Shown: one piece after another, positions 1-63,852 of the stretch
Position numbering within the stretch: position 1 is the first letter of the stretch
Layout: every line of letters begins with the position of its first letter
DNA from: Asterias rubens
Lineage: Eukaryota
Assembly: GCF_902459465.1 (NCBI RefSeq)
Contig: NW_022985694.1
Coordinates: forward strand, 310,001-373,852
Length of the DNA stretch: 63,852 bases
Reading direction: 5' to 3'
Position numbers and translations under genes: made by a program
Notes under the pieces: model-generated
What the model was told of the DNA's origin: nothing
Seen by the model: the letters and a program-made list of their open reading frames with translations, nothing else
Databases searched by the model: none

Positions 1-2
1 TT

Positions 3-1794
3 GGATGCCCATGCCATCTAATGCATCTTGCAGCTGAGAAGGCTGATGCACAGCTTCCAGTCTCTGTTGAGGACCTTCTTGTGGACATCTTTTTTTATCT
101 TCAAAAGTCCAGCAAGAGAAAGCAAGAGCTTCAGGAGATTCAAAAACTATGTGGTGTTGCTGTGAAGAAAATTGTGAAGCATGTGAGCACTCGATGGCTT
201 TCCCTCTCACAATGCATAAGTAGGTTGCTTGAGCAGTGGCCTGCTTTGCTTAGATATTTCAAAGAACAATCCAAGAGCAACAAACCCAAGAGCACCCTGC
301 CCACTACCAAGAGCACCAAACCCAGCACCAAGAGCACCCTGCCCACTACTAAGAGCACCAAACCCAGCAGCAAGAGCACCCTGCCCACTACAAAGAGCAC
401 CAAACCCAGCAGCAAGAGCACCCTGCCCACTACCAAGAGCACAAAACCCAGCACCAAGAGCACCCTGCCCACTACAAAGAGCACCAAACCAAGCAGCAAG
501 AGCACCCTGCCCACTACCAAGAGCACCAAACCCAGCACCAAGAGCACCCTGCCCACTACAAAGAGCACCAAACCCAGCAGCAAGAGCACCCTGCCCACTA
601 CAAAGAGCACCAAACCCAGCAGCAAGAGCACCCTGCCCACTACCAAGAGCACCAAACCCAGCACCAAGAGCACCCTGCCCACTACAAAGAGCACCAATAG
701 TGGTAGTGAAAACTCCCAACAGAAGGTTATTAGAGAGTTTGACCTGTCAGAGTATCTCTTCCAGCAGGAGAGTCTAGCAAGGTCTAAGCAAGCCCAAGCA
801 CCACCTGCTGAACTGGGCAAGATCTCAAATAAATCAACACAGCAAAATACAGCTGACATGAAAAGATCATTGCCACAACAGAGAGTAGAGAGAGTTTGCA
901 AGAATATGCAGGACATAAACTTCCAAATGTTTTGCTATTTCTTGGATGCTGTTCTGCCAGTCTTTGATAATGCTAATACCTTGTTGCAACTGGACAAGCC
1001 ATGCATCCATATTCTGCTCAGTACCCTACTTCAACAGCTGAAAGATCTGCTCAACTGCTTTGTCAAGCCAGGTGCAGTCACTGCTTCACAGAAAATCTAT
1101 CAAGTGCAGTACCAAAACATTCAGAATCAGAAAAGCGACCAAAGCCTGTTTGTTGGCAGGAAAACAAGGGACTTCATAGAAGCTAACTCACAGAGTAAGG
1201 AACTAGATCTCCCCAATTTCTACTGTGCCATACGTGCCTTCTACAAAACGGCTGTTGACTACATGATCAAGAAATTCCCTTATGAGGATTCTATACTATG
1301 CATGCAGCAGTTGCTGATGTCAAGAAGGGGGGGAAACAGAATTTACCTCTGTTCAGTTTTTCGTCAAGAGGTTTCCCTGCTTGAATCTTAGTCCTATGGA
1401 CAATGACAAGCTGGAGAGACAGTTCATGGCCTACCAAACCAATGACCTGCCAGAAGTCATCACAAGTTGTGACAGGGCAGACAGGCAATGGCATATTATG
1501 AGCCAACAGAGGGATGGCAATGGTCAACTCACATATAACCTCCTGTCCAAGGTGATGCTTGGCATTCTATGCATTTTCCACTCTAATGCAGACTGTGAGC
1601 GAATCTTCAGTCTTGTCACCAAAAACAAGACTGAGTTTCGACCAAACATGAAGACGGAAACCCTCAACAGTTTAATCACACACAAACAGTTTATGGTTGC
1701 CAAGGGTTCGGTGTGCTACCACCAGAAATATAACAGAGCCACTCTACAGAGGGCCAAGTCAGCAACATATGTCAAACTGTCTGGATCCAAGTGA
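3..1794 (+). pseudogene. hAT-family transposase, C-terminal two thirds, frameshifted
   Basis: Motifs GCPCHLMH (CxxH, from nt 3), STRWLS and HSNADCERIFS (catalytic E, dimerization region). ORFs 21-1391 and 1381-1794 join through frame changes near 1297 and in the G run near 1327. Confidence 0.85.
290..697 (+). repeat. 42-bp coding minisatellite (STLPTTKSTKPS[T/S]K x ~9.7)
   Basis: Direct tandem repeats visible in both DNA and protein, in frame within the transposase. Confidence 0.95.
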
Positions 1795-3433
1795 ACATGC
1801 ATAATTAAACATAGAGTTGTCTAACAGAATAACAGTGTGCTGGTGATTGTCATTTGTAGACAGGATGCTGCACGAGCCTTACTACATTAATAAACATTTG
1901 TAGCTGTTCTGTTGATGCATACAGGTAAGTTATTTCACAACAATGTCTGAAAATGAGCTAATTAGCATTGTAGAGAGTAATAGAAAGATTGGTTTAGGGA
2001 GCCCAAGCTGCGCTCGCACTTAACGTTTGGGAGATGCTACTCTTTTTTGAAATTCAATGTTGGCATCTCTGCTACTGGAAAGATACTTGGATGGATCATC
2101 AAGCTTGAACTTCTTCAGTGAATGCGCATTCAAGTTCAACAGGAATTCCTGCTTTATATAACAAGACAGGAAGCCCTTGAATAGCTTCTCCTGCTCATCA
2201 TGTGCCTTGAAGATAAGTGGAACTTTTGTCTGGAACAAGCAGACATACGACTTGAGTTGTGGTAAAACAGACTTGTAGAGATGGAGGGTCAGCTGTGTCT
2301 TGTGAGAGTAATAAAAAAACTTCTCAACTATCCTCTTCTTCCTATCTCTGCCTTGCTCTGTGAGATTCTTTGCCGACAGTGTTCTCTGAATACTTTTTAT
2401 TCTGTCTCTTTCTGTTGTGTCCAAGCCATATTTGCGAACAAGTTGAAGGACCACTGCCTGATAGACAAACTTATTTGCAGGTGGAAAAAAACCATAGTAG
2501 AACAGTTGATAGGCATCGATCAATCGCAGTGTAGATACAGCCACATCATAGCATGACAACCATCTGTGCTCTATGAATTGGTCAGGCGTCGTAAATGATA
2601 ATCCAATCATCTCACAGATTTCCCTCAGTGCCTCTTTCAAATCAGGTGACCATTTGAAATCATTATGCAGATCACTGAATAACCGCTCCACAAACTTATC
2701 AAATGGCTTGCAGAACTTCTTTGTCGCGTTGTGGATGTGATGACATATGTCTCCATCTATGTCCACAAGATGGGGTGCCTTATTGTCCCGAATACGCTTC
2801 TCTAACCCTGTCTTGTTTCCGCGCATTACTGCACAGGAATCCATAAGAAGAGATACAAGATTCTTCCATGGAATTTCATGGTCGTGAAAAATTTGTACCA
2901 GCACATTGTAGAGTGACTCTGAATTAACTACAACCAGTTCCACTGATTGGAGGTGCTCTACGATGACACATTTGTCTTCTTCTGAGTAGTAGCTGACGAG
3001 TATGGCTAGCACTTTCTTGTTTCCGCTGCTTGTGGCTTCATCTATGTTCAGGGAGAATGAACTGCTCTTGATATTATGAAGTGTCTTCTCCATGACAGTT
3101 TTCTTTAAGCCGTACTGCATCTTGTATGAAGCTGTAGTCCTGTCCATGGTGAGGTCATCAAGGACTTTCTTATCCTTCACAAGCTCTTTAGCAGTGTCTA
3201 TTAGGACAGCCCCCGATTTCACGAAGCGCTGCGACGCGTCGCAAGTGCAAGTTGCGACCGGTTACACGTCGTAAGTTGCGATGCGTATATATCGATTTCA
3301 TGAAAGTTACGATGCGTCGGATACGTCGCAAGTTCCTTGACAACGAGGAAGAACACGTCGTAAAAAGTTGCGACTACCCAAAGGGTCGTCTTACGATGCG
3401 ATATCTCATTGATAGCGCACAAATACATGCAAA

Positions 3434-6400
3434 ATGGCGTTAATGCTGCTTGCAAAGAGCGTTGCGGAGAGAAAGACTTTTTCGCGACAGAACTAACCCT
3501 CTCGACAGTCTAACTGACGATGAAATATTCCGTCGGTATAGATTTACCAGACGGGGTATTTATCACATCGTCGACATGGTTCGTGGAGACATTGAACGTG
3601 TCACAAGGGTAAGCTTTTAAACGTCCAATGACGGCTGGCCCCTTTTAGTTTTTGTTTTAAATTTCCATATAGAACTATAGGCCTAAATAAAATAATGTTT
3701 GGGTGATATGGGGGGGTGGGAGGGGTGCAACAAACTAATCGTTGTCTGATGAGAGACAACGTGATTTTACGTCTATTTTTACAATGCCGCCCTCTTGTGG
3801 ATTGACCCTCACGCGGCGGCGGCTGATGACTGCCGACTGATCATTAACCAACCCACACACAATGATCTTTAGCCTTCAGTCAAGGCCCAGCTGCCGCCCA
3901 GAGCGCAACCACACCTCTCAGCACGAACAAGACTGGTACCAGCGGGGAACTCCCCCATCTTTTTTTTCGTTCTAGACAGTGGTGGCGCTGTTGGTTTGGG
4001 CAGCAAACTCAAGTTTCTGAAATATTATTGTTAAATACCAATACATTGTAGCTCTCTTTAAAAAAATATCCTGATTTGTTTATAATTATTCCCTTCAAGT
4101 TTTTATTTATTTATCAATTTCCTTTTTTCTTCTTTTTTTGTAAAGTAAAACTACTAATAAACCAACCCACAAAACTCTTCCACACTATGTCCAATCCAAA
4201 CAAAGTTGGCCAATCAAAATGAATTATATAAAGTTATATCTGGTTATGAAACAAAAAGGATCCTAAAAAGCATAGGGCACAGAGATACACATGAGAGAAA
4301 ACTAAGAAATACCAGTTTATGATTAGAGGAAACCCCCAATAGGGAACATTGGGCCAGCATATAATGTCCTATACCAATGTATATTACTGACACAAAGAAA
4401 TTAAGTCAGATAGACATATGAAAATAAGTTTCTTTATTTACACCAGAAATAAGCTTATTCTAATACAAACAACTAGTTTTGACCACTCTTCACAGACTGT
4501 TTATATTAAATTTGACCAGCTTTTTCAAACATGAAACAAAAAATACACTTTATTATAACACACAAAATATTTTACTGCTTAAAAATTTGTTTATTTTATA
4601 GTAAAAGGGCATGATAAGTTCTCTATTATTTCTATCACATGAAATATCACATGAAATATTGGTAAACCCTTGCAACATGGAGAGTAATATAAACTTGCCA
4701 TAAAGGATTTGGGTACCTTTTCAAAATGTCCATAGATTTACATTAAACTTACAGGGTTTGAAGATACAATGTAATGATAGTGGAAAGCTCCCCTTCAAAT
4801 ATTACTTACTGAGGTGCTGCAGTTTTTGAGAAATGAGTAAAACAATGTCATGAAAATACGTTGGTAAATGATTAAAATAATTTTCGTCTCATGAGACGAC
4901 AATAGGAGACTTTCCAACGCTAGGTGGCAGCAGACATACCGGGTAAATTTCCATTGTTTACGTAGTTCTGAACATGCGCATAATTCTGAGAACAATGGAT
5001 TTACCCGGTAAGTCTGCTGCCCTCTATCGTCCCAGAAAGTCTCCCATTATTTTCATGCCACTGTTTTACTCATTTCCCCAAACTACAGCACCTCGGCACG
5101 TAATATTTTCAGGGAAGCTTTCTACTATCATTATCTTCAAACTGTGTAAGTTTAGTGTAAATCTGTGGACATTGTGTTTGTCCTACAAAACTATGAAATG
5201 AAATGCTGAAAGTGTTTTTCTTTTCACAGCGTAGCAATGCAATTCCAGCTCACATGAAGGTACTGACAGCATTAAGGTTTTATGCCACAAGTTCATTTTA
5301 CACTGTGCATGGAGACCTTCATACCGTCAGTGTACCATCAGTGGATAGTACATGGAGTAACACGGGCATTTTGCAGACTGGCAAACGTAGTCATCAGGTT
5401 TCCTGCAAACTTGCAAGAGGAAATGCAAAAAAAAAGAGAATTTTTTGCACTGGCCAACTTCCCTGATGTGATTGGAGCAGTTGACTGCAGCCACATTCGC
5501 CTCTATGGAGCACCATTAGGTGATAATGAACATCTGTTTGTCAACAGAAAAGGGTTCCACAGCATAAACGCCCAAGTGATCTGTGATGCGAAGTTTAACA
5601 TCATAAATGTGGTTGCCAGATGGCCGGGGAGTATGCATGACAGTGCTATTTTTCATGGAAGCCGTATCAGTGACAGATTTGAAAATGGGAGGTTTGTCAG
5701 AAATTTTCTTTCTACCTGGTGTACAAAAGAAAAAGAAAAACAATTTCATCCAAATTAAACATCTGAAATTTGCACAAAGTGAGGGAAATTGTTTGCAGAA
5801 ATTAGCTAACATCACCATGCCTTTTTATATTGAACATTACAAAAATTTTAATAGGAATAAACATAAAATAAAACTTAAAAATCAAATGTCCGATTGTATT
5901 GGTACAGTATTCACAATTTTATCAGTTTGTAAGCTCACTGTTTCTGAAGATCATGCCAGTACCAGTCTTCATGGGATGTTTCCTTCTGAAATCCTGTCAA
6001 AGGCGAAAAAAACAGAAGATGAAGATACACTGTATATAGTTTGTTGACACAACTCAAATTGAAATAATGTGTCTATATAGTACAAATGTGCAAGGTTTTC
6101 AACTATTTTCTCGTGACTCAGACAACAGATTAAGCCAAACTTTGTTTTTTTGTTTTTTGTCAACACTGAACCAAACAAAGTAACAATGTTTCAATCATCT
6201 TTATAAATCCTTAGCTTTACCTAATCACAAAAAAGTAATACATATTTATCTACCTGCAACCAGATTCCATGGAGTTCTCATTGGCGACACAGGGTATGCC
6301 CTTCGTCCATGGCTGATGACCCCTGTACAATATCCAGCAACAAATGCTGAAAGAAGATACAATAGGTATAGTAGTTTAATATTGATTTAAGCCTCCATTA

Positions 6401-6851
6401 CTATTAACAAACTATCAGTTACAATATAATTGATAGTGAGTTCATGTGGCAGGTTTAAATTATTATCGCAATGTTATGACATAAATAAATAAATTGCAAT
6501 ATTAAAGAAAGATAAACAATACATAACATACTTGTTTCAAATTTTCGTGCATTTTTTTGCCTCAGGAGTCATAGACGAACACGGGTTGTCATTGAGCAAA
6601 CCTTTGGACAGCTCAAGAGAAGATTTCCTTGCCTTTCCCTTGGAATGAGGGTATCCCCAGAAAGGGCATGCTTCATCATAAAAGCTTGTTGTGTACTCTT
6701 TAACATCTCCAAGAGTCTCAGGGAGCCTGAATTTGATGGTGATCTTGATGAAGATGCAGACGACAACTATGAAGATGAAGGCATTCAGTACAACGGCCCT
6801 TTGCATGATGGCACAGTCAAGAGGAACGAACTAATCAATCGCTATTTCTAA
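3434..6851 (+). pseudogene. HARBI1-like DDE nuclease (Harbinger transposase); exons 3434-3608, 5230-5691, 6264-6365, 6566-6851
   Basis: Motifs RRERLFRDRTNPLD, ALRFYAT, VIGAVDCSHI (D), NRKGFHSINAQVICD, WPGSMHDS, LIGDTGY (D), VIEQTFGQLKRRF (E). Splice phases fit. Frameshifts near 3450 and 5343. Confidence 0.9.
4902..5047. repeat. Small palindromic MITE-like element in nuclease intron 1
   Basis: GGAGACTTT..GGCAGCAGACATACCGGGTAAAT..CCATTGT is mirrored by ACAATGGATTTACCCGGTAAGTCTGCTGCC..AAAGTCTCC. Confidence 0.6.
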
Positions 6852-6892
6852 CTGGAAGAGAACAAGATTTGTCAGGGGTTGTAAATAAGCGA

Positions 6893-7034
6893 TTAAAAGG
6901 GTAGCGACGAGTTCTTAAACGGCAGTTAAAACCGGCAGGGTCATGGCATGTGTTCGACGAGGGCCTTTTTTTGACGGCAAAAAAACATGCAAGGTTTTAA
7001 ACGGCCGTTTAAGAACAAGTCACTAGTCTTTTAT
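6893..7034. repeat. Palindromic MITE-like element
   Basis: GACGAGTTCTTAAACGGC ... GCCGTTTAAGAACAAGTC inverted arms. Confidence 0.6.
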
Positions 7035-7880
7035 TCCCATTCATAAATACCTTTTTGGTTTAAAAAAGCATAATAAATCATAAAGTAAGAAACTCTGTTA
7101 AGCTTATCCATTTCCGACGTGCTTGAGCTCCGTGTGTTGCATTGTTATGACTGAGACAACAGTTTTCGAATCTGTTCGTGCGCATATAGTTTTGGTGCAA
7201 GGTGTCTCATTTTCCTTTCACACACAGCACGGCCAACTAACCAACAGCGCCCGCATCGCCCGTAACAAGAAACGTCTTGCACCAAGACTAGCCCAGAGTA
7301 TCCACTCACAACCGGTTATAAACACTGGTCATTATTAAAGGTTTAAACACCCCCACATTTTTTATTTGCAGTTCACATTTTCTCAACCCTTGCGCATTAT
7401 TCTGATATTGGCAGAAAATTACTATATTTCTCCTTCAAATTTGTCAAAAGCAAGCTTGCAACTACCAAATTTAATTGCAGTACACTATGTGCACCCGGGC
7501 AGAAGTAAATTTGAATATGGGACGCAGACGCGCTATATTTTTCGCTGTTCCACTCGAGCTTGTGTGATAACTTGTATAATCCCTAGACTTGGGCCTAGGG
7601 GAGAGGGGTCAAGGAGCTGAATTTGACACACTGTTCGGTTTTTTTTCGAATTCTTTGGCACTAAAAACACAAAAAAATCCACATACATGATTCATTATTG
7701 TGTTCTCTTTTCCTTGAGACTGAATGTGTCTTTTAATGATTTTCTTTTAAGAACAAACACAATTCTTTTTATACAATTATGTAAATAGGTATACAGTAAA
7801 CAGACCATGATATTTTTTTGTTAGAAATTACATGTACAACTGAAATTACTAATCAAAAAGGAAAGCTTCAGAACCTCTGT

Positions 7881-8244
7881 TAAAGACACTGGACACTATT
7901 GGTAATTGTTAAAGACCAGTCTTCTCACTTGGTGTATCTCAACATGAGCATTAGAATAAGTTGTGTACTTTAAGATTTGAAATGCAACGTTAGGAGAATA
8001 TAAAGTGTTGAAGTTTGAATAAAATGTTGTATTGACATCATCCAATTGGCACACTCAGTTATTTTTATCAAATACATGAACTAGGATGTCTAGAAATGGC
8101 CTTTTGCACCCGCTGCCCCCCCCCCCCCCCCAAACCCAAAACAAAAATGTCTGGTAACAACCAACCTCTCCCCATTATACGTTACCAAGTAAGGTTTTAT
8201 GCTAATAAATATTTTGAGTAATTACCAAGTGTCCACTGCCTTTA
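7881..8244. mobile_element. MITE with ~25-bp TIRs
   Basis: TAAAGACACTGGACACTATTGGTAAT / ATTACCAAGTGTCCACTGCCTTTA. The same right end recurs at ~14380-14437. Confidence 0.7.
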
Positions 8245-8537
8245 AAGCTTTGACTGAAACTATAAAGTAATTCCCGCAATAATTATGGGCAAATTAAGAG
8301 GATGTTAAACGAAACCTCCCCCCACCCCCCAAGAAAAAAATAAAAATATAAATGAAGAAACAACTTATTTATATTATTTAATAATATATTACTTTAATAA
8401 TTTATCAATTAAATAATTTATTTATATTATTTAACAATTTTGTTTATTTCTAGCTAAGTCAACAATTATCCATTAAAATATGGCAAGGCTCTGTCCAAAA
8501 CAAGGTAGACCAACACAAACATCTTCAAATAAAACAA

Positions 8538-10948
8538 TTAACCCTCATTCACTAGTGTCATCCCATTTTCCTGCAGCTTCACATTTAACAAGACACTTAA
8601 GGTTTGGCTGATATTAGCCAAAGCTTCTGCAATCTGTTTAGAGACGCCTAACTGTTCCTTTGCTACTACCAACCTTTCCTTTTCAACATTATATATGGCA
8701 TTATTAGGTATCCTTGTACATGTACTGAGTTTGGTGGTCAGCTTTGGTTTCTTTGCCACCACAGGCATATCCTCTTCCTCTTCCTCCCCCTCCGGCTCAC
8801 ACTCATCTTCTCCACCATCTTCAACAACCGCCTGTCTTGCATCTTCGGCAGCTATTACTGTGGAAGTTGTAAAGTGAAGAATTAGACAAATTACGTGCAA
8901 GTTCAATACCATGGTAGCAAATTTTATAGTTGAAAAAAATATTATCCTCATGAATAGTTAGTTAAAAAGAAAATGTAGTTACCATATGCCACATTGTTGA
9001 TCATGGCCACGTCCTCATTAAGGTCCGTCTCACCATCTTCATGGTTAACAATGCCATCCTTGGCAATGGGGTCCAACACATCCAGTACAATATCATACGT
9101 CTTGTTTGGTTTGGGCTTCGGACCCCCTCCTGAAAGCAAAAACAAGTAAATTATTTCAGAGCAGTTCATCACCCACTTTCATGGCACTGTATAATAAAAA
9201 CACTGGAAGTAGTAAAGGTTTTTATACCACCCTCCAGTACGAGCATCTGATTGGTGGATAACGTTGGTTATTACACGAGCACGAGTGGAATTCAAAAAAA
9301 TATTGTGCTTGCGCGTCTCATATTAAATGAGGCGAAGACCGAGTTATACTTTTAAGGTGCTTCTGTAAACCCAGTGTGGTTTATGTAAATGGCTGAGGGC
9401 AGAGATGGTTTTTGTGAATGATGAGCTTGGTGTGTGTTACTTCACATGTATATTTGCATAACAGGTTGTAAGCCCCCCACCCCCCCCCCCCCCCCCGCAA
9501 ATCCCCACAGAGCGGAGCTGAGATGGATAAAATGGAATGAAATACATTGCACGGTAAATAGGGATAAATAAGTACCCCGAAAAAGGAAAACTTACTCACC
9601 TGTCTTGGAAAACTCTTGGTGGTAAGCCTTGGCCTTGCTGGCCACATCTGACCACTTATGACGGATCTTATCATGATCACGCTTGCGTCCCCCACTCGCA
9701 ACAAGAACTTCTGATAACTGTTTCCAGTGTTCAGTCTTCACACTCTCCACACCTGCATCGGCCTTCTTTCCCTTCGTGTTCGTTCCAAATAACGCGGCTG
9801 TATTTGCTTTCACAAAGGCACACAAAACCGCCACTTCTTCATGCTCCCAGTTTGGTGAGCGGTCAGACGTTTTAGTGTTTCTGCACACATTTTGTTTATA
9901 TCGGCAAAAAAGTGCACAAAGTTACATTAGCCTACAACAGTCATGACAGTCATCAAATGTAAATAAAAACCAAGTAAGTCGCAAGCATTGCTGAGTTTTC
10001 TCTAACATGACTAAGTAATAAATTTGATATGGTATTTTATAAGGCTATAATTATATATTTATAAATAATTTATATTAATTTTGGTTTTTACCCACACACT
10101 GATGTGTGTTAGTTAGCACTGTATACTCAGTACTTTCCCCTGAGTCCTGTGAAAAAATAACACAGGCATGTTACTCGGGTGGGATTGGAACCCACAACCC
10201 TCCTGACGCTTGCAATTCTAGAGCAATAATTTATGGTATTTTTATTATAGCATATTCTGATGATGATAGTGACTCGTTTTGTGACAGTTTTTGATTGTCA
10301 TGAATGAATTGATTGATGCCCAACACATTTTTTGTGTGCTACCCTCAGGCTCTGGTCAGTCGGTGCTCTACAAAGATTCATTTCATGTCATCTAAATTGT
10401 AATTATTGACATATTATTTTAAATAAATAAAATAACTGTCAGGACAGTGAGTCTGACACTCAGTGTAGCAGATTGTTATATTTTGCAAGAACCAAATTGT
10501 TTCACTTGATTGAAGTTGCTGTCGAATGTTGTAAATCGTTTCCTCGCTCCACAAAACAAAAACGAGAACAACACGCTAAACGATACATAACGTTAAACAA
10601 AGTTACATGTACGTACACTTTTTTCATGTTTTTGCTGCAGCGGGCTGATACTTGGTTCAGTAACAACAACGAACAGTTGACCTTTTTATCGTAGCAACTG
10701 ACTGACTGTGTAACAGTGTAATGTAATAATTTGCACTCGGAATACTTGAATGTAGTCTCTAAGAATGACACCCAAAAGATCGACACAATTCTACTCAACA
10801 ACAATACTTACTTTGAGTGAGTACTTTCAGCGCCTTTCACAACTTCAGCAGACGACATTTCACTCGCTTTCACTCTACTCCAATCATTTTCCACGATTTC
10901 TCGCCAGTGCGTCCATGTGTGCGTGGAACGGTACTGAGTGTCTGCCAT
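8538..10948 (-). CDS. Harbinger Myb/SANT-like DNA-binding protein; exons 10948-10812, 9880-9600, 9129-8983, ~8854-8538
   Basis: RSPNW...W..L..VL...GGRKRD..KIRHKWSD trihelix signature, GGGP linker, acidic tract and C-terminal coiled coil. The splice phases I checked (2,1,1) keep one open frame. Confidence 0.85.
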
Positions 10949-13084
10949 CTTGAATGAATTATATACGACTGTTCCATGACCCAAGTTGCAACAACACGAA
11001 ACAGCCGTACAACTTTAATAGTTCATCCTCGTCCAAAGGGTTGTTTTTATTAAGAGTGAAAATGGTTTGAGTTGCAACTCGTCGCGCTTACGACGTGTTT
11101 GGTGAAATGGATTGTGGAACTCGTCGCAGCCGCGACGTGTCGTAGTCTGCGACACATCGCAAACCCTACGATGCTTCGCTACTTGCGATGAGTTTCGTGA
11201 AATCGGAGGCAGGTGCCATAGTGAAGGGGAGGTTGTGCTCAGCTAGTACACCCAATATCACTGCCTTTTAATAAAAACAAAAGAAAAACACAGTGCATTT
11301 TAATAATTGAAAACACAAATTCAAAATGATGTCAACAAGTTTGTTAACCTAAAAGTCTAATGCTAGAATAAACAAAATGTCACAATGTAACCAATACATA
11401 TTACAACTAAATGAATGATCACCTGTGCCTGTGCTAATCTGTCGGCCCTGGTAACTCTAAGCTTTGCTGGCTCTGTTGGATTTCTTGTGTCTACTCCAAT
11501 GTCTCCAGGATGCAAAAGGAGAGGATTCAAACCATATGGAGGGGTGCTTCTGGAGGATTGACCTGTGGAAAAAGTATATTTGAAACCATTGTTAACATAT
11601 TAAAATTAAAACAACACTGGCTCGAAAGATATTGGTATGCAACGCACTAATATTCACAACAGATTAAATAAATAAAACAGAGGTAAGGTTCCCAAAACAA
11701 CAGCAAATAGAAAAAAAAACAACAACTTGCTTTTTCACTATTTGGCCCAAATTTCTGCCCTGAATAATACTTTTTCATAAACAATTATTTTTTATGTGTT
11801 TGCGATTTGAGGATCGGTTGTATAGCACATCTTTTGCAATGAAATGTTCGTGATTTAATGACCAACGACGGCGCACACTGGGAAAATATTATGCGGCGAG
11901 AGCGATGCGTTTATGAGTACGAGGTTATAATTTAACATTGAATATAACTAGAACGAGGTTGAGATTAGACTCCACAAAGTGCATTTTCCAACCCCGGAAA
12001 TTCGAGTTGTATGTGACAACGTACATTGTGCATGTGGAGGATACGATGATTACAATACAACAAGGTTCGTCACTCAAGCAAGTAAAAAAAAAAAAAGATC
12101 AACAATCTATAAAATTATTAAGACACAACCTAATATTAAAATAATAGAAACAAAGCTCATAATTACCGTGTTCTACCACTGATAACCGATAGTTGGTTCG
12201 CCTCTCTCTCTTAACCGGCGTTTGTGCTCACTCTTGGTTGCGTGTTTCTGCAATGCAGTCCAGCCAGAGCTTCCATATCTGATCGTGGCTTGGCAACATG
12301 TACAAAATGCATCGCCAGCTTGATTAAGCTTGCGAAAACAATCGCTGACTAAATGCTGGTCAGGAGATCCAGGAAACAAAACTTTGTCGCACCAGCTCCA
12401 ATTCCATTTATTCTTTATCGTTTTGTCAATTTCCTTGACATCAACAGCGGCATCACGTTGCACAAACGCTACACTGAGTGCCATTTTGACTCAGCGACAG
12501 CGGAAAATGTCTGCCATGTGCATGCCGCTGGTTGTGCAACAACATGTGTAGCAAATAGACTCGCACAAGTCGCAGTTAGTTATTTTGTTCAACACTAGCA
12601 TTGTGATACACATCGCGCGCGCCAACCACACACATAAAACACACAGAGGACTTGTTCTTCACAGTCTACAGGATGTAGTGAGAATTTGGCTGACTGCACA
12701 GTGCCCCGCGTGTATGAAAGATTGTATTTTACGTATCACGTCTTGACAAATTCTCCATACATGCGCATTTCGGTGACGTAAACAGTGAGGATCCGAATAT
12801 AAGAAACACGTGACGTCTTTTTGTGTACACATATTAAACACGGACGAAACGAGAAAGCGCACTTCCTTTCCATCCGGCATCAATGTATTAAATGTGCATT
12901 TTCTCAGGAAATTTTCACAATATTTTTCAACATTTGACCTTAACCCACCTGGACCTACCCCCCAAATTTTATATCAAATTCACATTGAACTCGGAGACCA
13001 CATATTTTGAAGTGAAAAATCCGGAAATCCGGAAAAATCCGGAAGATTCTCATGCCTGAACTCGAGATAGGATTAATCCTAGCG

Positions 13085-13101
13085 TTTCGTGAAATCGGCT
13101 G
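13085..13101. repeat. Orphan Harbinger-type terminal sequence
   Basis: TTTCGTGAAATCGGCTG followed by CAG, nearly identical to the Harbinger right end at 11193-11209, which is also followed by CAG. Confidence 0.6.
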
Positions 13102-13988
13102 CAGTATAGTTAGTTTTATATAACACCCAAGCAGATCCTTGCCATTTGATTGGAAGATTGTCCGTCACGTGATAGCAAATAAAAGTACCATTGCACGCTG
13201 AGTCACTCACCGTGCTTTTTCGATCCATCCAAAAAGTACCATTGGACGCTGCCAGCGTGCAATGGTACTTTTCGGATGGAACGAAAAAGCTGAGTAAAAA
13301 CATCACTGCGGTAACGCAGCAAGGCATATTAGTAAAATTACTAGCATTCGTCTTCTACAATTAAAAATTGGAGGCCTACACTTTGTTTGTTTTGAAAGTT
13401 ACAATTAATGCAGTATTAATGATAATGATAGTAGAAAACACCCCTTGAAATATTTCCGTCCATAATGCCATATTTGATGAGAAAGAAAGAAAAGTAATTT
13501 TCCGATCGGACTTTATCACTCCGGTAGCGTTTTATTAATTTGTTGAATCAATTTCGTAGATACTGCCCTCACACGACAAATAGTAGCTATTTTTTTCACT
13601 CAATTGGGCACATGTAAATAATTCGCGAACGGTCGGTTTCTATGGTTCGCAGCAAACGTCGTTCTGAATGATGATAGATCTCGCCGCGCCCATAACACTT
13701 TAAAAACTTTTTTGAGCGCGCCAAATTAACCCACCGTTGCATACGAGGTTGTGTTGTGTACATACACGTAGTCTGGCTCCCACACCCCAAATCTTTGACC
13801 TATGTTTACATTAAAAGAGGTCAAGGAATATGTGGTCAGGGAACTAGACTATTTAAACTCATGCACCCATCGGTATACACAGTACACACACGCACGGCCC
13901 ATTGAAAACTCCATTTTGGTGCACACTCCATCCACACTCGGCGCGCCGGGGGACTACCGATGCGATCAACCAATATTTGTCAGCAACA

Positions 13989-14254
13989 ATGGATGATCGT
14001 ACCAAAAAAACAGGCCGTCCGAAACTCACAGAGAGTGCAAAAAAACGAGCAAAAGCAAAGTATAACAAAGAGCATAAAAAGACGCTATCTCTGCTTAACA
14101 CATCGATTAAGCTTCCAGTTTCCGTTATGCAGAGATGGCGTCGAACAGCAGTGGAAATGAAAATGTCGTTAGGTAGGTTGGCCACGTTTTTACTGGATAA
14201 ACACGTCGTCGGCCAACAACATGCACCGTCGAGGAGAAGAAGCAGCACCTCATC
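13989..14254 (+). pseudogene. Truncated N-terminus of a transposon-associated protein (basic NLS-like region + RW..L..FLLD helix), cut by a MITE
   Basis: MDDRTKKTGRPKLTESAKKRAKAKYNKEHKK...QRWRR...LATFLLD. The ORF runs into MITE sequence at ~14255. Confidence 0.45.
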
Positions 14255-14475
14255 TAATTTTGAGGTCTCAAAATCAAATTGGTGGAAAATTAATTCTTTC
14301 TCAAACACTGCGTTACTTCAGAGGGAGCCATTTCTCACAGTTTTTTATACTATCAACCTCTCACCATTACTCGAATACCAAGTAAGGTTTTATGATAATA
14401 AATATTTTGAGTAATTACCAATAGTGTCCACTGCCTTCAAATTACAGTACTGATTATGTTGCTAAATGTACATAC

Positions 14476-15734
14476 TGGATGTATAGAAAGGCAATTCCCA
14501 GGTGTATTTCTGCAACAAATACATTCCTCATCTGTTGGCATTGGTCGGCAATGTGTACAAGTACACCACTCTAGATCTTGAGCAGGCCGAGGTTGGGCTG
14601 GCTGCTCTGGCTGCTCATGTAAAATGTTGAAGATGAGACCTGGGCTTCTCTCTGCAGCTTGCAGCAGCAACTGCCTTACATCTTCAATTGACATATTTGC
14701 AATGTCCTCCTGCGTAATTAGAAATTGGCAATGTTTAACTTTGATTCCCTATCAATATTGTCAGACTAACCTTACATTGACGACAGTATACTAAAAAAAA
14801 AAAAAATCCTGGATTTTTGGCTACTGAATTTGGGCAGGTTTATGAGCTGTATACATGCAGTTCTTGCTGTAGGGTTGTCACTACCTACAGCATCCATCCA
14901 TTCATGTACATCTGTGTACACTGTACAAGAATCCCAGTATGTTGAATAAACACTTAGATGTGCATGGTTTGCTAGTAAAGGGGTCCAGGTAGTCTTGCGA
15001 CTACAAAATCATAAGTTTCAATAGAAATATACAATGTACATGTGGGTTTGTTTTACCTTCAAAATAAACTTGTGCATTTCAATTATCTGCGCTAGTTGTG
15101 TACCCACATTTCTTGCTAACAGTAATGGCTGATGTATTTTAACATTGGTATTTAATTATTTATTGGACAGATTTCACAATTGAATTGATTGTATTCAAGT
15201 CCAACAAGAGCTTTGGATTTTGTTTTTCTTATAGGTGTGAACATTATTTAATGTAACTCTACAGTTTGATTGACGAGGGATTTATCAACCATGGTAGAGC
15301 CAGAACGTTCTGTTTACATTTTTTTTTTAATCATAGGCCTTCCTGTGTTATCAATAATGGATGTGAAATTTACAATGTCAATTTTATTGCAGTTTGCATT
15401 TTAATAAAGTACGGCGTCAGTAAAAAGTTTATTTTTGCCCAACTTATGTACCACTACTAGTGATCTAATTTTAAATTGATGTTTACCCTTAATATGTGCT
15501 GCCTCTGTTCACGAAGAACAGTCACTGCCTGGGCTTGTGGCAGAGGTTGCAGTGCCGCAACCCTTCTGCCTCTAGTGCCCCTGGCTGCCCTTCCTCGCCC
15601 CTCTCTTGATGTGCCTTGCCCCCTTGTCCCCTTGCTGTGCCTTGTCCCCTTGCTCTTCTGCTTTGCCCCCTGCCTTGACCCCTTCCCCTGCCTTGCCCAC
15701 TTCTTCTGCCGTGCCCCCTTCCTCTGGTTGTAGT
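14476..15734 (-). pseudogene. P2RX7 C-terminal (ballast) cysteine-rich domain-like gene fragment; exons 15734-15487 (RG-rich) and 14709-14476
   Basis: WCTCTHCRPMPTDEECICCRNTPGNCLSIHP resembles the WCxCxxC...ExxCCRxxPGxC zinc-binding motif. GT-AG junction ...HILR/EDIANMS is in phase. Downstream exons are lost at the MITE. Confidence 0.7.
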
Positions 15735-16845
15735 CTGTAGATGAAAGACATATGACTTTTTATTGTTAATGATTAAAAAAGAAAACAATTCAGTTCAGTC
15801 TGAAAGCTTGCTGTCTATTTAAAAATAATGAAATAAAAGTATGTAACATCAAAAAGTATCATCAGAGAAAAAGTTTTGCATAAATAGCTTGAGATGATGT
15901 GAAGGCTTTCAAAGATGAGACTGCAACAATTACAATATGTTTACAATGCTGGACCTCGAACATAAATTTTTCGACTTCTTTTTGGTTCACTTGTTTATTG
16001 GATCAGTATAGAAAAGCAGAAGATTGGAATGAATAAATTATGGTCACTTCAATTCAAACATGCACACACGCACCCGCACATTCACAACGCGCACACAGCC
16101 CGTAATTAGTGATATATTATAACTTATTTTTGGCAAATTATTTTGATTTCTGAAATCTGTGTTTTGTTAGCCAATCTACACTCTGTAGGGCCATCGTATC
16201 CTTAGATTTGCCATATTCACGGTGCTTGAGTGTTGTAAGCATGGATAGATGTGATGAATTGCATCTCGTTCTTCCTATAGTAGATATGTGACAAAAAAAT
16301 TCAACATTGTTGAATATCAGTGTAACTAACATCATTGAAAAGGTCTTGGAGAGAACTTTACAATGACACAAAGATCTTTCTTCTAAGACATACAAGTAAT
16401 AAGTTACGCTTTTTTTAATGTCGGGAATTCGTTAAAAATCTTAGCGTATGTTTTAATTGAATAAATGAATCCGCTTTTGTTGATTTTTGCAGAAAAAAAA
16501 AAAAAATTGTTTTAACTTTTTTTTCATAACTTCCTCAATTGCAAAACTAATTGCAAGGCATTGATACCAGCAGAGAGCTTTTAGAAAGTACAGTTGACTG
16601 AAGTTTGTATTTATTGACTAATTAATTAGTCTAATTAATTAATTAATTAACTTAATTAATTAATTAATGTTTCCTTTTTTTTCAATTTTGAAAGTAAAAT
16701 CTGCCTAAATTCCCTTGTGTAGCATTTGAAAAAAAAATTAAAAAGAGGAAACCATTTAATTAACCATTCCATAATTGTAATGTTTGTGTATACTTCTACT
16801 TACAGGGTTAGGACAACCTGAGATCATCACAGATCAGGTCAACAC

Positions 16846-19644
16846 CTAACTGAAACTTGGACATTTCGTAGTCGACTGCATCCATGTGGCTTCATTGCTG
16901 CTCTCGTCCCAGTAAGCAACCACATACAAGTTGCTGTTCTTGCGCTTTAGTTTTTCCAGTCTGCCAGAATATACTGATTTCTCGTTGGAGAGACTGTCAA
17001 ACCACACATGGCAAATATCTCTCCCCACAGCCCCACCAGACAAAATATCAACCAGATCAGCTACTGTGCTCTTTTCCAGCTCTGGGAATTCCTTGTTGAC
17101 ATTATCTAGCTGAAGACCTTTCAGCTTAGCCTCGATTGCCTTTCTCTCCTTCTGTTCCCTTTTTTGTCTTTTCCCACTTGCTCTTCGAGACATCTCCTGC
17201 CTGATTTGAACCTGTCTTTCACGATTGTTGCCTCTCTTCTTCCTTGCAATGGCCACAGCCCAACCAACCACTTTCTCTCGACTCTTCCTCTCCATTTTGT
17301 CTAGGTATGGTACTACACGGTTTTTAGTCGCTCGCATTCTTGAAGAAAGATAACAGAGTGTAGCATTGGGTGACCGTTGCTTGGCAGCACTGAACATGCC
17401 CATTATCTCCTCTGCATCAATATTATGGCACCTAGCAGATTGAGTCTGTCTTCTGAGCTCTTCGGTCAGGTCCAGGTTGAAGTAGCGCTTGTACTGCCTC
17501 TCTAGAACCTCAATGACAGCAGTAGAACAAGCTGCAACCATGTTGGCAGACGATGGAAATTTCCTCAAGCTTATCAGCGTCGAATTAGTACCATCTAGGG
17601 GGCTTCCAAGAAAATCGTTCTCCCTTTCCAAGATACTCATGGGGTTTTCCTGGGTTTTCTTCAGTTCGATTACCACACTCCTCACAATATTGATGCCATC
17701 AATGTGGTCAATCTGGTTGTCTGATGCGATCCAGGGACCTGACAAAAGTTTATCCGAATAGCCCAAGGACCTGAAGTTCTTGCTTGGCAATTTCATTGTT
17801 GAAGTCATGTCGAATGCTGGCTTGAAGTCCCCCACATGATACTGAGCCTGTCGTTACAAATCTGAAGAAGATGTCATGATGTTCAAAAAACTTCCCGCAG
17901 ATGTGAAAAAGAATGTGGAGTCGGTTGCCACGGTAACGCGGTATGAGGCCCTTTGGGAGATGCTCATCTTCTAAGAATGTTGTAAACCCTTTAGGATCCC
18001 CTTTCCCATCTTTATAGCGAAGTTTGTTCATCTGGAGCACAATGTTGCCTGCCATACAGTCGTTGCCATATAGATGTCCTCTGCTGGTCTCTAAAGATTT
18101 CAGTGCTGATTTACATGAGCTTGCAATTGTGTCTAGGGGATGAAGGTGGCAGTTAAGTTCGTTTAGTGATTTGTCCCATGATTCGTTGATTTTTACGATA
18201 GAGGCATGATTAACAGCTACCCGATCTGTCATTGTGTTTGAAATGTTACCGATTATTTTGTTCCTAGAGTCTTGGTAGTTGGCATTATGAAAGCTTGAAT
18301 ATGTTGTTGCCGTGTTATCAACTGAATTGATAACATGCTGCGAGTAGTCATCAGCTGTACCGCCAGGTAGTTGGTCGATGGCTACTACTTGACAACTTGA
18401 GGTAGTGGTAAGATGGATGCTATTGATGTGTACCCCCTCTTGTGTGGTTGCATCAACCCCAAGTGTTAAGTTGTTAGTTACCATGGCAATTTCTGCTGCC
18501 TGAAGGTCGGAGATGACACCAAGCTCCCTTGCCATTTGTTCCACGGTGTTTCTATGAGGAAGATCCTTGAGTATGACTCCAGATCGCTGTGAAAATTTCT
18601 CTATGATGACTGGAATGTTTTTGGTTGGAACTTGATTAACAATGGCATCATAAACCATCATCCTTGTGTCTAAATTATATGTCTTCCCATCTCTCTTTGT
18701 AGATTTTTCTTCACTTCGAGTAGAAATTAACTGCTGATATGTTTCTTGTATTATTAGTTTGTCGTTCTCCAGATTCCTTATTGTTTCATCTCGATCTTTT
18801 ATTGTGCTGGCTAATCTAGTCTCATTTTCGTTATTGGGACGATGCTTAGGCTTGATATTCTTCATTCGTTGCTGACGTTTTTCAACCTTTTTATTTCTGT
18901 CTTGGGTTCTAAAAGCTGTTTTGCCAAACTGCTTTCACAAAGTGTTTGTCTTAACTGTGTTATTGTCGCTTCTTTTCTTCTTATTGTTTGGTGTAAGTGT
19001 TTAACCTTCCTTGGTGTTTTGTTCACCTTTAATCTTAACTCCTTTAAGTTTTCTCTGTATTTACTTTGCATAGCACATTTAGATTTCATAGCGAATTCCA
19101 ATCTTTTCTTGAGTTTCTTCTTTCTTGGAGTCAAAACACTATCCCTTAGTCGAGGAGATTGGTCGGATACAGGTGATGTACAAACATGTACTGACGGAGA
19201 AGGCATGGCGGAACTGGTAGATGGATCGTCATCATGTTCTGGGTCAGGGGAAGGTGTACTTAATTTTGGGATGGATGAAGATTGTGGGTTGGGTGGATCT
19301 GCAGCCGGGTCTTCACGATTGTAGAACACAGCTTTACAGATTTCTTCAAACTTTCTCCGTTCATTATCTTGAGTCATTTTTTTGAACTTGTTGAGGCTTC
19401 GGGAAACCAAACTATTGACCCGCGATAAATGTGCACATATACCAAACTTTGCTTTGATGCTATGAATTGTTTTGGTGGCAGAGCGTTCATTCTGAATATA
19501 GTTGAGCAATACATGTCCATTCTTTACTTTGCCATCATCAGGCACTGCACAAAAATTATGAGTCAAATATTGTCGAGCTATGCCAGGTTTTATTGGCAGG
19601 ACCGGAACCTTTTTCTTCTTTTGAGGCATGGCTAGAGATATCAA
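16846..19644 (-). pseudogene. Unclassified DDE transposase (CxxH class) in three frameshifted ORFs (19644-18862, 18865-17750, 17835-16846)
   Basis: Motifs LGVDATT (D), MTDRVA (D), NCHLH (CxxH), RYRGNRLH and HNIDAEE (E). A single-base loss in the A run near 18880 and a gain near 17752 restore one frame. Confidence 0.75.
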
Positions 19645-20094
19645 AGAAAGCAGATCAAAGAGATCAATTTAATTCTGCCAGGAAAAAGAGCCTTACTCCT
19701 GGCATCAGTTAAAAATAAAAATGTTAATGCAAATTTAAATGTCAAGTGTGAGTGTGTAGTAAATAAAGAAATGGAAATGTATTATTCAAATGATAAAAGT
19801 TAAATATGTGGAGTCCCATGTAGTTTTGTTACAGTGGTTTTTTTTAAGTGTTTATTTTATATGAAGTATGAACAATTAGGCCTATAGCATAGATCTACAA
19901 ATTACATGTATATATAGAGCAAGATTTGACACAAACTTGTCCCAGATGTTTGTTCTTTTTTTTTATTGACCCAATCCTTTGATCCAATGTATTACAGTTC
20001 AGGAAGTGACGCAAACTTGCGCTGGAAATGTGAAGGGTTTTTTTTTTTCAGAAAAAAAAATTACAATAAAGTAAACAAGTACGCTTACGCTGAG

Positions 20095-20200
20095 CGCACA
20101 CACTTAGCCAATCAGAGGGAAATATATAGGTCACTCGACCTGCATTGTGACGTCAAATAGCGCCATTAGCCAATCAAATGGCAGTATATACGTCACATGA
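20095..20200. promoter_or_regulatory. Putative promoter cluster upstream of the DDE gene
   Basis: Two AGCCAATCA CCAAT boxes, TGACGTCA (CRE) at 20148-20155 and TATATA-like motifs, ~500 bp upstream of the ORF. Confidence 0.35.
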
Positions 20201-20446
20201 TCTAACTGGCATTTTCTATCATAAGGCGAGCAAAAAAGGTAGTTGAAATCATCGATAAACATCCACTACATAAAACCATCATTTCATAAACAAAGTAATT
20301 AATAGTATACAAAAGTGTCTTAAATCTATTTTAAATGGCTTTTTATCAAGAATCGATGTCGTAAAAATAGTTTTCAAAGACCTCCAAAAAGATTAAGTTT
20401 CGCTGAATCGGGGCCATTTTGCTATAACACATGAACAATGGGGCGA

Positions 20447-20557
20447 CGACCGCGGTTTTTCCGGCTCATACAAAAATATTTTCTGTTCGTTCAATTTAGC
20501 TCGACCGCGGTTTTTCCGGCTCATACAAAAATATTTTCTGTTCGTTCAATTTAGCTC
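20447..20557 (+). repeat. ~55-bp direct tandem duplication (x2)
   Basis: CGACCGCGGTTTTTCCGGCTCATACAAAAATATTTTCTGTTCGTTCAATTTAGCT occurs twice. Confidence 0.9.
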
Positions 20558-21739
20558 AAACTTACAACAAATAAGTATGAATACATAAGCTATAAATAAG
20601 TTACATTTATAAAGATTTCAATAATTACCTTGGTGAAGGAAATTGACTAGTTTTGTGACCTCAAAGTTTGTAGACAAAAGAAATTCACTTCTCGAGCGCT
20701 CAGAGACAAAATCTCAAAACGAGGTAGATAAACACTTGGTAGATAATCGTGGTCTGGATGTTGCACGAGAGATCCAGTGGACTGACGGATGTTCCAGTCA
20801 GTACAAGTCAAGGACTCCCCTCATGGACATAGCCTACACCGGGTCAGACTTTGATGTTGAATCAGTGTAGAGGAATTACTTTGGTTCCAGGCATGGAAAA
20901 TATCCGTGCGACGGGGAAGGGGGTGTGGTTAAAAGTGCAATCACCAGAGCTGTTAAGGCAGAGGAAGGATGCATCATTCAGGATGCTGCCTCCTTTTACG
21001 AGTTTTGCCGTCAAAGACTCACAAAAGCAAGCACATGCATGGATATCGAAGGAAATTTCACTTGTAGTCACTCAAGAAGAGCATTCTTGTTTTTGGATAA
21101 ATCCGAAATCAACAGGGAGAGGCCACTACGGACAAATGTTGAAACGCTGCCTGGTACAAGGAAGATACACTCTGCTGTGGGCTTGGGTGAAGGCAAGGTC
21201 AATGTGAGAAGGCTGTCTTGCTTCTGCACTGAATGTGAAGACTCCTCTGGACGCAAGGCAAAATGTCTGAATTCAGCATACACAACTCCACGTGTGAAGA
21301 GGAAAATCAAGATGCTGAAAGGACCAGGCGACATCAAACGTGGTATGTTAACAATCGCTTAAGAACAAAAAAATTCATTTTTAAGTGAGAAAAAAATTAC
21401 TCGAACCCACAAATTCCTTCTTACGAGTACAGACATGTATCTTAACCACCCAACCCCAAGCTTGTAAAACATACTTACCTCATTGGTGAGAGTATCTTCA
21501 GCTGGATGTCACATTGTCAATTCCTTGTTACAAAAGCAAAAATCCACTTCATACTTAACTAATTTTTTTAACCTGTAATCAAACAAATTCTTTTTTTTTC
21601 AATCACAGCTAAAAAGCTTGACAAAAATGCTAAAAAGCTCAACAAAAAGGCTAAAAAGCTCCACAAAAAAGCTAAAAAGCTCAACACAAACGTCGCCAGA
21701 GATTGCCATACCAATGCAGAGCAAACAGGTAAGTTCAGT

Positions 21740-22173
21740 TGTCTAGGGTGAATAATTACATCCTCTTCTTTCCCAACTACACTGGCTTCCTGTCCGGCAA
21801 AGAATCATCTTTAAGATTGCTCTTCACATCTTCAAATGTCTTCACAACACAGCTCCCCAATACCTCAATCATTTCATCTGTCCATATGTACCTGGTCGTC
21901 CTGGTTTACGTTCCTGTTATGACGAAACATGGCTGTCAGTGTCTAGGTCCAGAAACTCCTTTTCCGACAAAGCCTTCTCAATCTCTGGTCCTAAGCTCTG
22001 GAACAATTTACCCCGGCACCTCCGAACACTTGACACGGTTGCGACTTTTAAAAAACATATAAAAACTCACCTGTTTCCAGTATGACCATTATTTATCTTT
22101 ATCTGCTTTGCTTGCTAGCGCCATGATCTAGATGGAATGGCGCTATATAAATCCCGCTATTATTATTATTATT
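21740..22173 (+). mobile_element. 5'-truncated L2/CR1-group LINE 3' end
   Basis: Translates to ...LHWLPVRQRIIFKI...AFSISGPKLWNNLP...FKKHIKTHLF*. The 3' UTR has a stem-loop (AGCGCCAT..ATGGCGCT) and a (TAT)n tail. Confidence 0.85.
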
Positions 22174-22366
22174 TTTCCCTGTTTTCTTTGGGGATTTGTT
22201 CGAAAATCCAAATGGTCATGTATTTCCTTTGTGGACCTTAATCAAGCCAGGTAGATGAAAGGCTGAAGCTGGAACAATTGCTATAGTTGGCAGAAATCCC
22301 TGTTACGTATGCAATTTGTTTTGACAGATTTTGAGGACCAGATGAACAGTACAGCATTCCAACTAA

Positions 22367-24359
22367 GGCGCCTTGTCAAAACGTCCAAGCTGTTCCCTTC
22401 CGCGTGCATTCTGCGGGAGTCCGCGGATTTTTGTAACAAAAGAACCCGTAGCAACCGGGCAGGTCCACGGCCACGACGGCTCATTTACGTGTCAATAAAC
22501 ATGAATATTCCGGCGGCTCTGTGGAGCGACCGGTCGGCTATTGTGAAGCCCAGCTTATTTAAATATCAATAAGCATGATCATACGGCGGCTCCGCGGACC
22601 GGCTGCCGGCGGAACCGCGGAGGAACCCAGGTGGTGAACAATGGCTTTACCTTTGCATGGCAAAAAGCAAACTAAGGGTGTGTAAAGCCATTTTCTCGGG
22701 ATTTTTAAGGCTTGGTTACATGACCGAAACATGTGAATTGTAGAAATGGTTTGTTTAGGCAGGTCTATGGACCACATTAATTATTTTGCTTTTGTTTCTC
22801 CTAGCCCATCTGGAAGTATTTGTTGTATTTTCATCTAATGTTGAAATGGCTGAATAAGTAATAATAATAAATAATCATAGTAATAATAATAATTTCCATA
22901 TTTTGGTGATTTAAGTTGCAAAAGCGGGCGTCAGAGTTATTAGCAGTGACAGAGGAGTGACCAAAATAGGATTACATAATTTTCAGCCATTAAATCGAAG
23001 GCTACTTGTTAGCTCCGGTTTATTTCCAAAGTTTTTGCATGATTTAGTGATTACGATGTTGTCCCACCAAGTTGCTGAAGTGATGGGCGTCAGAGTGGAG
23101 CAGTGACGGGGGACAATTTAACAGTTACGATAATCTTTTGCGGCGATCATGATTAGCAAATTCATGTACATGTACATGTATAGTTATCGTACGGGAAAAT
23201 GGGACGGGAATTTGTTTACGGGACATGGTTACAGGACGGGACAGACGGCACTATAGTTCTGGTGAAAACGTGCAACTCGCAAAAGAAAAGGGAACTGTGT
23301 AGCTGGATGTTTACGCTGATCTGACTCTGTTCTGTAAACATGATGTAACTATGTTCAGTCCCGGGGTCCTACATGTTCAGCTAGCTCTATAGCAAGGTCA
23401 AAACATCCTTTCTCTGTGACTACCACGCCGTTTCATAGTGTTTCGCTATAATAGAAAACCTGACTTCCCAAACAATGCATCATAGCCTCCCCCATACCCA
23501 TGTATCGATCACTGTATCAATGACCCATCCACAACGTATTATGCAAAACTACCGCTAAACTGCAGTTCATCCTAAATAAAATTTAAACTCCAAACAATAT
23601 TACATTATGGTCCAACGTGTGTAATGCACAAATGTTTTAATTCGGCCTCTGGCCGCGAAAACCTTTTATTGTGAATAAACCATTAAAATGATCGGAATTG
23701 GCAGCCAGTGCAAACTTGTTTTGACAAAATTAAACTTTTATTAACTAAGGTGGTAAATATTTTACATCGAATCAAACTTGTTTTTTTTTATAGTAAGGAA
23801 TTTATTTGGTGATGACGTACTCATAAAGTGATTAACATTTTGAGTTGTTTAGCCGGGACTCAACATATTGTGCCTTTTCAAAAATACAAGCCTCGTGAAT
23901 GCATGTTTGATGCCTGTTGAATGCCTCTGGAATGTTGAGGTTCAAAGTCGCCGATTTGGTTGACTATAATGTCTAAACATGTAGCTGGCGATTATCACGT
24001 GAGCAGGATGGTCGGCTGGCACTACCAACGTGCGTGGTGCAATGATCTTGTCGGTGCAGCCTGTCCGCTTCCAGGACGATGGTACTCACTAGTTGAAAAT
24101 GTACCATTCTGGGAGAGCACGGCCGGTCCGCGTCCAAGCCGCTGATATTCATGACCTGAAAATACAACTTGTTTATTCATGAGACTTATTGTTATACCAA
24201 CAATAGCGCCCGGCATGGATAGCTCATTAACTTCGCCGCGCTTCAACGCACATGGCCGTTCTTCCGCGGACTGTCCGAGGTCCTTAGCAACGGCGGTATT
24301 TGCTGTCCAGTCCGCAGACTATCAGCGGAGGAACGCCCGGGACGTTTTGACAAGGCGCC
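22367..24359. mobile_element. Non-autonomous Harbinger/Tourist-like element, ~2.0 kb
   Basis: TIR GGCGCCTTGTCAAAACGTCC at both ends; TAA TSD at 22364-22366 and 24360-24362. Removal restores the exon FQLTAAQVLQ. Confidence 0.88.
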
Positions 24360-25169
24360 TAACTGCAGCTCAGGTTCTGCAAAGCATTGAAGAGGGTCGT
24401 ACTGGTATGTGTTGTTCATCATCAATTTTGGTTTCAGTCTGCAAAAGTTTTTTTTTTTTCGAGTTTGTACTAGATGTTAGTACAGTAAACTTCCCTTGGG
24501 AGAATCGGTCCATATAATAGATTCTTGAAAAAGAAATAACTAAATTCGGCTGATTAACCCCTTTATGGTTCTTATAAATTTACTGTAGATTCCATTTGTC
24601 ACTGCACTAGATTTTCTTTCCCCAGATTTTGAAGTTCCACAGGTTGATGAGGAGCTGGCAGCCTCTGCAGCTGATATTCTAAAGAGTATACCGGAAGGAC
24701 AAGATGATCAACAGTTTCCTGTGAAAGTGGGTGATTGGTGTCTTGTCCAGTATGACAAAAGTGCTTATCCAGGGGTGATAGAAGACACACTGAATGGGGA
24801 AGTTAAGGTTTCTGTTATGGTGAGATGTGGTCCAGTCAGATGGAAGTGGCCAGATCCAAAAGACTCCTTGTGGTACACAAGAGAAGATGTCCTGAGAGGA
24901 ATACAGAGTCCCACTCTGGTATCTTCACGGGGCATTTTGAATTTAAGGAAAACTGGGGTTCAGAGCCCTAAGATGAATTGGTTGCGCAGGAATTACAGGG
25001 TGACAGTTGTTAAGACCTGCAATTTACTTGCACTGTGATTTAAACAAGCCTTGGTCAAGGTGTTCTTTGAAGGTATCTGCTTATGCGCTGGAGAGCACCT
25101 TGAACCAGACTAAAATTTGTTGTGGTGCAAACAAATCGCAGGTGGACTTGAGGCAGGCCTGAGAACCAG

Positions 25170-25256
25170 ACTGAAGTGAGCACCAAATTAGGGCCCAACA
25201 CCAAATTTGGTGATGGCAAAAAAATTTGGTGCTAGCACCAAATTTTGATATAACTG
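25170..25256. repeat. CACCAAATT subterminal repeat cluster, probable end of the Sola-like element
   Basis: About five CACCAAATT/AATTTGGTG copies in both orientations. Confidence 0.5.
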
Positions 25257-25304
25257 TCAACGACCGTCATTATCCGTCGAAGACAGTGCGGAAGGATTGT
25301 ACAC

Positions 25305-26153
25305 GCGTAAGGTATGGGTAGATTCAAAGCCAAGAGTTCCATCTTAATTGGGCAATATTATTAATTTTTATTTCATAAATCTATTCCTCATACCCCTGGC
25401 TATATCAGATTAGCGCCCCAGTGTTTGAAGTCTGCTAATTAGCTTAGCCCAATTAATTTAGTCAATGAAGAATATACGAATTTTTGTACTGTATGCGCTG
25501 TATGCGTAAGGTATGGGCAATTACAAAGCCAAGAGTTCCATCTTAATTGGAAAAATTTATTAATTTTTAGTTCATAAATCTATTCCTCATACCCCTGGCT
25601 ATATCAGATTAGCGCCCCAACTTGTTAAGTCTGCTAATTAGCTCAGCCCAATTAAATTAATCAGGGAAGATTTTACGAATTTGTGTACTTTTACGCTATA
25701 CTTATATAACAAGCGCGTAAGGTATGGGAAATTACAAAGCCAAGAGTTCCACCTTAATTGAAAAATATTATTATTTTTTATTTCATAAATCATACCCCTG
25801 GCTATATAAGCCCGGCGCCCAAAAGTGTTAAGTCTTCTTATTAGTTCAGCCCAATTGATTTAATAAGGGAAGAATTTACGAGTTTTTCTACTTTTTACGC
25901 TGTACATTATGCTATACACAAAGAACAAGCGTAAGATACGGGCAATTACAAAGCCAAGAGTTCCATATAAATTGGAAAATATTATTAATTTTTATTTCAT
26001 AAATCTGTTCCTCATACCCCTGGCTATATAAGCCCGACGCCCCAATGTGTTAAGTCTTCTAATTAGTTCAGCCCAATTAATTTAATAAGGGAAGAATTTA
26101 CGAGTTTTTCTACTTTTTACGCTGTACATTATGCTATACACAAAGAACAAGCG
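25305..26153 (+). repeat. ~220-bp satellite, left remnant (~4 monomers)
   Basis: Recurrent CAATTACAAAGCCAAGAGTTCC...CTCATACCCCTGGCTATAT...GCGCCCC units; same family as 58464-63852. Confidence 0.95.
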
Positions 26154-26159
26154 TACACT

Positions 26160-26490
26160 CTGAAAATTAATTAGTCAATTTGACTAAAAAAAAATAGTCC
26201 AGCGTCATGTCTGACACGACTAATTTTAAGTAGTCAAAAGTCTGAGCATGACTAAGGATTTAGTCAGAAATGTGACTAGTTTACATTAGTCCAGTGACTT
26301 GACTAAAAAGATGTCTCATACGACTAATGTTTAGTCCATCAACATTTTGGCTTAGTCCAGCGACTTTTTAGATTAGTCCAGCGACTTTTAATCTTGGTCC
26401 AGTACTTCACTTTAGGTCGTTCGTTGATTTGACTAATGGCATTAGTCAAAGCAACAATTTAAATCTTGACTAGTTGGCATCAGTCAGGAA
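26160..26490. repeat. Subterminal TTAGTC/GACTAA motif array (end A)
   Basis: Dense copies in both orientations. Equivalent arrays at ~31135-31370, ~39280-39600 and ~58210-58450. Confidence 0.85.
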
Positions 26491-27874
26491 TGTCTTCCCA
26501 CGTTCTTTTGATGTACCTGGACATTGTGTATTGTTGCATCATCAAACAAAAAATGGAAAATTGTTCATCCAAAAACAAAATCATTTTCTAAACTGTTTTC
26601 CATGAAAGAAACCATTTAGAATTTAAGATGGATTATAAATTAAAATCTTACTAGAAAGTATACTTCGACAACTTTATACATTCTGAAAATTCTTTAATTC
26701 AAATTTAATCTCAACAAGGCATAACTAATACAATGGTGACTCAAAGTTCATTGAACTCCACACAATTTATAAATAAATAATGTGATAAAATTGCTTGTTT
26801 AAAATTAGCACACTCATTTACCCTTTACTTTCTCAAAAGAGGGTTCTTGAACCCCTACAGTTTCCCTTCAATTTTATTTATCTGCTAAAAATTCCTTCAA
26901 ATATACAAGATGACATTTAAAAAAACAGAGGGTTTTTGCCCAATGTTTATGACTGTATATATTTTCTCCATATTTGTCATATTTTTGTCCAAATGACATT
27001 ACATTTGGCAGATCTGGGGTTATTATAATCAAGAACATCATTGTTTTTAACTGGGGGTCACCGTTGCCAGGTACAACTGCTACTTTTTGAGAAAAAGCTC
27101 CATTGACACTAATTTAAATTTACATCCCTACATCTTTTATGCAAACATTTCAGTCTATTCAAAATGCATTTTTTTCTTAACACAAATGATGCCCAATGAT
27201 GTAAGAATTATGATGTTCAAACTGAGATTATCAAATGGCTATAAGAGATAATGACATCCTGAATCACACGTGTTGTAAAAACATGGATATAATGCCTCTG
27301 TTCACAACAATATTCAAGGAAAACTATTTACTTTCCTATGTTTCAGGTTACCCCCCCCCCCTCCCTATTTAAGAAGAAAACTTCCAACGAACACTGGAAT
27401 AATACAACAACTGTCAAGTCAATATTTTGCCAGAGGCCCATTCACTATTCCAAAGGCACCCTGTCAAAACTATTTGAAGTGAATTGTCACAAGTAAGATT
27501 TAATTCTTAGGGTAAAGGTACGATACAGGATTGGCTTTTGGTTGGATGCATTCAATTCAATTACATCTTAAAACAAACTTGTGATTTGTATCAAAATCGT
27601 TATTAATGTTATAGAGAAATCAATGAACAATGGTTATTTTGTACACATATGGTCAATTTGGGTTGTTAACAAACAAAATCAGATGTTGTTTGTTTTTAGA
27701 TTATCAGGTAGTTTTTTCGAATATGCCCTTATTTCAGGGGGAAACATTTCACAGTCCTAGTACTAACTTCATAACCATTAAGCTTTCAAACAGAAATTCA
27801 ACAATTAAAGTATTTGAGTGATCCTTATCAATCCTGTAATGTACCTTTAAGAAGAATATTCAGTTTATCTTAAC

Positions 27875-28240
27875 AAGACATAATGCTTTGATCAAGAGGA
27901 ACATGCTAATTAAGTGAAATGCAGTTTAACTTGGTTTATTTTAGTAAGACACAATACTTTGAGAGGAACATACTAAGTCAAATGCAGTAAAACTTGTTCA
28001 TAGTAAGACATAATGCGTTTATCAAGAGGAAAAATACTGATGAGTCAAATGCAGCTTAACTTGGTTTACTTTAGTATAAACACACAATGATCTGATCGAG
28101 GGGAACATACTGAGTCAAATGCAGTATATGTACATGTAACTTGTTTATCTAGTAAGACACAATGCTTTGATCAAGAGGAACTACTGAGTCAAATGCAGTT
28201 ACTTGGTTTATGTTAGTAACACATTGCTTTAACCAAGAAA
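27875..28240 (+). repeat. Degenerate ~60-bp tandem repeat (~6 copies); mirrored at ~37515-37880
   Basis: AGTAAGACACAATGCTTTGATCAAGAGGAACATACTGAGTCAAATGCAG-like units. Confidence 0.8.
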
Positions 28241-28251
28241 AATGGTCACAG

Positions 28252-31200
28252 TCAAATGTACCTATTCAGTTTGTCCAGGCAAGATATAACACTGCGGTCG
28301 AGAGGAATATTGTCTTGGATGTTCAGGACAATTTTCTGGAAAAAAGACAAAGTTTTCCTGAGGCATGTGGGATAAGCCAAATTGAAAACATAAAAGCTGG
28401 CTAAATACACTTTCACCGATGTCAGGAGACAAGTGGAGCTGCTGACAGCCAACCCATCAATGATCACGTCAAATGAAGTGCAGTCCTCAAGTCTGTTGTC
28501 ATTACCCTCAATGACAGGCCAAGCTGTCCCCTGTATATGAAAAAATAAATACTTTTAATTAGGGAATAACAGTGTGTTAATTAGGGAATAACAGTGTGAG
28601 GACCTGGTCTTCACTGTGTGGTAATGACCGGGTTGGTGGCTGGCTGTTGTTAATGGACCAAGCCAAAAGCGATTTTCATTAACAGCGGCCATGGTCATTA
28701 CTACCCAGTGAAGACCAGGTCCTCACACTGTTGTTCCCATGAATTAATACCTTTACTGTGAATTTTCACTTGTTCCACAGAACTTGTCTTTACATCACAT
28801 TTTAATACACCCCAACGTGACCACTCTTCGACCAATCACAGTGCATATACTCTCTCTGAGGAGTTTATTAATTCAAAACAACACAAATTGGCCATTGGTA
28901 TGTTGCAGATGCAATTTCAAAAACCCTCATCAGTTTATGAGTATATAAAATGAGACTGCCTCATGCATAGTGTAGGATAAATGGTGGTCCAAGGTCCAAA
29001 TAATGTATTCTTCACTTTTGTTTGTTCAGCCAAAAGTGAATTGTAACCGAAGGTGAATTTGAGAGTTTGTATATCAGTCATTCAAAAATTATCAATGTCT
29101 TTCTTTTCTTGAGTTCAAGTCTTTGTCTTGCGTTTGAGTTGAGTCCAAGTTAAGTCCATGAAGTTGAGTGTTAATTCAACCCAACATGTGACAAATTAAT
29201 ACAAGTTATAATTCAAGTCATGAGTAAGTCAATTAAGAGTTTTGGATTTGATCATTCATTCATAAATATCCCAGACAGTTTCGCTATTCCCAATGGAGAG
29301 CATGTCACATGGGGGTGTTTTTATGTCTGAGCTGGACTTGTTTAAGACCGGTTGGCTAACGCGTGTTAAGCACTCATAGCCACACGCCTACCTTAATGAC
29401 GCAATGCTGACATAAACCATGCCCATTCAAACTTGGCCCTTTATTGCATGGACATGACCCTGCCAGTCTTAAAGGGTCATTTAAGACCTCACTACCACTC
29501 TTTTATTCCCTTATTTAAAAAGCAGAGATGCATCACAAAAACAAGAAACAGAGATGCACTCAATTGTTTAAGTCTACTGGTTAATTATACTGTGTGGAAT
29601 ATGCGCATGCTTATTCAACCAATAGACCATGTTCTTTTGAGTGTTATTGTTTCTTGTTACGGCTGCAGTGTGAGCAACCCTTTACTTACCCCATCTTCAT
29701 CACCCAGAATCAACATATTGCAGATTTTTTCTTTTAGTGTACATGGGATGCCAAGGATGGCAGCAATACTGATAGCTTCTGTAAAAAATGCAGAAAAACA
29801 TACTTATTTTAAAGAATGTTATTCTAGAATGTTAAAGGACTTCCTCGTCTCTGGCTTGGTCCTTCATCACCTTGTCACATGACTGTTATAAAACCCTGCA
29901 ATATAAGAAACAGTTTTCCTATGCTAATTACAGGAGGTCCAGTTGACAACTGGCTCTGTATATAAATGAAACGAATACACAGCGCATGGATTGGGGGTGG
30001 GTGCTAAACTGCATTTTCCTTCAGTTTCATTTGTAGCTGAATGGCATCCCCATGGGTCACTTGAAATTGTTTTCACACCATGACAAAAAGTGCCAGTCAT
30101 TAACATGCTCTGTACAAATGAATATGCAGTTCTACGCTCCATTACACAACACGCAGCTTCATAAAGGTATGAGGCTTTAGGACTGAGGGTCACATGTGGT
30201 TGTAGGTTACACACCTGTACGACTCTTTTCATTCCGTTGGTGACTAATAATGTCCAAGGCCTGCTTGAAACATGCTGCTGGATTTTTGACACCACTGACA
30301 AGCCTGTTGACTGCATTGCCATACTTCATCATACCTGCATCAAAGAGCTGATTGATGGTCTCTTCTCCAGATCGCAGACGATTGAATTCTACCAGTATCT
30401 GTCGGTGTCAATAAAGTTATGAATTACTTGACCTGTATATCTGCATGTGTTAGGATGGCAATGGCCTTTTTTTTGTGCATGCCCTCAAGTATTTGCAAAG
30501 TGTTTGTGATTCTTCTTGTTTGCGCCTGTGTATTTGATATCAAAAGTTGTAATAAATAAATTTGAATTTACCAAAACATGTACTACAGGTTTTTTATTGG
30601 GGGTAGTGTGACCTTTCACCCTACCACCTGCTCAAATCCTAACGGGTGAACTAACTAACTCTTCCTTTGGACTATTTTTGGTACACCTCACACAAACCAC
30701 TTTTGCCATATGTGTTAGCTCTAACTAGGTGTCATTCATACTAAGTCTCGACCAATTAAACAAATGAGATTTTTTCAATGAAAAGTAAAAGTCAATGAAG
30801 TAGAAGTCGGTTAGTTTCCTTCTTCTCTTAAAGTTAAGAGTCACCTGTACACTTGACATGTATGTTGCCAAGTTTAAAAACAAACTTGATCATCTTGATA
30901 GAGGTGAATAAGGGCTTCTTAAAAATAAAAATAAAATAAAAAAGACGAGATGCCTGCCAAACAAGCATTTAAGTTTACAATGGCCACCAAAACAAATATA
31001 ATCATGAATAATGATCGTCGTGCACACAGAGAGGGCAAAGCAGGCTGGTGAAACAAAGTTTGGCTACGTTGATGTGTTTATGAGATTCATGTCCATTAAT
31101 GTAATAACAGAAATAATGTACACTGTAAAAAATAGTTAGTAAATCTTGCTTATAAATTGGTCAAAATGACTAAGTTTGCCTAGTCCTGTGTCTCTGACTA

Positions 31201-34200
31201 ATGTAATGTTAGCCTGACTAATCTTATATTTGCTGTGACTAATCACTATAAGTCAGAACTTTAACCCGTGACTAGAATTTTGTTTGGACTAAAACGATTT
31301 AGTCAAAATGTCGGGTTTTGACTAATTTTGACTGGTATGAAGCTACGGTGCTTTGACTAAGTAAGATTGGTCATGTTCCCGCCTTCCCAACATTTTAGAT
31401 GTGGGAAAAATATAAATTGCCCGCGAATTAGCAGGATGCTGGTACCCGGCGGCAACGTCAATGTATAGTTAGTGTGTAACTTGGGTTTTTAGCTTGTACC
31501 CGTTAACTTGCAAACTGCAGCTAGCATGCAGGGCGTACATGATACTCTCCCGTTCGGCGTGTGTGATACATACACTTCACAGGGCAAGGAGGCTCAATCC
31601 AGGCTCCGACCAGTTTCAGAAATAAGGTGAGAATATTGGTTTTCCCGTTACATTTTTAAAACCGTAACATACTTAGCCAGAGGGAGACCGTTACATTGAC
31701 GTTAGTCTACAATCATATTGTGGAAAAGCTTTTAGTGTTTTTGGCCACAGAACTCTAGGTGCATAGGCCAGCACTTAACGGCGGCTAGGCCTTGCATTAC
31801 GTGTCAAAATGGAGCATGCAGGCGAAGTTTATCAGGTAGATTCAAGTTTAAAATCTCTGATTTTCACCCTATAATTAATATTGCCAGACTGAGAATTTAA
31901 TGTAGAACACTTTATTGTAAAGTTTGTATATTTTCAAGATATAGCGACTGTAAAAGGACGAAACAAAAAAGCTTGTTTAGCATGTTGTTGTTTTTCCAGT
32001 GGGGCTACGGGCGTGTGTATAGTGTACGTGTGTGTACACAAACGATGGTCCTAATCATTGTAGTTTGTATGCAATGCATGCCCTTGCTTTAGGCTTTACT
32101 GCACGACACATGATGTGCAAGGCCTAGTCGGTTAATGTTTAAATCAACCCATGCTATATTATAATATTATGGGGATGGTCAAAGCTTATTATTTATTGGC
32201 CATCATAAAGTGCGGTCCTAAATGTCTTCCAATCAGCAAGGACTTTACATTTAAAAATAAGTTCATATTCATAACTAACTTGAATTTGAAAACATGGGCA
32301 TTAAAGTTTCCATGTAACAAACGTAGGCCTAACGACAAGTAACAAGTAATAACGGTAGCATGTTCGGAAAATCAAGTGTACCAAGCGATGGAATGTAGTT
32401 ATCGCAACTCTATAGTCCATCAGCCCCAAATTTTGGACTATCAAGTTAAGACTTATAATGTAGCAACTAACGAGGACAAGGTATAATTCTTTAAATGTTT
32501 ACTGAAGCACAAAGTATTGATACTTTTATGTTGCACCTCATAATTTTTTTAATGATTTAGTTGTAAAAAATCATTTTATACATTCCATTGTACACATGAT
32601 TTATTTCCTTTAAAAAATAAGGCTTCAGGAATGCCAACAAAAATAGGTCACTTGCTGACAATGGCTGGATTCTCAATGTGACATCATCTTACATGTTTCC
32701 TGAGCTATTCCAGAAAACAATTGTTCTGAAATGGGGTCTGTCAAATGAATGACAAATATGTGTTTTTTCTTTTAACAAACTCACTCAATTCTGTTCAATG
32801 AATGTGAGGTCATGTTGAGAATCTAGCCATGTCAAAAAGTGACCTATTTAGGAGTTCATGAAGACAATTATTTTTAAAGGAAATAAATCATTTAAAATTA
32901 CACAGGGATGCACAAGACTTTTTTCCAACTTAATCATTTAAAAACAATATAAGGTGCAATATCAAAGCATCATACTTTGTATTTCAGTAAACCTTTAAAT
33001 ATATGTAATAATTGCATCATGGGAAATGAGTAAAACAAATGTCTTGCCCTACACCGATGTGATAAGCACTGTATACTCAGGAGCTTTCAAGTCCTGGGGA
33101 AAAAGTTCCACAGGCAACTCAGGTGGGTTTCGAACCCACGACTTAACCACTAGACCACTGAGCAAGGCGGATCCAGTATTATTTGCAGTGGGTACCGGGC
33201 TTGGTGGTCTAGACATCTGCTGTAGTCACGCAGGAGTCATAGGTTCGAATCCTGACAAGGGCCCAATTTCATAAAGCTGTTTACCGGTAAGCACATTTTT
33301 GTGCTTACTGTTGCAGAAAAATGTGCTCAAGCATACATATGTAAACGTATTTCATTCACCATGATTTCTCAAGTTAGCAGAAAATTTCGCAGCGCGCATG
33401 CACGTTCACCATGGATTTGCATTGTTACGTCACTCATGTGCTAACAGCGGGTTAGCCAGCATTTACCCTTGCTTACGATAAACAGCTTTATGAAATAGAA
33501 ATTCTGCTGAGGGAACTGCTGCTTACATCTTTTATGAAATTGGGACCATGTTGCCTGTGGAATTTTTTATCCGCAAGACTCGAAAGCACTGAATATATAT
33601 TCAGTGCTTATCACATCGGTGTAGGGCAAAACAAAATTTTAAGGCATCATCTATACTCACACCACACTGAATATTTGTTCCTTTTTAGCACAATTATAAG
33701 CCACAGACTTCACAGAACTTGGAGAGAAAATATTTTGACAACCATCTCCACTGAGTGGGGATTGTTTTATGCAAAAAATAATAACCATCAGAACTGTGAG
33801 CTCTTTTGTTTTGTTTACAGCTTAGCTTGCTTAATTGTATGTTCTGATTGGTTGCCATTCAAGTTCTAAATATAAAACAGCACCTGTAACTCAAATGCGG
33901 GACAATACATCTTTCAAACATTGTCTTTTTAAAATCCATCCTGTAGATTTAAATAGATAAGATGTTTCATTTAAGATTTTCTGTTATTTTGAATACTTTT
34001 ATTTAATAGTAAAGTTGTAGGTTTTGCTATATTTCCGTTGTAGTCTGAGCAGCTTTGTCCTGTGAGAAACCCATTTCATCATCAGCAGCATGTCTTGGAA
34101 GGCAAGGTTAGTTTCTAATTTTTGTTATTCTCTAAACCGCCAAGATTTGAATTTGGCTTATGGGTCATTCCATGTCAGTTCAACAGGCTTTTGGACCTGA

Positions 34201-37200
34201 CCTTCACGGATCGACACAAAATTTGGTGTGCTGATTTGACTTACTGAGAAACCCCCAGAACTGAATTTTTATGTCATTCAGATAATTACTTTTTGAGATA
34301 CAGGTTAACAAACTTTTGACTAATTAGCTTGACCCTCTATGTTTGGACAACCATATCTCCAAAAGTAAAGCACCCACATAACACTTTCCACTATTTTAAA
34401 GCTCTTGACGGAGAAAAAAATTCCACTTAGCATTTAACAAAATTACGCACAATTTTTTGGGGGGTGGGGGGGGGGCATGTGGGGGCAAAGATTTTACTTT
34501 TGGGGCCCAAGAAGTGCAAGCCATTTAATATGTTACTTGATTTACACATTTTAAAAAAACATTTTTTATGATTTCAATGAGGGTTGGGGGGGGGGGGGGA
34601 GGAGGAGGGGGTGGAGGCCGCCCTGCCCCCACCCCTTCTAATTATGCCACTGCACATGAGTCATGTCATGGGACATGTTTTTAAAGTACAGTACTAACTA
34701 TTATAGGCCTACTGTATACACGTGTACATGATGTACGTGTACATGATGTACGTGTACATGATGTACGTGTACATGATGTACATGTACAGCTGTATACATG
34801 TATGTACACCTGCATATGTACATTCATTTAAAGTTTTTAACCTTTATAGCCTGTGTTCATATTATCATAACTCCAAAACTGTAAGAGTGCCCATCCTAAA
34901 TTTTTCTGAAAATGTTGCTTATATCATGAGCTAACAATGAAAAAATTACGCATTTTGAAAACTATACATTTTCGCAATCAAGGGCAAATGTCACATTTGT
35001 GCGTAATTTTGTTGTGCTACGTGGAATTTTTTCTCCTTATTTTATTAAATGAAGGCCATGTCAAGAGCTTTAAAATAGTGGAAAATTTATTTATGTGGGT
35101 GCTTTACTTTTGGAGATATGGTTGTCCAAACATAGAGGGTCAAGCTAATTAGTCAAAAGTTTGTTAAGCTGTATCTCAAAAAGTAATTATCTGAATGACA
35201 TAAAATGTCTGTTCTGGTGGTTTCTCAATAAGTCCATTCAGCACACCAAGTAACGTTTCAATCTGTGTTGGTCAAGTCCAAAAGCGTGTTGAATTGACAC
35301 GGAATGACCTATTGTCATGTTTTGATAACCATCTCTAAAAATAAAACACCTAGGGGCCTACAGTGATAATTTTTACACCAGTTTAAAGCTCTTAATATGT
35401 CCCAGATTTCATAAAAACTAAATCAACATTATATTATGTACCACAAAAACATTAATTACGCAAAAAAATTACATTTGACCTTGATTAGCAAGGTCATTTT
35501 TTTTATATGTATAATTTTTATCTCAATGTTAGCTTAAGATGTACATTAGCAATATTTCTAGAAAAGGTTGGGATGGGCACGCGCACAGTTTGAATTATGA
35601 TTATTTGAACAATGGCGGTTAAGGATGAAAACTTAAAAAGTATGTACATATGCGTGTGCTTATTATGTGCATGTATAATAATGTACATGTGTAAAAATAT
35701 TACCTTTGACCTTGATTAGCAAAATGCATTTTTCAAAAGGCATAATTTTTATCTCATTGTTAACAATATTTCTAGAAAAAAACTGAACAATATGTCAAAC
35801 TGAACAATATGTCAAAAAATTATGACATACAATTTTAATTATCAATTTTGTTTTCAAAGTCCTTTAAAAGCAGTCATGTGACAAGGTGATGAAGGACCAA
35901 GCCAGAGACGAGGAAGTCCTTTAACATTCTAGAATAACATTCTTTAAAATAAGTATGTTTTTCTGCATTTTTTACAGAAGCTATCAGTATTGCTGCCATC
36001 CTTGGCATCCCATGTACACTAAAAGAAAAAATCTGCAATATGTTGATTCTGGGTGATGAAGATGGGGTAAGTAAAGGGTTGCTCACACTGCAGCCGTAAC
36101 AAGAAACAATAACACTCAAAAGAACATGGTCTATTGGTTGAATAAGCATGCGCATATTCCACACAGTATAATTAACCAGTAGACTTAAACAATTGAGTGC
36201 ATCTCTGTTTCTTGTTTTTGTGATGCATCTCTGCTTTTTAAATAAGGGAATAAAAGAGTGGTAGTGAGGTCTTAAATGACCCTTTAAGACTGGCAGGGTC
36301 ATGTCCATGCAATAAAGGGCCAAGTTTGAATGGGCATGGTTTATGTCAGCATTGCGTCATTAAGGTAGGCGTGTGGCTATGAGTGCTTAACACGCGTTAG
36401 CCAACCGGTCTAAAACAAGTCCAGCTCAGACATAAAAACACCCCCATGTGACATGCTCTCCATTGGGAATAGCGAAACTGTCTGGGATATTTATGAATGA
36501 ATGATCAAATCCAAAACTCTTAATTGACTTACTCATGACTTGAATTATAACTTGTATTAATTTGTCACATGTTGGGTTGAATTAACACTCAACTTCATGG
36601 ACTTAACTTGGACTCAACTCAAACGCAAGACAAAGACTTGAACTCAAGAAAAGAAAGACATTGATAATTTTTGAATGACTGATATACAAACTCTCAAATT
36701 CACCTTCGGTTACAATTCACTTTTGGCTGAACAAACAAAAGTGAAGAATACATTATTTGGACCTTGGACCACCATTTATCCTACACTATGCATGAGGCAG
36801 TCTCATTTTATATACTCATAAACTGATGAGGGTTTTTGAAATTGCATCTGCAACATACCAATGGCCAATTTGTGTTGTTTTGAATTAATAAACTCCTCAG
36901 AGAGAGTATATGCACTGTGATTGGTCGAAGAGTGGTCACGTTGGGGTGTATTAAAATGTGATGTAAAGACAAGTTCTGTGGAACAAGTGAAAATTCACAG
37001 TAAAGGTATTAATTCATGGGAACAACAGTGTGAGGACCTGGTCTTCACTGGGTAGTAATGACCATGGCCGCTGTTAATGAAAATCGCTTTTGGCTTGGTC
37101 CATTAACAACAGCCAGCCACCAACCCGGTCATTACCACACAGTGAAGACCAGGTCCTCACACTGTTATTCCCTAATTAACACACTGTTATTCCCTAATTA

Positions 37201-40200
37201 AAAGTATTTATTTTTTCATATACAGGGGACAGCTTGGCCTGTCATTGAGGGTAATGACAACAGACTTGAGGACTGCACTTCATTTGACGTGATCATTGAT
37301 GGGTTGGCTGTCAGCAGCTCCACTTGTCTCCTGACATCGGTGAAAGTGTATTTAGCCAGCTTTTATGTTTTCAATTTGGCTTATCCCACATGCCTCAGGA
37401 AAACTTTGTCTTTTTTCCAGAAAATTGTCCTGAACATCCAAGACAATATTCCTCTCGACCGCAGTGTTATATCTTGCCTTGACAAACTGAATAGGTACAT
37501 TTGACTGTGACCATTTTTCTTGGTTAAAGCAATGTGTTACTAACATAAACCAAGTAACTGCATTTGTCTCAGTAGTTCCTCTTGATCAAAGCATTGTGTC
37601 TTACTAGATAAACAAGTTACATGTACATATACTGCATTTGACTCAGTATGTTCCCCTCGATCAGATCATTGTGTGTTTATACTAAAGTAAACCAAGTTAA
37701 GCTGCATTTGACTCATCAGTATTTTTCCTCTTGATAAACGCATTATGTCTTACTATGAACAAGTTTTACTGCATTTGACTTAGTATGTTCCTCTCAAAGT
37801 ATTGTGTCTTACTAAAATAAACCAAGTTAAACTGCATTTCACTTAATTAGCATGTTCCTCTTGATCAAAGCATTATGTCTTGTTAAGATAAACTGAATAT
37901 TCTTCTTAAAGGTACATTACAGGATTGATAAGGATCACTCAAATACTTTAATTGTTGAATTTCTGTTTGAAAGCTTAATGGTTATGAAGTTAGTACTAGG
38001 ACTGTGAAATGTTTCCCCCTGAAATAAGGGCATATTCGAAAAAACTACCTGATAATCTAAAAACAAACAACATCTGATTTTGTTTGTTAACAACCCAAAT
38101 TGACCATATGTGTACAAAATAACCATTGTTCATTGATTTCTCTATAACATTAATAACGATTTTGATACAAATCACAAGTTTGTTTTAAGATGTAATTGAA
38201 TTGAATGCATCCAACCAAAAGCCAATCCTGTATCGTACCTTTACCCTAAGAATTAAATCTTACTTGTGACAATTCACTTCAAATAGTTTTGACAGGGTGC
38301 CTTTGGAATAGTGAATGGGCCTCTGGCAAAATATTGACTTGACAGTTGTTGTATTATTCCAGTGTTCGTTGGAAGTTTTCTTCTTAAATAGGGAGGGGGG
38401 GTAACCTGAAACATAGGAAAGTAAATAGTTTTCCTTGAATATTGTTGTGAACAGAGGCATTATATCCATGTTTTTACAACACGTGTGATTCAGGATGTCA
38501 TTATCTCTTATAGCCATTTGATAATCTCAGTTTGAACATCATAATTCTTACATCATTGGGCATCATTTGTGTTAAGAAAAAAATGCATTTTGAATAGACT
38601 GAAATGTTTGCATAAAAGATGTAGGGATGTAAATTTAAATTAGTGTCAATGGAGCTTTTTCTCAAAAAGTAGCAGTTGTACCTGGCAACGGTGACCCCCA
38701 GTTAAAAACAATGATGTTCTTGATTATAACAACCCCAGATCTGCCAAATGTAACGTCATTTGGACAAAAATATAATGACAAATATGGAGAAAATATATAC
38801 AGTCATAAACATTGGGCAAAAACCCTCTGTTGGTACTTTTTTTTTTAAATGTCATCTTGTATATTTGAAGGAATTTTTAGCAGATAAATAAAATTGAAGG
38901 GAAACTGTAGGGGTTCAAGAACCCTCTTTTGAGAAAGTAAAGGGTAAATGAGTGTGCTAATTTTAAACAAGCAATTTTATCACATTATTTATTTATAAAT
39001 TGTGTGGAGTTCAATGAACTTTGAGTCACCATTGTATTAGTTATGCCTTGTTGAGATTAAATTTGAATTAAAGAATTTTCAGAATGTATAAAGTTGTCGA
39101 AGTATACTTTCTAGTAAGATTTTAATTTATAATCCATCTTAAATTCTAAATGGTTTCTTTCATGGAAAACAGTTTAGAAAATGATTTTGTTTTTGGATGA
39201 ACAATTTTCCATTTTTTGTTTGATGATGCAACAATACACAATGTCCAGGTACATCAAAAGAACGTGGGAAGACATTCCTGACTGATGCCAACTAGTCAAG
39301 ATTTAAATTGTTGCTTTGACTAATGCCATTAGTCAAATCAACGAACGACCTAAAGTGAAGTACTGGACCAAGATTAAAAGTCGCTGGACTAATCTAAAAA
39401 GTCGCTGGACTAAGCCAAAATGTTGATGGACTAAACATTAGTCGTATGAGACATCTTTTTAGTCAAGTCACTGGACTAATGTAAACTAGTCACATTTCTG
39501 ACTAAATCCTTAGTCATGCTCAGACTTTTGACTACTTAAAATTAGTCGTGTCAGACATGACGCTGGACTATTTTTTTTTAGTCAAATTGACTAATTAATT
39601 TGTAGAGTGTAATGGCATACCTCTTCTTCATCGAACAGCCATGGATAAACTTCTTGGATCTCCTTAATGGTTGCTTTGCCTCCAGTAATGAGTTGTCGAC
39701 GATCCGCTAATGTTGCACACATTGCCAACTGGACACGCTCATGGTTGGGTTTCTTTTTTTTTGTTTCTTGCTTCATCCATGTTATGTGGGCATTGATCGA
39801 GGCGTCATCTTCTGAACTTGGGCGTAACGGCTTGTAGTTAGTCACGCCCCACTGTGGAGGAGACTGCTTCTTGGATATGGTTGAGTAGTTGTCTGATGTT
39901 GACTTCCTCTTGTGCAGCAGGACTGATGGTATGTTTTGGTCATCACGCTTGCGGGAATTGGCAAATTTATACTGCAACCTGTATTTCCAGAGACTCTGAA
40001 ATCCATTTTATACACAACAGTATTATATAAATTAATACTAAAAAAATAGTGAAAATTTGTATTCATTATCCCCTATGCAAAATTACTTAAATTTAAAAAT
40101 TTTTACTTTACCGTTTGTCACAAACAAAAATCTAACTTATCAACTTATACTTACTTGGGCATTGTCTAAAGTCATGTTAGGCTGACGGGCCAAATGAGGC

Positions 40201-41100
40201 ATTTTCTCCAAAAGAAGATGTGTTATCTTGTTGTACTGCTCAGACGTAGGATAGCTGGTTGAGAGAAAAAATTACAAGATGAAAGTAAAAGTCCAGGCCA
40301 CTAGCCCATTTTCCACCATACATGGGATGAAAAGCAACAGAATTTGTTTAACCAGTTTATTTGTGTGATATCTATATTAGTCATGTATCAATATTATATG
40401 TTAATACCTATCGAACCGACACAGTATTTAGTCCAGAGCATTTTGCTATTTCTATGAACACTGGTCTTCTCATGATTGAGATGAGGAGGGAGCATTTGAT
40501 CTCCCTTCACCCTCAATGTTAAGAATACTATAGAATAGCTTTTTTTTGCACACAATGAGATGATGCTCTTGAGGTATAATCTAAATGCACTTTGGTAAAA
40601 CATTTTTTTGTTTTTTTCGGGGGGTGGGGTGGTCACCTGACACCACAATGTACCAAATCCCAGTATAGCCAAACTACACTTTGTAGGTGTATGTGCTGCA
40701 TTATTGTAGGTGTTGAATCATTTAAATTTCCTGACTGATTCCTCTGCAAAGTTGAGAAAGTACTCAAATGATTTAACAAAACATTAAGCATGATCAACCT
40801 TATACTTTGAACTCAAGTTCTGATGGCCGGCCGAGTCACCAGAGTGTGGGTTCGAGTCCTGGTTATGACACTTGTGTCCTTGAGCAAGACACTTAACTTT
40901 AATTGCTTCAACCAGGAGTAAATGGGTACAGAGATCGTTGATGTGAATGATAAGTACGTGTGCGCCGAAATGGCTGTCGTAGTGGGGCTGCATACTAAAG
41001 GAGTTGAGATGGTTTCAGGAATGCTTAAGGCCCCATGAAGAGGGGGTAGTAATGTTGTAGGCACTTTGATACAATGCTTAAAAGTGCCTACATAAATGCC

Positions 41101-41140
<40 letters not shown>

Positions 41141-44100
41141 CTTACTATGTGTGCTTTGTTATGCTACTGTAAATAGCATCTAACATAGCTGACCTCTCCC
41201 CTTCCTTCAGCACTTGGCCCGTTTCCAGCTTTTGACATATGGCAGGAGGAAAATCTGGTAGGTTGTACCCCTTCAACCAGTTGCTAGATAGTATCCGTGT
41301 AGTTGATGCAGTCTGAATGAAAGTTGCACATGCAACATCAGAGGCTTCTTCAGGGCTATCAAAAGTAGTGCGAACAAAGGAATAAAAATACATTGTGATA
41401 TTTTTTAACAGAAAGTTTACTTTTTTAATGTCAGTCTCAATGTGTTTGTAGTGTTTTGTTATCAGTCCGGAGACAATTAAGGAAGGCCTGACACCTTGTT
41501 TTTGGGTTGCTCACTGATACGTTACTCTGCTGACAGATTTATTCACCATCCGAAGAAAACCTATTACAAACATAGATCCATAAATCTAATTAATTATCAT
41601 GCATGTAACGACTAATATTTAAGATTACTTTTCCACAAGTAGCCTTCCACCTCAGTTACACTAAACAAGTCTACATAACACTTAATTATAGGCCGGATAC
41701 ATATCCATACAACGTGAACTTCAGATCATGTGCTGTATATTGATCAACCATTGTTACCCAGTTTCACCCAAATTAACCCTCTAAATTTCTACTCACCAAC
41801 CGATCCGTTCCTCTATTTATTGGCAATCAAACTGGCTCCATGAGCGGGTCTCTCCAACTTCTTCCTCCACCCCGAATGTTGGATTTTACCCTCTCATCAT
41901 TGTCATACGTGACACTCATTTAGAGACCAACAACGAAAAAGGACGCAACAAATAGACCCCTCCGCCTAAACCGGCTAAAATTACTATGCTACACACTGAT
42001 TAATTACCAAACTCACCTATAATGAGCTGAATATTGAAAATAGCATAGTGAATATTTGTAATAATGTGACCAATTACATTACATACAAGAATAAAGACGA
42101 GATTGAGACCCAAATTCTTTCTCAGATAAAATAATCCAAAAAGTTATGCCTTTTTACATCCTTGACATTTGTATCCGTGCGACTACCGTTTAAGTACAAT
42201 GGCGCCCTCTATCGTTTACCAAAGTCATTCAACAAACTTTTTATCACCGTAATTAACGAAATGCCCATGGGTATCATAAAATATTGATTCATCACATTCT
42301 CCCCTACTAGTTCGATCAACTCCTGAGGATCGATTGAATGATTCAGCATCACATGAGGATAAAAATGTTCCCCTTAATCTTACAAATAAGCGAATCATAC
42401 TAATCACCAAAATACATTATGTATACCATCTTTCTCGCACCAACCCATATTTGCTTTATAGAACAGAGAAAACATTTGAACAAAAGTTACATGTATTTAA
42501 CCAAACTTTTTGTTTTTCTTTAAACCTACAAGAAAACACAATTAGCATATTATCATCTGACATTAATTATGCCCATATGCGAGATTCAAAGTACTTTGTT
42601 ATCTGACGAAGCGTTTTCTCATACAGTGCCCTTCCCGAAGTGTTCAGGTGGACCCCATCAAGGTTATACCGAGAGTTCTTTAACCCTCTGTGCTCCCACA
42701 ACCACCATTGGTCTTCCACAAAGGTCGACTGCTGAATAAGATCATTAAATCTCTCTGCTCGATCATTAAATTCTTCGAGTGAGACCTGACCACCCCGTAA
42801 ACCTCCTGTCCTAGGGAGTACTGGCAGAAACACTATTACCTCTGGGTTAATACCCCTCTTGGGTAACTCATACACAAAGTCACAGAGTGAAGAATGCACT
42901 TGGTTTGGATTAACATTTTTAGAACACAAATCATTTGTACCCAAGTCAATAATTAAAACTAAAGGATTTGCCTGCCGTAAATATTCATAATACTTCCTCG
43001 GCCTTGCCCGAATCCTACTTAAAGTGAGACCGCCCTCACCAATACATGTAACAGGAACTACCTTACTCTGTAACTCAATTTTAAACTGAGAACCTCGCTT
43101 CCTTTTCAAGCGTTTAACAAAACTGTGCCCAAAAAGGACAAAACTCATTTTCCGTTTAAGAACACAATACTACAAAAGGGGGAGGAAGCCCTATCAACCC
43201 ACTCCTTTACCACTTAATCAATTACAAATTTACACAATTTCCTAACACCATGTCAGTCCACTGGTAGCCAGAATACCCAGTGGTGCCCTACAGTAAGGTG
43301 TGCCATTGCGGAAACTGGATGCCCCAAGTCTTTCCAGCAAGACAACTCCCTGACCTTCTGCAATCACTGAGAACCCCCGCCACCAGAGTAAAGACAAATC
43401 ACTTAATAGCTGAACAGGGCAATCTGAATGGATTGCTGTGTTTACCCCTTGTAGTTCGTTGAGAACTTCTTAGGTGCTCAGATGCAGGGCAATGTAAACT
43501 TGGGGGCTCCCCTACTTCTACATTGCTCACGCCCTGTAAATCTTGAACCAGAGACTGATCCCCTGAAGGCTCAGTGTGTAGGACCTCCCAATCTGAATCT
43601 CCATCAGACTCATCACTCTCATTTTCTGTGTCACTTTCTGCAAAGGGATCTAACCGCAAGAGTTTTCTATTAACTACTCTTTCTGGGCCCCCCTTCAAGG
43701 GACGGATACGAAATACATCGCTATGCTCATTTATCCAAACGACCACATATGGGTCTCTTTCAAACTTGTCAGCCAGTTTGTGGCGTCCCTTGAATGCGCA
43801 TTTTCTGAGTAGAACATGGGACCCAATCTCAATAGGTTTGCTAGGTTTTACTTTCCTATCATAAGTAGCCTTGTTGCGATTGCAGCTTTTTGCTACTCGT
43901 TCCTTTACTAACTCACTAGCTCTAGAGAGCAAAGAAGATTGTTCTCTGACAAAATCTTGATCCCAATCGTTATCAGTTCTCCCCAACATCTGGTCTAGAG
44001 GTATCAATGGTTCCCTACCAAACATAAGCAAATACGGCGCTACTCCAGTGGTGCAATGCGGAGTAGCATTATACACAAATACAAGGTGCTGTAAAAGGTC

Positions 44101-47100
44101 AGGCCACCTCCGCCTATCCCGCTCATCCATGGACTTAATGAGTCCAAACAGAGTCCGGTTAAAGCGCTCTGTTTGAGCGTTCCCCTCGGGGTGGTAAGGA
44201 GTTGTTCTGGTCTTTTTCATGCCGTACAATGCACACAATTCCCTCACAACTTCCCCTTCAAAATTCCGACCCTGGTCGCTGTGCAAACGACAAGGTATTC
44301 CATATTTGGAAAACCACTGATTCCTCAAGACTTTGGCAACAGTTACTGCATGTTGATCCTTACACGGATATGCCTGTACAAATTTTGTATAGATGTCGGT
44401 CATGACCAGAACATCCTCATAGCCTCCTGCCCCTCGATCAATTTTGACAAAATCTATGGCTAGCACTTCGAGTGGTCGAAATGCTAAAAGGTGCCGCATT
44501 GGCACTTTTGCTTGAGGCTCTGACGCCTTAGAGATTACACATTGTTCACAATGACCGATATGCCGACGCACTGAACCAGCCATTTTGGGCCAAAACACCC
44601 GCCGCCTCAGGAGGGCACACGTTCTCACAACACCTTGATGCCCCCACCCATCATGACAACCCTCTAACACCCTCTGTTGTAAACTTGTGGGCATCAGTAC
44701 TTGATCTAGTTCACCATGCAATGGGTCCATGACACGACGATGTAAAACACCATCCTTTTCTATGAACCTGGGCCACTGCCACAACCACGATTTGATTTCT
44801 ACTGGCTCCTCCCTTTCAGCCTGAAAAACTTCATTCGGTTTCCAACCTTGATCCCAACGTTCCCAGATACACTTCAGCACTGGATCAGCCCTTTGTAGGG
44901 CAGACAGCTGCTCTGGTGTCCACGATGGGAAAATACCTGATTGACACTTAACCTGTGGAGGTCCAGCCTTTGTATCATGAGAAGTTAATACCTTATGTAC
45001 CTCTATATGTTGCAATGGAACCACTGTGGAGTGGACCTTACATTGCAGTATTTCCTCAACTTCCCCTGTTAGTGAGTGACTTGGGTTGCGACTTAGTGCA
45101 TCCGCTACACGATTACTAGCCCCTGATCTAAATTTCACATCAAAGGTAAAAGCTGCAAGTTGTGCTATCCAGCGCATTTCACATGCGCCCAACTTAGCTG
45201 TCTGTAGATAAGATAAGGGGTTATTATCTGTTAGCACTGTAAATGGTACCCCAAGGAGATAATCTCTAAATTTATCAACCACAGCCCATTTTAGGGACAA
45301 AAGCTCCAACTTAAAAGAACTAAAATCGGGGTACCTAGCTTCAGCCCCCCTCAGCCCCCGACTAGCAAATGCAACTGGATGTCTCTTGCCTTCCTTGTCG
45401 CACTGAGCTAAACAAGCTCCTAAACCCTGCAAGGAGGCATCTATCTCCAACACAAATGGCCTAGAAAAATCTGGATATGCAAGCACTGGTGCTTGCGTCA
45501 AGGTCTGCTTTAATGTATCAAAGGCCACCTGTGCCTCAGAACTCCAACAAAATGGCGAAGGTTTGGATCTCGAATTTCCCTTAGCCAGTGAGGGCACTAA
45601 AGCATGCAAGGGTGCGGCAATTTTTGAAAAGCCGGGTACAAAGCGCCGGTAATAACCGGCCAGACCAAGAAATGACCGCAATTGTGCCCCTGTCTTAGGT
45701 ATTGGCCAATCCTCAATTCTCTTAATCTTGTCATTGTCTACTGCAACACCCTCTGGCCCTACCACATGTCCTAAGTAAGACACATGCCTACGAAATAACT
45801 TGCACTTTGCACCCTTGATCTTAAGTCCAAAATCTGCCAATCTAGTGAAGACTCTGTCAAGCCTATCTATGTGTTCCTGTACCGTAGAGGAATATACCAG
45901 GATGTCATCTAAATAGATTAAAAGCTCTGATAAATTCAAGTCACCAAGGCACATCTCCATCACTCTCTGAAAGGTTCCAGGGGCATTTACCAGCCCGAAC
46001 GGCATTCTCGTATATTCGAACAGCCCAAAAGGTACTCTGAATGCAGTTTTACTTATTGATTCTGAGTCCATTACAACCTGATGGTATCCATGGGCTAAAT
46101 CTAATGAAGAAAAGTACCTTGCACCCTGGAGCGCCTCCAGCGACTCCTCGATACGAGGCAATGGAAATGAGTCTCGTACTGTTTTGGCATTAAGCCTCCT
46201 ATAATCAACACAAATCCTTAGCGACCCATCCTTCTTTTGGACCAATACAATGGGGCTGGCATAGGGGCTTTTACTCTTTTGTATGATACCTTGATCAAGA
46301 AACTTCTGGAGTAATTCCCTAACTTCTCTAAAATGTTGCGGCGGAATTCGTCTGTAAGGCTGGCTAATTGATTTATCATCAGTAGTGTCAATCTTGTGGG
46401 GAACCTTATCACAAAGTCCTAAATCCAACGAATTCTGCGAGAACACCTTATCATGTTTCTGAATTAATTGCACAATTTTGTCCTGGTCTTCCTTACACAA
46501 ATCAGCGCATAAATCAAGACTTAATCCATAAGGAAGTTGGTACTCTGACCCATCCTCAAACACATACAACTCTCTTGCCCGTGACTCTACAGCATCCCCC
46601 ATCTCAATGTCTAACTCATTGGAATCGACACCAGGGGCTCCCTCAGTACGACCAGTGTCTAAATATTCCCCAGACTCTGACAGACAATGATTCACTACAA
46701 CATGAACACAATCCACACCCGTCTCAAGTGCAACATTTGTCTTTGAAGATACCTCAGTCACGTAAGCAAGCTTTGTGTGTGGGGACAATTCAATCACCCG
46801 CATCCCTACATTCGCTACCAACACATTTACAGTTCTACCACTAACTACTGTACACAGATCGTAAACGCGGCAATTTCCATCTATGTTACTGGTTTGACCT
46901 CCACTATCTGCACAGCTAGATAGACCCTCAACAAGGACAGTTTGCCCGTCAAGGCTACTTTGATTAGCCTGAACATAGCAGGTTATACTACGCACTTCCC
47001 TAGGCAACAAATGTACTGGATTTCTACCTGTACGAGCACCCAGTGGGTCCCGTACACACTTATTTGCCCCATGTGACCCCTCAACTACTGGGTTTTTAGT

Positions 47101-50100
47101 CAGACTATACCAATTAATGGCCATTGCCCATGCATCTGCATCTTTTTGTTCTAAATCAACCTCTATATCCTTCAGCTTATGAAGGACATTGCAACCCAAC
47201 AATACTGGAAAACTTGTATGATTCCCTGCCTCACCCTTAGGAAATTCTTTGACCACCAAAAAATGTGCATCAATAGTCTGGTTATGTACCATCAGTGGGG
47301 CATGTATGTACCCCTCAATTGGTACCTCACTATTCCCTGCCCCAAACACACGCAGGTAAGTACCTAGAGTTTTGACTCCACTCAATTTCCCTGCAAGGTG
47401 ATCCCTATAAAAAGAGGCGCTAATCAGAGAAGTCTCTGCCCCGGTATCGAGGATACATTCCACTGGCACTCCAGCCAAAGCAATATGAGCCTTGGGGCTC
47501 TCTTTTACTAGACTGGTTAGTATGTCTTCATAAGACTTCTCTGTTACACTTCCAACTGGTGAGGCCTTTCCAGATTGTTCCTCTGTCACTCGGCCTACAG
47601 TGGCAGAGAAGTCTGGTTTCCCGACCCTGTGTTTTGTGCATCTCCCATAGCCTGCCCTTGCCCCCCATTCGCTTTTTCGTGAGCCATACGAAGTTTACAC
47701 TCATGCTTCATGTGACCTGGGCGTTTACAATAAAAACAGCGAATCGGGGGCCTGTCCTGCCGCCTTCCTGAGCCTTCATACATGCCCTGGCTAGTTACCG
47801 TCCCACTTTGTTTCACCACTGCTTGCATAAGCGTAGTTATCTGTTCCTGCTGTTTGCAAAGAGTTTCTTGCTGTGCTTGCATACATTTAAGAATCTCTTG
47901 TTGCTGTTGCAACACTGTTTGCAACTGTGTGTCCCCTTGGGACTTGTTAACTACTTGGTTAATGCTAACATTAGCATCAGCCACTGGCTCGTCACTATTC
48001 AGATCATTTTCTGTACCTAGGTGATGCAAGTGCACACTTGCACCACGTCGAGAACCCCGAGGGTACTCCTCTAGATCTCTGAACAACTCGCGAGCTGAAT
48101 CCCTCATTTCGGTAAAATCCTGATCCGGTTCAGCCAACTCTAAGCGCCTCAGCTCAAGCCTGACACCTTGATTCCTTGCGCCCGCCACAAACTGCCCAAT
48201 CAAAACCCTATCTCTCAAACCCTTCAATGCATCTTTCTCTGTTTCTGTAGCAACCTCTAAAATCCGATCATGCATTCGCATGAGCGAGCGGGAAAAATCC
48301 ATAAGGGATTCGTCTTCCCTTTGCCGTCTTTCAAAAAGGGCCTTCTGAAGGGCCTGTACTGACTCCTCTGCCCCAAACTGACGCCGAAGGAGTTTTTTTA
48401 GCGCTGCATAGTCACCCGTTACATTCTCATTGTGGCATTTGATCTCATCGCGAGCAACACCCGCGAGGTGGTGGACAACCACTTTAGCCCTATCTACCTC
48501 AGGGATACGACATTGTTGCAGATAAACCTCTGCATCTTCAAGCCATTCAATAATGGTCGGATCTCCCGGTTTACTAGGCCTACCATAGTATTTACCCAAC
48601 TTCAAGGGCCTCTGAATGACATTCTTCGGTTTATCTTGCCGAAGTGCCTCGGTCAGCCCTGCGACCAAGCGCGTCACAAGATCAGCCTCTGGTACGGCCA
48701 TTGTGAGTCAAGAAATTATGATTCAGTTATTGAAGGCTAACCAATTTGTACAATCAAAATTAAGTCATAAACACCTAAACCCAGGTAAATTTGCTTCAAC
48801 AGGACCGGTTGGTTTTCACTAGGAATAAAACTAACACCTATACATTATCAGGTAAAATTTACTGACTAACAAACTATATATAGGCCTATCTAAATCCTAC
48901 CAACAATGTGCGAATTGAATCGCATAATCCCACCTCACTGCTGATCAACCAGTTCAGTCCAGTTCAGTTCAGAGTCATTAGATTTCACATGTACATGCAC
49001 ATGTAAAGGTTGAGTTCGTAGCTCCAAAAGGGTCCAACAGCACTACCGCCACCGGGCTTCTCCACTTGCACTGCCACAGGCTATTCCAGTCGCTGTCCTC
49101 CACTTGGATCCTCACTCCCTCTTCAGAACTCGGCCAATGCCCTCAATGTACTGGACGACAACCAGCAAAGCAGCAGATTAAAGCAACCCCATCCGTGTTA
49201 CCAAATTTGTAGTGTTTTGTTATCAGTCCGGAGACAATTAAGGAAGGCCTGACACCTTGTTTTTGGGTTGCTCACTGATACGTTACTCTGCTGACAGATT
49301 TATTCACCATCCGAAGAAAACCTATTACAAACATAGATCCATAAATCTAATTAATTATCATGCATGTAACGACTAATATTTAAGATTACTTTTCCACAAG
49401 TAGCCTTCCACCTCAGTTACACTAAACAAGTCTACATAACACTTAATTATAGGCCGGATACATATCCATACAACGTGAACTTCAGATCATGTGCTGTATA
49501 TTGATCAACCATTGTTACCCAGTTTCACCCAAATTAACCCTCTAAATTTCTACTCACCAACCGATCCGTTCCTCTATTTATTGGCAATCAAACTGGCTCC
49601 ATGAGCGGGTCTCTCCAACTTCTTCCTCCACCCCGAATGTTGGATTTTACCCTCTCATCATTGTCATACGTGACACTCATTTAGAGACCAACAACGAAAA
49701 AGGACGCAACAAATAGACCCCTCCGCCTAAACCGGCTAAAATTACTACGCTACACACTGATTAATTACCAAACTCACCTATAATGAGCTGATTATTGAAA
49801 ATAGCATAGTGAATATTTGTAATAATGTGTACAATTACATTACATACAAGAATAAAGACGAGATTGAGACCCAAATTCTTTCTCAGATAAAATAATCCAA
49901 AAAGTTATGCCTTTTTACATCCTTGACATTTGTATCCGTGCGACTACCGTTTAAGTACAATGGCGCCCTCTATCGTTTACCAAAGTCATTCAACAAACTT
50001 TTTATCACCGTAATTAACGAAATGCCCATGGGTATCATAAAATATTGATTCATCACATGTTTATTAAACTGCTTTATGGGGGGGAATGAGCATATAAGAA

Positions 50101-53100
50101 TACCATGAACTTCAAAAGCATTTTTTTAAAGATCTCATCCCGTGTTCAGTCTAGCAATGACCTTTACAATAAAAATCAAGTGTCATGGGTCTTGAAAAGT
50201 TGTTTCCTTGTCTTTGGCTTAATTCAGACTGAAAGGTCTGAAAGATGTTAGCAAACAGACTGTAGTTGCTCAAGTTGGTGAATTCAAACTTTTTAAGAAC
50301 CGTTAGTTCCCAGGTAAATGCATCATTGGCTCTTGTTAAAAAAAATCATTTTTTTTACACGGTAATCTTGTATAACTTGTCTTTGGGTTCAATAAGTGAA
50401 AAAAGTAGTTTTAACAAATTGTTCTTACCCGATGGTGTCCTTGATCTGGACTTTTGAGTTGTTTTCCACCTCCTCATGGTCATCAGCATCAACCCAATCT
50501 TCAAAATCACGGTCCCAAAGCTGTGTTTGGCAGGCACTTAGTCCAAATAGTTCACATGCCTTTTTCTTAATGTCTTCAACTTTCACTATCTCCCCACTGT
50601 TCAGGTCAAAGTTAACCCTTCTATTTTTTTCTCCATAAATAAACAAGTATCTATTTAAAAAGAAAAATAAAAGAAATCATTCGGAATCTCCATTTGTTTT
50701 ATTCAGATTTTTTTGTATTTGCCTCCTTTTTTTTAAATGTACCAAAACTGAGTTTAAAGCAGCTGGGCACTGACAAAGAACTATCATTTTGCTGTCTGCT
50801 GGAAACCTATGTGTGTTCTTTAACAAAGCAATACATGCACAACTGAAATTTATTTTTAATGATTACACTATGGGGACACTACATGTATGTGATGACGTAG
50901 TACAACAACCTCACCCATGTTACTATGATAGACCCCTAAAGGATAATGATCTACAAGTTGAGATACTTCCAGGACAGAGAACTCATCAGTCAATGTTAGT
51001 ACATAGCCAGAGATGTGACGTATATATTCACTGTCCCTAGTGTTTTGGGTTACAAGATACACTTTGCCATCAATCAAGCAACACATCTCTATAACACCAA
51101 ACTCCACTAGTCCATCTTGACTAAATCCTACAGCAACTGCGAGACCATTGCAATACCAGGTACCAGCACACAACACTTTCTTCGCAGTGTACACTGACTC
51201 CCCATTGACTAGTGGTTGCAGAATGTTTTGTATGGATTTCAACAAAATCCTCATTGGAACAACATGACCACAGGTGTGATCAACCATATCTTGCATGAGA
51301 AATGTTTTCTTTGTTCTCATCCAGGCCTGGTAGTACTCATGCCTCATTGCAAGCGTCTTACTCATGTTTCGTCTGTTTTTTGACCGGTTGGCGAGTTCCT
51401 TGAAGTACAAGTGTTTCCCCTCATACCTCAATGTCCAGCAATTTACGAGTGGTCCAAACTTCAATAGCAACTTTGGATAGTGAACTATGTAATGGAACTT
51501 TGGCTTCATTGAATTATCTGGAAACTCGATGAAGTAACTCTGTAGGAACATTGCAATCAGGTCTGCAAGGAATTCAGTTAGCGGGACATCTACTTGATAT
51601 GAAGTACAGACTTGCACTACATCCCCAAGAAGAAGTAACACTGACCACACACTATCATCTTCTGGAACTCTATGACCTACCATAAGTGGTAAAAGGCGAA
51701 GGAAACACCATGCTTGTACAGCCTTTTGCTTCACTTTGAATTTTCCTAGTTGGGATGCCATTTTGGATGGTTTGTTTGTTTTGTCGGTACCTCTGTACGG
51801 AAAGTTTTCCACTTGGTCATTTAGAAATTCCAGTGTAAAGTATTCTTGTCCGACACAATGACGAATGACATTTTCAATAACATCTGGCACTATACCCTCA
51901 AAGAAGTCATGAGCAATATCTGGTGGTAATCCATGTACAACATGAAAATTGTCCAGTTGGTGAAGTGGACTTACTCTCTTGATTCCATACACATGTGCTA
52001 CAGCTGGCATTTGAGTCGCTAAATCTGATTGTTGGTTGTATGAATCCTTTGTTCTAAGAACGAGATCTGTGTCACGGAAATGGTCTTTCAAAGTGTGTTT
52101 TGTGATCATGCAGTATCTACACATACGATCTGTGTTGAAACTCTCTTGGAAGCCTCCGATTCCATGTGCAGCCAAGTTGTCCGCCACAACCATCGAAAGA
52201 GATCCCTTGAAGTTGTACATCATGCCATCCTTTTCAACATTTAATCCAACAGATTCCAATTGTTTCATATCTTGTATGAAAGGGGCCAGTACCTGTAGTA
52301 TTCCGTATTCTACCAATACTTCTGATGGACAAAGTATAACAAGTTGAATAGAGCAAAGCTTGGAGCGAAATTCTGGGGGAAGATTACCAAGACAAAAGTA
52401 GAAAGCCGAGAATTTCAGCTGTTTTACTTTATTTCCTATAGGATTAGCAACTGTGAAGTCATCATAATATAATTGGACTTCAATAGTTGAATGATTCTGT
52501 GAGAACAACTTGTTGTCTTTGTAGAAGGAACCATCGCAAAAATCTTTGATAAACCCCTCACTTTGATGTCCATTTACCACTTCAGCAAAGATGTCATCTT
52601 TGTTTAAAAGGGATTTCAGAGTCTCCAAAACACTGACATACTGCATAGACTTCACCTTACCATTTTGTCTTCCCAAAACATACTCAACAGGCTCAACAAA
52701 GTCAAAATTATTCTTAACAAAGGTGTTAAGTTGGTTGGTTTTCCTGAACAAATTAAAAGACTCTTCCATGTCTGATTGGCTGAAAATTTCTTGTAATTCT
52801 TCAGCTCTCACTTGAGGAAGCAAATCTTGAGCTCTCTTGTGCAGTTGCTCCCTTGCTTGTTCAATTATGTTTTCTACTTCATCTGCAACATGACTGCATA
52901 TTTGATCACATACTTTAAACTGCTCTCGCAAGCCTAATATAAAACTGGAAGCTACTCGATCAGTATCTACAGGATTTTGTGCTTCTTCATTTGGCAAAAA
53001 TCCTTCCTCTACCTCTTCATCGCTACTGGCTTCTGATAGTACACCATCTTCCTCATTCATTCCTTGCCCCTCGAAACCATTTTCTGGTGCCAGTCTTTCA

Positions 53101-55488
53101 TACCTGCCCCAAAATGCAGAGTGCATTTTCTTCACATGAAGCTGGAATGATCTAACACTGCGGAAAACCCTCTGACAACCTTGTAAACCACATGTTATAA
53201 GTGACCTTGGACCATTGTGAATGTACCTGTAGTGATTCAACAGTCTCAGTAAATTTTGTGATCTATATTCACATTGACTGCATATAAAATCTTCCATTGT
53301 CTGAGTTTTCTTGTAGCAAAAACCAATTCGCTTTTCATTTTTAATTAAATCTTTGTCAGTGTTGCTGCTTCCTTATGATTGGCAAGCAAGATAAAAATAC
53401 AGCTGAGGACAAATTGAGCCTTCAAAACATTGCATTATCCCCACCCCCTTTAAGTTTAATTTTTAACTACACTGTTTTAGTAGTCTTAGAGGAGACCGTC
53501 AAATTAGAAAGGTGACTGTGTTGATTGAGAAAGATTGAAGATGGTGTCCGATTGTTAATGTTGTTTGATGGAGACTGACCTGTAACATGAAAATGAAATG
53601 TGAAATGAAATAAAAAAAAACAAAAAACAAAAATGAGAATGGCCTATAATCTGGACGCCATCGTTTTTTAAATTCCAACAATTAACTATTCAAAGTTCAA
53701 ATAAAATGCTTTTAAAGGACTTTGAAAAAAAAATTGATAATTAAAATTGTATGTCATAATTTTTTGACATATTGTTCAGTTTGACATATTGTTCAGTTTT
53801 TTTCTAGAAATTTTGTTAACAATGAGATAAAAATTATGCCTTTTGAAAAATGCATTTTGCTAATCAAGGTCAAAGGTAATATTTTTACACATGTACATTA
53901 TTATACATGCACATAATAAGCACACGCATATGTACATACTTTTTAAGTTTTCATCCTTAACCGCCATTGTTCAAATAATCATAATTCAAACTGTGCGCGT
54001 GCCCATCCCAACCTTTCTAGAAATATTGCTAATGTACATCTTAAGCTAACATTGAGATAAAAATTATACATATAAAAAAAATGACCTTGCTAATCAAGGT
54101 CAAATGTAATTTTTTTGCGTAATTAATGTTTTTGTGGTACATAATATAATGTTGATTTAGTTTTTATGAAATCTGGGACATATTAAGAGCTTTAAACTGG
54201 TGTAAAAATTATCACTGTAGGCCCCTAGGTGTTTTATTTTTAGAGATGGTTATCAAAACATGACAATAGGTCATTCCGTGTCAATTCAACACGCTTTTGG
54301 ACTTGACCAACACAGATTGAAACGTTACTTGGTGTGCTGAATGGACTTATTGAGAAACCACCAGAACAGACATTTTATGTCATTCAGATAATTACTTTTT
54401 GAGATACAGCTTAACAAACTTTTGACTAATTAGCTTGACCCTCTATGTTTGGACAACCATATCTCCAAAAGTAAAGCACCCACATAAATAAATTTTCCAC
54501 TATTTTAAAGCTCTTGACATGGCCTTCATTTAATAAAATAAGGAGAAAAAATTCCACGTAGCACAACAAAATTACGCACAAATGTGACATTTGCCCTTGA
54601 TTTGCGAAAATGTATATTTTTCAAAATGCGTAATTTTTTCATTGTTAGCTCATGATATAAGCAACATTTTCAGAAAAATTTAGGATGGGCACTCTTACAG
54701 TTTTGGAGTTATGATAATATGAACACAGGCTATAAAGGTTAAAAACTTTAAATGAATGTACATATGCAGGTGTACATACATGTATACAGCTGTACATGTA
54801 CATCATGTACACGTACATCATGTACACGTACATCATGTACACGTACATCATGTACACGTGTATACAGTAGGCCTATAATAGTTAGTACTGTACTTTAAAA
54901 ACATGTCCCATGACATGACTCATGTGCAGTGGCATAATTAGAAGGGGTGGGGGCAGGGCGGCCTCCACCCCCTCCTCCTCCCCCCCCCCCCCAACCCTCA
55001 TTGAAATCATAAAAAATGTTTTTTTAAAATGTGTAAATCAAGTAACATATTAAATGGCTTGCACTTCTTGGGCCCCAAAAGTAAAATCTTTGCCCCCACA
55101 TGCCCCCCCCCCCACCCCCCAAAAAATTGTGCGTAATTTTGTTAAATGCTAAGTGGAATTTTTTTCTCCGTCAAGAGCTTTAAAATAGTGGAAAGTGTTA
55201 TGTGGGTGCTTTACTTTTGGAGATATGGTTGTCCAAACATAGAGGGTCAAGCTAATTAGTCAAAAGTTTGTTAACCTGTATCTCAAAAAGTAATTATCTG
55301 AATGACATAAAAATTCAGTTCTGGGGGTTTCTCAGTAAGTCAAATCAGCACACCAAATTTTGTGTCGATCCGTGAAGGTCAGGTCCAAAAGCCTGTTGAA
55401 CTGACATGGAATGACCCATAAGCCAAATTCAAATCTTGGCGGTTTAGAGAATAACAAAATTAGAAACTAACCTTGCCTTCCAAGACAT
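28252..55488 (-). CDS. SAMD3-like EnSpm accessory protein, 491 aa; exons 55488-55472, 50650-50429, 41355-41146, 40254-40155, 39995-39621, 30398-30215, 29778-29690, 28530-28252
   Basis: All seven introns are GT-AG with matching phases; 1,476 nt with no internal stop. Motifs recalled from SAMD3-like proteins: WDRDFEDWVD, YPTSEQY, WKYRLQYKFANSR, TLADRR...YPWL...EFNRL, FYVFNLAYP. Exon 1 is assigned on phase fit only. Confidence 0.8.
33043..33632. mobile_element. Foldback element with back-to-back tRNA-derived segments and a nested MITE (~33259-33548); mirrored at ~55948-56537
   Basis: Inverted ends GCCCTACACCGATGTGATAAGCACTG; A/B-box-like motifs on both strands. The nested element has GG[G/T]CCCAATTTCATAAA TIRs. 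Confidence 0.65.
34162..35310. mobile_element. Non-autonomous element with long imperfect inverted arms; mirrored at ~54270-55420
   Basis: GGTCATTCC[A/G]TGTCA[G/A]TTCAAC ends; internal arm TTTTGACTAATTAGCTTGACCCTCTATGTTTGGACAACC is inverted at ~35095-35165. Confidence 0.65.
34721..34790 (+). repeat. 15-bp tandem repeat (CGTGTACATGATGTA) x~4; mirrored at ~54795-54860
   Basis: Direct reading of the sequence. Confidence 0.9.
35978..37504 (+). pseudogene. Duplicated last two exons of the SAMD3-like gene in the deletion derivative (35978-36066, 37226-37504)
   Basis: Reverse-complement copies of 29778-29690 and 28530-28252; upstream exons 2-6 are deleted. Confidence 0.85.
40808..41135 (+). mobile_element. 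tRNA-derived SINE, 5'-truncated
   Basis: B box GGTTCGAGTCC, GTGTCCTTGAGCAAGACACTTAAC core, 3' stem-loop and (TAT)n tail. Flanked by TTATACTT direct repeats at 40800-40807 and 41136-41143. Confidence 0.8.
41447..42296 (-). repeat. 3' LTR
   Basis: Direct repeat of 49208-50057; I saw about four substitutions by eye. Confidence 0.97.
42297..42310 (-). other. Polypurine tract
   Basis: CTAGTAGGGGAGAA on the minus strand, directly abutting the 3' LTR. Confidence 0.8.
42567..43148 (-). CDS. SGNH/GDSL-family hydrolase (esterase/lipase), Gypsy ORF3, 193 aa
   Basis: Block I FGHSF (Ser), block II GEGG, block III DLGTND, block V DGVH (Asp/His). Intact ORF between pol and the PPT. Confidence 0.9.
   Translation of the reverse strand: MSFVLFGHSFVKRLKRKRGSQFKIELQSKVVPVTCIGEGGLTLSRIRARPRKYYEYLRQANPLVLIIDLGTNDLCSKNVNPNQVHSSLCDFVYELPKRGINPEVIVFLPVLPRTGGLRGGQVSLEEFNDRAERFNDLIQQSTFVEDQWWLWEHRGLKNSRYNLDGVHLNTSGRALYEKTLRQITKYFESRIWA
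43399..47589 (-). CDS. pol: Gypsy Pol polyprotein (protease, RT, RNase H, integrase)
   Basis: LDTGAETS, YLDD, RNase H EIDAS, HHCC (HDGWGH..CEQC), LAIDF / HSDQG / ERFN and a GPY/F-like DPYVV. 1396 aa uninterrupted. Confidence 0.97.
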   Translation of the reverse strand: MTEEQSGKASPVGSVTEKSYEDILTSLVKESPKAHIALAGVPVECILDTGAETSLISASFYRDHLAGKLSGVKTLGTYLRVFGAGNSEVPIEGYIHAPLMVHNQTIDAHFLVVKEFPKGEAGNHTSFPVLLGCNVLHKLKDIEVDLEQKDADAWAMAINWYSLTKNPVVEGSHGANKCVRDPLGARTGRNPVHLLPREVRSITCYVQANQSSLDGQTVLVEGLSSCADSGGQTSNIDGNCRVYDLCTVVSGRTVNVLVANVGMRVIELSPHTKLAYVTEVSSKTNVALETGVDCVHVVVNHCLSESGEYLDTGRTEGAPGVDSNELDIEMGDAVESRARELYVFEDGSEYQLPYGLSLDLCADLCKEDQDKIVQLIQKHDKVFSQNSLDLGLCDKVPHKIDTTDDKSISQPYRRIPPQHFREVRELLQKFLDQGIIQKSKSPYASPIVLVQKKDGSLRICVDYRRLNAKTVRDSFPLPRIEESLEALQGARYFSSLDLAHGYHQVVMDSESISKTAFRVPFGLFEYTRMPFGLVNAPGTFQRVMEMCLGDLNLSELLIYLDDILVYSSTVQEHIDRLDRVFTRLADFGLKIKGAKCKLFRRHVSYLGHVVGPEGVAVDNDKIKRIEDWPIPKTGAQLRSFLGLAGYYRRFVPGFSKIAAPLHALVPSLAKGNSRSKPSPFCWSSEAQVAFDTLKQTLTQAPVLAYPDFSRPFVLEIDASLQGLGACLAQCDKEGKRHPVAFASRGLRGAEARYPDFSSFKLELLSLKWAVVDKFRDYLLGVPFTVLTDNNPLSYLQTAKLGACEMRWIAQLAAFTFDVKFRSGASNRVADALSRNPSHSLTGEVEEILQCKVHSTVVPLQHIEVHKVLTSHDTKAGPPQVKCQSGIFPSWTPEQLSALQRADPVLKCIWERWDQGWKPNEVFQAEREEPVEIKSWLWQWPRFIEKDGVLHRRVMDPLHGELDQVLMPTSLQQRVLEGCHDGWGHQGVVRTCALLRRRVFWPKMAGSVRRHIGHCEQCVISKASEPQAKVPMRHLLAFRPLEVLAIDFVKIDRGAGGYEDVLVMTDIYTKFVQAYPCKDQHAVTVAKVLRNQWFSKYGIPCRLHSDQGRNFEGEVVRELCALYGMKKTRTTPYHPEGNAQTERFNRTLFGLIKSMDERDRRRWPDLLQHLVFVYNATPHCTTGVAPYLLMFGREPLIPLDQMLGRTDNDWDQDFVREQSSLLSRASELVKERVAKSCNRNKATYDRKVKPSKPIEIGSHVLLRKCAFKGRHKLADKFERDPYVVVWINEHSDVFRIRPLKGGPERVVNRKLLRLDPFAESDTENESDESDGDSDWEVLHTEPSGDQSLVQDLQGVSNVEVGEPPSLHCPASEHLRSSQRTTRGKHSNPFRLPCSAIK
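47581..47622 (-). promoter_or_regulatory. Putative -1 ribosomal frameshift signal (G GGA AAC + hairpin)
   Basis: Heptamer at 47622-47616 in the gag frame, 7-nt spacer, then stem CTCTGCCACT/AGTGACAGAG. pol is in the -1 frame and open across the heptamer. Confidence 0.75.
47595..48701 (-). CDS. gag: Gypsy Gag (capsid + CCHC zinc knuckle), 368 aa
   Basis: CFYCKRPGHMKHEC knuckle; position between the PBS and pol. Confidence 0.92.
   Translation of the reverse strand: MAVPEADLVTRLVAGLTEALRQDKPKNVIQRPLKLGKYYGRPSKPGDPTIIEWLEDAEVYLQQCRIPEVDRAKVVVHHLAGVARDEIKCHNENVTGDYAALKKLLRRQFGAEESVQALQKALFERRQREDESLMDFSRSLMRMHDRILEVATETEKDALKGLRDRVLIGQFVAGARNQGVRLELRRLELAEPDQDFTEMRDSARELFRDLEEYPRGSRRGASVHLHHLGTENDLNSDEPVADANVSINQVVNKSQGDTQLQTVLQQQQEILKCMQAQQETLCKQQEQITTLMQAVVKQSGTVTSQGMYEGSGRRQDRPPIRCFYCKRPGHMKHECKLRMAHEKANGGQGQAMGDAQNTGSGNQTSLPL
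49185..49203 (-). other. Primer binding site
   Basis: TGGTAACACGGATGGGGTT, 4 nt after the 5' LTR, complementary to a tRNA CCA end; the isoacceptor is uncertain. Confidence 0.75.
49208..50057 (-). repeat. 5' LTR
   Basis: See 3' LTR. Confidence 0.97.
50868..53297 (-). CDS. EnSpm/CACTA-type (animal) transposase, 809 aa, single exon
   Basis: Two N-terminal C2H2-like fingers, QLYYDDF..NPIG, FYFCLGNLPP..RS, ADNLAAH..GGF.ESF..CRYC, PPDIAHD..EG and KPKFHY..HYP...FGPL..WT.RYEGKH. No stops. Confidence 0.93.
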   Translation of the reverse strand: MEDFICSQCEYRSQNLLRLLNHYRYIHNGPRSLITCGLQGCQRVFRSVRSFQLHVKKMHSAFWGRYERLAPENGFEGQGMNEEDGVLSEASSDEEVEEGFLPNEEAQNPVDTDRVASSFILGLREQFKVCDQICSHVADEVENIIEQAREQLHKRAQDLLPQVRAEELQEIFSQSDMEESFNLFRKTNQLNTFVKNNFDFVEPVEYVLGRQNGKVKSMQYVSVLETLKSLLNKDDIFAEVVNGHQSEGFIKDFCDGSFYKDNKLFSQNHSTIEVQLYYDDFTVANPIGNKVKQLKFSAFYFCLGNLPPEFRSKLCSIQLVILCPSEVLVEYGILQVLAPFIQDMKQLESVGLNVEKDGMMYNFKGSLSMVVADNLAAHGIGGFQESFNTDRMCRYCMITKHTLKDHFRDTDLVLRTKDSYNQQSDLATQMPAVAHVYGIKRVSPLHQLDNFHVVHGLPPDIAHDFFEGIVPDVIENVIRHCVGQEYFTLEFLNDQVENFPYRGTDKTNKPSKMASQLGKFKVKQKAVQAWCFLRLLPLMVGHRVPEDDSVWSVLLLLGDVVQVCTSYQVDVPLTEFLADLIAMFLQSYFIEFPDNSMKPKFHYIVHYPKLLLKFGPLVNCWTLRYEGKHLYFKELANRSKNRRNMSKTLAMRHEYYQAWMRTKKTFLMQDMVDHTCGHVVPMRILLKSIQNILQPLVNGESVYTAKKVLCAGTWYCNGLAVAVGFSQDGLVEFGVIEMCCLIDGKVYLVTQNTRDSEYIRHISGYVLTLTDEFSVLEVSQLVDHYPLGVYHSNMGEVVVLRHHIHVVSP

Positions 55489-58463
55489 GCTGCTGATGAT
55501 GAAATGGGTTTCTCACAGGACAAAGCTGCTCAGACTACAACGGAAATATAGCAAAACCTACAACTTTACTATTAAATAAAAGTATTCAAAATAACAGAAA
55601 ATCTTAAATGAAACATCTTATCTATTTAAATGCAGACAGGATGGATTTTAAAAAGACAATGTTTGAAAGATGTATTGTCCCGCATTTGAGTTATAGGTGC
55701 TGTTTTATATTTAGAACTTGAATGGCAACCAATCAGAACATACAATTAAGCAAGCTAAGCTGTAAACAAAACAAAAGAGCTCACAGTTCTGATGGTTATT
55801 ATTTTTTGCATAAAACAATCCCCACTCAGTGGAGATGGTTGTCAAAATATTTTCTCTCCAAGTTCTGTGAAGTCTGTGGCTTATAATTGTGCTAAAAAGG
55901 AACAAATATTCAGTGTGGTGTGAGTATAGATGATGCCTTAAAATGTTGTTTTGCCCTACACCGATGTGATAAGCACTGAATATATATTCAGTGCTTTCGA
56001 GTCTTGCGGATAAAAAATTCCACAGGCAACATGGTCCCAATTTCATAAAAGATGTAAGCAGCAGTTCCCTCAGCAGAATTTCTATTTCATAAAGCTGTTT
56101 ATCGTAAGCAAGGGTAAATGCTGGCTAACCCGCTGTTAGCACATGAGTGACGTAACAATGCAAATCCATGGTGAACGTGCATGCGCGCTGCGAAATTTTC
56201 TGCTAACTTGAGAAATCATGGTGAATGAAATACGTTTACATATGTATGCTTGAGCACATTTTTCTGCAACAGTAAGCACAAAAATGTGCTTACCGGTAAA
56301 CAGCTTTATGAAATTGGGCCCTTGTCAGGATTCGAACCTATGACTCCTGCGTGACTACAGCAGATGTCTAGACCACCAAGCCCGGTACCCACTGCAAATA
56401 ATACTGGATCCGCCTTGCTCAGTGGTCTAGTGGTTAAGTCGTGGGTTCGAAACCCACCTGAGTTGCCTGTGGAACTTTTTCCCCAGGACTTGAAAGCTCC
56501 TGAGTATACAGTGCTTATCACATCGGTGTAGGGCAAGACATTTGTTTTACTCATTTCCCATGATGCAATTATTACATATATTTAAAGGTTTACTGAAATA
56601 CAAAGTATGATGCTTTGATATTGCACCTTATATTGTTTTTAAATGATTAAGTTGGAAAAAAGTCTTGTGCATCCCTGTGTAATTTTAAATGATTTATTTC
56701 CTTTAAAAATAATTGTCTTCATGAACTCCTAAATAGGTCACTTTTTGACATGGCTAGATTCTCAACATGACCTCACATTCATTGAACAGAATTGAGTGAG
56801 TTTGTTAAAAGAAAAAACACATATTTGTCATTCATTTGACAGACCCCATTTCAGAACAATTGTTTTCTGGAATAGCTCAGGAAACATGTAAGATGATGTC
56901 ACATTGAGAATCCAGCCATTGTCAGCAAGTGACCTATTTTTATTGGCATTCCTGAAGCCTTATTTTTTAAAGGAAATAAATCATGTGTACAATGGAATGT
57001 ATAAAATGATTTTTTACAACTAAATCATTAAAAAAATTATGAGGTGCAACATAAAAGTATCAATACTTTGTGCTTCAGTAAACATTTAAAGAATTATACC
57101 TTGTCCTCGTTAGTTGCTACATTATAAGTCTTAACTTGATAGTCAAAAATTTGGGGCTGATGGACTATAGAGTTGCGATATCTACATTCCATCGCTTGGT
57201 ACACTTGATTTTCCGGACATGCTACCGTTATTACTTGTTACTTGTCGTTAGGCCTACGTTTGTTACATGGAAACTTTAATGCCCATGTTTTCAAATTCAA
57301 GTTAGTTATGAATATGAACTTATTTTTAAATGTAAAGTCCTTGCTGATTGGAAGACATTTAGGACCGCACTTTATGATGGCCAATAAATAATAAGCTTTG
57401 ACCATCCCCATAATATTATAATATAGCATGGGTTGATTTAAACATTAACCGACTAGGCCTTGCACATCATGTGTCGTGCAGTAAAGCCTAAAGCAAGGGC
57501 ATGCATTGCATACAAACTACAATGATTAGGCCCATCGTTTGTGTACACACACGTACACTATACACACGCCCGTAGCCCCACTGGAAAAACAACAACATGC
57601 TAAACAAGCTTTTTTGTTTTGTCCTTTTACAGTCGCTATATCTTGAAAATATACAAACTTTACAATAAAGTGTTCTACATTAAATTCTCAGTCTGGCAAT
57701 ATTAATTATAGGGTGAAAATCAGAGATTTTAAACTTGAATCTACCTGATAAACTTCGCCTGCATGCTCCTTTTTGACACGTAATGCAAGGCCTAGCCGCC
57801 GTTAAGTGCTGGCCTATGGCTATGCACCTAGAGTTCTGTGGCCAAAAACACTAAAAGCTTTTCCACAATATGATTGTAGACTAACGTCAATGTAACGGTC
57901 TCCCTCTGGCTAAGTATGTTACGGTTTTAAAAATGTAACGGGAAAACCAATATTCTCACCTTATTTCTGAAACTGGTCGGAGCCTGGATTGAGCCTCCTT
58001 GCCCTGTGAAGTGTATGTATCACACACGCCGAACGGGAGAGTATCATGTACGCCCTGCATGCTGCAGTTTGCAAGTTAACGGGTACAAGCTAAAAACCCA
58101 AGTTACACACTAACTATACATTGACGTTGCCGCCGGGTACCAGCATCCTGCTAATTCGCGGGCAATTTATATTTTTCCCACATCTAAAATGTTGGGAAGG
58201 CGGGAACATGACCAATCTTACTTAGTCAAAGCACCGTAGCTTCATACCAGTCAAAATTAGTCAAAACCCGACATTTTGACTATATCGTATTAGTCCAAAC
58301 AAAATTCTAGTCACGGGTTAAAGTTCTGACTTATAGTGATTAGTCACAGCAAATATAAGATTAGTCAGGCTAACATTACATTAGTCAGAGACACAGGACT
58401 AGGCAAACTTAGTCATTTTGACCAATTTATAAGCAAGATTGACTAACTATTTTTTACAGTGTA

Positions 58464-61400
58464 AGATACGGGCAATTACAAAGCCAATGTGTTAAGTCTT
58501 CTAATAAGTTCAGCCCAATTGATTTAATAAGGGAAGAATTTACGAGTTTTTCTACTTTTTACGCTGTACATTATGCTATACACAAAGAACAAGCGTAAGA
58601 TACGGGCAATTACAAAGCCAAGAGTTCCATATTAATTGGACAATATTATTAATTTTTATTTCATAAATCTGTTCCTCATACCCCTGGCTATATAAGCCCG
58701 GCGCCCCAATGTGTTAAGTCTTCTAATTAGTTCAGCCCAATTAATTTAATAAGGGAAGAATTTACGAGTTTTTCTACTTTGTACGCTGTACATTATGCTA
58801 TACACAAAGAACAAGCGTAAGATATGGGCAATTACAAAGCCAAGAGTTCCATCTTAATTGGAAAATATTATTAATTTTTATTTCATGAATTTATTCCTCA
58901 TACCCCTGGCTATATCAGATTAGCGCCCCAGAGTGTTAAGTCTACTAATTAGCTCAGCCGAATTAATTTAATAAGGGAAGAACTTGCTAGTTGTTGTACT
59001 TTATACGCTGTTTATATGCTATGCAAATAACAAGCGTCTAGGTACGGGCATATACAAAGCCAAGAGTTCCATCTTAATAAGCAAAAATTACTAATTTTTA
59101 TTTCATAAATCTATTCCTCATACCTCTGGCTATATCAGATTAGCGCCCCAGAGTATTAAGTCTGCTAATTAGCTCAGCCCAACTAAATTAATCAGGGAAG
59201 ATTTTACGAATTTGTGTACTTTTACGCTATACTTATATAACAAGCGCGTAAGGTATGGGAAATTACAAAGCCAAGAGTTCCACCTTAATTGGAAAATATT
59301 ATTAATTTTTATTTCATAAATATGTTTCCCATACCCCTGGCTATATATGCCCAGCGCCCCAATGTGTTAAGTATGCTAATTAGTTCAGCCCAATTAATTT
59401 AATAAGGGAAGAATTTACGAGTTTTTCTACTTTTTACGCTGTTTATATGATATGCAAAGAACAAGTGTATAGGTACGGGCAATTACAAAGCCAAGAGTTC
59501 CATATTAATTGGACAATATTATTAATTTTTATTTCATAAATCTGTTCCTCATACCCCTGGCTATATAAGCCCGGCGCCCCAATGTGTTAAGTCTTCTAAT
59601 TAGTTCAGCCCAATTAATTTAATAAGGGAAGAATTTACGAGTTTTTCTACTTTTTACGCTGTACATTATGCTATACACAAAGAACAAGCGTAAGATATGG
59701 GCAATTACAAAGCCAAGAGTTCCATATTAATTGGAAAATATTATTAATTTTTATTTCATGAATCTGTTCCTCATACCCCTGGCTATATAAGCCCGGCGCC
59801 CCAATGTGTTAAGTCTTCTAATTAGTTCAGCCCAATTAATTTAATAAGGGAATGATTTACGAGTTTTTCTACTTTATACGCTGTACATTATGCTATACAC
59901 AAAGAACAAGCGTAAGGTATGGGCAATTACAAAGCCAAGAGTTCCATTTAATTGGAAAATATTATTAATTTTTATTTCATAAATCTGTTTCTCATACTCC
60001 TGGCTATATAATCCCAGCGCCCAAATGTGTTAAGTCTTCTAATTAGTTCAGCCCAATTAATTTAATAAGGGAAGAATTTACGAGTTTTTCTACTTTATAC
60101 GCTGTACATTATGCTCACACAAAGAACAAGCGTAAGGTATGGGCAATTACAAAGCCAAGAGTTCCATCTTAATTGGAAAATATTATTAATTTTTATTTCA
60201 TAAATCTATTACTCATACCCCTGGCTATATCAGACTAGCGCCCCAACTTGATAAGTCTGCTATTAGCTCAGCCCAATTAATTTAATAAGGGAAGAATTTA
60301 CTAGTTTTTGTACTGTATAGATACGCTGTATATACTTATAGATAACAAGCGCGTAAGTAATGAGCAATTACAAAGCCAAGAGTTCCATCTTAATTGGAAA
60401 ATATTATTAATTTTTATTTCATAAATCTGTTCCTCATACCCCTGGCTATATAAGCCCGGCGCCCCAATGTGTTAAGTCTTCTAATTAGTTCAGCCCAATT
60501 AATTTAATAAGGGAAGAATTAACGAGTTTTTCTCCTTTTTACGCTGTACATTATGCTATACACAAAGAACAAGCGTAAGATATGGGCAATTACAAAGCCA
60601 AGAGTTTCATCTTAATTGGAAAATATTACTAATTTTTATTTCATAAATCTGTTTCTCATACTCCTGGCTATATAATCCCAGCGCCCAAATGTGTTAAGTC
60701 TTCTAATTAGTTCAGCCCAATTAATTTAATAAGGGAAGAATTTACGAGTTTTTCTACTTTATACGCTGTACATTATGCTCACACAAAGAACAAGCGTAAG
60801 GTATGGGCAATTACAAAGCCAAGAGTTCCATCTTAATTGGAAAATATTATTAATTTTTATTTCATAAATCTATTACTCATACCCCTGGCTATATCAGACT
60901 AGCGCCCCAACTTGATAAGTCTGCTATTAGCTCAGCCCAATTAATTTAATAAGGAAAGAATTTACTAGTTTTTGTACTGTATAGATACGCTGTATATACT
61001 TATAGATAACAAGCGCGTAAGTAATGAGCAATTACAAAGCCAAGAGTTCCATCTTAATTGGAAAATATTATTAATTTTTATTTCATGAATCTGTTCCTCA
61101 TACCCCTGGCTATATAAGCCCGGCGCCCCAATGTGTTAAGTCTTCTAATCAGTTCAGCCCAATTAATTTAATAAGGGAAGAATTTACGAGTTTTTCTACT
61201 TTTTACGCTGTACATTATGCTATACACAAAGAACAAGCGTAAGGTATGGGCAATTACAAAGCCAAGAGTTCCATCTTAATTGGAAAATATTATTAATTTT
61301 TATTTCATAAATCTATTACTCATACCCCTGGCTATATCAGACTAGCGCCCCAACTTGATAAGTCTGCTAATTAGCTCAGCCCAATTAATTTAATAAGGGA

Positions 61401-63852
61401 AGAATTTACTAGTTTTTGTACTGTATAGATACGCTGTATATACTTATAGATAACAAGCGCGTAAGTAATGGGCAATTACAAAGCCAAGAGTTCCATCTTA
61501 ATTGGAAAATATTATTAAGTTTTATTTCATGAATCTGTTCCTCATACCCCTGGCTATATAAGCCCGGCGCCCCAATGTGTTAAGTCTTCTAACTAGTTCA
61601 GCCCAATTAATTTAATAAGGTAAGAATTTACGAGTTTTTCTACTTTTTACGCTGTACATTATGCTATACACAAAGAACAAGCGTAAGGTATGGGCAATTA
61701 CAAAGCCAAGAGTTCCATCTTAATTGGAAAATATTATTAATTTTTATTTCATAAATCTATTACTCATACCCCTGGCTATATCAGACTAGCGCCCCAACTT
61801 GATAAGTCTGCTAATTAGCTCAGCCCAATTAATTTAATAAGGGAAGAATTTACTAGTTTTTGTACTGTATAGATACGCTGTATATACTTATAGATAACAA
61901 GCGCGTAAGTAATGGGCAATTACAAAGCCAAGAGTTCCATCTTAATTGGAAAATATTATTAAGTTTTATTTCATGAATCTGTTCCTCATACCCCTGGCTA
62001 TATAAGCCCGGCGCCCCAATGTGTTAAGTCTTCTAACTAGTTCAGCCCAATTAATTTAATAAGGGAAGAATTTACGAGTTTTTCTACTTTTTACGCTGTA
62101 CATTATGCTATACACAAAGAACAAGCGTAAGGTATGGGCAATTACAAAGCCAAGAGTTCCATCTTACTTGGAAAATATTATTAATTTTTATTTCATAAAT
62201 CTATTACTCCTACCCTTGGCTATATCAGACTAGCGCCCCAACTTGATAAGTCTGCTAATTAGCTCAGCCCAATTAATTTAATAAGGGAAGAATTTACTAG
62301 TTTTTGTACTGTATAGATACGCTGTATATACTTATAGATAACAAGCGCGTAAGTAATGAGCAATTACAAAGCCAAGAGTTCCATTTAATTGGAAAATATT
62401 ATTAATTTTTATTTCATGAATCTGTTCCTCATACCCCTGGCTATATAAGCCCGGCGCCCCAATGTGTTAAGTCTTCTAATTAGTTCAGCCCAATTAATTT
62501 AATAAGGGAAGAATTTACGAGTTTTTCTACTTTTTACGCTGTACATTATGCTATACACAAAGAACAAGCGTAAGGTATGGGCAATTACAAAGCCAAGAGT
62601 TCCATCTTAATTGGAAAATATTATTAATTTTTATTTCATAAATCTGTTTCTCATACTCCTGGCTATATAAGCCCAGCGCCCCAATGTGTTAAGTCTGCTA
62701 ATTAGTTCAGCCCAATTAATTTAATAAGGGAAGAATTTACGAGTTTTTCTACTTTATACGCTGTACATTATGCTCACACAAAGAACAAGCGTAAGGTATG
62801 GGCAATTACAAAGCCAAGAGTTCCATCTTAATTGGAAAATATTATTAATTTTTGTTTCATAAATCTATTACTCATACCCCTGGCTATATCAGACTAGCGC
62901 CCCAACTTGATAAGTCTGCTAATTAGCTCAGCCCAATTTATTTAATAAGGGAAGAATTTACTAGTTTTTGTACTGTATAGATACGCTGTATATACTTATA
63001 GATAACAAGCACGTAAGTAATGGGCAATTACAAAGCCAAGAGTTACATCTTAATTGGAAAATATTATTAATTTTTATTTCATGAATCTGTTCCTCATACC
63101 CCTGGCTATGTAAGCCCGGCGCCCCAATGTGTTAAGTCTGCTAATTAGTTCAGCCCAATTAATTTAATAAGGGAAGAATTTACGAGTTTTCTACTTTTTA
63201 CGCTGTACATTATGCTATACACAAAGAACAAGCGTAAGATACGGGCAATTACAAAGCCAAGAGTTCCATCTTAATTGGAAAATATTATTAATTTTTATTT
63301 CATAAATCTGTTCCTCATACCCCTGGCTATATAAACCCGGCGCCCCAATGTGTTAAGTCTTCTAATTAGTTCAGCCCAATTAATTTAATAAGGGAAGAAT
63401 TTACGAGTTTTTCTACTTTTTACGCTGTACATTATGCTATACACAAAGAACAAGCGTAAGATACGGGCAATTACAAAGCCAAGAGTTCCATCTTAATTGG
63501 AAAATATTATTAATTTTTATTTCATAAATCTGTTCCTCATACCCCTGGCTATATAAGCCCGGCGCCCCAATGTGTTAAGTCTTCTAATTAGTTCAGCCCA
63601 ATTAATTTAATAAGGGAAGAATTAACGAGTTTTTCTACTTTTTACGCTGTACATTATGCTATACACAAAGAACAAGCGTAAGATATGGGCAATTACAAAG
63701 CCAAGAGTTTCATCTTAATTGGAAAATATTATTAATTTATATTTCATGAATCTGTTCCTCATACCCCTGGCTATATAAGCCCGGTGCCCCAATGTGTTAA
63801 GTCTTCTAATTAGTTCAGCCCAATTAATTTAATAAGGGAATGATTTACGAGT
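58464..63852 (+). repeat. ~220-bp satellite array (~24 monomers, runs off the window)
   Basis: The anchor CAATTACAAAGCCAAGAGTT recurs about every 220 bp; two monomer variants are distinguishable. Confidence 0.97.

What the first reader, a model, noticed from the sequence alone, without database searches (positions are those of the whole stretch)
26156..39609. Element inserted into itself in reverse: a candidate natural hairpin 'killer' locus
Seen: a deletion derivative with its own TA TSD sits antisense in parent intron 5, creating inverted repeats of ~3.7 kb (26156-29885 / 35871-39609) and ~4.75 kb (31121-35872 / 53707-58461). A parent pre-mRNA would contain both arms of each pair, and the derivative retains the promoter end pointing the opposite way. 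Known: local hopping is typical of CACTA elements, and maize Mu killer is an inverted partial duplication whose hairpin RNA silences its family. Inference: this locus could yield long dsRNA and siRNA/piRNA against the family, and is prone to inversion or deletion.
Basis: partly seen in the sequence, partly recalled or inferred. Interest (0 to 1): 0.7.

Follow-up and report, generated by a model that had tools for sequence, protein, structure and literature searches.

The report
Transposon copy nested backwards in itself
A shortened copy of a young sea-star "cut-and-paste" transposon has really jumped, backwards, into an intron of a full-length copy of the same family, which makes kilobase-long inverted repeats that could give double-stranded RNA, but nothing yet shows that the locus silences anything.

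Summary
A 15.2-kb CMC/EnSpm-type DNA transposon (P, 26156-58461, genes on the minus strand, intact 809-aa transposase) sits in a 222-bp satellite. It carries two nested insertions:
- D (31121-39609), an 8,489-bp internally deleted family member in reverse orientation with a TA duplication.
- A young Ty3/gypsy element (41447-50057).

Copies of P elsewhere in the genome show the single-TA empty site. D lies 9 nt past a GT donor confirmed by an RNA contig, so it is intronic. The inverted pairs are 3.7 kb and 4.75 kb, about 99.3% complementary rather than identical, and D has private substitutions. A contig from an independent 2024 run bridges the D/parent junction. An assembly artefact is therefore unlikely.

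- The same deletion junction occurs at another locus, so D belongs to a mobile non-autonomous subfamily. It is no closer to its host than to other copies.
- The two repeat pairs interleave, so they cannot both form in one RNA.
- The same-sense LTR element lies between the arms of the long pair.

The family is transcribed and spliced. One RNA contig carries a cluster of seven antisense-strand A>G changes, but a local hairpin could explain it.

No small-RNA or junction-spanning RNA evidence exists. A Mu-killer-like function stays a hypothesis (about 15%).

The parts
25196..26153 (.). Left flank: 222-bp satellite monomers into which the parent is inserted
   Evidence: Direct-repeat families D1/D2. 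Intact target sites are found in neighbouring monomers.
26154..26155 (.). TA target-site duplication of the parent (left copy). The right copy is at 58462-58463.
26156..58461 (-). Parent element P. It spans 32,306 bp including nested inserts, 15,200 bp of its own. Imperfect ~25-bp TIR starting CACTC/CACTG. GACTAA/TTAGTC-type subterminal repeats number 15 and 10 per terminal 500 bp against 0.42 per 500 bp inside.
   Evidence: Full-length 15.2-kb copies without inserts are on C32 and C15.
26156..29892 (-). Arm A: the parent's 3' arm. It holds the last two exons of the family mRNA (equivalents of 35978-36066 and 37225-38804), the 3' UTR and the subterminal repeats.
29893..31118 (-). Parent-only segment between arm A and the D insertion site. 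It is part of the 'loop' of the A/A' pair.
31119..31120 (.). TA target-site duplication of D (left copy). The right copy is at 39610-39611.
   Evidence: The empty site in C32 and C15 has one TA.
31121..39609 (+). D: an 8,489-bp internally deleted, non-autonomous family member, inverted relative to P. It has private substitutions inside both TIRs.
   Evidence: The same junction occurs on C35.
31121..35872 (+). Arm B': D's 5' arm, the reverse complement of 53707-58461. It contains a 5' exon ending about 34104-34106.
35863..35872 (.). Deletion junction of D, with 10-bp microhomology. It joins the parent equivalents 53707 and 29892.
   Evidence: Overlap of the two BLAST matches. The 551 bp across it match at 100% on C35.
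35873..39609 (+). Arm A': D's 3' arm, the reverse complement of 26156-29892. It holds exons 35978-36066 and 37225-38804 of the spliced family RNA.
39621..39995 (-). Exon of the parent's accessory gene. The GT donor is at 39620-39619 and the upstream intron is 39996-40154. D lies 9 nt into the downstream intron.
   Evidence: RNA contig ends and joint. Canonical splice sites. An open 125-codon frame. Homologous exon products are 57-76% identical in related elements, one of them on the same contig as a 78% identical transposase.
41447..50057 (-). Nested Ty3/gypsy LTR retrotransposon, 8,611 bp. LTRs are 41447-42296 and 49208-50057 (850 bp, 4 mismatches). The TGTT duplication is at 41443-41446 and 50058-50061. 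It encodes gag, pol and a GDSL-type ORF and has the same orientation as the parent's genes.
50868..53297 (-). Intact single-exon transposase ORF, 809 aa. It has two N-terminal C2H2 fingers and D279, D373, C393-x2-C396, H602-x3-H606 and E626.
53707..58461 (-). Arm B: the parent's 5' arm, with subterminal repeats, a presumed promoter and the 5' exon.
58484..63852 (.). Right flank: the array of the same 222-bp satellite

Best explanation
This is a real, young nested insertion and, most likely, nothing more. A low-copy, recently active CMC (CACTA/EnSpm-type) DNA transposon family of a sea-star genome includes full-length 15.2-kb copies and several internally deleted copies.

- D is an 8.5-kb deletion derivative. 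It formed once, by a deletion between 10-bp microhomologies, and then moved in trans.
- D transposed with a TA duplication, in reverse orientation, into an intron of the accessory gene of a full-length copy that itself sits in a satellite monomer.
- The family occupies only about 0.02% of the assembly. Landing in a sister copy is therefore best explained by short-range (linked) transposition or by a preference for such sites. This is inference.

The result is two interleaved inverted-repeat pairs, A/A' of 3.7 kb and B'/B of 4.75 kb.

- If the host accessory gene is transcribed through its enlarged intron, the RNA carries D in antisense. It can pair A' with A within one molecule, or pair with sense RNA of any family member.
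- D's own 5' arm can drive converging transcription.

These outcomes follow from the structure and have not been observed. Silencing of the family by this locus is not shown.
For: - Repeats and their limits.
- Precise ends, TA duplication and single-TA empty sites in C32 and C15.
- The arms differ at 25 substitutions, and D has private changes in both TIRs. D is a separate copy, not a duplicated assembly path.
- A contig of an independent 2024 run (X3, record 14, 39572-40395) bridges the D end and the parent intron.
- The same deletion junction, with a TA duplication, occurs on C35. Other deletion derivatives lie on C35 and C99.
- The census finds only 7 B ends and 10 A ends in 417.6 Mb.
- The transposase ORF is intact and carries the CMC signature.
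- The family RNA is spliced at canonical GT-AG sites in runs X5 and X9, and this joint is absent from DNA runs X1 and X3.
- Intron placement of D.
Against: - In X1, the best holder and probably the source sample, no listed contig bridges the junction. The contig that crosses the site (record 6, 2,524 letters) has the length expected for the empty site. The arrangement in the source individual therefore rests on the assembly itself.
- The assembly of this family is imperfect elsewhere. The C15 copy has one flank of the C32 locus and one satellite flank next to an N gap. Other copies show many single-base indels.
- A functional role cannot be excluded. One RNA contig shows seven clustered changes that read as A>G on the element's antisense strand.
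Confidence: 0.75

Rival explanations
1. The locus works as a natural trigger of silencing, in the manner of Mu killer. Host-gene or LTR-driven transcription through the intronic, antisense D yields long dsRNA (an A'/A hairpin or sense/antisense duplexes) or antisense piRNA precursors. These are processed into small RNAs that repress the whole family in trans.
For: - Kilobase arms at 99.3% complementarity lie within one transcription unit.
- The arms contain the 5' exon, the last two coding exons and the 3' UTR that all family transcripts share.
- The family is expressed.
- An RNA contig of X5 carries 7 T>C and no other change at 35542-35605, while all six genomic copies have T. This means A>G on the antisense strand, and none of the sites has a 5' G.
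- Sea stars make TE-derived piRNAs with a ping-pong signature (PMC6085071).
- Inverted transposon duplications trigger silencing in maize (PMC3440606; bioRxiv 10.1101/2020.01.07.897926).
Against: - No RNA contig crosses either D/parent junction.
- No small-RNA data were examined.
- The edited stretch lies in an arm of a local imperfect inverted repeat (34807-34945 / 35518-35658). This repeat exists in every copy, so the nested locus is not needed to explain the editing.
- That contig has depth 2.7.
- The family is still expressed at appreciable contig depth in two RNA runs.
- The B/B' pair needs a 27-kb transcript through a same-sense LTR element.
Confidence: 0.15
2. Assembly artefact. A D copy from another locus was wrongly placed inside a full-length copy when repeat-rich long reads were assembled on an unplaced scaffold.
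For: - The window lies on a small unplaced contig, C24.
- Other copies show signs of chimeric or redundant assembly.
- X1's listed contig crosses the site in the empty form.
Against: - Both junctions are exact element ends with a TA duplication of a site that is single elsewhere.
- D has private substitutions not seen in the C35 copies.
- An independent run bridges junction 39609/39612 (record 14).
Confidence: 0.07
3. The arrangement arose by aberrant ('alternative') transposition or by recombination between two neighbouring copies, not by simple insertion.
For: Such events create inverted duplications of Ac/Ds (bioRxiv 10.1101/2020.01.07.897926).
Against: - D has two proper ends and a TA duplication at a site that is intact in other copies.
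- D exists with the same deletion junction as a free element at another locus.
Confidence: 0.03

Closest known systems
Mu killer (Muk) of maize
   Same: It is an inverted partial duplication of an autonomous DNA transposon. The arms include a terminal region and part of a gene, and they could form a ~4-kb hairpin RNA (PMC3440606).
   Different: - Muk is a rearranged partial copy read from a flanking gene's promoter, and its siRNAs and heritable silencing are demonstrated.
- Here a complete non-autonomous element with a target-site duplication sits in an intron of an apparently coding-competent full-length copy.
- The host is an animal, which lacks RNA-directed DNA methylation of the plant type.
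- There is no small-RNA or genetic evidence.
Ac/Ds composite insertions with inverted duplications (Wang et al., bioRxiv 10.1101/2020.01.07.897926)
   Same: A transposon's own activity creates inverted repeats of its sequence. These are transcribed from the element's or a flanking promoter and could start silencing.
   Different: Those arise by alternative transposition with re-replication and contain fractured Ac pieces. Here the event is an ordinary insertion.
Double Ds of maize (one Ds inserted in reverse into another; recalled from the classical literature, not retrieved here)
   Same: The architecture is the same: a family member inserted in inverted orientation into another member. It gives extra, differently oriented pairs of ends close together.
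   Different: - Double Ds is two identical short non-autonomous copies and is known for chromosome breakage.
- Here the host is a full-length copy of another superfamily, and no breakage or rearrangement is documented.
En/Spm with dSpm/I derivatives (CACTA, plants)
   Same: - It is an autonomous element with internally deleted derivatives.
- It has CACT(N) ends and subterminal short repeats.
- A family mRNA is spliced from a 5' exon over the transposase region to 3' exons.
   Different: - The duplication here is a 2-bp TA instead of 3 bp.
- The host is an animal.
- The transposase has N-terminal C2H2 fingers.
- The accessory gene has no Pfam match.
Antisense transposon insertions in piRNA-producing transcription units (trap model)
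   Same: A family member in antisense inside a transcribed unit supplies antisense precursor RNA. Sea stars have TE piRNAs (PMC6085071).
   Different: Nothing shows that this locus is a piRNA source. The 'trap' here is another copy of the same element, not a dedicated cluster.

Membership tests
CMC (CACTA/EnSpm-Mirage-Chapaev) DNA transposons | [quoted passage not shown] | tested here: met
   D279, D373, C393-x2-C396, H602-x3-H606 and E626 are invariant or nearly invariant in 13 aligned relatives.
CMC (CACTA/EnSpm-Mirage-Chapaev) DNA transposons | Sequence relationship to Transposase_21 (PF02992) proteins | tested here: inconclusive
   The window protein has no Pfam match at E<=0.01. Six of its relatives, at 29-37% identity with E<=1e-101, carry a precomputed PF02992.
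CMC (CACTA/EnSpm-Mirage-Chapaev) DNA transposons | Ends 5'-CA..TG-3' (CACT.. in CACTA) and a 2-5 bp target-site duplication | tested here: met
   The ends are CACTC.../CACTG... and the duplication is TA at six sites, one with a sequenced empty site.
CMC (CACTA/EnSpm-Mirage-Chapaev) DNA transposons | Subterminal arrays of short repeats (CACTA type) | tested here: met
   There are 15 and 10 GACTAA/TTAGTC-type hexamers in the terminal 500 bp, against 0.42 per 500 bp inside.
Mu-killer-type hairpin silencer | Inverted duplication of sequence of an active transposon family | tested here: met
   Arms of 3.7 and 4.75 kb at 99.3%. The family is young and expressed.
Mu-killer-type hairpin silencer | A transcript that contains both arms (hairpin RNA) | tested here: inconclusive
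   Only assembled contigs of RNA runs were available. None crosses 39609/39612, and they carry no strand information.
Mu-killer-type hairpin silencer | Small RNAs derived from the arms | not testable with these tools
   No small-RNA reads could be laid.
Mu-killer-type hairpin silencer | Dominant, heritable silencing of the family in trans | not testable with these tools
   This needs genetics or carrier/non-carrier comparisons.

The most novel reading that the evidence does not exclude
The nested, reversed copy is the natural starting point of small-RNA silencing of a still-active CACTA-type transposon family in an echinoderm. This would be an animal counterpart of maize Mu killer. The host copy's own transcription, or the read-out of the LTR element upstream, turns an intronic antisense D into dsRNA or piRNA precursor. 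The antisense-strand A>G cluster would be its first trace.
Probability: 0.15. Interest if true: 0.75.

Novelty: new member of a known kind. Interest (0 to 1): 0.4.

Why it matters
How a genome first recognises a newly active DNA transposon is well worked out in only a few plant cases (Mu killer, Ac composite insertions). This locus offers an animal test case:
- The family is young and low-copy.
- It has an apparently intact transposase.
- Its deletion derivatives are mobile.
- One natural locus places the family's shared exons in both orientations within a single transcription unit.
- The locus seems polymorphic between samples.

If carriers and non-carriers exist in populations, the effect on small RNAs and on family expression can be measured directly. 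If no effect is found, the locus remains a clean example of local self-insertion and of target-site choice in a satellite.

Tried and rejected
- **Descent from the host copy.** I asked whether D is the host's own offspring. Substitution counts on both arms give a star-like pattern, and D is no closer to its host (25 differences) than to C15 (19). Direct descent cannot be claimed.
- **Reads as proof of structure in the source sample.** The Logan contigs break at repeat borders. The one listed X1 contig over the site looks like the empty form. Only X3 gives a bridging piece.
- **RNA across the junction.** None is listed.
- **A>G cluster as proof of the long hairpin.** Rejected as proof. A local imperfect inverted repeat present in every copy covers the sites. 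The 300-nt local fold alone is not exceptional, z = -1.2.
- **Identity of the accessory gene.** Pfam gave nothing on nine open segments. The exon-wise word search found only unnamed fragments. tblastn of 120 transposase relatives found no accessory-gene part. The protein atlas was busy twice. I did not build a joined spliced model; exons were searched one by one by reference.
- **Broken transposases in other copies.** Their 7-9 single-base indels in short runs, against 5 substitutions, look like assembly errors, so no conclusion was drawn.
- **Literature on 'double Ds'.** The search found nothing usable. That comparison rests on my own knowledge.
- **Handling limits.** N runs in fetched loci (C35, C15, C11) were left as they are. 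No contig looked human. The LTR retrotransposon was only described.
Full report
**1. What is in the sequence**

The window is G000:C24:310001-373852 of a 417.6-Mb assembly. The inverted-repeat scan finds the two claimed pairs, split into pieces by small indels. BLAST of 31119-39611 against the window gives two matches:
- Positions 1-4754 of that stretch match 58463-53707 (16 mismatches, 9 gap openings).
- Positions 4745-8493 match 29892-26154 (8 mismatches, 4 gap openings).

Both matches are 99.3% identical. Their 10-bp overlap (35863-35872) is microhomology at an internal deletion junction.

The inner element D is thus 31121-39609 (8,489 bp). It consists of the parent's 5' arm (B) joined to its 3' arm (A), turned round. 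D is bounded by TA|CACTG... and ...GAGTG|TA. Two full-length copies elsewhere (C32, C15) read aataatgTAatggcat across the site, with one TA. This is an exact insertion with a 2-bp duplication.

**2. The parent**

P spans 26156-58461 and is flanked by TA on both sides. It interrupts one monomer of a 222-bp satellite, whose intact site AGAACAAGCG-TA-AGATACGGGCAA recurs 17 times in the window. Without its two inserts P is 15,200 bp, the length of the C32 and C15 copies.

The second insert is a Ty3/gypsy LTR retrotransposon at 41447-50057:
- It has 850-bp LTRs with 4 mismatches and a TGTT duplication.
- It encodes gag, pol and a GDSL-type ORF.
- It has the same orientation as P's genes.

I only describe it.

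P's transposase ORF (53297-50868, 809 aa) is uninterrupted.
- Its relatives are in holothurians, a brittle star, molluscs and fishes, and six of them carry PF02992.
- An alignment of 13 relatives shows D279, D373, C393xxC396, H602xxxH606 and E626 conserved. This is the CMC/CMCT signature described in PMC12730594.
- The ends start CACTC/CACTG with an imperfect TIR of about 25 bp. The terminal 500 bp hold 15 and 10 GACTAA/TTAGTC-type hexamers, against 0.42 per 500 bp inside.

**3. Transcripts**

All runs on offer were Logan contigs. Runs X5 and X9 carry a joint 36065/6 to 37225 with GT..AG that DNA runs X1 and X3 lack, so X5 and X9 are RNA.

The X9 contig (1,771 letters) continues upstream into 30 letters that map to 34075-34104 in arm B'. 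All sites are canonical. The family therefore makes a spliced RNA with these parts:
- a 5' exon in arm B
- a 90-nt exon
- a last exon of about 1.6 kb in arm A, of which about 93 codons are coding

In a full-length copy the first of these introns would skip the transposase ORF, as in En/Spm tnpA. In D that intron is 1.87 kb and contains the deletion junction. D keeps all three exons.

On the minus strand of P, RNA contigs define intron 39996-40154. A contig ends exactly at 39621, where the open 125-codon exon meets GTATGC. D's TA lies at +10/+11 of that intron. The exon's product has 57-76% identical counterparts in related elements, one on the same contig as a 78% identical transposase.

**4. 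Is it an artefact?**

Evidence against an artefact:
- The ends and the duplication are exact.
- There are 25 substitutions between D and its host, and private changes in both of D's TIRs.
- X3 record 14 (828 letters, 39572-40395) comes from another study, carries another organism label, and bridges the D end and the parent intron.

Cautions:
- X1, probably the source sample, shows no listed bridging piece.
- X1's contig over the site has 1,261 further letters, the length expected of the empty form.
- Assembly of this family is untidy.

I put an artefact at about 7%.

**5. The family in the genome**

The census finds 7 B ends and 10 A ends.

| Kind of copy | Where | Notes |
|---|---|---|
| Full-length | C24 (this one) | hosts D and the LTR element |
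| Full-length | C32 locus | also assembled as C38 and C83, same flank |
| Full-length | C15 | B flank equals C32's, A flank is satellite; probably chimeric |
| D, same junction | C35 | present twice, inverted, with the same flank |
| Other deletion derivatives | C35 (54979/29940) and C99 (57397/51047) | different junctions |
| A-end fragment | C11 | 2.64 kb |

I did not check that it is the C35 copy.
- All copies differ by 0.1-0.5% in a star-like way.
- D is therefore a mobile non-autonomous subfamily, not this parent's private product.
- The family is only about 0.02% of the genome, and derivatives also cluster on C35. A hit inside a sister copy argues for linked transposition or site preference. 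This is inference.

**6. How it could work**

On a minus-strand pre-mRNA of P the order is B, (LTR element), upstream exons, A', B', parent-only segment, A.
- The pairs B-B' and A'-A interleave, so both cannot form as plain hairpins in one molecule.
- B-B' would also need 27 kb of transcription through a same-sense LTR element.
- A'-A (stem 3.7 kb, 5,969 nt between the arms) only needs transcription of the accessory gene through its enlarged intron.
- D's 5' arm points the other way, and family RNAs are seen running out past an A end (records 21 and 31). Converging transcription is therefore also possible.

None of this was observed at this locus.

**7. A hint of editing**

An X5 contig over 35500-35772 differs only by seven T>C changes at 35542-35605.
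- All six genomic copies have T there.
- Read on the antisense strand these are A>G, and none of the sites has a 5' G.
- This suggests ADAR-type editing of antisense family RNA.
- The sites lie in a local imperfect inverted repeat present in every copy.
- The contig depth is 2.7, and the source locus is unknown.

**8. Comparison and verdict**

In structure this resembles maize double Ds. In proposed action it resembles Mu killer (PMC3440606) and the Ac composite insertions (bioRxiv 10.1101/2020.01.07.897926). As an element it is an animal CMC/EnSpm relative with TA duplications. Sea stars have TE-derived piRNAs (PMC6085071), so a small-RNA test is feasible.

It is a new member of a known kind, of moderate interest.

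Noticed in passing
window 26154-26155 and 58462-58463; L008 (C15) A end; L012 (C99) B end at 4741: Three family ends abut the same TA of the 222-bp satellite monomer (AGAACAAGCG-TA-AGATACGGGCAA), in two orientations. The satellite occurs on at least ten chromosomes. This may reflect a target preference, or accumulation in satellite DNA.
   Followed up: partly
window 35542-35605: An RNA contig of run X5 shows seven T>C changes and no other difference. All six genomic copies have T there. This reads as A>G on the element's antisense strand, inside a local imperfect inverted repeat 34807-34945 / 35518-35658.
   Followed up: partly
L006-L008 (G000:C15:12619507-12634711), L003-L005 (C32), L010 (C83), L011 (C38): The chromosome copy on C15 shares its B flank with the C32 copy, but its A flank is satellite and an N gap lies 420 bp away. 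It is probably a chimeric join. C32, C38 and C83 carry the same A flank, so they are one locus assembled three times.
   Followed up: partly
L001 and L002 (G000:C35:156940-165417 and 241561-~250050): Two D copies with the identical A flank lie in opposite orientation 76 kb apart on one contig. A third, different deletion derivative lies between them at 193159-200428. This is either a real inverted duplication or scaffolded haplotigs.
   Followed up: no
L004 and L007, transposase region: The C32 and C15 transposase copies show 7-9 single-base indels in short runs but only 5 substitutions against the window copy. These are most likely unpolished assembly errors, so indel counts between copies are unreliable.
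   Followed up: partly
window 31141 and 39602: D has private substitutions inside both terminal inverted repeats. One of them is in the first TTAGTC subterminal motif. This copy may bind transposase less well.
   Followed up: no
window 34104-38804 (and the equivalents in P): The family mRNA is spliced from a 5' exon in the 5' arm directly to the last two exons, skipping the whole transposase region. This is an En/Spm tnpA-like layout in an animal element. In run X9 this form has a contig depth of about 249, while the upstream accessory-gene exons have none.
   Followed up: partly
window 42567-43148: The nested gypsy element carries a GDSL/SGNH-type ORF after pol. This is already the subject of earlier finding s1-150190.
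   Followed up: no
window 40819-41015; window 203-781: A microsatellite inside the parent gives contig depths above 3x10^5 in DNA runs. A 21-bp tandem array lies at the start of the window.
   Followed up: no
L013 (G000:C11:17165106-17167746): An isolated 2.64-kb A-end fragment of the family lies on a chromosome-scale contig, with no matching B end nearby.
   Followed up: partly

What the first reader, a model, noticed from the sequence alone, without database searches (positions are those of the whole stretch)
28252..55488. SAMD3-like multi-exon gene is the second gene of an animal EnSpm, with the transposase nested in its first intron
Seen: eight exons over 27 kb splice into a 491-aa open frame (MSWKAR/YLFIYGEK...), and the single-exon transposase lies wholly between exons 1 and 2 on the same strand with its own acceptor-like site near 53310. 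Known: maize En/Spm makes TnpA and TnpD by alternative splicing, with the transposase ORFs in tnpA intron 1, and TnpA binds subterminal repeats. Inference: this protein is the animal functional analogue of TnpA, and vertebrate SAMD3-type genes may derive from such accessory genes.
Basis: partly seen in the sequence, partly recalled or inferred. Interest (0 to 1): 0.8.

Follow-up and report, generated by a model that had tools for sequence, protein, structure and literature searches.

The report
Two-gene CACTA transposon with SAMD3-like partner
The eight-exon "SAMD3-like" gene is real and is the regular second gene of an animal EnSpm/CACTA transposon, found next to the same transposase from corals to fish, but what it does in transposition and whether vertebrate SAMD3 descends from it are still untested.

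Summary
Eight GT-AG exons on the minus strand (55488 to 28252) give a 491-aa ORF, 55% identical end to end to a Patiria miniata protein that NCBI names SAMD3-like. The intact 809-aa transposase ORF (53297-50868) lies between exons 1 and 2.

Both genes sit inside one TIR-bounded EnSpm/CACTA element (26156-58461). It has CACTCT/CACTGT termini, a 2-bp TA target duplication, 21 subterminal TTAGTC motifs, and is inserted in a 222-bp satellite.

- a young Gypsy LTR retrotransposon in intron 2 (41447-50057);
- an inverted, 99.3%-identical deletion derivative of the same element in intron 5 (31121-39609).

The transposase/SAMD3-like pair recurs in eight other loci from seven species (sea star, two sea cucumbers, brittle star, oyster, two fishes, octocoral). 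In Apostichopus, RefSeq numbers both proteins as isoforms X1-X4 of what appears to be one gene. In the octocoral, the partner carries a true SAM domain.

The protein has a ubiquitin/PB1-like N-domain and a helical core with no structural match. A TnpA-like role and the origin of vertebrate SAMD3 remain inferences. Nesting is seen only in echinoderms.

The parts
26156..58461 (-). Autonomous CMC-EnSpm/CACTA element, 32,306 bp as it stands and about 15.2 kb without the two nested insertions. The gene strand is minus.
   Evidence: Termini are CACTCTGAAAATTAATTAGTC (26156, + strand) and ...ACTATTTTTTACAGTG (ending 58461). Removing the element plus one TA restores the 222-bp satellite unit.
26154..26155 (.). 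Target-site duplication TA. The second copy is at 58462-58463.
   Evidence: The flanks ...AACAAGCGTA| and |TAAGATACGGG rejoin to the satellite consensus AACAAGCGTAAGATACGGG (D4).
58150..58461 (-). 5' subterminal region with 8 copies of the motif TTAGTC(A/C)A.
26156..26520 (-). 3' subterminal region with 13 copies of TTAGTC(A/C)A in both orientations, some as palindromic pairs (TTAGTCAATTTGACTAA).
   Evidence: 42 of the 68 sites in the window lie within about 350 bp of the four element termini.
55472..55488 (-). Exon 1 of the SAMD3-like gene (ATGTCTTGGAAGGCAAG|GTTAGT, phase 2). It is plausible but not backed by RNA.
   Evidence: The RefSeq exon 1 in Apostichopus has the same form (ATGTCGTTAGTTCG|GTAAGT, 1950 bp upstream of the transposase ATG), as does the Amphiura one (...ATGGAAAG|GTATGT).
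50868..53297 (-). Transposase ORF, 809 aa. It has two N-terminal C2H2 fingers and the DDE residues D279, D373 and E626.
   Evidence: 13 of 37 aligned sequences (the window ORF plus 36 homologs) hit Pfam PF02992 Transposase_21; the window protein itself does not.
53300..53310 (-). Acceptor-like AGs 3 and 12 nt upstream of the transposase ATG. They are weak here.
   Evidence: Stronger acceptors lie at the same place in Patiria, Amphiura and the cichlid.
50429..50650 (-). Exon 2, the N-terminal ubiquitin/PB1-like beta-grasp domain.
41146..41355 (-). Exon 3
40155..40254 (-). Exon 4
39621..39995 (-). Exon 5, the basic stretch and the most conserved part of the core (...YPWLFDEEE).
30215..30398 (-). 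Exon 6
29690..29778 (-). Exon 7. A second copy lies on the + strand at about 35977-36069 in the nested derivative.
28252..28530 (-). Exon 8 with the stop codon. A second copy lies on the + strand at about 37238-37495 in the nested derivative.
41447..50057 (-). Ty3/Gypsy LTR retrotransposon inserted in intron 2. It is not part of the EnSpm element.
   Evidence: LTRs are about 851 bp with 4 mismatches. The TSD is TGTT (41443-41446 and 50058-50061). The gag ORF is 47595-48701 and the pol ORF 43399-47589, with RVT_1, RNase H and rve domains.
31121..39609 (+). Nested, inverted internal-deletion derivative of the same element. It keeps the 5' 4.75 kb and the 3' 3.74 kb and has lost the transposase and exons 2-6. 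It sits in intron 5, 9 nt after the exon-5 donor.
   Evidence: It is 99.3% identical to both outer ends and has the same termini. The TA TSD is at 31119-31120 and 39610-39611, and the deletion junction is at about 35863-35872.

Best explanation
The 491-aa gene is the accessory (second) gene of an autonomous animal CMC-EnSpm/CACTA DNA transposon.

Shown:
- It and a DDE transposase lie inside one unit bounded by CACT termini, a 2-bp TSD and subterminal TTAGTC repeats.
- The family was recently mobile. A 99.3%-identical deletion derivative with its own TSD has jumped into this copy.
- The same gene pair is kept in EnSpm elements of echinoderms, a bivalve, teleosts and an octocoral.

Inferred:
- In echinoderms both proteins come from one transcription unit. 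It would start at a promoter upstream of the short exon 1, inside the 5' part of the element.
- Skipping the transposase exon would give the SAMD3-like mRNA. Splicing into, or retaining, the exon that holds the transposase ORF would give the transposase mRNA. This is the maize tnpA/tnpD logic.

Inferred more weakly:
- The protein acts as a self-associating cofactor of transposition.
- Its N-terminal module is a PB1/ubiquitin-like beta-grasp in the window, the other echinoderms and the molluscs, and a SAM domain in the octocoral. PB1 and SAM domains are both known head-to-tail self-association modules.
- Behind that module come a basic NLS-like stretch and a mildly basic helical core.
- The protein would help gather the repeat-rich element ends, the transposase, or both into a transposition complex, as TnpA does. 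The transposase's own C2H2 fingers would read the DNA ends.
For: - Gene model and full-length homology.
- Element borders, TSD and restoration of the satellite.
- Subterminal motif: 42 of 68 window sites lie in about 1.3 kb at the four termini. The same motif occurs at the ends of the Apostichopus and Patiria elements.
- EnSpm identity of the transposase.
- Recent mobility, from the nested derivative.
- Conserved pairing on the same strand in L001-L007. Two octocoral copies are 98% identical and TIR/TSD-bounded, with the pair head to head.
- A complete Patiria element (4487-18194, TSD AA) holds both genes.
- One-gene annotation in Apostichopus: XP_071820322 is the transposase (X1); XP_071820323, -324 and -326 are SAMD3-like (X2-X4).
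- The transposase lies inside the CDS range of the SAMD3-like gene in L002 and L004.
- Acceptors lie just upstream of the transposase ATG in several species.
- Identity to the window falls in roughly the same order for both proteins, from Patiria through Apostichopus, Amphiura and oyster to the fishes.
- Fold: N-terminal beta-grasp with ubiquitin-like, PB1 and DIX matches. SAM_1 is found in 5 of 30 family members and a weak PB1 hit in one.
- Charge: the core has pI 8.8 and the basic stretch pI 10.4.
- Literature: zebrafish CMC-EnSpm elements carry 'two full proteins' (PMC11202377) and make a 2-bp TSD (PMC13189230).
Against: - There are no RNA data for this species, and exon 1 codes for only 6 residues.
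- The acceptor in front of the transposase is weak in this copy. Using exon 1 as a shared leader would put an out-of-frame upstream ATG before the transposase ATG.
- Nesting is absent in oyster and fishes, and the orientation is opposite in the octocoral. A shared transcript is therefore not a general feature of the pair.
- No DNA-binding fold or any known fold was found for the core, and there is no Pfam domain.
- The transposase carries its own conserved zinc fingers, so the partner need not bind DNA.
- This copy has 8.5-kb and 8.6-kb insertions in two introns and may no longer be expressed correctly.
Confidence: 0.6

Rival explanations
1. The gene is transposon cargo, but the protein is not a TnpA-like end-binding factor. 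It would act as a regulator, for instance an inhibitor or dosage control of transposition, an anti-silencing factor, or an adaptor to a host pathway through its ubiquitin-like or SAM module.
For: - The core matches no DNA-binding fold.
- The transposase has its own two conserved C2H2 fingers.
- The N-domain matches plain ubiquitin-like domains as well as it matches PB1 or DIX.
Against: - The pairing with the transposase is kept across four phyla.
- Dense subterminal repeats occur at both ends, a feature known from elements that use a second end-binding protein.
- None of this excludes a regulatory role.
Confidence: 0.25
2. Both genes are transposon genes, but they are independent units with their own promoters. 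Exon 1 at 55488 would be a false or minor exon, and the RefSeq isoform grouping an artefact of overlapping models.
For: - Exon 1 is only 17 nt of CDS.
- It is out of frame with the transposase ATG if spliced there.
- In oyster and fishes the second CDS starts after the transposase stop.
- In the octocoral the genes diverge head to head.
- The Patiria RefSeq model starts the protein at an ATG just upstream of the exon-2 acceptor.
Against: - In the window no in-frame ATG precedes exon 2, because a stop lies upstream. An upstream coding exon is therefore needed.
- The RefSeq models of Apostichopus and Amphiura both use a short upstream exon that ends in phase 2 with AG or CG, as here.
- The Apostichopus proteins are numbered isoforms X1-X4 with consecutive accessions.
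Confidence: 0.12
3. SAMD3-like is a host gene. Either a transposase-only element landed in its first intron, or the transposon picked up a host fragment by chance.
For: - Many SAMD3-like genes are annotated as ordinary genes in animal genomes.
- Transposons do sometimes capture host genes.
Against: - Both genes lie between the same TIRs and TSD in the window, in Patiria and in two octocoral copies.
- The deletion derivative keeps exon 1 and exons 7-8 between the same termini.
- The pair recurs in seven other species.
- An ancient capture that then became a fixed element gene is not excluded. That would be the best explanation seen from the other direction.
Confidence: 0.03

Closest known systems
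Maize En/Spm (CACTA) with tnpA and tnpD
   Same: - CACT termini, a short TSD and many short subterminal repeats in both orientations.
- Two element proteins.
- The transposase ORF lies between the first and second exon of the accessory gene on the same strand.
- Internal-deletion derivatives (dSpm-like) move using the same ends.
- The maize background is from established knowledge and is restated in PMC1636069.
   Different: - The TSD is 2 bp here, against 3 bp in plants.
- The accessory protein has no detectable similarity to plant TnpA-type families. No Pfam hit was found.
- Exon 1 is coding here, and its ATG is out of frame with the transposase.
- Alternative splicing is not shown for this copy.
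- The transposase has N-terminal C2H2 fingers.
Teleost CMC-EnSpm elements (zebrafish, Trachurus; PMC11202377, PMC13189230)
   Same: - CACTC... [quoted passage not shown]
- The goldfish and cichlid loci fetched here show a transposase followed by a 524-530-aa protein related to the window's second protein (profile E 2e-41).
   Different: - In fish the second CDS starts after the transposase stop, so it is tandem and not nested.
- The papers do not name the second protein or link it to SAMD3.
SmTRC1, the Schistosoma mansoni CACTA element (PMC1636069)
   Same: It is an animal CACTA element for which alternatively spliced short products lacking the transposase domain were proposed as TnpA analogues.
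   Different: According to that paper, the SmTRC proteins have no detectable relatives in other animal elements. Here the partner belongs to a large, conserved metazoan family.
Vertebrate SAMD3 (SAM domain plus an uncharacterised C-terminal region)
   Same: - NCBI and UniProt name the window protein's relatives SAMD3 or SAMD3-like, including members and fragments with no SAM domain.
- A SAM_1 domain followed by this core occurs in the octocoral transposon copies.
   Different: - The window protein has a ubiquitin/PB1-like beta-grasp in place of SAM.
- Direct homology to a vertebrate SAMD3 sequence could not be tested here.

Membership tests
CMC-EnSpm/CACTA DNA transposons | Terminal inverted repeats that begin with CACT(A/C/G) | tested here: met
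   The ends are CACTCTGAAAA (26156) and CACTGTAAAAAA (reverse complement of the end at 58461). The nested derivative has the same ends.
CMC-EnSpm/CACTA DNA transposons | Short target-site duplication (2-3 bp) | tested here: met
   TA for both the outer and the nested element, and the empty satellite site is restored. Related elements have AA (Patiria) and CA and TA (octocoral).
CMC-EnSpm/CACTA DNA transposons | DDE transposase of the tnp2 family (Pfam PF02992 Transposase_21) | tested here: met
   Met by transitive homology only. The window protein gives no PF02992 hit even at E<=10. Its homolog P0023 (E 7e-163 to the window ORF) scores 29.5 bits against a cut-off of 28.6. 13 of 37 aligned sequences hit at E<=0.01. 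D279, D373 and E626 are retained.
CMC-EnSpm/CACTA DNA transposons | Multiple subterminal repeats in both orientations | tested here: met
   21 TTAGTC(A/C)A sites lie in the outer 310-365 bp of the two ends. 42 of 68 window sites lie at the four termini.
En/Spm-type expression (tnpA/tnpD from one unit by alternative splicing) | Both proteins come from one promoter and share a 5' exon | not testable with these tools
   No RNA data. The indirect support is the Apostichopus isoform numbering X1-X4 with consecutive accessions and the nested CDS ranges.
Plant TnpA-type accessory proteins | Sequence homology to plant En/Spm accessory protein families in Pfam | tested here: not met
   No Pfam family at all for the exons at E<=1 or for 10 full-length relatives at E<=0.01.
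Plant TnpA-type accessory proteins | Binds the subterminal repeats and is required for excision | not testable with these tools
   This needs binding and transposition assays.
SAMD3 family | N-terminal SAM domain | tested here: not met
   No SAM hit in the window exons or in the closest relatives. SAM_1 is present in 5 of 30 family members, including the octocoral copies that lie inside transposons.
SAMD3 family | Core region homologous to the C-terminal region of vertebrate SAMD3 | not tested
The link rests only on names given by NCBI and UniProt to relatives that lack a SAM domain.
PB1 / ubiquitin-like beta-grasp domains | Beta-grasp fold; for PB1 also an acidic OPCA-type motif | tested here: inconclusive
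   Foldseek gives probability 1.0 and target-normalised TM 0.6-0.7 to ubiquitin-like, NBR1 PB1 and Dvl DIX domains, but E-values of only 0.004-0.05. There is one weak Pfam PB1 hit among 30 members. The acidic WDRDFEDWVDADD stretch looks OPCA-like, by eye only.
Ty3/Gypsy LTR retrotransposons (the insertion in intron 2) | LTRs, a 4-5 bp TSD, gag, and pol in the order RT, RNase H, integrase | tested here: met

The most novel reading that the evidence does not exclude
The SAMD3 protein family of animals, including vertebrate SAMD3, would be the conserved accessory protein of metazoan EnSpm/CACTA transposons. It would consist of a self-associating head (PB1-like or SAM) on a previously unclassified helical core. 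Vertebrate SAMD3 would then be a domesticated EnSpm gene. If so, it would be a trace in mammals of a superfamily that, as far as the plain text shows, the table of a 2018 Repbase review (PMC5753468) does not mark as having known traces in the human genome. It would also give a testable lead to SAMD3's unknown function.
Probability: 0.4. Interest if true: 0.75.

Novelty: new member of a known kind. Interest (0 to 1): 0.55.

Why it matters
It gives a name and a family to the little-described second protein of animal CACTA transposons. That protein has travelled with the transposase in cnidarians, molluscs, echinoderms and fishes. Its head domain is either PB1-like or SAM, which points to self-association as part of its job.

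It also flags hundreds of genes annotated as 'SAMD3-like' in invertebrate and fish genomes as probable transposon genes. This matters for gene counts and for claims of family expansion.

If the link to vertebrate SAMD3 holds, it offers an origin and a functional hypothesis for a gene of unknown function. The window also documents a very recently active element: an autonomous copy hit by its own deletion derivative.

Tried and rejected
- **Pfam:** nothing for each exon or for ten full-length relatives.
- **PDB:** the sequence profile search found nothing. Foldseek of the whole model found only the N-terminal beta-grasp. Foldseek of a core-only model (pLDDT 85.7) against PDB and BFVD found nothing significant. 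No fold-based function could be assigned.
- **Word-indexed homolog searches:** the searches with P0123 and with a 14-sequence profile returned only 3 and 7 hits and no vertebrate SAMD3. The direct SAMD3 comparison was therefore not possible.
- **Closest transposase relative:** DNA of the contig carrying P0001 (78% identical) could not be fetched.
- **Conserved exon-1 region in Patiria:** blastn aligned only the terminal 58 bp, and a strict pattern search found no short first exon there.
- **Assembly artefact:** I considered that the large, nearly perfect inverted repeats were a fold-back artefact. I rejected this because the inner copy has exact element termini and its own TA duplication, and differs from the outer copy at 24 mismatched positions plus 13 gap openings.
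- **Host gene with an intronic transposon:** rejected, because both genes lie inside the same TIR/TSD unit in three species.
- **Literature:** searches found no paper that links SAMD3 with transposons.
Full report
**1. The observation**

The gene is on the minus strand. I rebuilt it from the sequence. The exons are 55488-55472, 50650-50429, 41355-41146, 40254-40155, 39995-39621, 30398-30215, 29778-29690 and 28530-28252. All seven introns are GT-AG with good consensus. The phases fit, and the CDS is 1476 nt, giving 491 aa.

The product aligns from end to end with Patiria miniata XP_038074352.1, which NCBI names 'sterile alpha motif domain-containing protein 3-like'. 271 of 491 residues are identical. 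It is 43% and 42% identical to two Apostichopus japonicus proteins. The exon-5 piece alone finds 303 relatives at E<=1e-3 among 1.84 billion representatives.

The 809-aa ORF at 53297-50868 lies on the same strand between exons 1 and 2.

**2.

A repeat scan of the window shows large, nearly perfect inverted duplications. Read at the base level, they resolve into a nested structure.

- **Outer element (26156-58461).** Its ends are CACTCTGAAAATTAATTAGTC... and ...ACTATTTTTTACAGTG. It is flanked by a TA duplication and sits in a 222-bp satellite (25196-26153 and 58484-63852). Removing the element and one TA restores the satellite unit exactly.
- **Gypsy insertion in intron 2 (41447-50057).** This is an 8.6-kb Ty3/Gypsy LTR retrotransposon.
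  - The LTRs are about 851 bp with 4 mismatches, and the TSD is TGTT.
  - The gag and pol ORFs are open.
- **Nested derivative in intron 5 (31121-39609).** This is an 8.5-kb inverted copy of the element's own 5' 4.75 kb joined to its 3' 3.74 kb. It lies 9 nt after the exon-5 donor.
  - It has the same termini and its own TA duplication, and is 99.3% identical to the outer ends.
  - It is a dSpm-like internal-deletion derivative that has transposed into the autonomous copy. It is therefore direct evidence that the family moved recently.
  - It is not an assembly fold-back, because it has exact termini and a TSD, and differs from the outer copy at 24 mismatched positions plus 13 gap openings.

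Without the two insertions the element is about 15.2 kb and the gene spans about 10 kb. This is similar to the 13.7-kb Patiria element described below.

**3. The element is an EnSpm/CACTA transposon**

- **Termini and TSD.** The ends are of the CACT type and the TSD is 2 bp. A zebrafish CMC-EnSpm element has the TIR CACTCAAAAAAATGA and a CA TSD (PMC13189230).
- **Subterminal repeats.** The hexamer TTAGTC/GACTAA occurs 68 times in the window. Of these, 42 lie within about 350 bp of the four termini, where about 1.4 would be expected from length alone. The consensus is TTAGTC(A/C)A, found in both orientations and sometimes as palindromic pairs. The same motif marks the ends of the Apostichopus and Patiria elements.
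- **Transposase.**
  - The window ORF gives no Pfam hit of its own.
  - Its homologs do: 152 were found at E<=1e-3, the best in echinoderms at 43-78% identity.
  - P0023 passes the curated threshold for PF02992 Transposase_21, and 13 of 37 aligned sequences hit it at E<=0.01.
  - The alignment keeps D279 (YYDDF), D373 (VADNLAAH) and E626 (RYEGKH), and two N-terminal C2H2 fingers.

**4. The two genes travel together**

I fetched loci around transposase or SAMD3-like relatives from seven other species. In every one, a relative of each protein lies next to the other.

| Species (locus) | Arrangement |
|---|---|
| Patiria miniata (L007) | A complete element at 4487-18194 with CACTGT ends, TSD AA and TTAGTC-rich ends. 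An unannotated intact transposase ORF (63% identical to the window's) is followed by the SAMD3-like gene. |
| Apostichopus japonicus (L002) | The transposase CDS (10001-12445) lies inside the CDS range (8051-19188) of a 510-aa SAMD3-like gene. |
| Amphiura filiformis (L004) | Nested in the same way. |
| Holothuria leucospilota (L001) | The depositors' gene model fuses the two and is named SAMD3. |
| Saccostrea echinata (L003) | Transposase, then an 82-bp gap, then the 540-aa SAMD3-like gene. |
| Carassius auratus (L005) and Astatotilapia calliptera (L006) | Transposase followed by a 524-530-aa relative (profile E 2e-41). |
| Dendronephthya gigantea (L008, L009) | Two 8.6-kb copies, 98% identical, with CACTGTAAAT TIRs and 2-bp TSDs (CA and TA). 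A multi-exon transposase lies head to head with the partner gene. |

Identity to the window falls in roughly the same order for both proteins, from Patiria through Apostichopus, Amphiura and oyster to the fishes. This fits long co-descent, but I did not run a formal test.

A host gene that merely hosts a transposon in its intron is therefore excluded. A recent chance capture is also excluded.

**5. One transcription unit?**

This is the weakest structural step.

*For:*
- The window has no in-frame ATG ahead of exon 2, because a stop precedes it. An upstream coding exon is therefore required.
- The proposed exon 1 has a good start context and donor (ATG...GCAAG|GTTAGT).
- RefSeq models in Apostichopus (ATGTCGTTAGTTCG|GTAAGT, 1950 bp upstream of the transposase ATG) and Amphiura (...ATGGAAAG|GTATGT) use the same kind of short phase-2 exon upstream of the transposase.
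- At the Apostichopus locus the proteins are XP_071820322 (transposase, 'isoform X1') and XP_071820323, XP_071820324 and XP_071820326 (SAMD3-like, 'X2' to 'X4'). I read this numbering as NCBI grouping them into one gene with shared exons.
- The cichlid partner is likewise 'isoform X2' of a locus whose other product was not seen.
- Acceptors lie 10-25 nt before the transposase ATG in Patiria (T-rich tract plus CAG), Amphiura, the cichlid and others.

*Against:*
- The acceptor in this copy is weak (CAAG, or CAG 3 nt before the ATG).
- Splicing exon 1 to it puts the exon-1 ATG out of frame with the transposase. That would act as an overlapping upstream ORF, not as a fusion.
- In oyster and fishes the second CDS starts after the transposase stop, and in the octocoral the genes diverge. 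The En/Spm-like nesting is thus so far an echinoderm feature. It is more likely convergent with maize than ancestral.
- There are no RNA data.

**6. What the protein is**

No Pfam family matches.

An AlphaFold model of the Patiria orthologue (30-sequence alignment, mean pLDDT 82) shows four parts:
- an N-terminal beta-grasp (residues 6-84);
- a disordered linker;
- a long helical region that includes a basic stretch;
- a small beta unit with three helices at the C-terminus.

Foldseek matches only the beta-grasp, to ubiquitin-like, NBR1 PB1 and Dvl DIX domains. Probability is 1.0 and the target-normalised TM-score is 0.6-0.7, but E-values are 0.004-0.05. A separate model of the core alone (pLDDT 85.7) matches nothing in the PDB or BFVD, and a sequence profile finds no PDB relative.

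In the window protein the N-domain is acidic (pI 4.8), the core is mildly basic (pI 8.8), and residues 186-235 (KFANSRKRDD...HKRKS) are strongly basic (pI 10.4) and look like a nuclear localisation signal.

Five of 30 family members, including the transposon-borne octocoral copies, carry a true SAM_1 domain in place of the beta-grasp. PB1 and SAM domains are both known head-to-tail self-association modules (established knowledge). Finding one or the other in front of the same core is my main reason to think self-association is part of the function.

That fits a TnpA-like role in gathering repeat-rich ends. It equally fits a non-DNA-binding scaffold or regulator, because the transposase has its own zinc fingers.

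**7. Relation to SAMD3**

The family name is supported only through names given by others. NCBI or UniProt call relatives from Patiria, Apostichopus, Holothuria, Mytilus, Saccostrea, Haliotis, Hyalella, Stylophora and Pocillopora 'SAMD3' or 'SAMD3-like'. These include proteins and fragments with no SAM domain, so the similarity that earned the name must lie in the core.

The window protein fails the SAM-domain criterion. It should be called a member of the SAMD3-like core family, not a SAMD3 orthologue.

The octocoral result shows that the full SAMD3 architecture (SAM plus core) exists as a gene inside an EnSpm element. The direction, domestication or ancient capture, needs a rooted tree.

**8. 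What is known**

- A TnpA analogue made by alternative splicing was proposed for the Schistosoma CACTA element in 2006 (PMC1636069).
- No paper in the library links SAMD3 to transposons.
- In the plain text of the table of a 2018 Repbase review, EnSpm/CACTA does not appear to be among the superfamilies marked (in bold) as having traces in the human genome (PMC5753468). Bold type is not visible in the stored text, so I inferred this from its spacing.

**9. Verdict**

The claim that this is the second gene of an animal EnSpm is well supported and holds widely. The claim that the transposase lies in its first intron, with En/Spm-like expression, is plausible and backed by annotation in echinoderms, but it is unproven here and not general. 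The claims of a functional analogue of TnpA and of an ancestor of vertebrate SAMD3 remain hypotheses.

The element itself is a new member of a known kind. The unpublished link between the SAMD3-like family and EnSpm is the part worth following.

Noticed in passing
window 31121-39609: An inverted internal-deletion derivative of the host element has inserted into intron 5 of the host's own accessory gene, 9 nt after the donor. It is 99.3% identical to the host ends and has a TA TSD. It retains exon 1 and exons 7-8 only. Splicing exon 1 to exon 7 would shift the frame.
   Followed up: yes
window 41447-50057 (ORF 42567-43148, minus strand): A young Gypsy LTR retrotransposon with open gag and pol carries a third ORF of 193 aa between pol and the 3' LTR. 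The ORF has a sub-threshold GDSL/SGNH lipase-like hit (Lipase_GDSL_2, E 1.8e-6, 29 bits against a cut-off of 32.9).
   Followed up: partly
window 25196-26153 and 58484-63852: A 222-bp satellite array flanks the element on both sides, with at least 24 units on the right running off the window. The element inserted into one unit.
   Followed up: partly
window 54266-55419 (copy at 34160-35312): A 1.15-kb foldback or MITE-like insert with 222-bp inverted arms (90% complementary) lies in intron 1, just downstream of exon 1. It contains a 15-bp microsatellite (ACGTGTACATGATGT)n at about 54791-54859.
   Followed up: no
window 203-781, 20447-20556, 21608-21690: Other tandem repeats lie outside the finding: a 21-bp (or 42-bp) array, an exact 55-bp duplication and a 21-bp array.
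   Followed up: no
L007 6892-9324 and 9990-10020 (Patiria miniata JADOBP010000027.1): An intact transposase ORF (63% identical to the window's) is not annotated in this record. The start codon of the RefSeq SAMD3-like model probably lies in the intron just before the real exon-2 acceptor (ATGTTGATATTTCCACATAG|A).
   Followed up: partly
L004 13773-14830 (Amphiura filiformis CM076867.1): The exon-2-like segment (QFVFIYGEHCKAA...) is tandemly repeated about six times with a period of about 200 bp, downstream of the transposase. Only the last copy looks intact.
   Followed up: no
L008 about 5005-13594 and L009 about 4966-13550 (Dendronephthya gigantea): Two 98%-identical 8.6-kb EnSpm copies have CACTGTAAAT TIRs and 2-bp TSDs. 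The multi-exon transposase and a SAM-domain SAMD3-like gene are arranged head to head in them.
   Followed up: partly
L002 7590-7620 (Apostichopus japonicus CM075719.1): The 5' terminus of this copy looks degenerate (GTACCGTATAACATTAGTTAGTCA where CACTGTAAAC... is expected), while the 3' terminus (...TTGTTTACAGTG|TA at about 21087) is intact. The copy may be immobile although both genes are annotated and open.
   Followed up: no

What the first reader, a model, noticed from the sequence alone, without database searches (positions are those of the whole stretch)
42567..43148. Gypsy retrotransposon carries an intact SGNH/GDSL hydrolase in the env position
Seen: a 193-aa third ORF between integrase and PPT, inside a young element (LTRs differ at about 4 of 850 positions by eye, TSD intact), with all four SGNH blocks and a Ser-Asp-His triad. 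It has no obvious signal peptide or TM segment, so it is not an Env. Known: SGNH esterases occur in ORF1 of some CR1/L2/RTEX LINEs and in some tyrosine-recombinase retroelements, where lipid or membrane binding has been proposed. I do not know this as a standard Ty3/Gypsy feature. Inference: an independently captured accessory enzyme that may help particles engage membranes, deacylate a host factor, or substitute for Env in cell-to-cell spread.
Basis: partly seen in the sequence, partly recalled or inferred. Interest (0 to 1): 0.85.

Follow-up and report, generated by a model that had tools for sequence, protein, structure and literature searches.

The report
Gypsy retrotransposon with an esterase gene
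A young, intact Ty3/Gypsy retrotransposon carries a small SGNH-type esterase as its third gene, where a retrovirus would have env. The gene is real and kept by selection across a clade of marine elements, but this arrangement was already described in rotifer LTR elements in 2017.

Summary
Window 41447-50057 (minus strand) is an 8,611-bp Ty3/Gypsy element. Its 850-bp LTRs differ at 4 positions and it has a 4-bp target duplication. gag, pol (PR-RT-RNaseH-INT, -1 frame) and a 193-aa ORF3 (42567-43148) are all open.

ORF3 is a stand-alone, basic SGNH hydrolase with no signal peptide or transmembrane segment. The AlphaFold model has pLDDT 92.6. The best fold matches are PAF acetylhydrolase Ib and sialate O-acetylesterases. 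The Ser9, Gly40, Asn72, Asp164 and His167 columns are 95-100% conserved in 55 relatives.

ORF3 is not a one-off capture. Sister elements 57-80% identical in ORF3 have the same gag-pol-ORF3 order. ORF3 diverges as slowly as pol and more slowly than gag. Relatives 32-37% identical follow the pol of much more distant Gypsy-like elements, and a 30% relative lies in a bivalve tyrosine-recombinase retroelement. The family is large (1,065 clusters at E<=1e-10) and has a typical Gly-His-Ser first block.

The likely role is an intracellular acyl-esterase or membrane-binding accessory protein, not an Env. This step is inferred.

GDSL ORF3s in bdelloid LTR elements were published in 2017, and SGNH genes in LINEs, Penelope-like and Ngaro elements earlier. 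I rate it a new member of a known kind, of moderate interest.

The parts
41443..41446 (.). Target-site duplication, 3' side of the element (TGTT on the + strand)
   Evidence: Identical 4-mer directly flanks both LTRs.
41447..42296 (-). 3' LTR, 850 bp with TG...CA ends
   Evidence: blastn against the other LTR gives 99.53% identity, 4 mismatches and no gaps. Termini read. No further copy or solo LTR in the window.
42297..42305 (-). Polypurine tract (9 purines) abutting the 3' LTR
   Evidence: Read directly from the sequence.
42567..43148 (-). ORF3: 193-aa stand-alone SGNH/GDSL hydrolase, 22.4 kDa, pI 9.7. Catalytic codons: S9 43122-43124, G40 43029-43031, N72 42933-42935, D164 42657-42659, H167 42648-42650.
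   Evidence: ORF listed. Pfam Lipase_GDSL_2 E 1.8e-6. AF2 pLDDT 92.6, pTM 0.90. Foldseek best matches are PAF-AH Ib and sialate O-acetylesterases, E about 4e-8, TM 0.67-0.71. Motif conservation. Residue coordinates checked.
43149..43398 (-). 250-nt pol-ORF3 spacer. A pyrimidine-rich run ending in TAG (roughly 43171-43190) sits about 23 nt before the ORF3 ATG, and the ATG has A at -3. This is a candidate splice acceptor only.
   Evidence: Read directly. Not clearly conserved in sister elements. No GTRAGT donor in the leader or gag.
43399..47589 (-). pol ORF, 1396 codons listed, frame open from 47694. Domains: PR 47188-47502, RT 45763-46242, RNase H 45148-45546, integrase 44188-44691. No internal stops.
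   Evidence: Pfam RVT_1 2.3e-34, RT_RNaseH_2 1.4e-29, Integrase_H2C2 6.3e-15, rve 2e-11, weak aspartyl-protease matches. DTG and YLDD motifs and zero stops.
47616..47622 (-). Candidate -1 frameshift heptamer GGGAAAC, in X_XXY_YYZ register with gag, 25 nt before the gag stop
   Evidence: pol is in the -1 frame and overlaps gag by 100 nt. The same -1 arrangement occurs in L002, L007 and L008.
47595..48701 (-). gag, 368 aa, with one CCHC zinc knuckle
   Evidence: Pfam PNMA 3.2e-9, Retrotrans_gag 1.4e-6, zf-CCHC 2.3e-4.
49186..49203 (-). Candidate primer-binding site, starting TGG, 4 nt after the 5' LTR
   Evidence: Read directly. The matching tRNA was not identified, and the window holds no tRNA gene.
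49208..50057 (-). 5' LTR, 850 bp with TG...CA ends
50058..50061 (.). Target-site duplication, 5' side of the element (TGTT on the + strand)

Best explanation
The region is a recently inserted, apparently complete Ty3/Gypsy LTR retrotransposon (8,611 bp, minus strand). Its third gene encodes a small, basic, cytosolic SGNH-fold esterase with a Gly-His-Ser first block.

**Shown**
- The fold and the conserved Ser-Asp-His triad with its oxyanion residues.
- The absence of a secretion or membrane anchor.
- The same gag-pol-ORF3 layout in sister and in distant Gypsy-like elements.
- Sequence constraint on ORF3 equal to that on pol.

**Inferred**
- The protein is made inside the cell that expresses the element, perhaps from a subgenomic or spliced RNA.
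- It acts there as an acyl- or acetyl-esterase on a lipid or other O-acylated substrate, or as a charge-driven binder of acidic membranes.
- This would help Gag/RNA particles assemble, traffic or cross an internal membrane barrier.
- The model is the ZfL2-1 LINE ORF1p esterase, which is catalytically active and binds negatively charged liposomes.

It is an accessory enzyme of the replication cycle, not an envelope protein. The gene is an old module shared among retroelement classes, not a fresh capture by this copy.

The confidence figure is a blend: about 0.95 for the identity of the element and of ORF3 as an SGNH hydrolase, about 0.9 for selective maintenance, and about 0.35 for the intracellular esterase or membrane-binding mechanism.
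For: **Element anatomy:**

**Fold:** AF2 pLDDT 92.6. Foldseek against PDB finds PAF-AH Ib (3dt6, 1wab, 1bwp), sialate O-acetylesterases (7pzh, 6njc) and Bacteroides GDSL acylhydrolases at E 3e-8 to 1e-6, TM 0.66-0.71. The family profile against PDB sequences gives 2hsj 6.6e-10, 4hf7 1.5e-9, PAF-AH 1.3e-7 and ZfL2-1 esterase 4c1b 4.7e-7 over nearly its full length.

**Catalytic columns in 55 relatives:**
- G7: 54 of 55
- H8: 53
- S9: 54
- G40: 52
- N72: 55
- D164: 53
- H167: 54

**Constraint:** ORF3 dN is 0.28-0.41, pol 0.29-0.33 and gag 0.42-0.56, with dS saturated. Where computable, dN/dS is about 0.14-0.18.

**Linkage to Gypsy-type pol:**
- L002, L007 and L008 (DNA held) and the P0005 and P0002 contigs (gene tables only).
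- Five copies of the P0315 family, 37% identical in ORF3.
- L011 and L012, 32-36% identical.

**Other properties:**
- Median pI of the family is 9.5, and 91% of members are above 8.
- No signal peptide or TM segment.
- ZfL2-1 esterase activity and its charge-dependent liposome binding are reported in PMC3905857.
Against: - No expression, protein or activity data exist for this ORF3 or any relative found here.
- The substrate is unknown. The best fold matches include both lipid (PAF) and sugar (sialate, xylan, peptidoglycan) deacetylases.
- The mode of ORF3 expression is unresolved. The candidate acceptor is not clearly conserved, and no canonical donor was found.
- The dN/dS values rest on saturated dS between distant families. 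The only near-identical second copy (L010) differs at 2 ORF3 sites, both non-synonymous, which is too few to interpret.
- The His in block I is unusual, and its effect on catalysis is unknown.
- The bdelloid study found no departure from neutrality for its GDSL ORF3s within genomes (PMC5408684).
Confidence: 0.55

Rival explanations
1. ORF3 is mainly a binding module. It binds acidic membranes or RNA through its basic surface, and catalysis is dispensable, as in SGNH-like domains that have become non-catalytic binders such as the OSK domain of Oskar.
For: The family is strongly basic, with median pI 9.5. ZfL2-1 esterase binds liposomes even with active-site mutations (PMC3905857). One distant relative, P0227, also hits the Pfam OSK domain.
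Against: The nucleophile, the oxyanion residues and the acid-base pair are kept in 52-55 of 55 diverse relatives. Pure binding would not require that. The window protein has no OSK match at E<=0.1.
Confidence: 0.15
2. ORF3 counteracts a host control system by removing an acyl or acetyl group from a host lipid mediator, protein or glycan that restricts the element. This would be an anti-defence enzyme, not an assembly factor.
For: The closest folds are small-substrate deacetylases (PAF-AH Ib, sialate O-acetylesterase). Related ORF3s occur in unrelated retroelement classes, both Gypsy and tyrosine-recombinase elements, which fits a generally useful host-directed activity.
Against: No target is known, and nothing in the sequence points to one. 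The evidence does not separate this from the membrane-assembly model.
Confidence: 0.15
3. ORF3 replaces Env for spread between cells. It would be an extracellular or particle-surface esterase acting like a receptor-destroying or entry enzyme.
For: It sits in the env position. The SGNH fold is used by sialate O-acetylesterases, which are among the fold matches (7pzh, 6njc), and by phage tail-spike esterases.
Against: There is no signal peptide, TM segment, lectin or fusion domain. The catalytic Ser is at residue 9 of a compact single domain. The authors of PMC5408684 reached the same conclusion for the bdelloid GDSL ORF3s.
Confidence: 0.07
4. ORF3 is a neutral passenger: a host gene fragment, or a chance ORF carried by this one copy.
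For: The two differences from the second copy L010 are both non-synonymous. The single-sequence Pfam score is below the gathering threshold.
Against: The same ORF, intact, occurs in the same place in many diverged families. Its dN equals that of pol while dS is saturated. The catalytic residues are near-invariant.
Confidence: 0.03

Closest known systems
GDSL esterase/lipase ORF3 of bdelloid-rotifer Vesta LTR retrotransposons (Rodriguez, Kenefick and Arkhipova 2017, PMC5408684)
   Same: An LTR retrotransposon with gag and pol plus a downstream ORF3 that encodes a GDSL/SGNH hydrolase. The catalytic residues are intact, and there is no TM or coiled-coil segment. The same ORF type also occurs in other retroelement classes. 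The same functional ideas were proposed: membrane interaction and an auxiliary role, not an Env.
   Different: - The element lineage differs. Vesta, Juno and TelKA carry a dUTPase between PR and RT, and this pol has no dUTPase match.
- The named pol relatives here are echinoderm, fish and frog Ty3/Gypsy proteins.
- The bdelloid ORF3s showed no departure from neutrality within genomes, whereas here between-family constraint equals that of pol.
- Whether the two ORF3 groups are the same SGNH subfamily could not be tested, because no Vesta sequence could be fetched.
SGNH-hydrolase ORF of Ngaro/DIRS-type tyrosine-recombinase retroelements (Goodwin and Poulter 2004, as cited in PMC9210276)
   Same: A small stand-alone SGNH ORF carried as an extra gene by a retroelement. 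A 30%-identical member of this ORF3's family (P0024) lies in a repeat-bounded 7.4-kb unit in Mercenaria mercenaria. That unit also carries RT/RNase H and a tyrosine-recombinase-type ORF (L009).
   Different: The window element uses a DDE integrase and LTRs, not a tyrosine recombinase with split repeats. In L009 the SGNH ORF precedes the other ORFs instead of following them.
Esterase domain of LINE ORF1p (CR1, L2 and RTEX clades; ZfL2-1 structure 4c1b, PMC3905857)
   Same: A retroelement-encoded SGNH esterase with a conserved triad. The family profile matches 4c1b over almost its whole length at E 4.7e-7. ZfL2-1 gives the only experimental model: an active esterase that binds acidic liposomes.
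   Different: - It occupies the ORF1 position and is fused to a coiled coil, whereas here it is a free single domain after pol.
- By profile score, 4c1b is no closer than PAF-AH Ib or bacterial GDSL proteins, and it is absent from the top 50 fold matches.
- The LINE-specific His/Ser pair (H191/S228) was not assessed.
PAF acetylhydrolase Ib catalytic subunits (1wab, 3dt6, 1fxw)
   Same: The best solved-structure matches, at E about 4e-8, TM 0.67-0.71 and 15-19% identity. These are small cytosolic SGNH acetylhydrolases.
   Different: They are cellular enzymes with a longer N-terminus. Sequence identity is low, and there is no evidence of direct descent.

Membership tests
SGNH/GDSL hydrolase superfamily | Block I: nucleophile Ser in a G-x-S motif at the end of the first strand | tested here: met
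   G7-H8-S9. The model has strand 3-7 followed by helix 9-18. Ser is kept in 54 of 55 relatives. The middle residue is His, not Asp, in 108 of 129 full-length representatives.
SGNH/GDSL hydrolase superfamily | Block II Gly and block III G-x-N-D (oxyanion hole) | tested here: met
   G40 in 52 of 55, G70 in 52, N72 in 55 and D73 in 54.
SGNH/GDSL hydrolase superfamily | Block V D-x-x-H (acid and base of the triad) | tested here: met
   D164 in 53 of 55 and H167 in 54 of 55, just before the last helix.
SGNH/GDSL hydrolase superfamily | Three-layer alpha/beta/alpha SGNH fold | tested here: met
   AF2 pLDDT 92.6, pTM 0.90. 167 PDB matches at E<=1e-3. All but one of the 50 listed are SGNH/GDSL-type enzymes or scaffolds built on one; the exception is an SGNH-like O-acetyltransferase domain. 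TM is up to 0.71.
SGNH/GDSL hydrolase superfamily | Significant match to curated sequence profiles | tested here: inconclusive
   The window protein alone scores 29.0 bits on Lipase_GDSL_2, below the 32.9 cut-off. However, 20 of 21 relatives match at E<=0.01, the best at 4.3e-10, and the family profile hits solved SGNH proteins at 6.6e-10.
SGNH/GDSL hydrolase superfamily | Hydrolytic activity | not testable with these tools
   No biochemical data for this family were found in the papers searched.
Ty3/Gypsy LTR retrotransposon | LTRs with TG...CA ends, target-site duplication, PBS and PPT | tested here: met
   850-bp LTRs, a TGTT duplication, a TGG-starting PBS candidate and a 9-nt PPT.
Ty3/Gypsy LTR retrotransposon | gag with CCHC, and pol in the order PR-RT-RNase H-INT | tested here: met
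   Pfam domain order. gag and pol are in a -1 frame relation with a slippery heptamer.
Ty3/Gypsy LTR retrotransposon | RT groups with Ty3/Gypsy in a phylogeny | tested here: inconclusive
   The best named relatives are annotated as Ty3 or Gypsy polyproteins from echinoderms (61-64%), fish and frogs (52-58%). No tree was built and no Gypsy clade was assigned. No chromodomain was found.
Bdelloid Vesta-type LTR elements with GDSL ORF3 | GDSL ORF3 after pol with intact catalytic residues and no TM or coiled coil | tested here: met
   compared with the description in PMC5408684.
Bdelloid Vesta-type LTR elements with GDSL ORF3 | dUTPase domain between PR and RT (lineage marker of Vesta, Juno and TelKA) | tested here: not met
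   No dUTPase family among the Pfam matches of pol at E<=0.1. The marker is described in PMC5408684. The element is therefore not a member of that lineage, only the same kind of arrangement.
Bdelloid Vesta-type LTR elements with GDSL ORF3 | ORF3 belongs to the same SGNH subfamily as Vesta1 GDSL | not testable with these tools
   The accessions are given in the paper, but no tool here fetches them.
LINE ORF1p esterase class (ZfL2-1 type) | Esterase in ORF1, upstream of RT, joined to a coiled-coil dimerisation domain | tested here: not met
   ORF3 is downstream of pol. It is a single compact domain of 193 aa with no extra helical segment.
LINE ORF1p esterase class (ZfL2-1 type) | Specific sequence kinship with LINE esterases, closer than with cellular SGNH proteins | tested here: not met
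   4c1b scores E 4.7e-7, behind bacterial GDSL proteins (about 1e-9) and level with PAF-AH (1.3e-7).
Ngaro/DIRS retroelement SGNH ORF | Element encodes a tyrosine recombinase and has split or inverted repeats | tested here: not met
   The window element has a DDE integrase (rve) and LTRs. A 30% homologue of ORF3 does lie in such an element (L009).
Retroviral or errantiviral Env | Signal peptide, transmembrane anchor, fusion machinery | tested here: not met
   Maximum KD(19) is 0.93. The fold starts at residue 3, and the length is only 193 aa.

The most novel reading that the evidence does not exclude
The Gly-His-Ser SGNH protein may be a pan-retroelement accessory module of marine animals. It would be passed between Gypsy-like and tyrosine-recombinase elements and kept because it gives particles an Env-independent way to deal with cell membranes, for example reaching the germline or neighbouring cells. 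That would make it a third route to 'infectivity' besides captured viral env genes. The evidence that does not exclude this:
- The family has more than 1,000 clusters.
- ORF3 similarity is discordant with pol similarity: L011 and L012 are 45% identical in ORF3 but 26% in pol.
- A member lies in a bivalve tyrosine-recombinase element.
Probability: 0.12. Interest if true: 0.75.

Novelty: new member of a known kind. Interest (0 to 1): 0.45.

Why it matters
Extra genes in LTR retrotransposons show how these elements gain new abilities. Until now the esterase case rested on a few low-copy rotifer families, with no sign of selection.

The same arrangement appears here in an ordinary Ty3/Gypsy lineage of marine animals. 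It is found in many diverged families and is as constrained as pol. It belongs to a large, distinct SGNH subfamily that also occurs in tyrosine-recombinase retroelements.

This strengthens the view that lipid or acyl-ester chemistry is a recurrent, useful part of retroelement biology, seen in LINE ORF1p, Penelope-like elements, Ngaro and now Gypsy. It also provides a well-defined protein family for structural and expression studies. It does not open a new category.

Tried and rejected
- **Single-sequence search of solved structures:** gave only spurious repeat-protein matches. The family profiles were needed.
- **Splicing model for ORF3:** the pyrimidine tract plus AG before the ATG in the window is not clearly shared by L002, L007 or L008. 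No GTRAGT donor lies in the leader or gag. I left it as a possibility only.
- **Within-family selection test:** the second copy L010 is 99.68% identical over 1,562 nt and has only 2 ORF3 differences. The six contigs encoding P0003 differ at 0-2 sites. Both are too few to use.
- **YN00 dN/dS:** failed on these divergent pairs, and NG86 dS was saturated or undefined for most pairs. Only dN comparisons and two ratios are reported.
- **Viral contig scan (IMG/VR):** found no relative.
- **Prokaryotic genome scan:** gave only weak, partial, generic SGNH matches in Bacteroidia MAGs, so there is no sign of a close bacterial source.
- **Host species:** not identified. The window has no tRNA genes, and the protein sources are masked for window-encoded proteins. 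The nearest named pol relatives are echinoderm, and the nearest named ORF3 relatives are bivalve.
- **DNA for several informative contigs** (P0002, P0005, P0315, P0301, P0023) was unavailable, so only their gene tables were used.
- **Report submission:** Nothing else was changed except a sentence explaining that value.
Full report

Yes. The finding's coordinates hold a 193-codon ORF on the minus strand (42567-43148), with an ATG start and no internal stop. It lies inside an LTR retrotransposon on that strand.

- blastn of the two flanks gives one 853-nt direct repeat with 4 mismatches and no gaps.
- Trimmed to TG...CA ends, the LTRs are 41447-42296 and 49208-50057, 850 bp each.
- They are flanked by an identical 4-bp duplication, TGTT on the plus strand, at 41443-41446 and 50058-50061.
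- A TGG-starting primer-binding candidate follows the 5' LTR after 4 nt (49186-49203). A 9-purine tract abuts the 3' LTR (42297-42305).
- The window holds no other copy of the LTR, gag, pol or ORF3.

**2. The element.**

- gag (47595-48701, 368 aa) matches PNMA and Retrotrans_gag and has a CCHC knuckle.
- The pol ORF (43399-47589) has aspartyl protease, RT (E 2.3e-34), RNase H, the integrase zinc domain and the integrase core, in that order. It contains DTG and YLDD motifs and no stops.
- pol is in the -1 frame relative to gag and overlaps it by 100 nt. A GGGAAAC heptamer sits in the X_XXY_YYZ register 25 nt before the gag stop (47616-47622).
- The -1 arrangement recurs in three sister elements.
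- No chromodomain or dUTPase was detected.

The copy therefore looks complete and young, with LTR divergence of 0.47%.

**3. What ORF3 is.**

- The single protein matches Pfam Lipase_GDSL_2 at E 1.8e-6. At 29.0 bits it is below the gathering score of 32.9.
- 20 of 21 relatives match the same family, the best at 4.3e-10.
- An AlphaFold2 model built on the 21-sequence alignment is confident, with mean pLDDT 92.6 and pTM 0.90.
- Foldseek against the PDB returns mostly SGNH-fold enzymes.
  - First come the PAF acetylhydrolase Ib catalytic subunits (3dt6, 1wab, 1bwp; E about 4e-8, TM 0.67-0.71).
  - Then come sialate O-acetylesterases (7pzh, 6njc) and Bacteroides GDSL acylhydrolases.
- Against predicted viral structures, it matches the esterase modules of phage tail proteins and giant-virus GDSL proteins. 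No animal-virus protein appears among the 50 matches listed.
- The four blocks sit where the fold requires:
  - G7-H8-S9 at the end of strand 1
  - G40
  - G70-x-N72-D73
  - D164-x-x-H167 before the last helix
- The protein is 22.4 kDa with pI 9.7. It has no hydrophobic stretch (maximum KD(19) 0.93) and no room for a signal peptide.

**4. Is it a fixed part of the element or a passenger?**

The protein search found 27 relatives. Wherever enough flanking sequence was on record, the close ones sit directly after a Gypsy-type pol.

| Relative | ORF3 identity to window | Context |
|---|---|---|
| P0005 | 61% | gag (381 aa), pol (1381 aa), short ORF, ORF3 |
| P0003 | 65% | six contigs; L002 reads gag-pol-ORF3 |
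| P0011 (L007) | 57% | gag-pol-ORF3 |
| P0012 (L008) | 58% | pol-ORF3-LTR-gag-pol |
| P0002 | 80% | ORF3 follows the integrase part of pol |

In the P0002 copy, pol is interrupted once by a nested Bel/Pao-type element.

- Between these families, pol is 61-65% identical to the window's pol, and ORF3 is 57-65% identical.
- Non-synonymous divergence of ORF3 (0.28-0.41) equals that of pol (0.29-0.33). It is lower than that of gag (0.42-0.56).
- Synonymous sites are saturated. The two computable ratios are 0.14 and 0.18.
- ORF3 was therefore present in the common ancestor of this clade and has been kept under purifying selection.
- A second copy of the window's own family occurs in a coastal metagenome (L010, 99.68% over 1,562 nt). 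It is too similar to be informative.

**5. The wider family.**

A profile search of 1.84 billion representative proteins found 4,095 clusters at E<=1e-3 and 1,065 at E<=1e-10. Almost all are stand-alone proteins of 185-220 aa.

- Among 129 full-length representatives, 108 have Gly-His-Ser in block I.
- In a 55-sequence alignment spanning 22-65% identity to the window protein, the catalytic columns are kept in 52-55 sequences.
- Three further residues (R13, R113, N135) are kept in 51-55 sequences.
- The median pI is 9.5.

Contexts that could be read:

- **P0315 family** (37% identical): five copies in one assembly, all gag-pol-ORF3. pol is called as one gene in two copies and as two genes in three. 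No DNA was available to see why.
- **L011:** a 1585-aa RT-RNase H-integrase ORF followed by a 32%-identical ORF3.
- **L012:** RNase H and integrase ORFs, with the ORF3 start overlapping the pol end.
- **P0024** (30% identical) in the clam Mercenaria mercenaria: lies in a 7.4-kb repeat-bounded unit with an RT/RNase H ORF and an ORF matching the phage-integrase SAM-like domain. This is a tyrosine-recombinase (DIRS/Ngaro-type) retroelement.
- **P0301:** has yet another, unclear context.

L011's pol is only about 28% identical to the window's. L011 and L012 are 45% identical in ORF3 but 26% in pol. The module has therefore either been in LTR elements for a very long time or has moved between lineages.

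The ORF3s sampled from Gypsy-type elements are only slightly closer to each other (31-37% between the two groups) than to the tyrosine-recombinase-linked one (28-31%).

Named relatives of ORF3 are all bivalve 'uncharacterized proteins' (Mercenaria, Ruditapes, Saccostrea), apart from one MAG-labelled protein. The nearest named pol relatives are echinoderm (61-64%), followed by fish and frogs.

No relative was found in IMG/VR. Only weak, partial, generic SGNH matches were found in prokaryotic genomes.

**6. How it most likely works.**

*Shown:*
- An SGNH fold with a conserved triad.
- No export signal.
- A basic surface charge across the family.
- Selective maintenance.
- Physical linkage to pol.

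*Inferred:*
- A cytosolic acyl- or acetyl-esterase, and/or a binder of acidic membranes, that helps the element's particles or RNPs at a membrane-dependent step.
- The only experimental model is the ZfL2-1 LINE ORF1p esterase (PDB 4c1b). It hydrolyses esters, can take long acyl chains and binds negatively charged liposomes through surface charge (PMC3905857).
- The family profile matches 4c1b over nearly its full length (E 4.7e-7). This is no better than its matches to PAF-AH Ib or bacterial GDSL proteins, so the analogy is functional and does not show close kinship.

How ORF3 is expressed is open. It has a good start context and a pyrimidine tract plus AG 23 nt upstream. That signal is not clearly conserved, and no canonical donor was found.

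The rivals are a non-catalytic binding module, an anti-host deacylase and an Env substitute. Each is weighed in its own section, and the last is the least likely because nothing directs the protein out of the cell.

**7. Comparison with what is known.**

- SGNH esterases in CR1, L2 and RTEX LINEs and in Penelope-like elements are established (PMC3905857), as is the SGNH ORF in Ngaro elements (PMC9210276).
- Rodriguez, Kenefick and Arkhipova (2017, PMC5408684) described GDSL esterase ORF3s in bdelloid Vesta LTR retrotransposons.
  - They noted intact catalytic residues and the lack of TM or coiled-coil segments.
  - They noted sharing with Athena/Terminon elements.
  - They proposed membrane-related auxiliary roles.
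  - A 2017 review repeats the point (PMC5718144).
- I found no paper reporting the arrangement in other animal Gypsy lineages. The 2026 survey of env-carrying Gypsy elements does not mention it.
- The window element is not a Vesta relative, since it has no dUTPase, and it is not a LINE or Ngaro element.

It is best filed as a new member of the known kind 'LTR retrotransposon with an SGNH ORF3'. What is added here:
- evidence of strong constraint;
- the breadth of the family;
- the Gly-His-Ser signature;
- the link to a tyrosine-recombinase element.

**8. Verdict.**

Interest is moderate, at 0.45.

The decisive test of ORF3's contribution to the element's propagation is listed under referred steps and is not described.

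Noticed in passing
window 50868-53297 (-): An intact 809-aa ORF lies 0.8 kb beyond the element's 5' LTR. It has a C2H2-like N-terminus and no Pfam family above threshold (only a weak 'aberrant zinc finger' hit, E 0.008). It may be a transposase-like or domesticated gene.
   Followed up: partly
window 5282-5758 (+): A 158-aa ORF matches the DDE_Tnp_4 endonuclease (E 1.3e-12). It is a fragment of a PIF/Harbinger-type transposase.
   Followed up: partly
window 16846-19644 (-): Three consecutive or overlapping ORFs (329, 371 and 260 aa) have no Pfam match. This may be another mobile element or a long exon set.
   Followed up: partly
window 1-4000: GC content is about 45%, against 32-41% in the non-element parts of the window, and AT skew is marked in the first 2 kb. 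ORFs 21-1391(+) and 2020-3222(-) have no convincing Pfam match.
   Followed up: no
L001, L003, L008 (whole contigs): Metagenome contigs read pol-ORF3-LTR-gag-pol. This means either tandem element copies sharing one LTR, or assembly running through the LTR.
   Followed up: no
L009 9529-17176 (Mercenaria mercenaria CM038759.1): A repeat-bounded 7.4-kb unit has the SGNH ORF first, then a 433-aa ORF, RT/RNase H and a tyrosine-recombinase-type ORF. The SGNH position differs from the published Ngaro layout, where it follows the recombinase.
   Followed up: partly
protein P0227 (2341 aa, representative library): A giant protein with six stretches matching the ORF3 profile also hits the Pfam OSK domain. 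It is a tandem SGNH-repeat architecture of unknown origin.
   Followed up: partly
protein P0266: A 26%-identical family member is labelled 'MAG: SGNH/GDSL hydrolase family protein [Sedimenticola sp.]' on a 6.4-kb contig. It may be a eukaryotic contig binned into a bacterial MAG, or a true bacterial relative.
   Followed up: no
P0002 contig (gene table only): In the closest sister family (ORF3 80% identical), pol is interrupted once by a nested Bel/Pao-type element, while ORF3 downstream stays intact.
   Followed up: no
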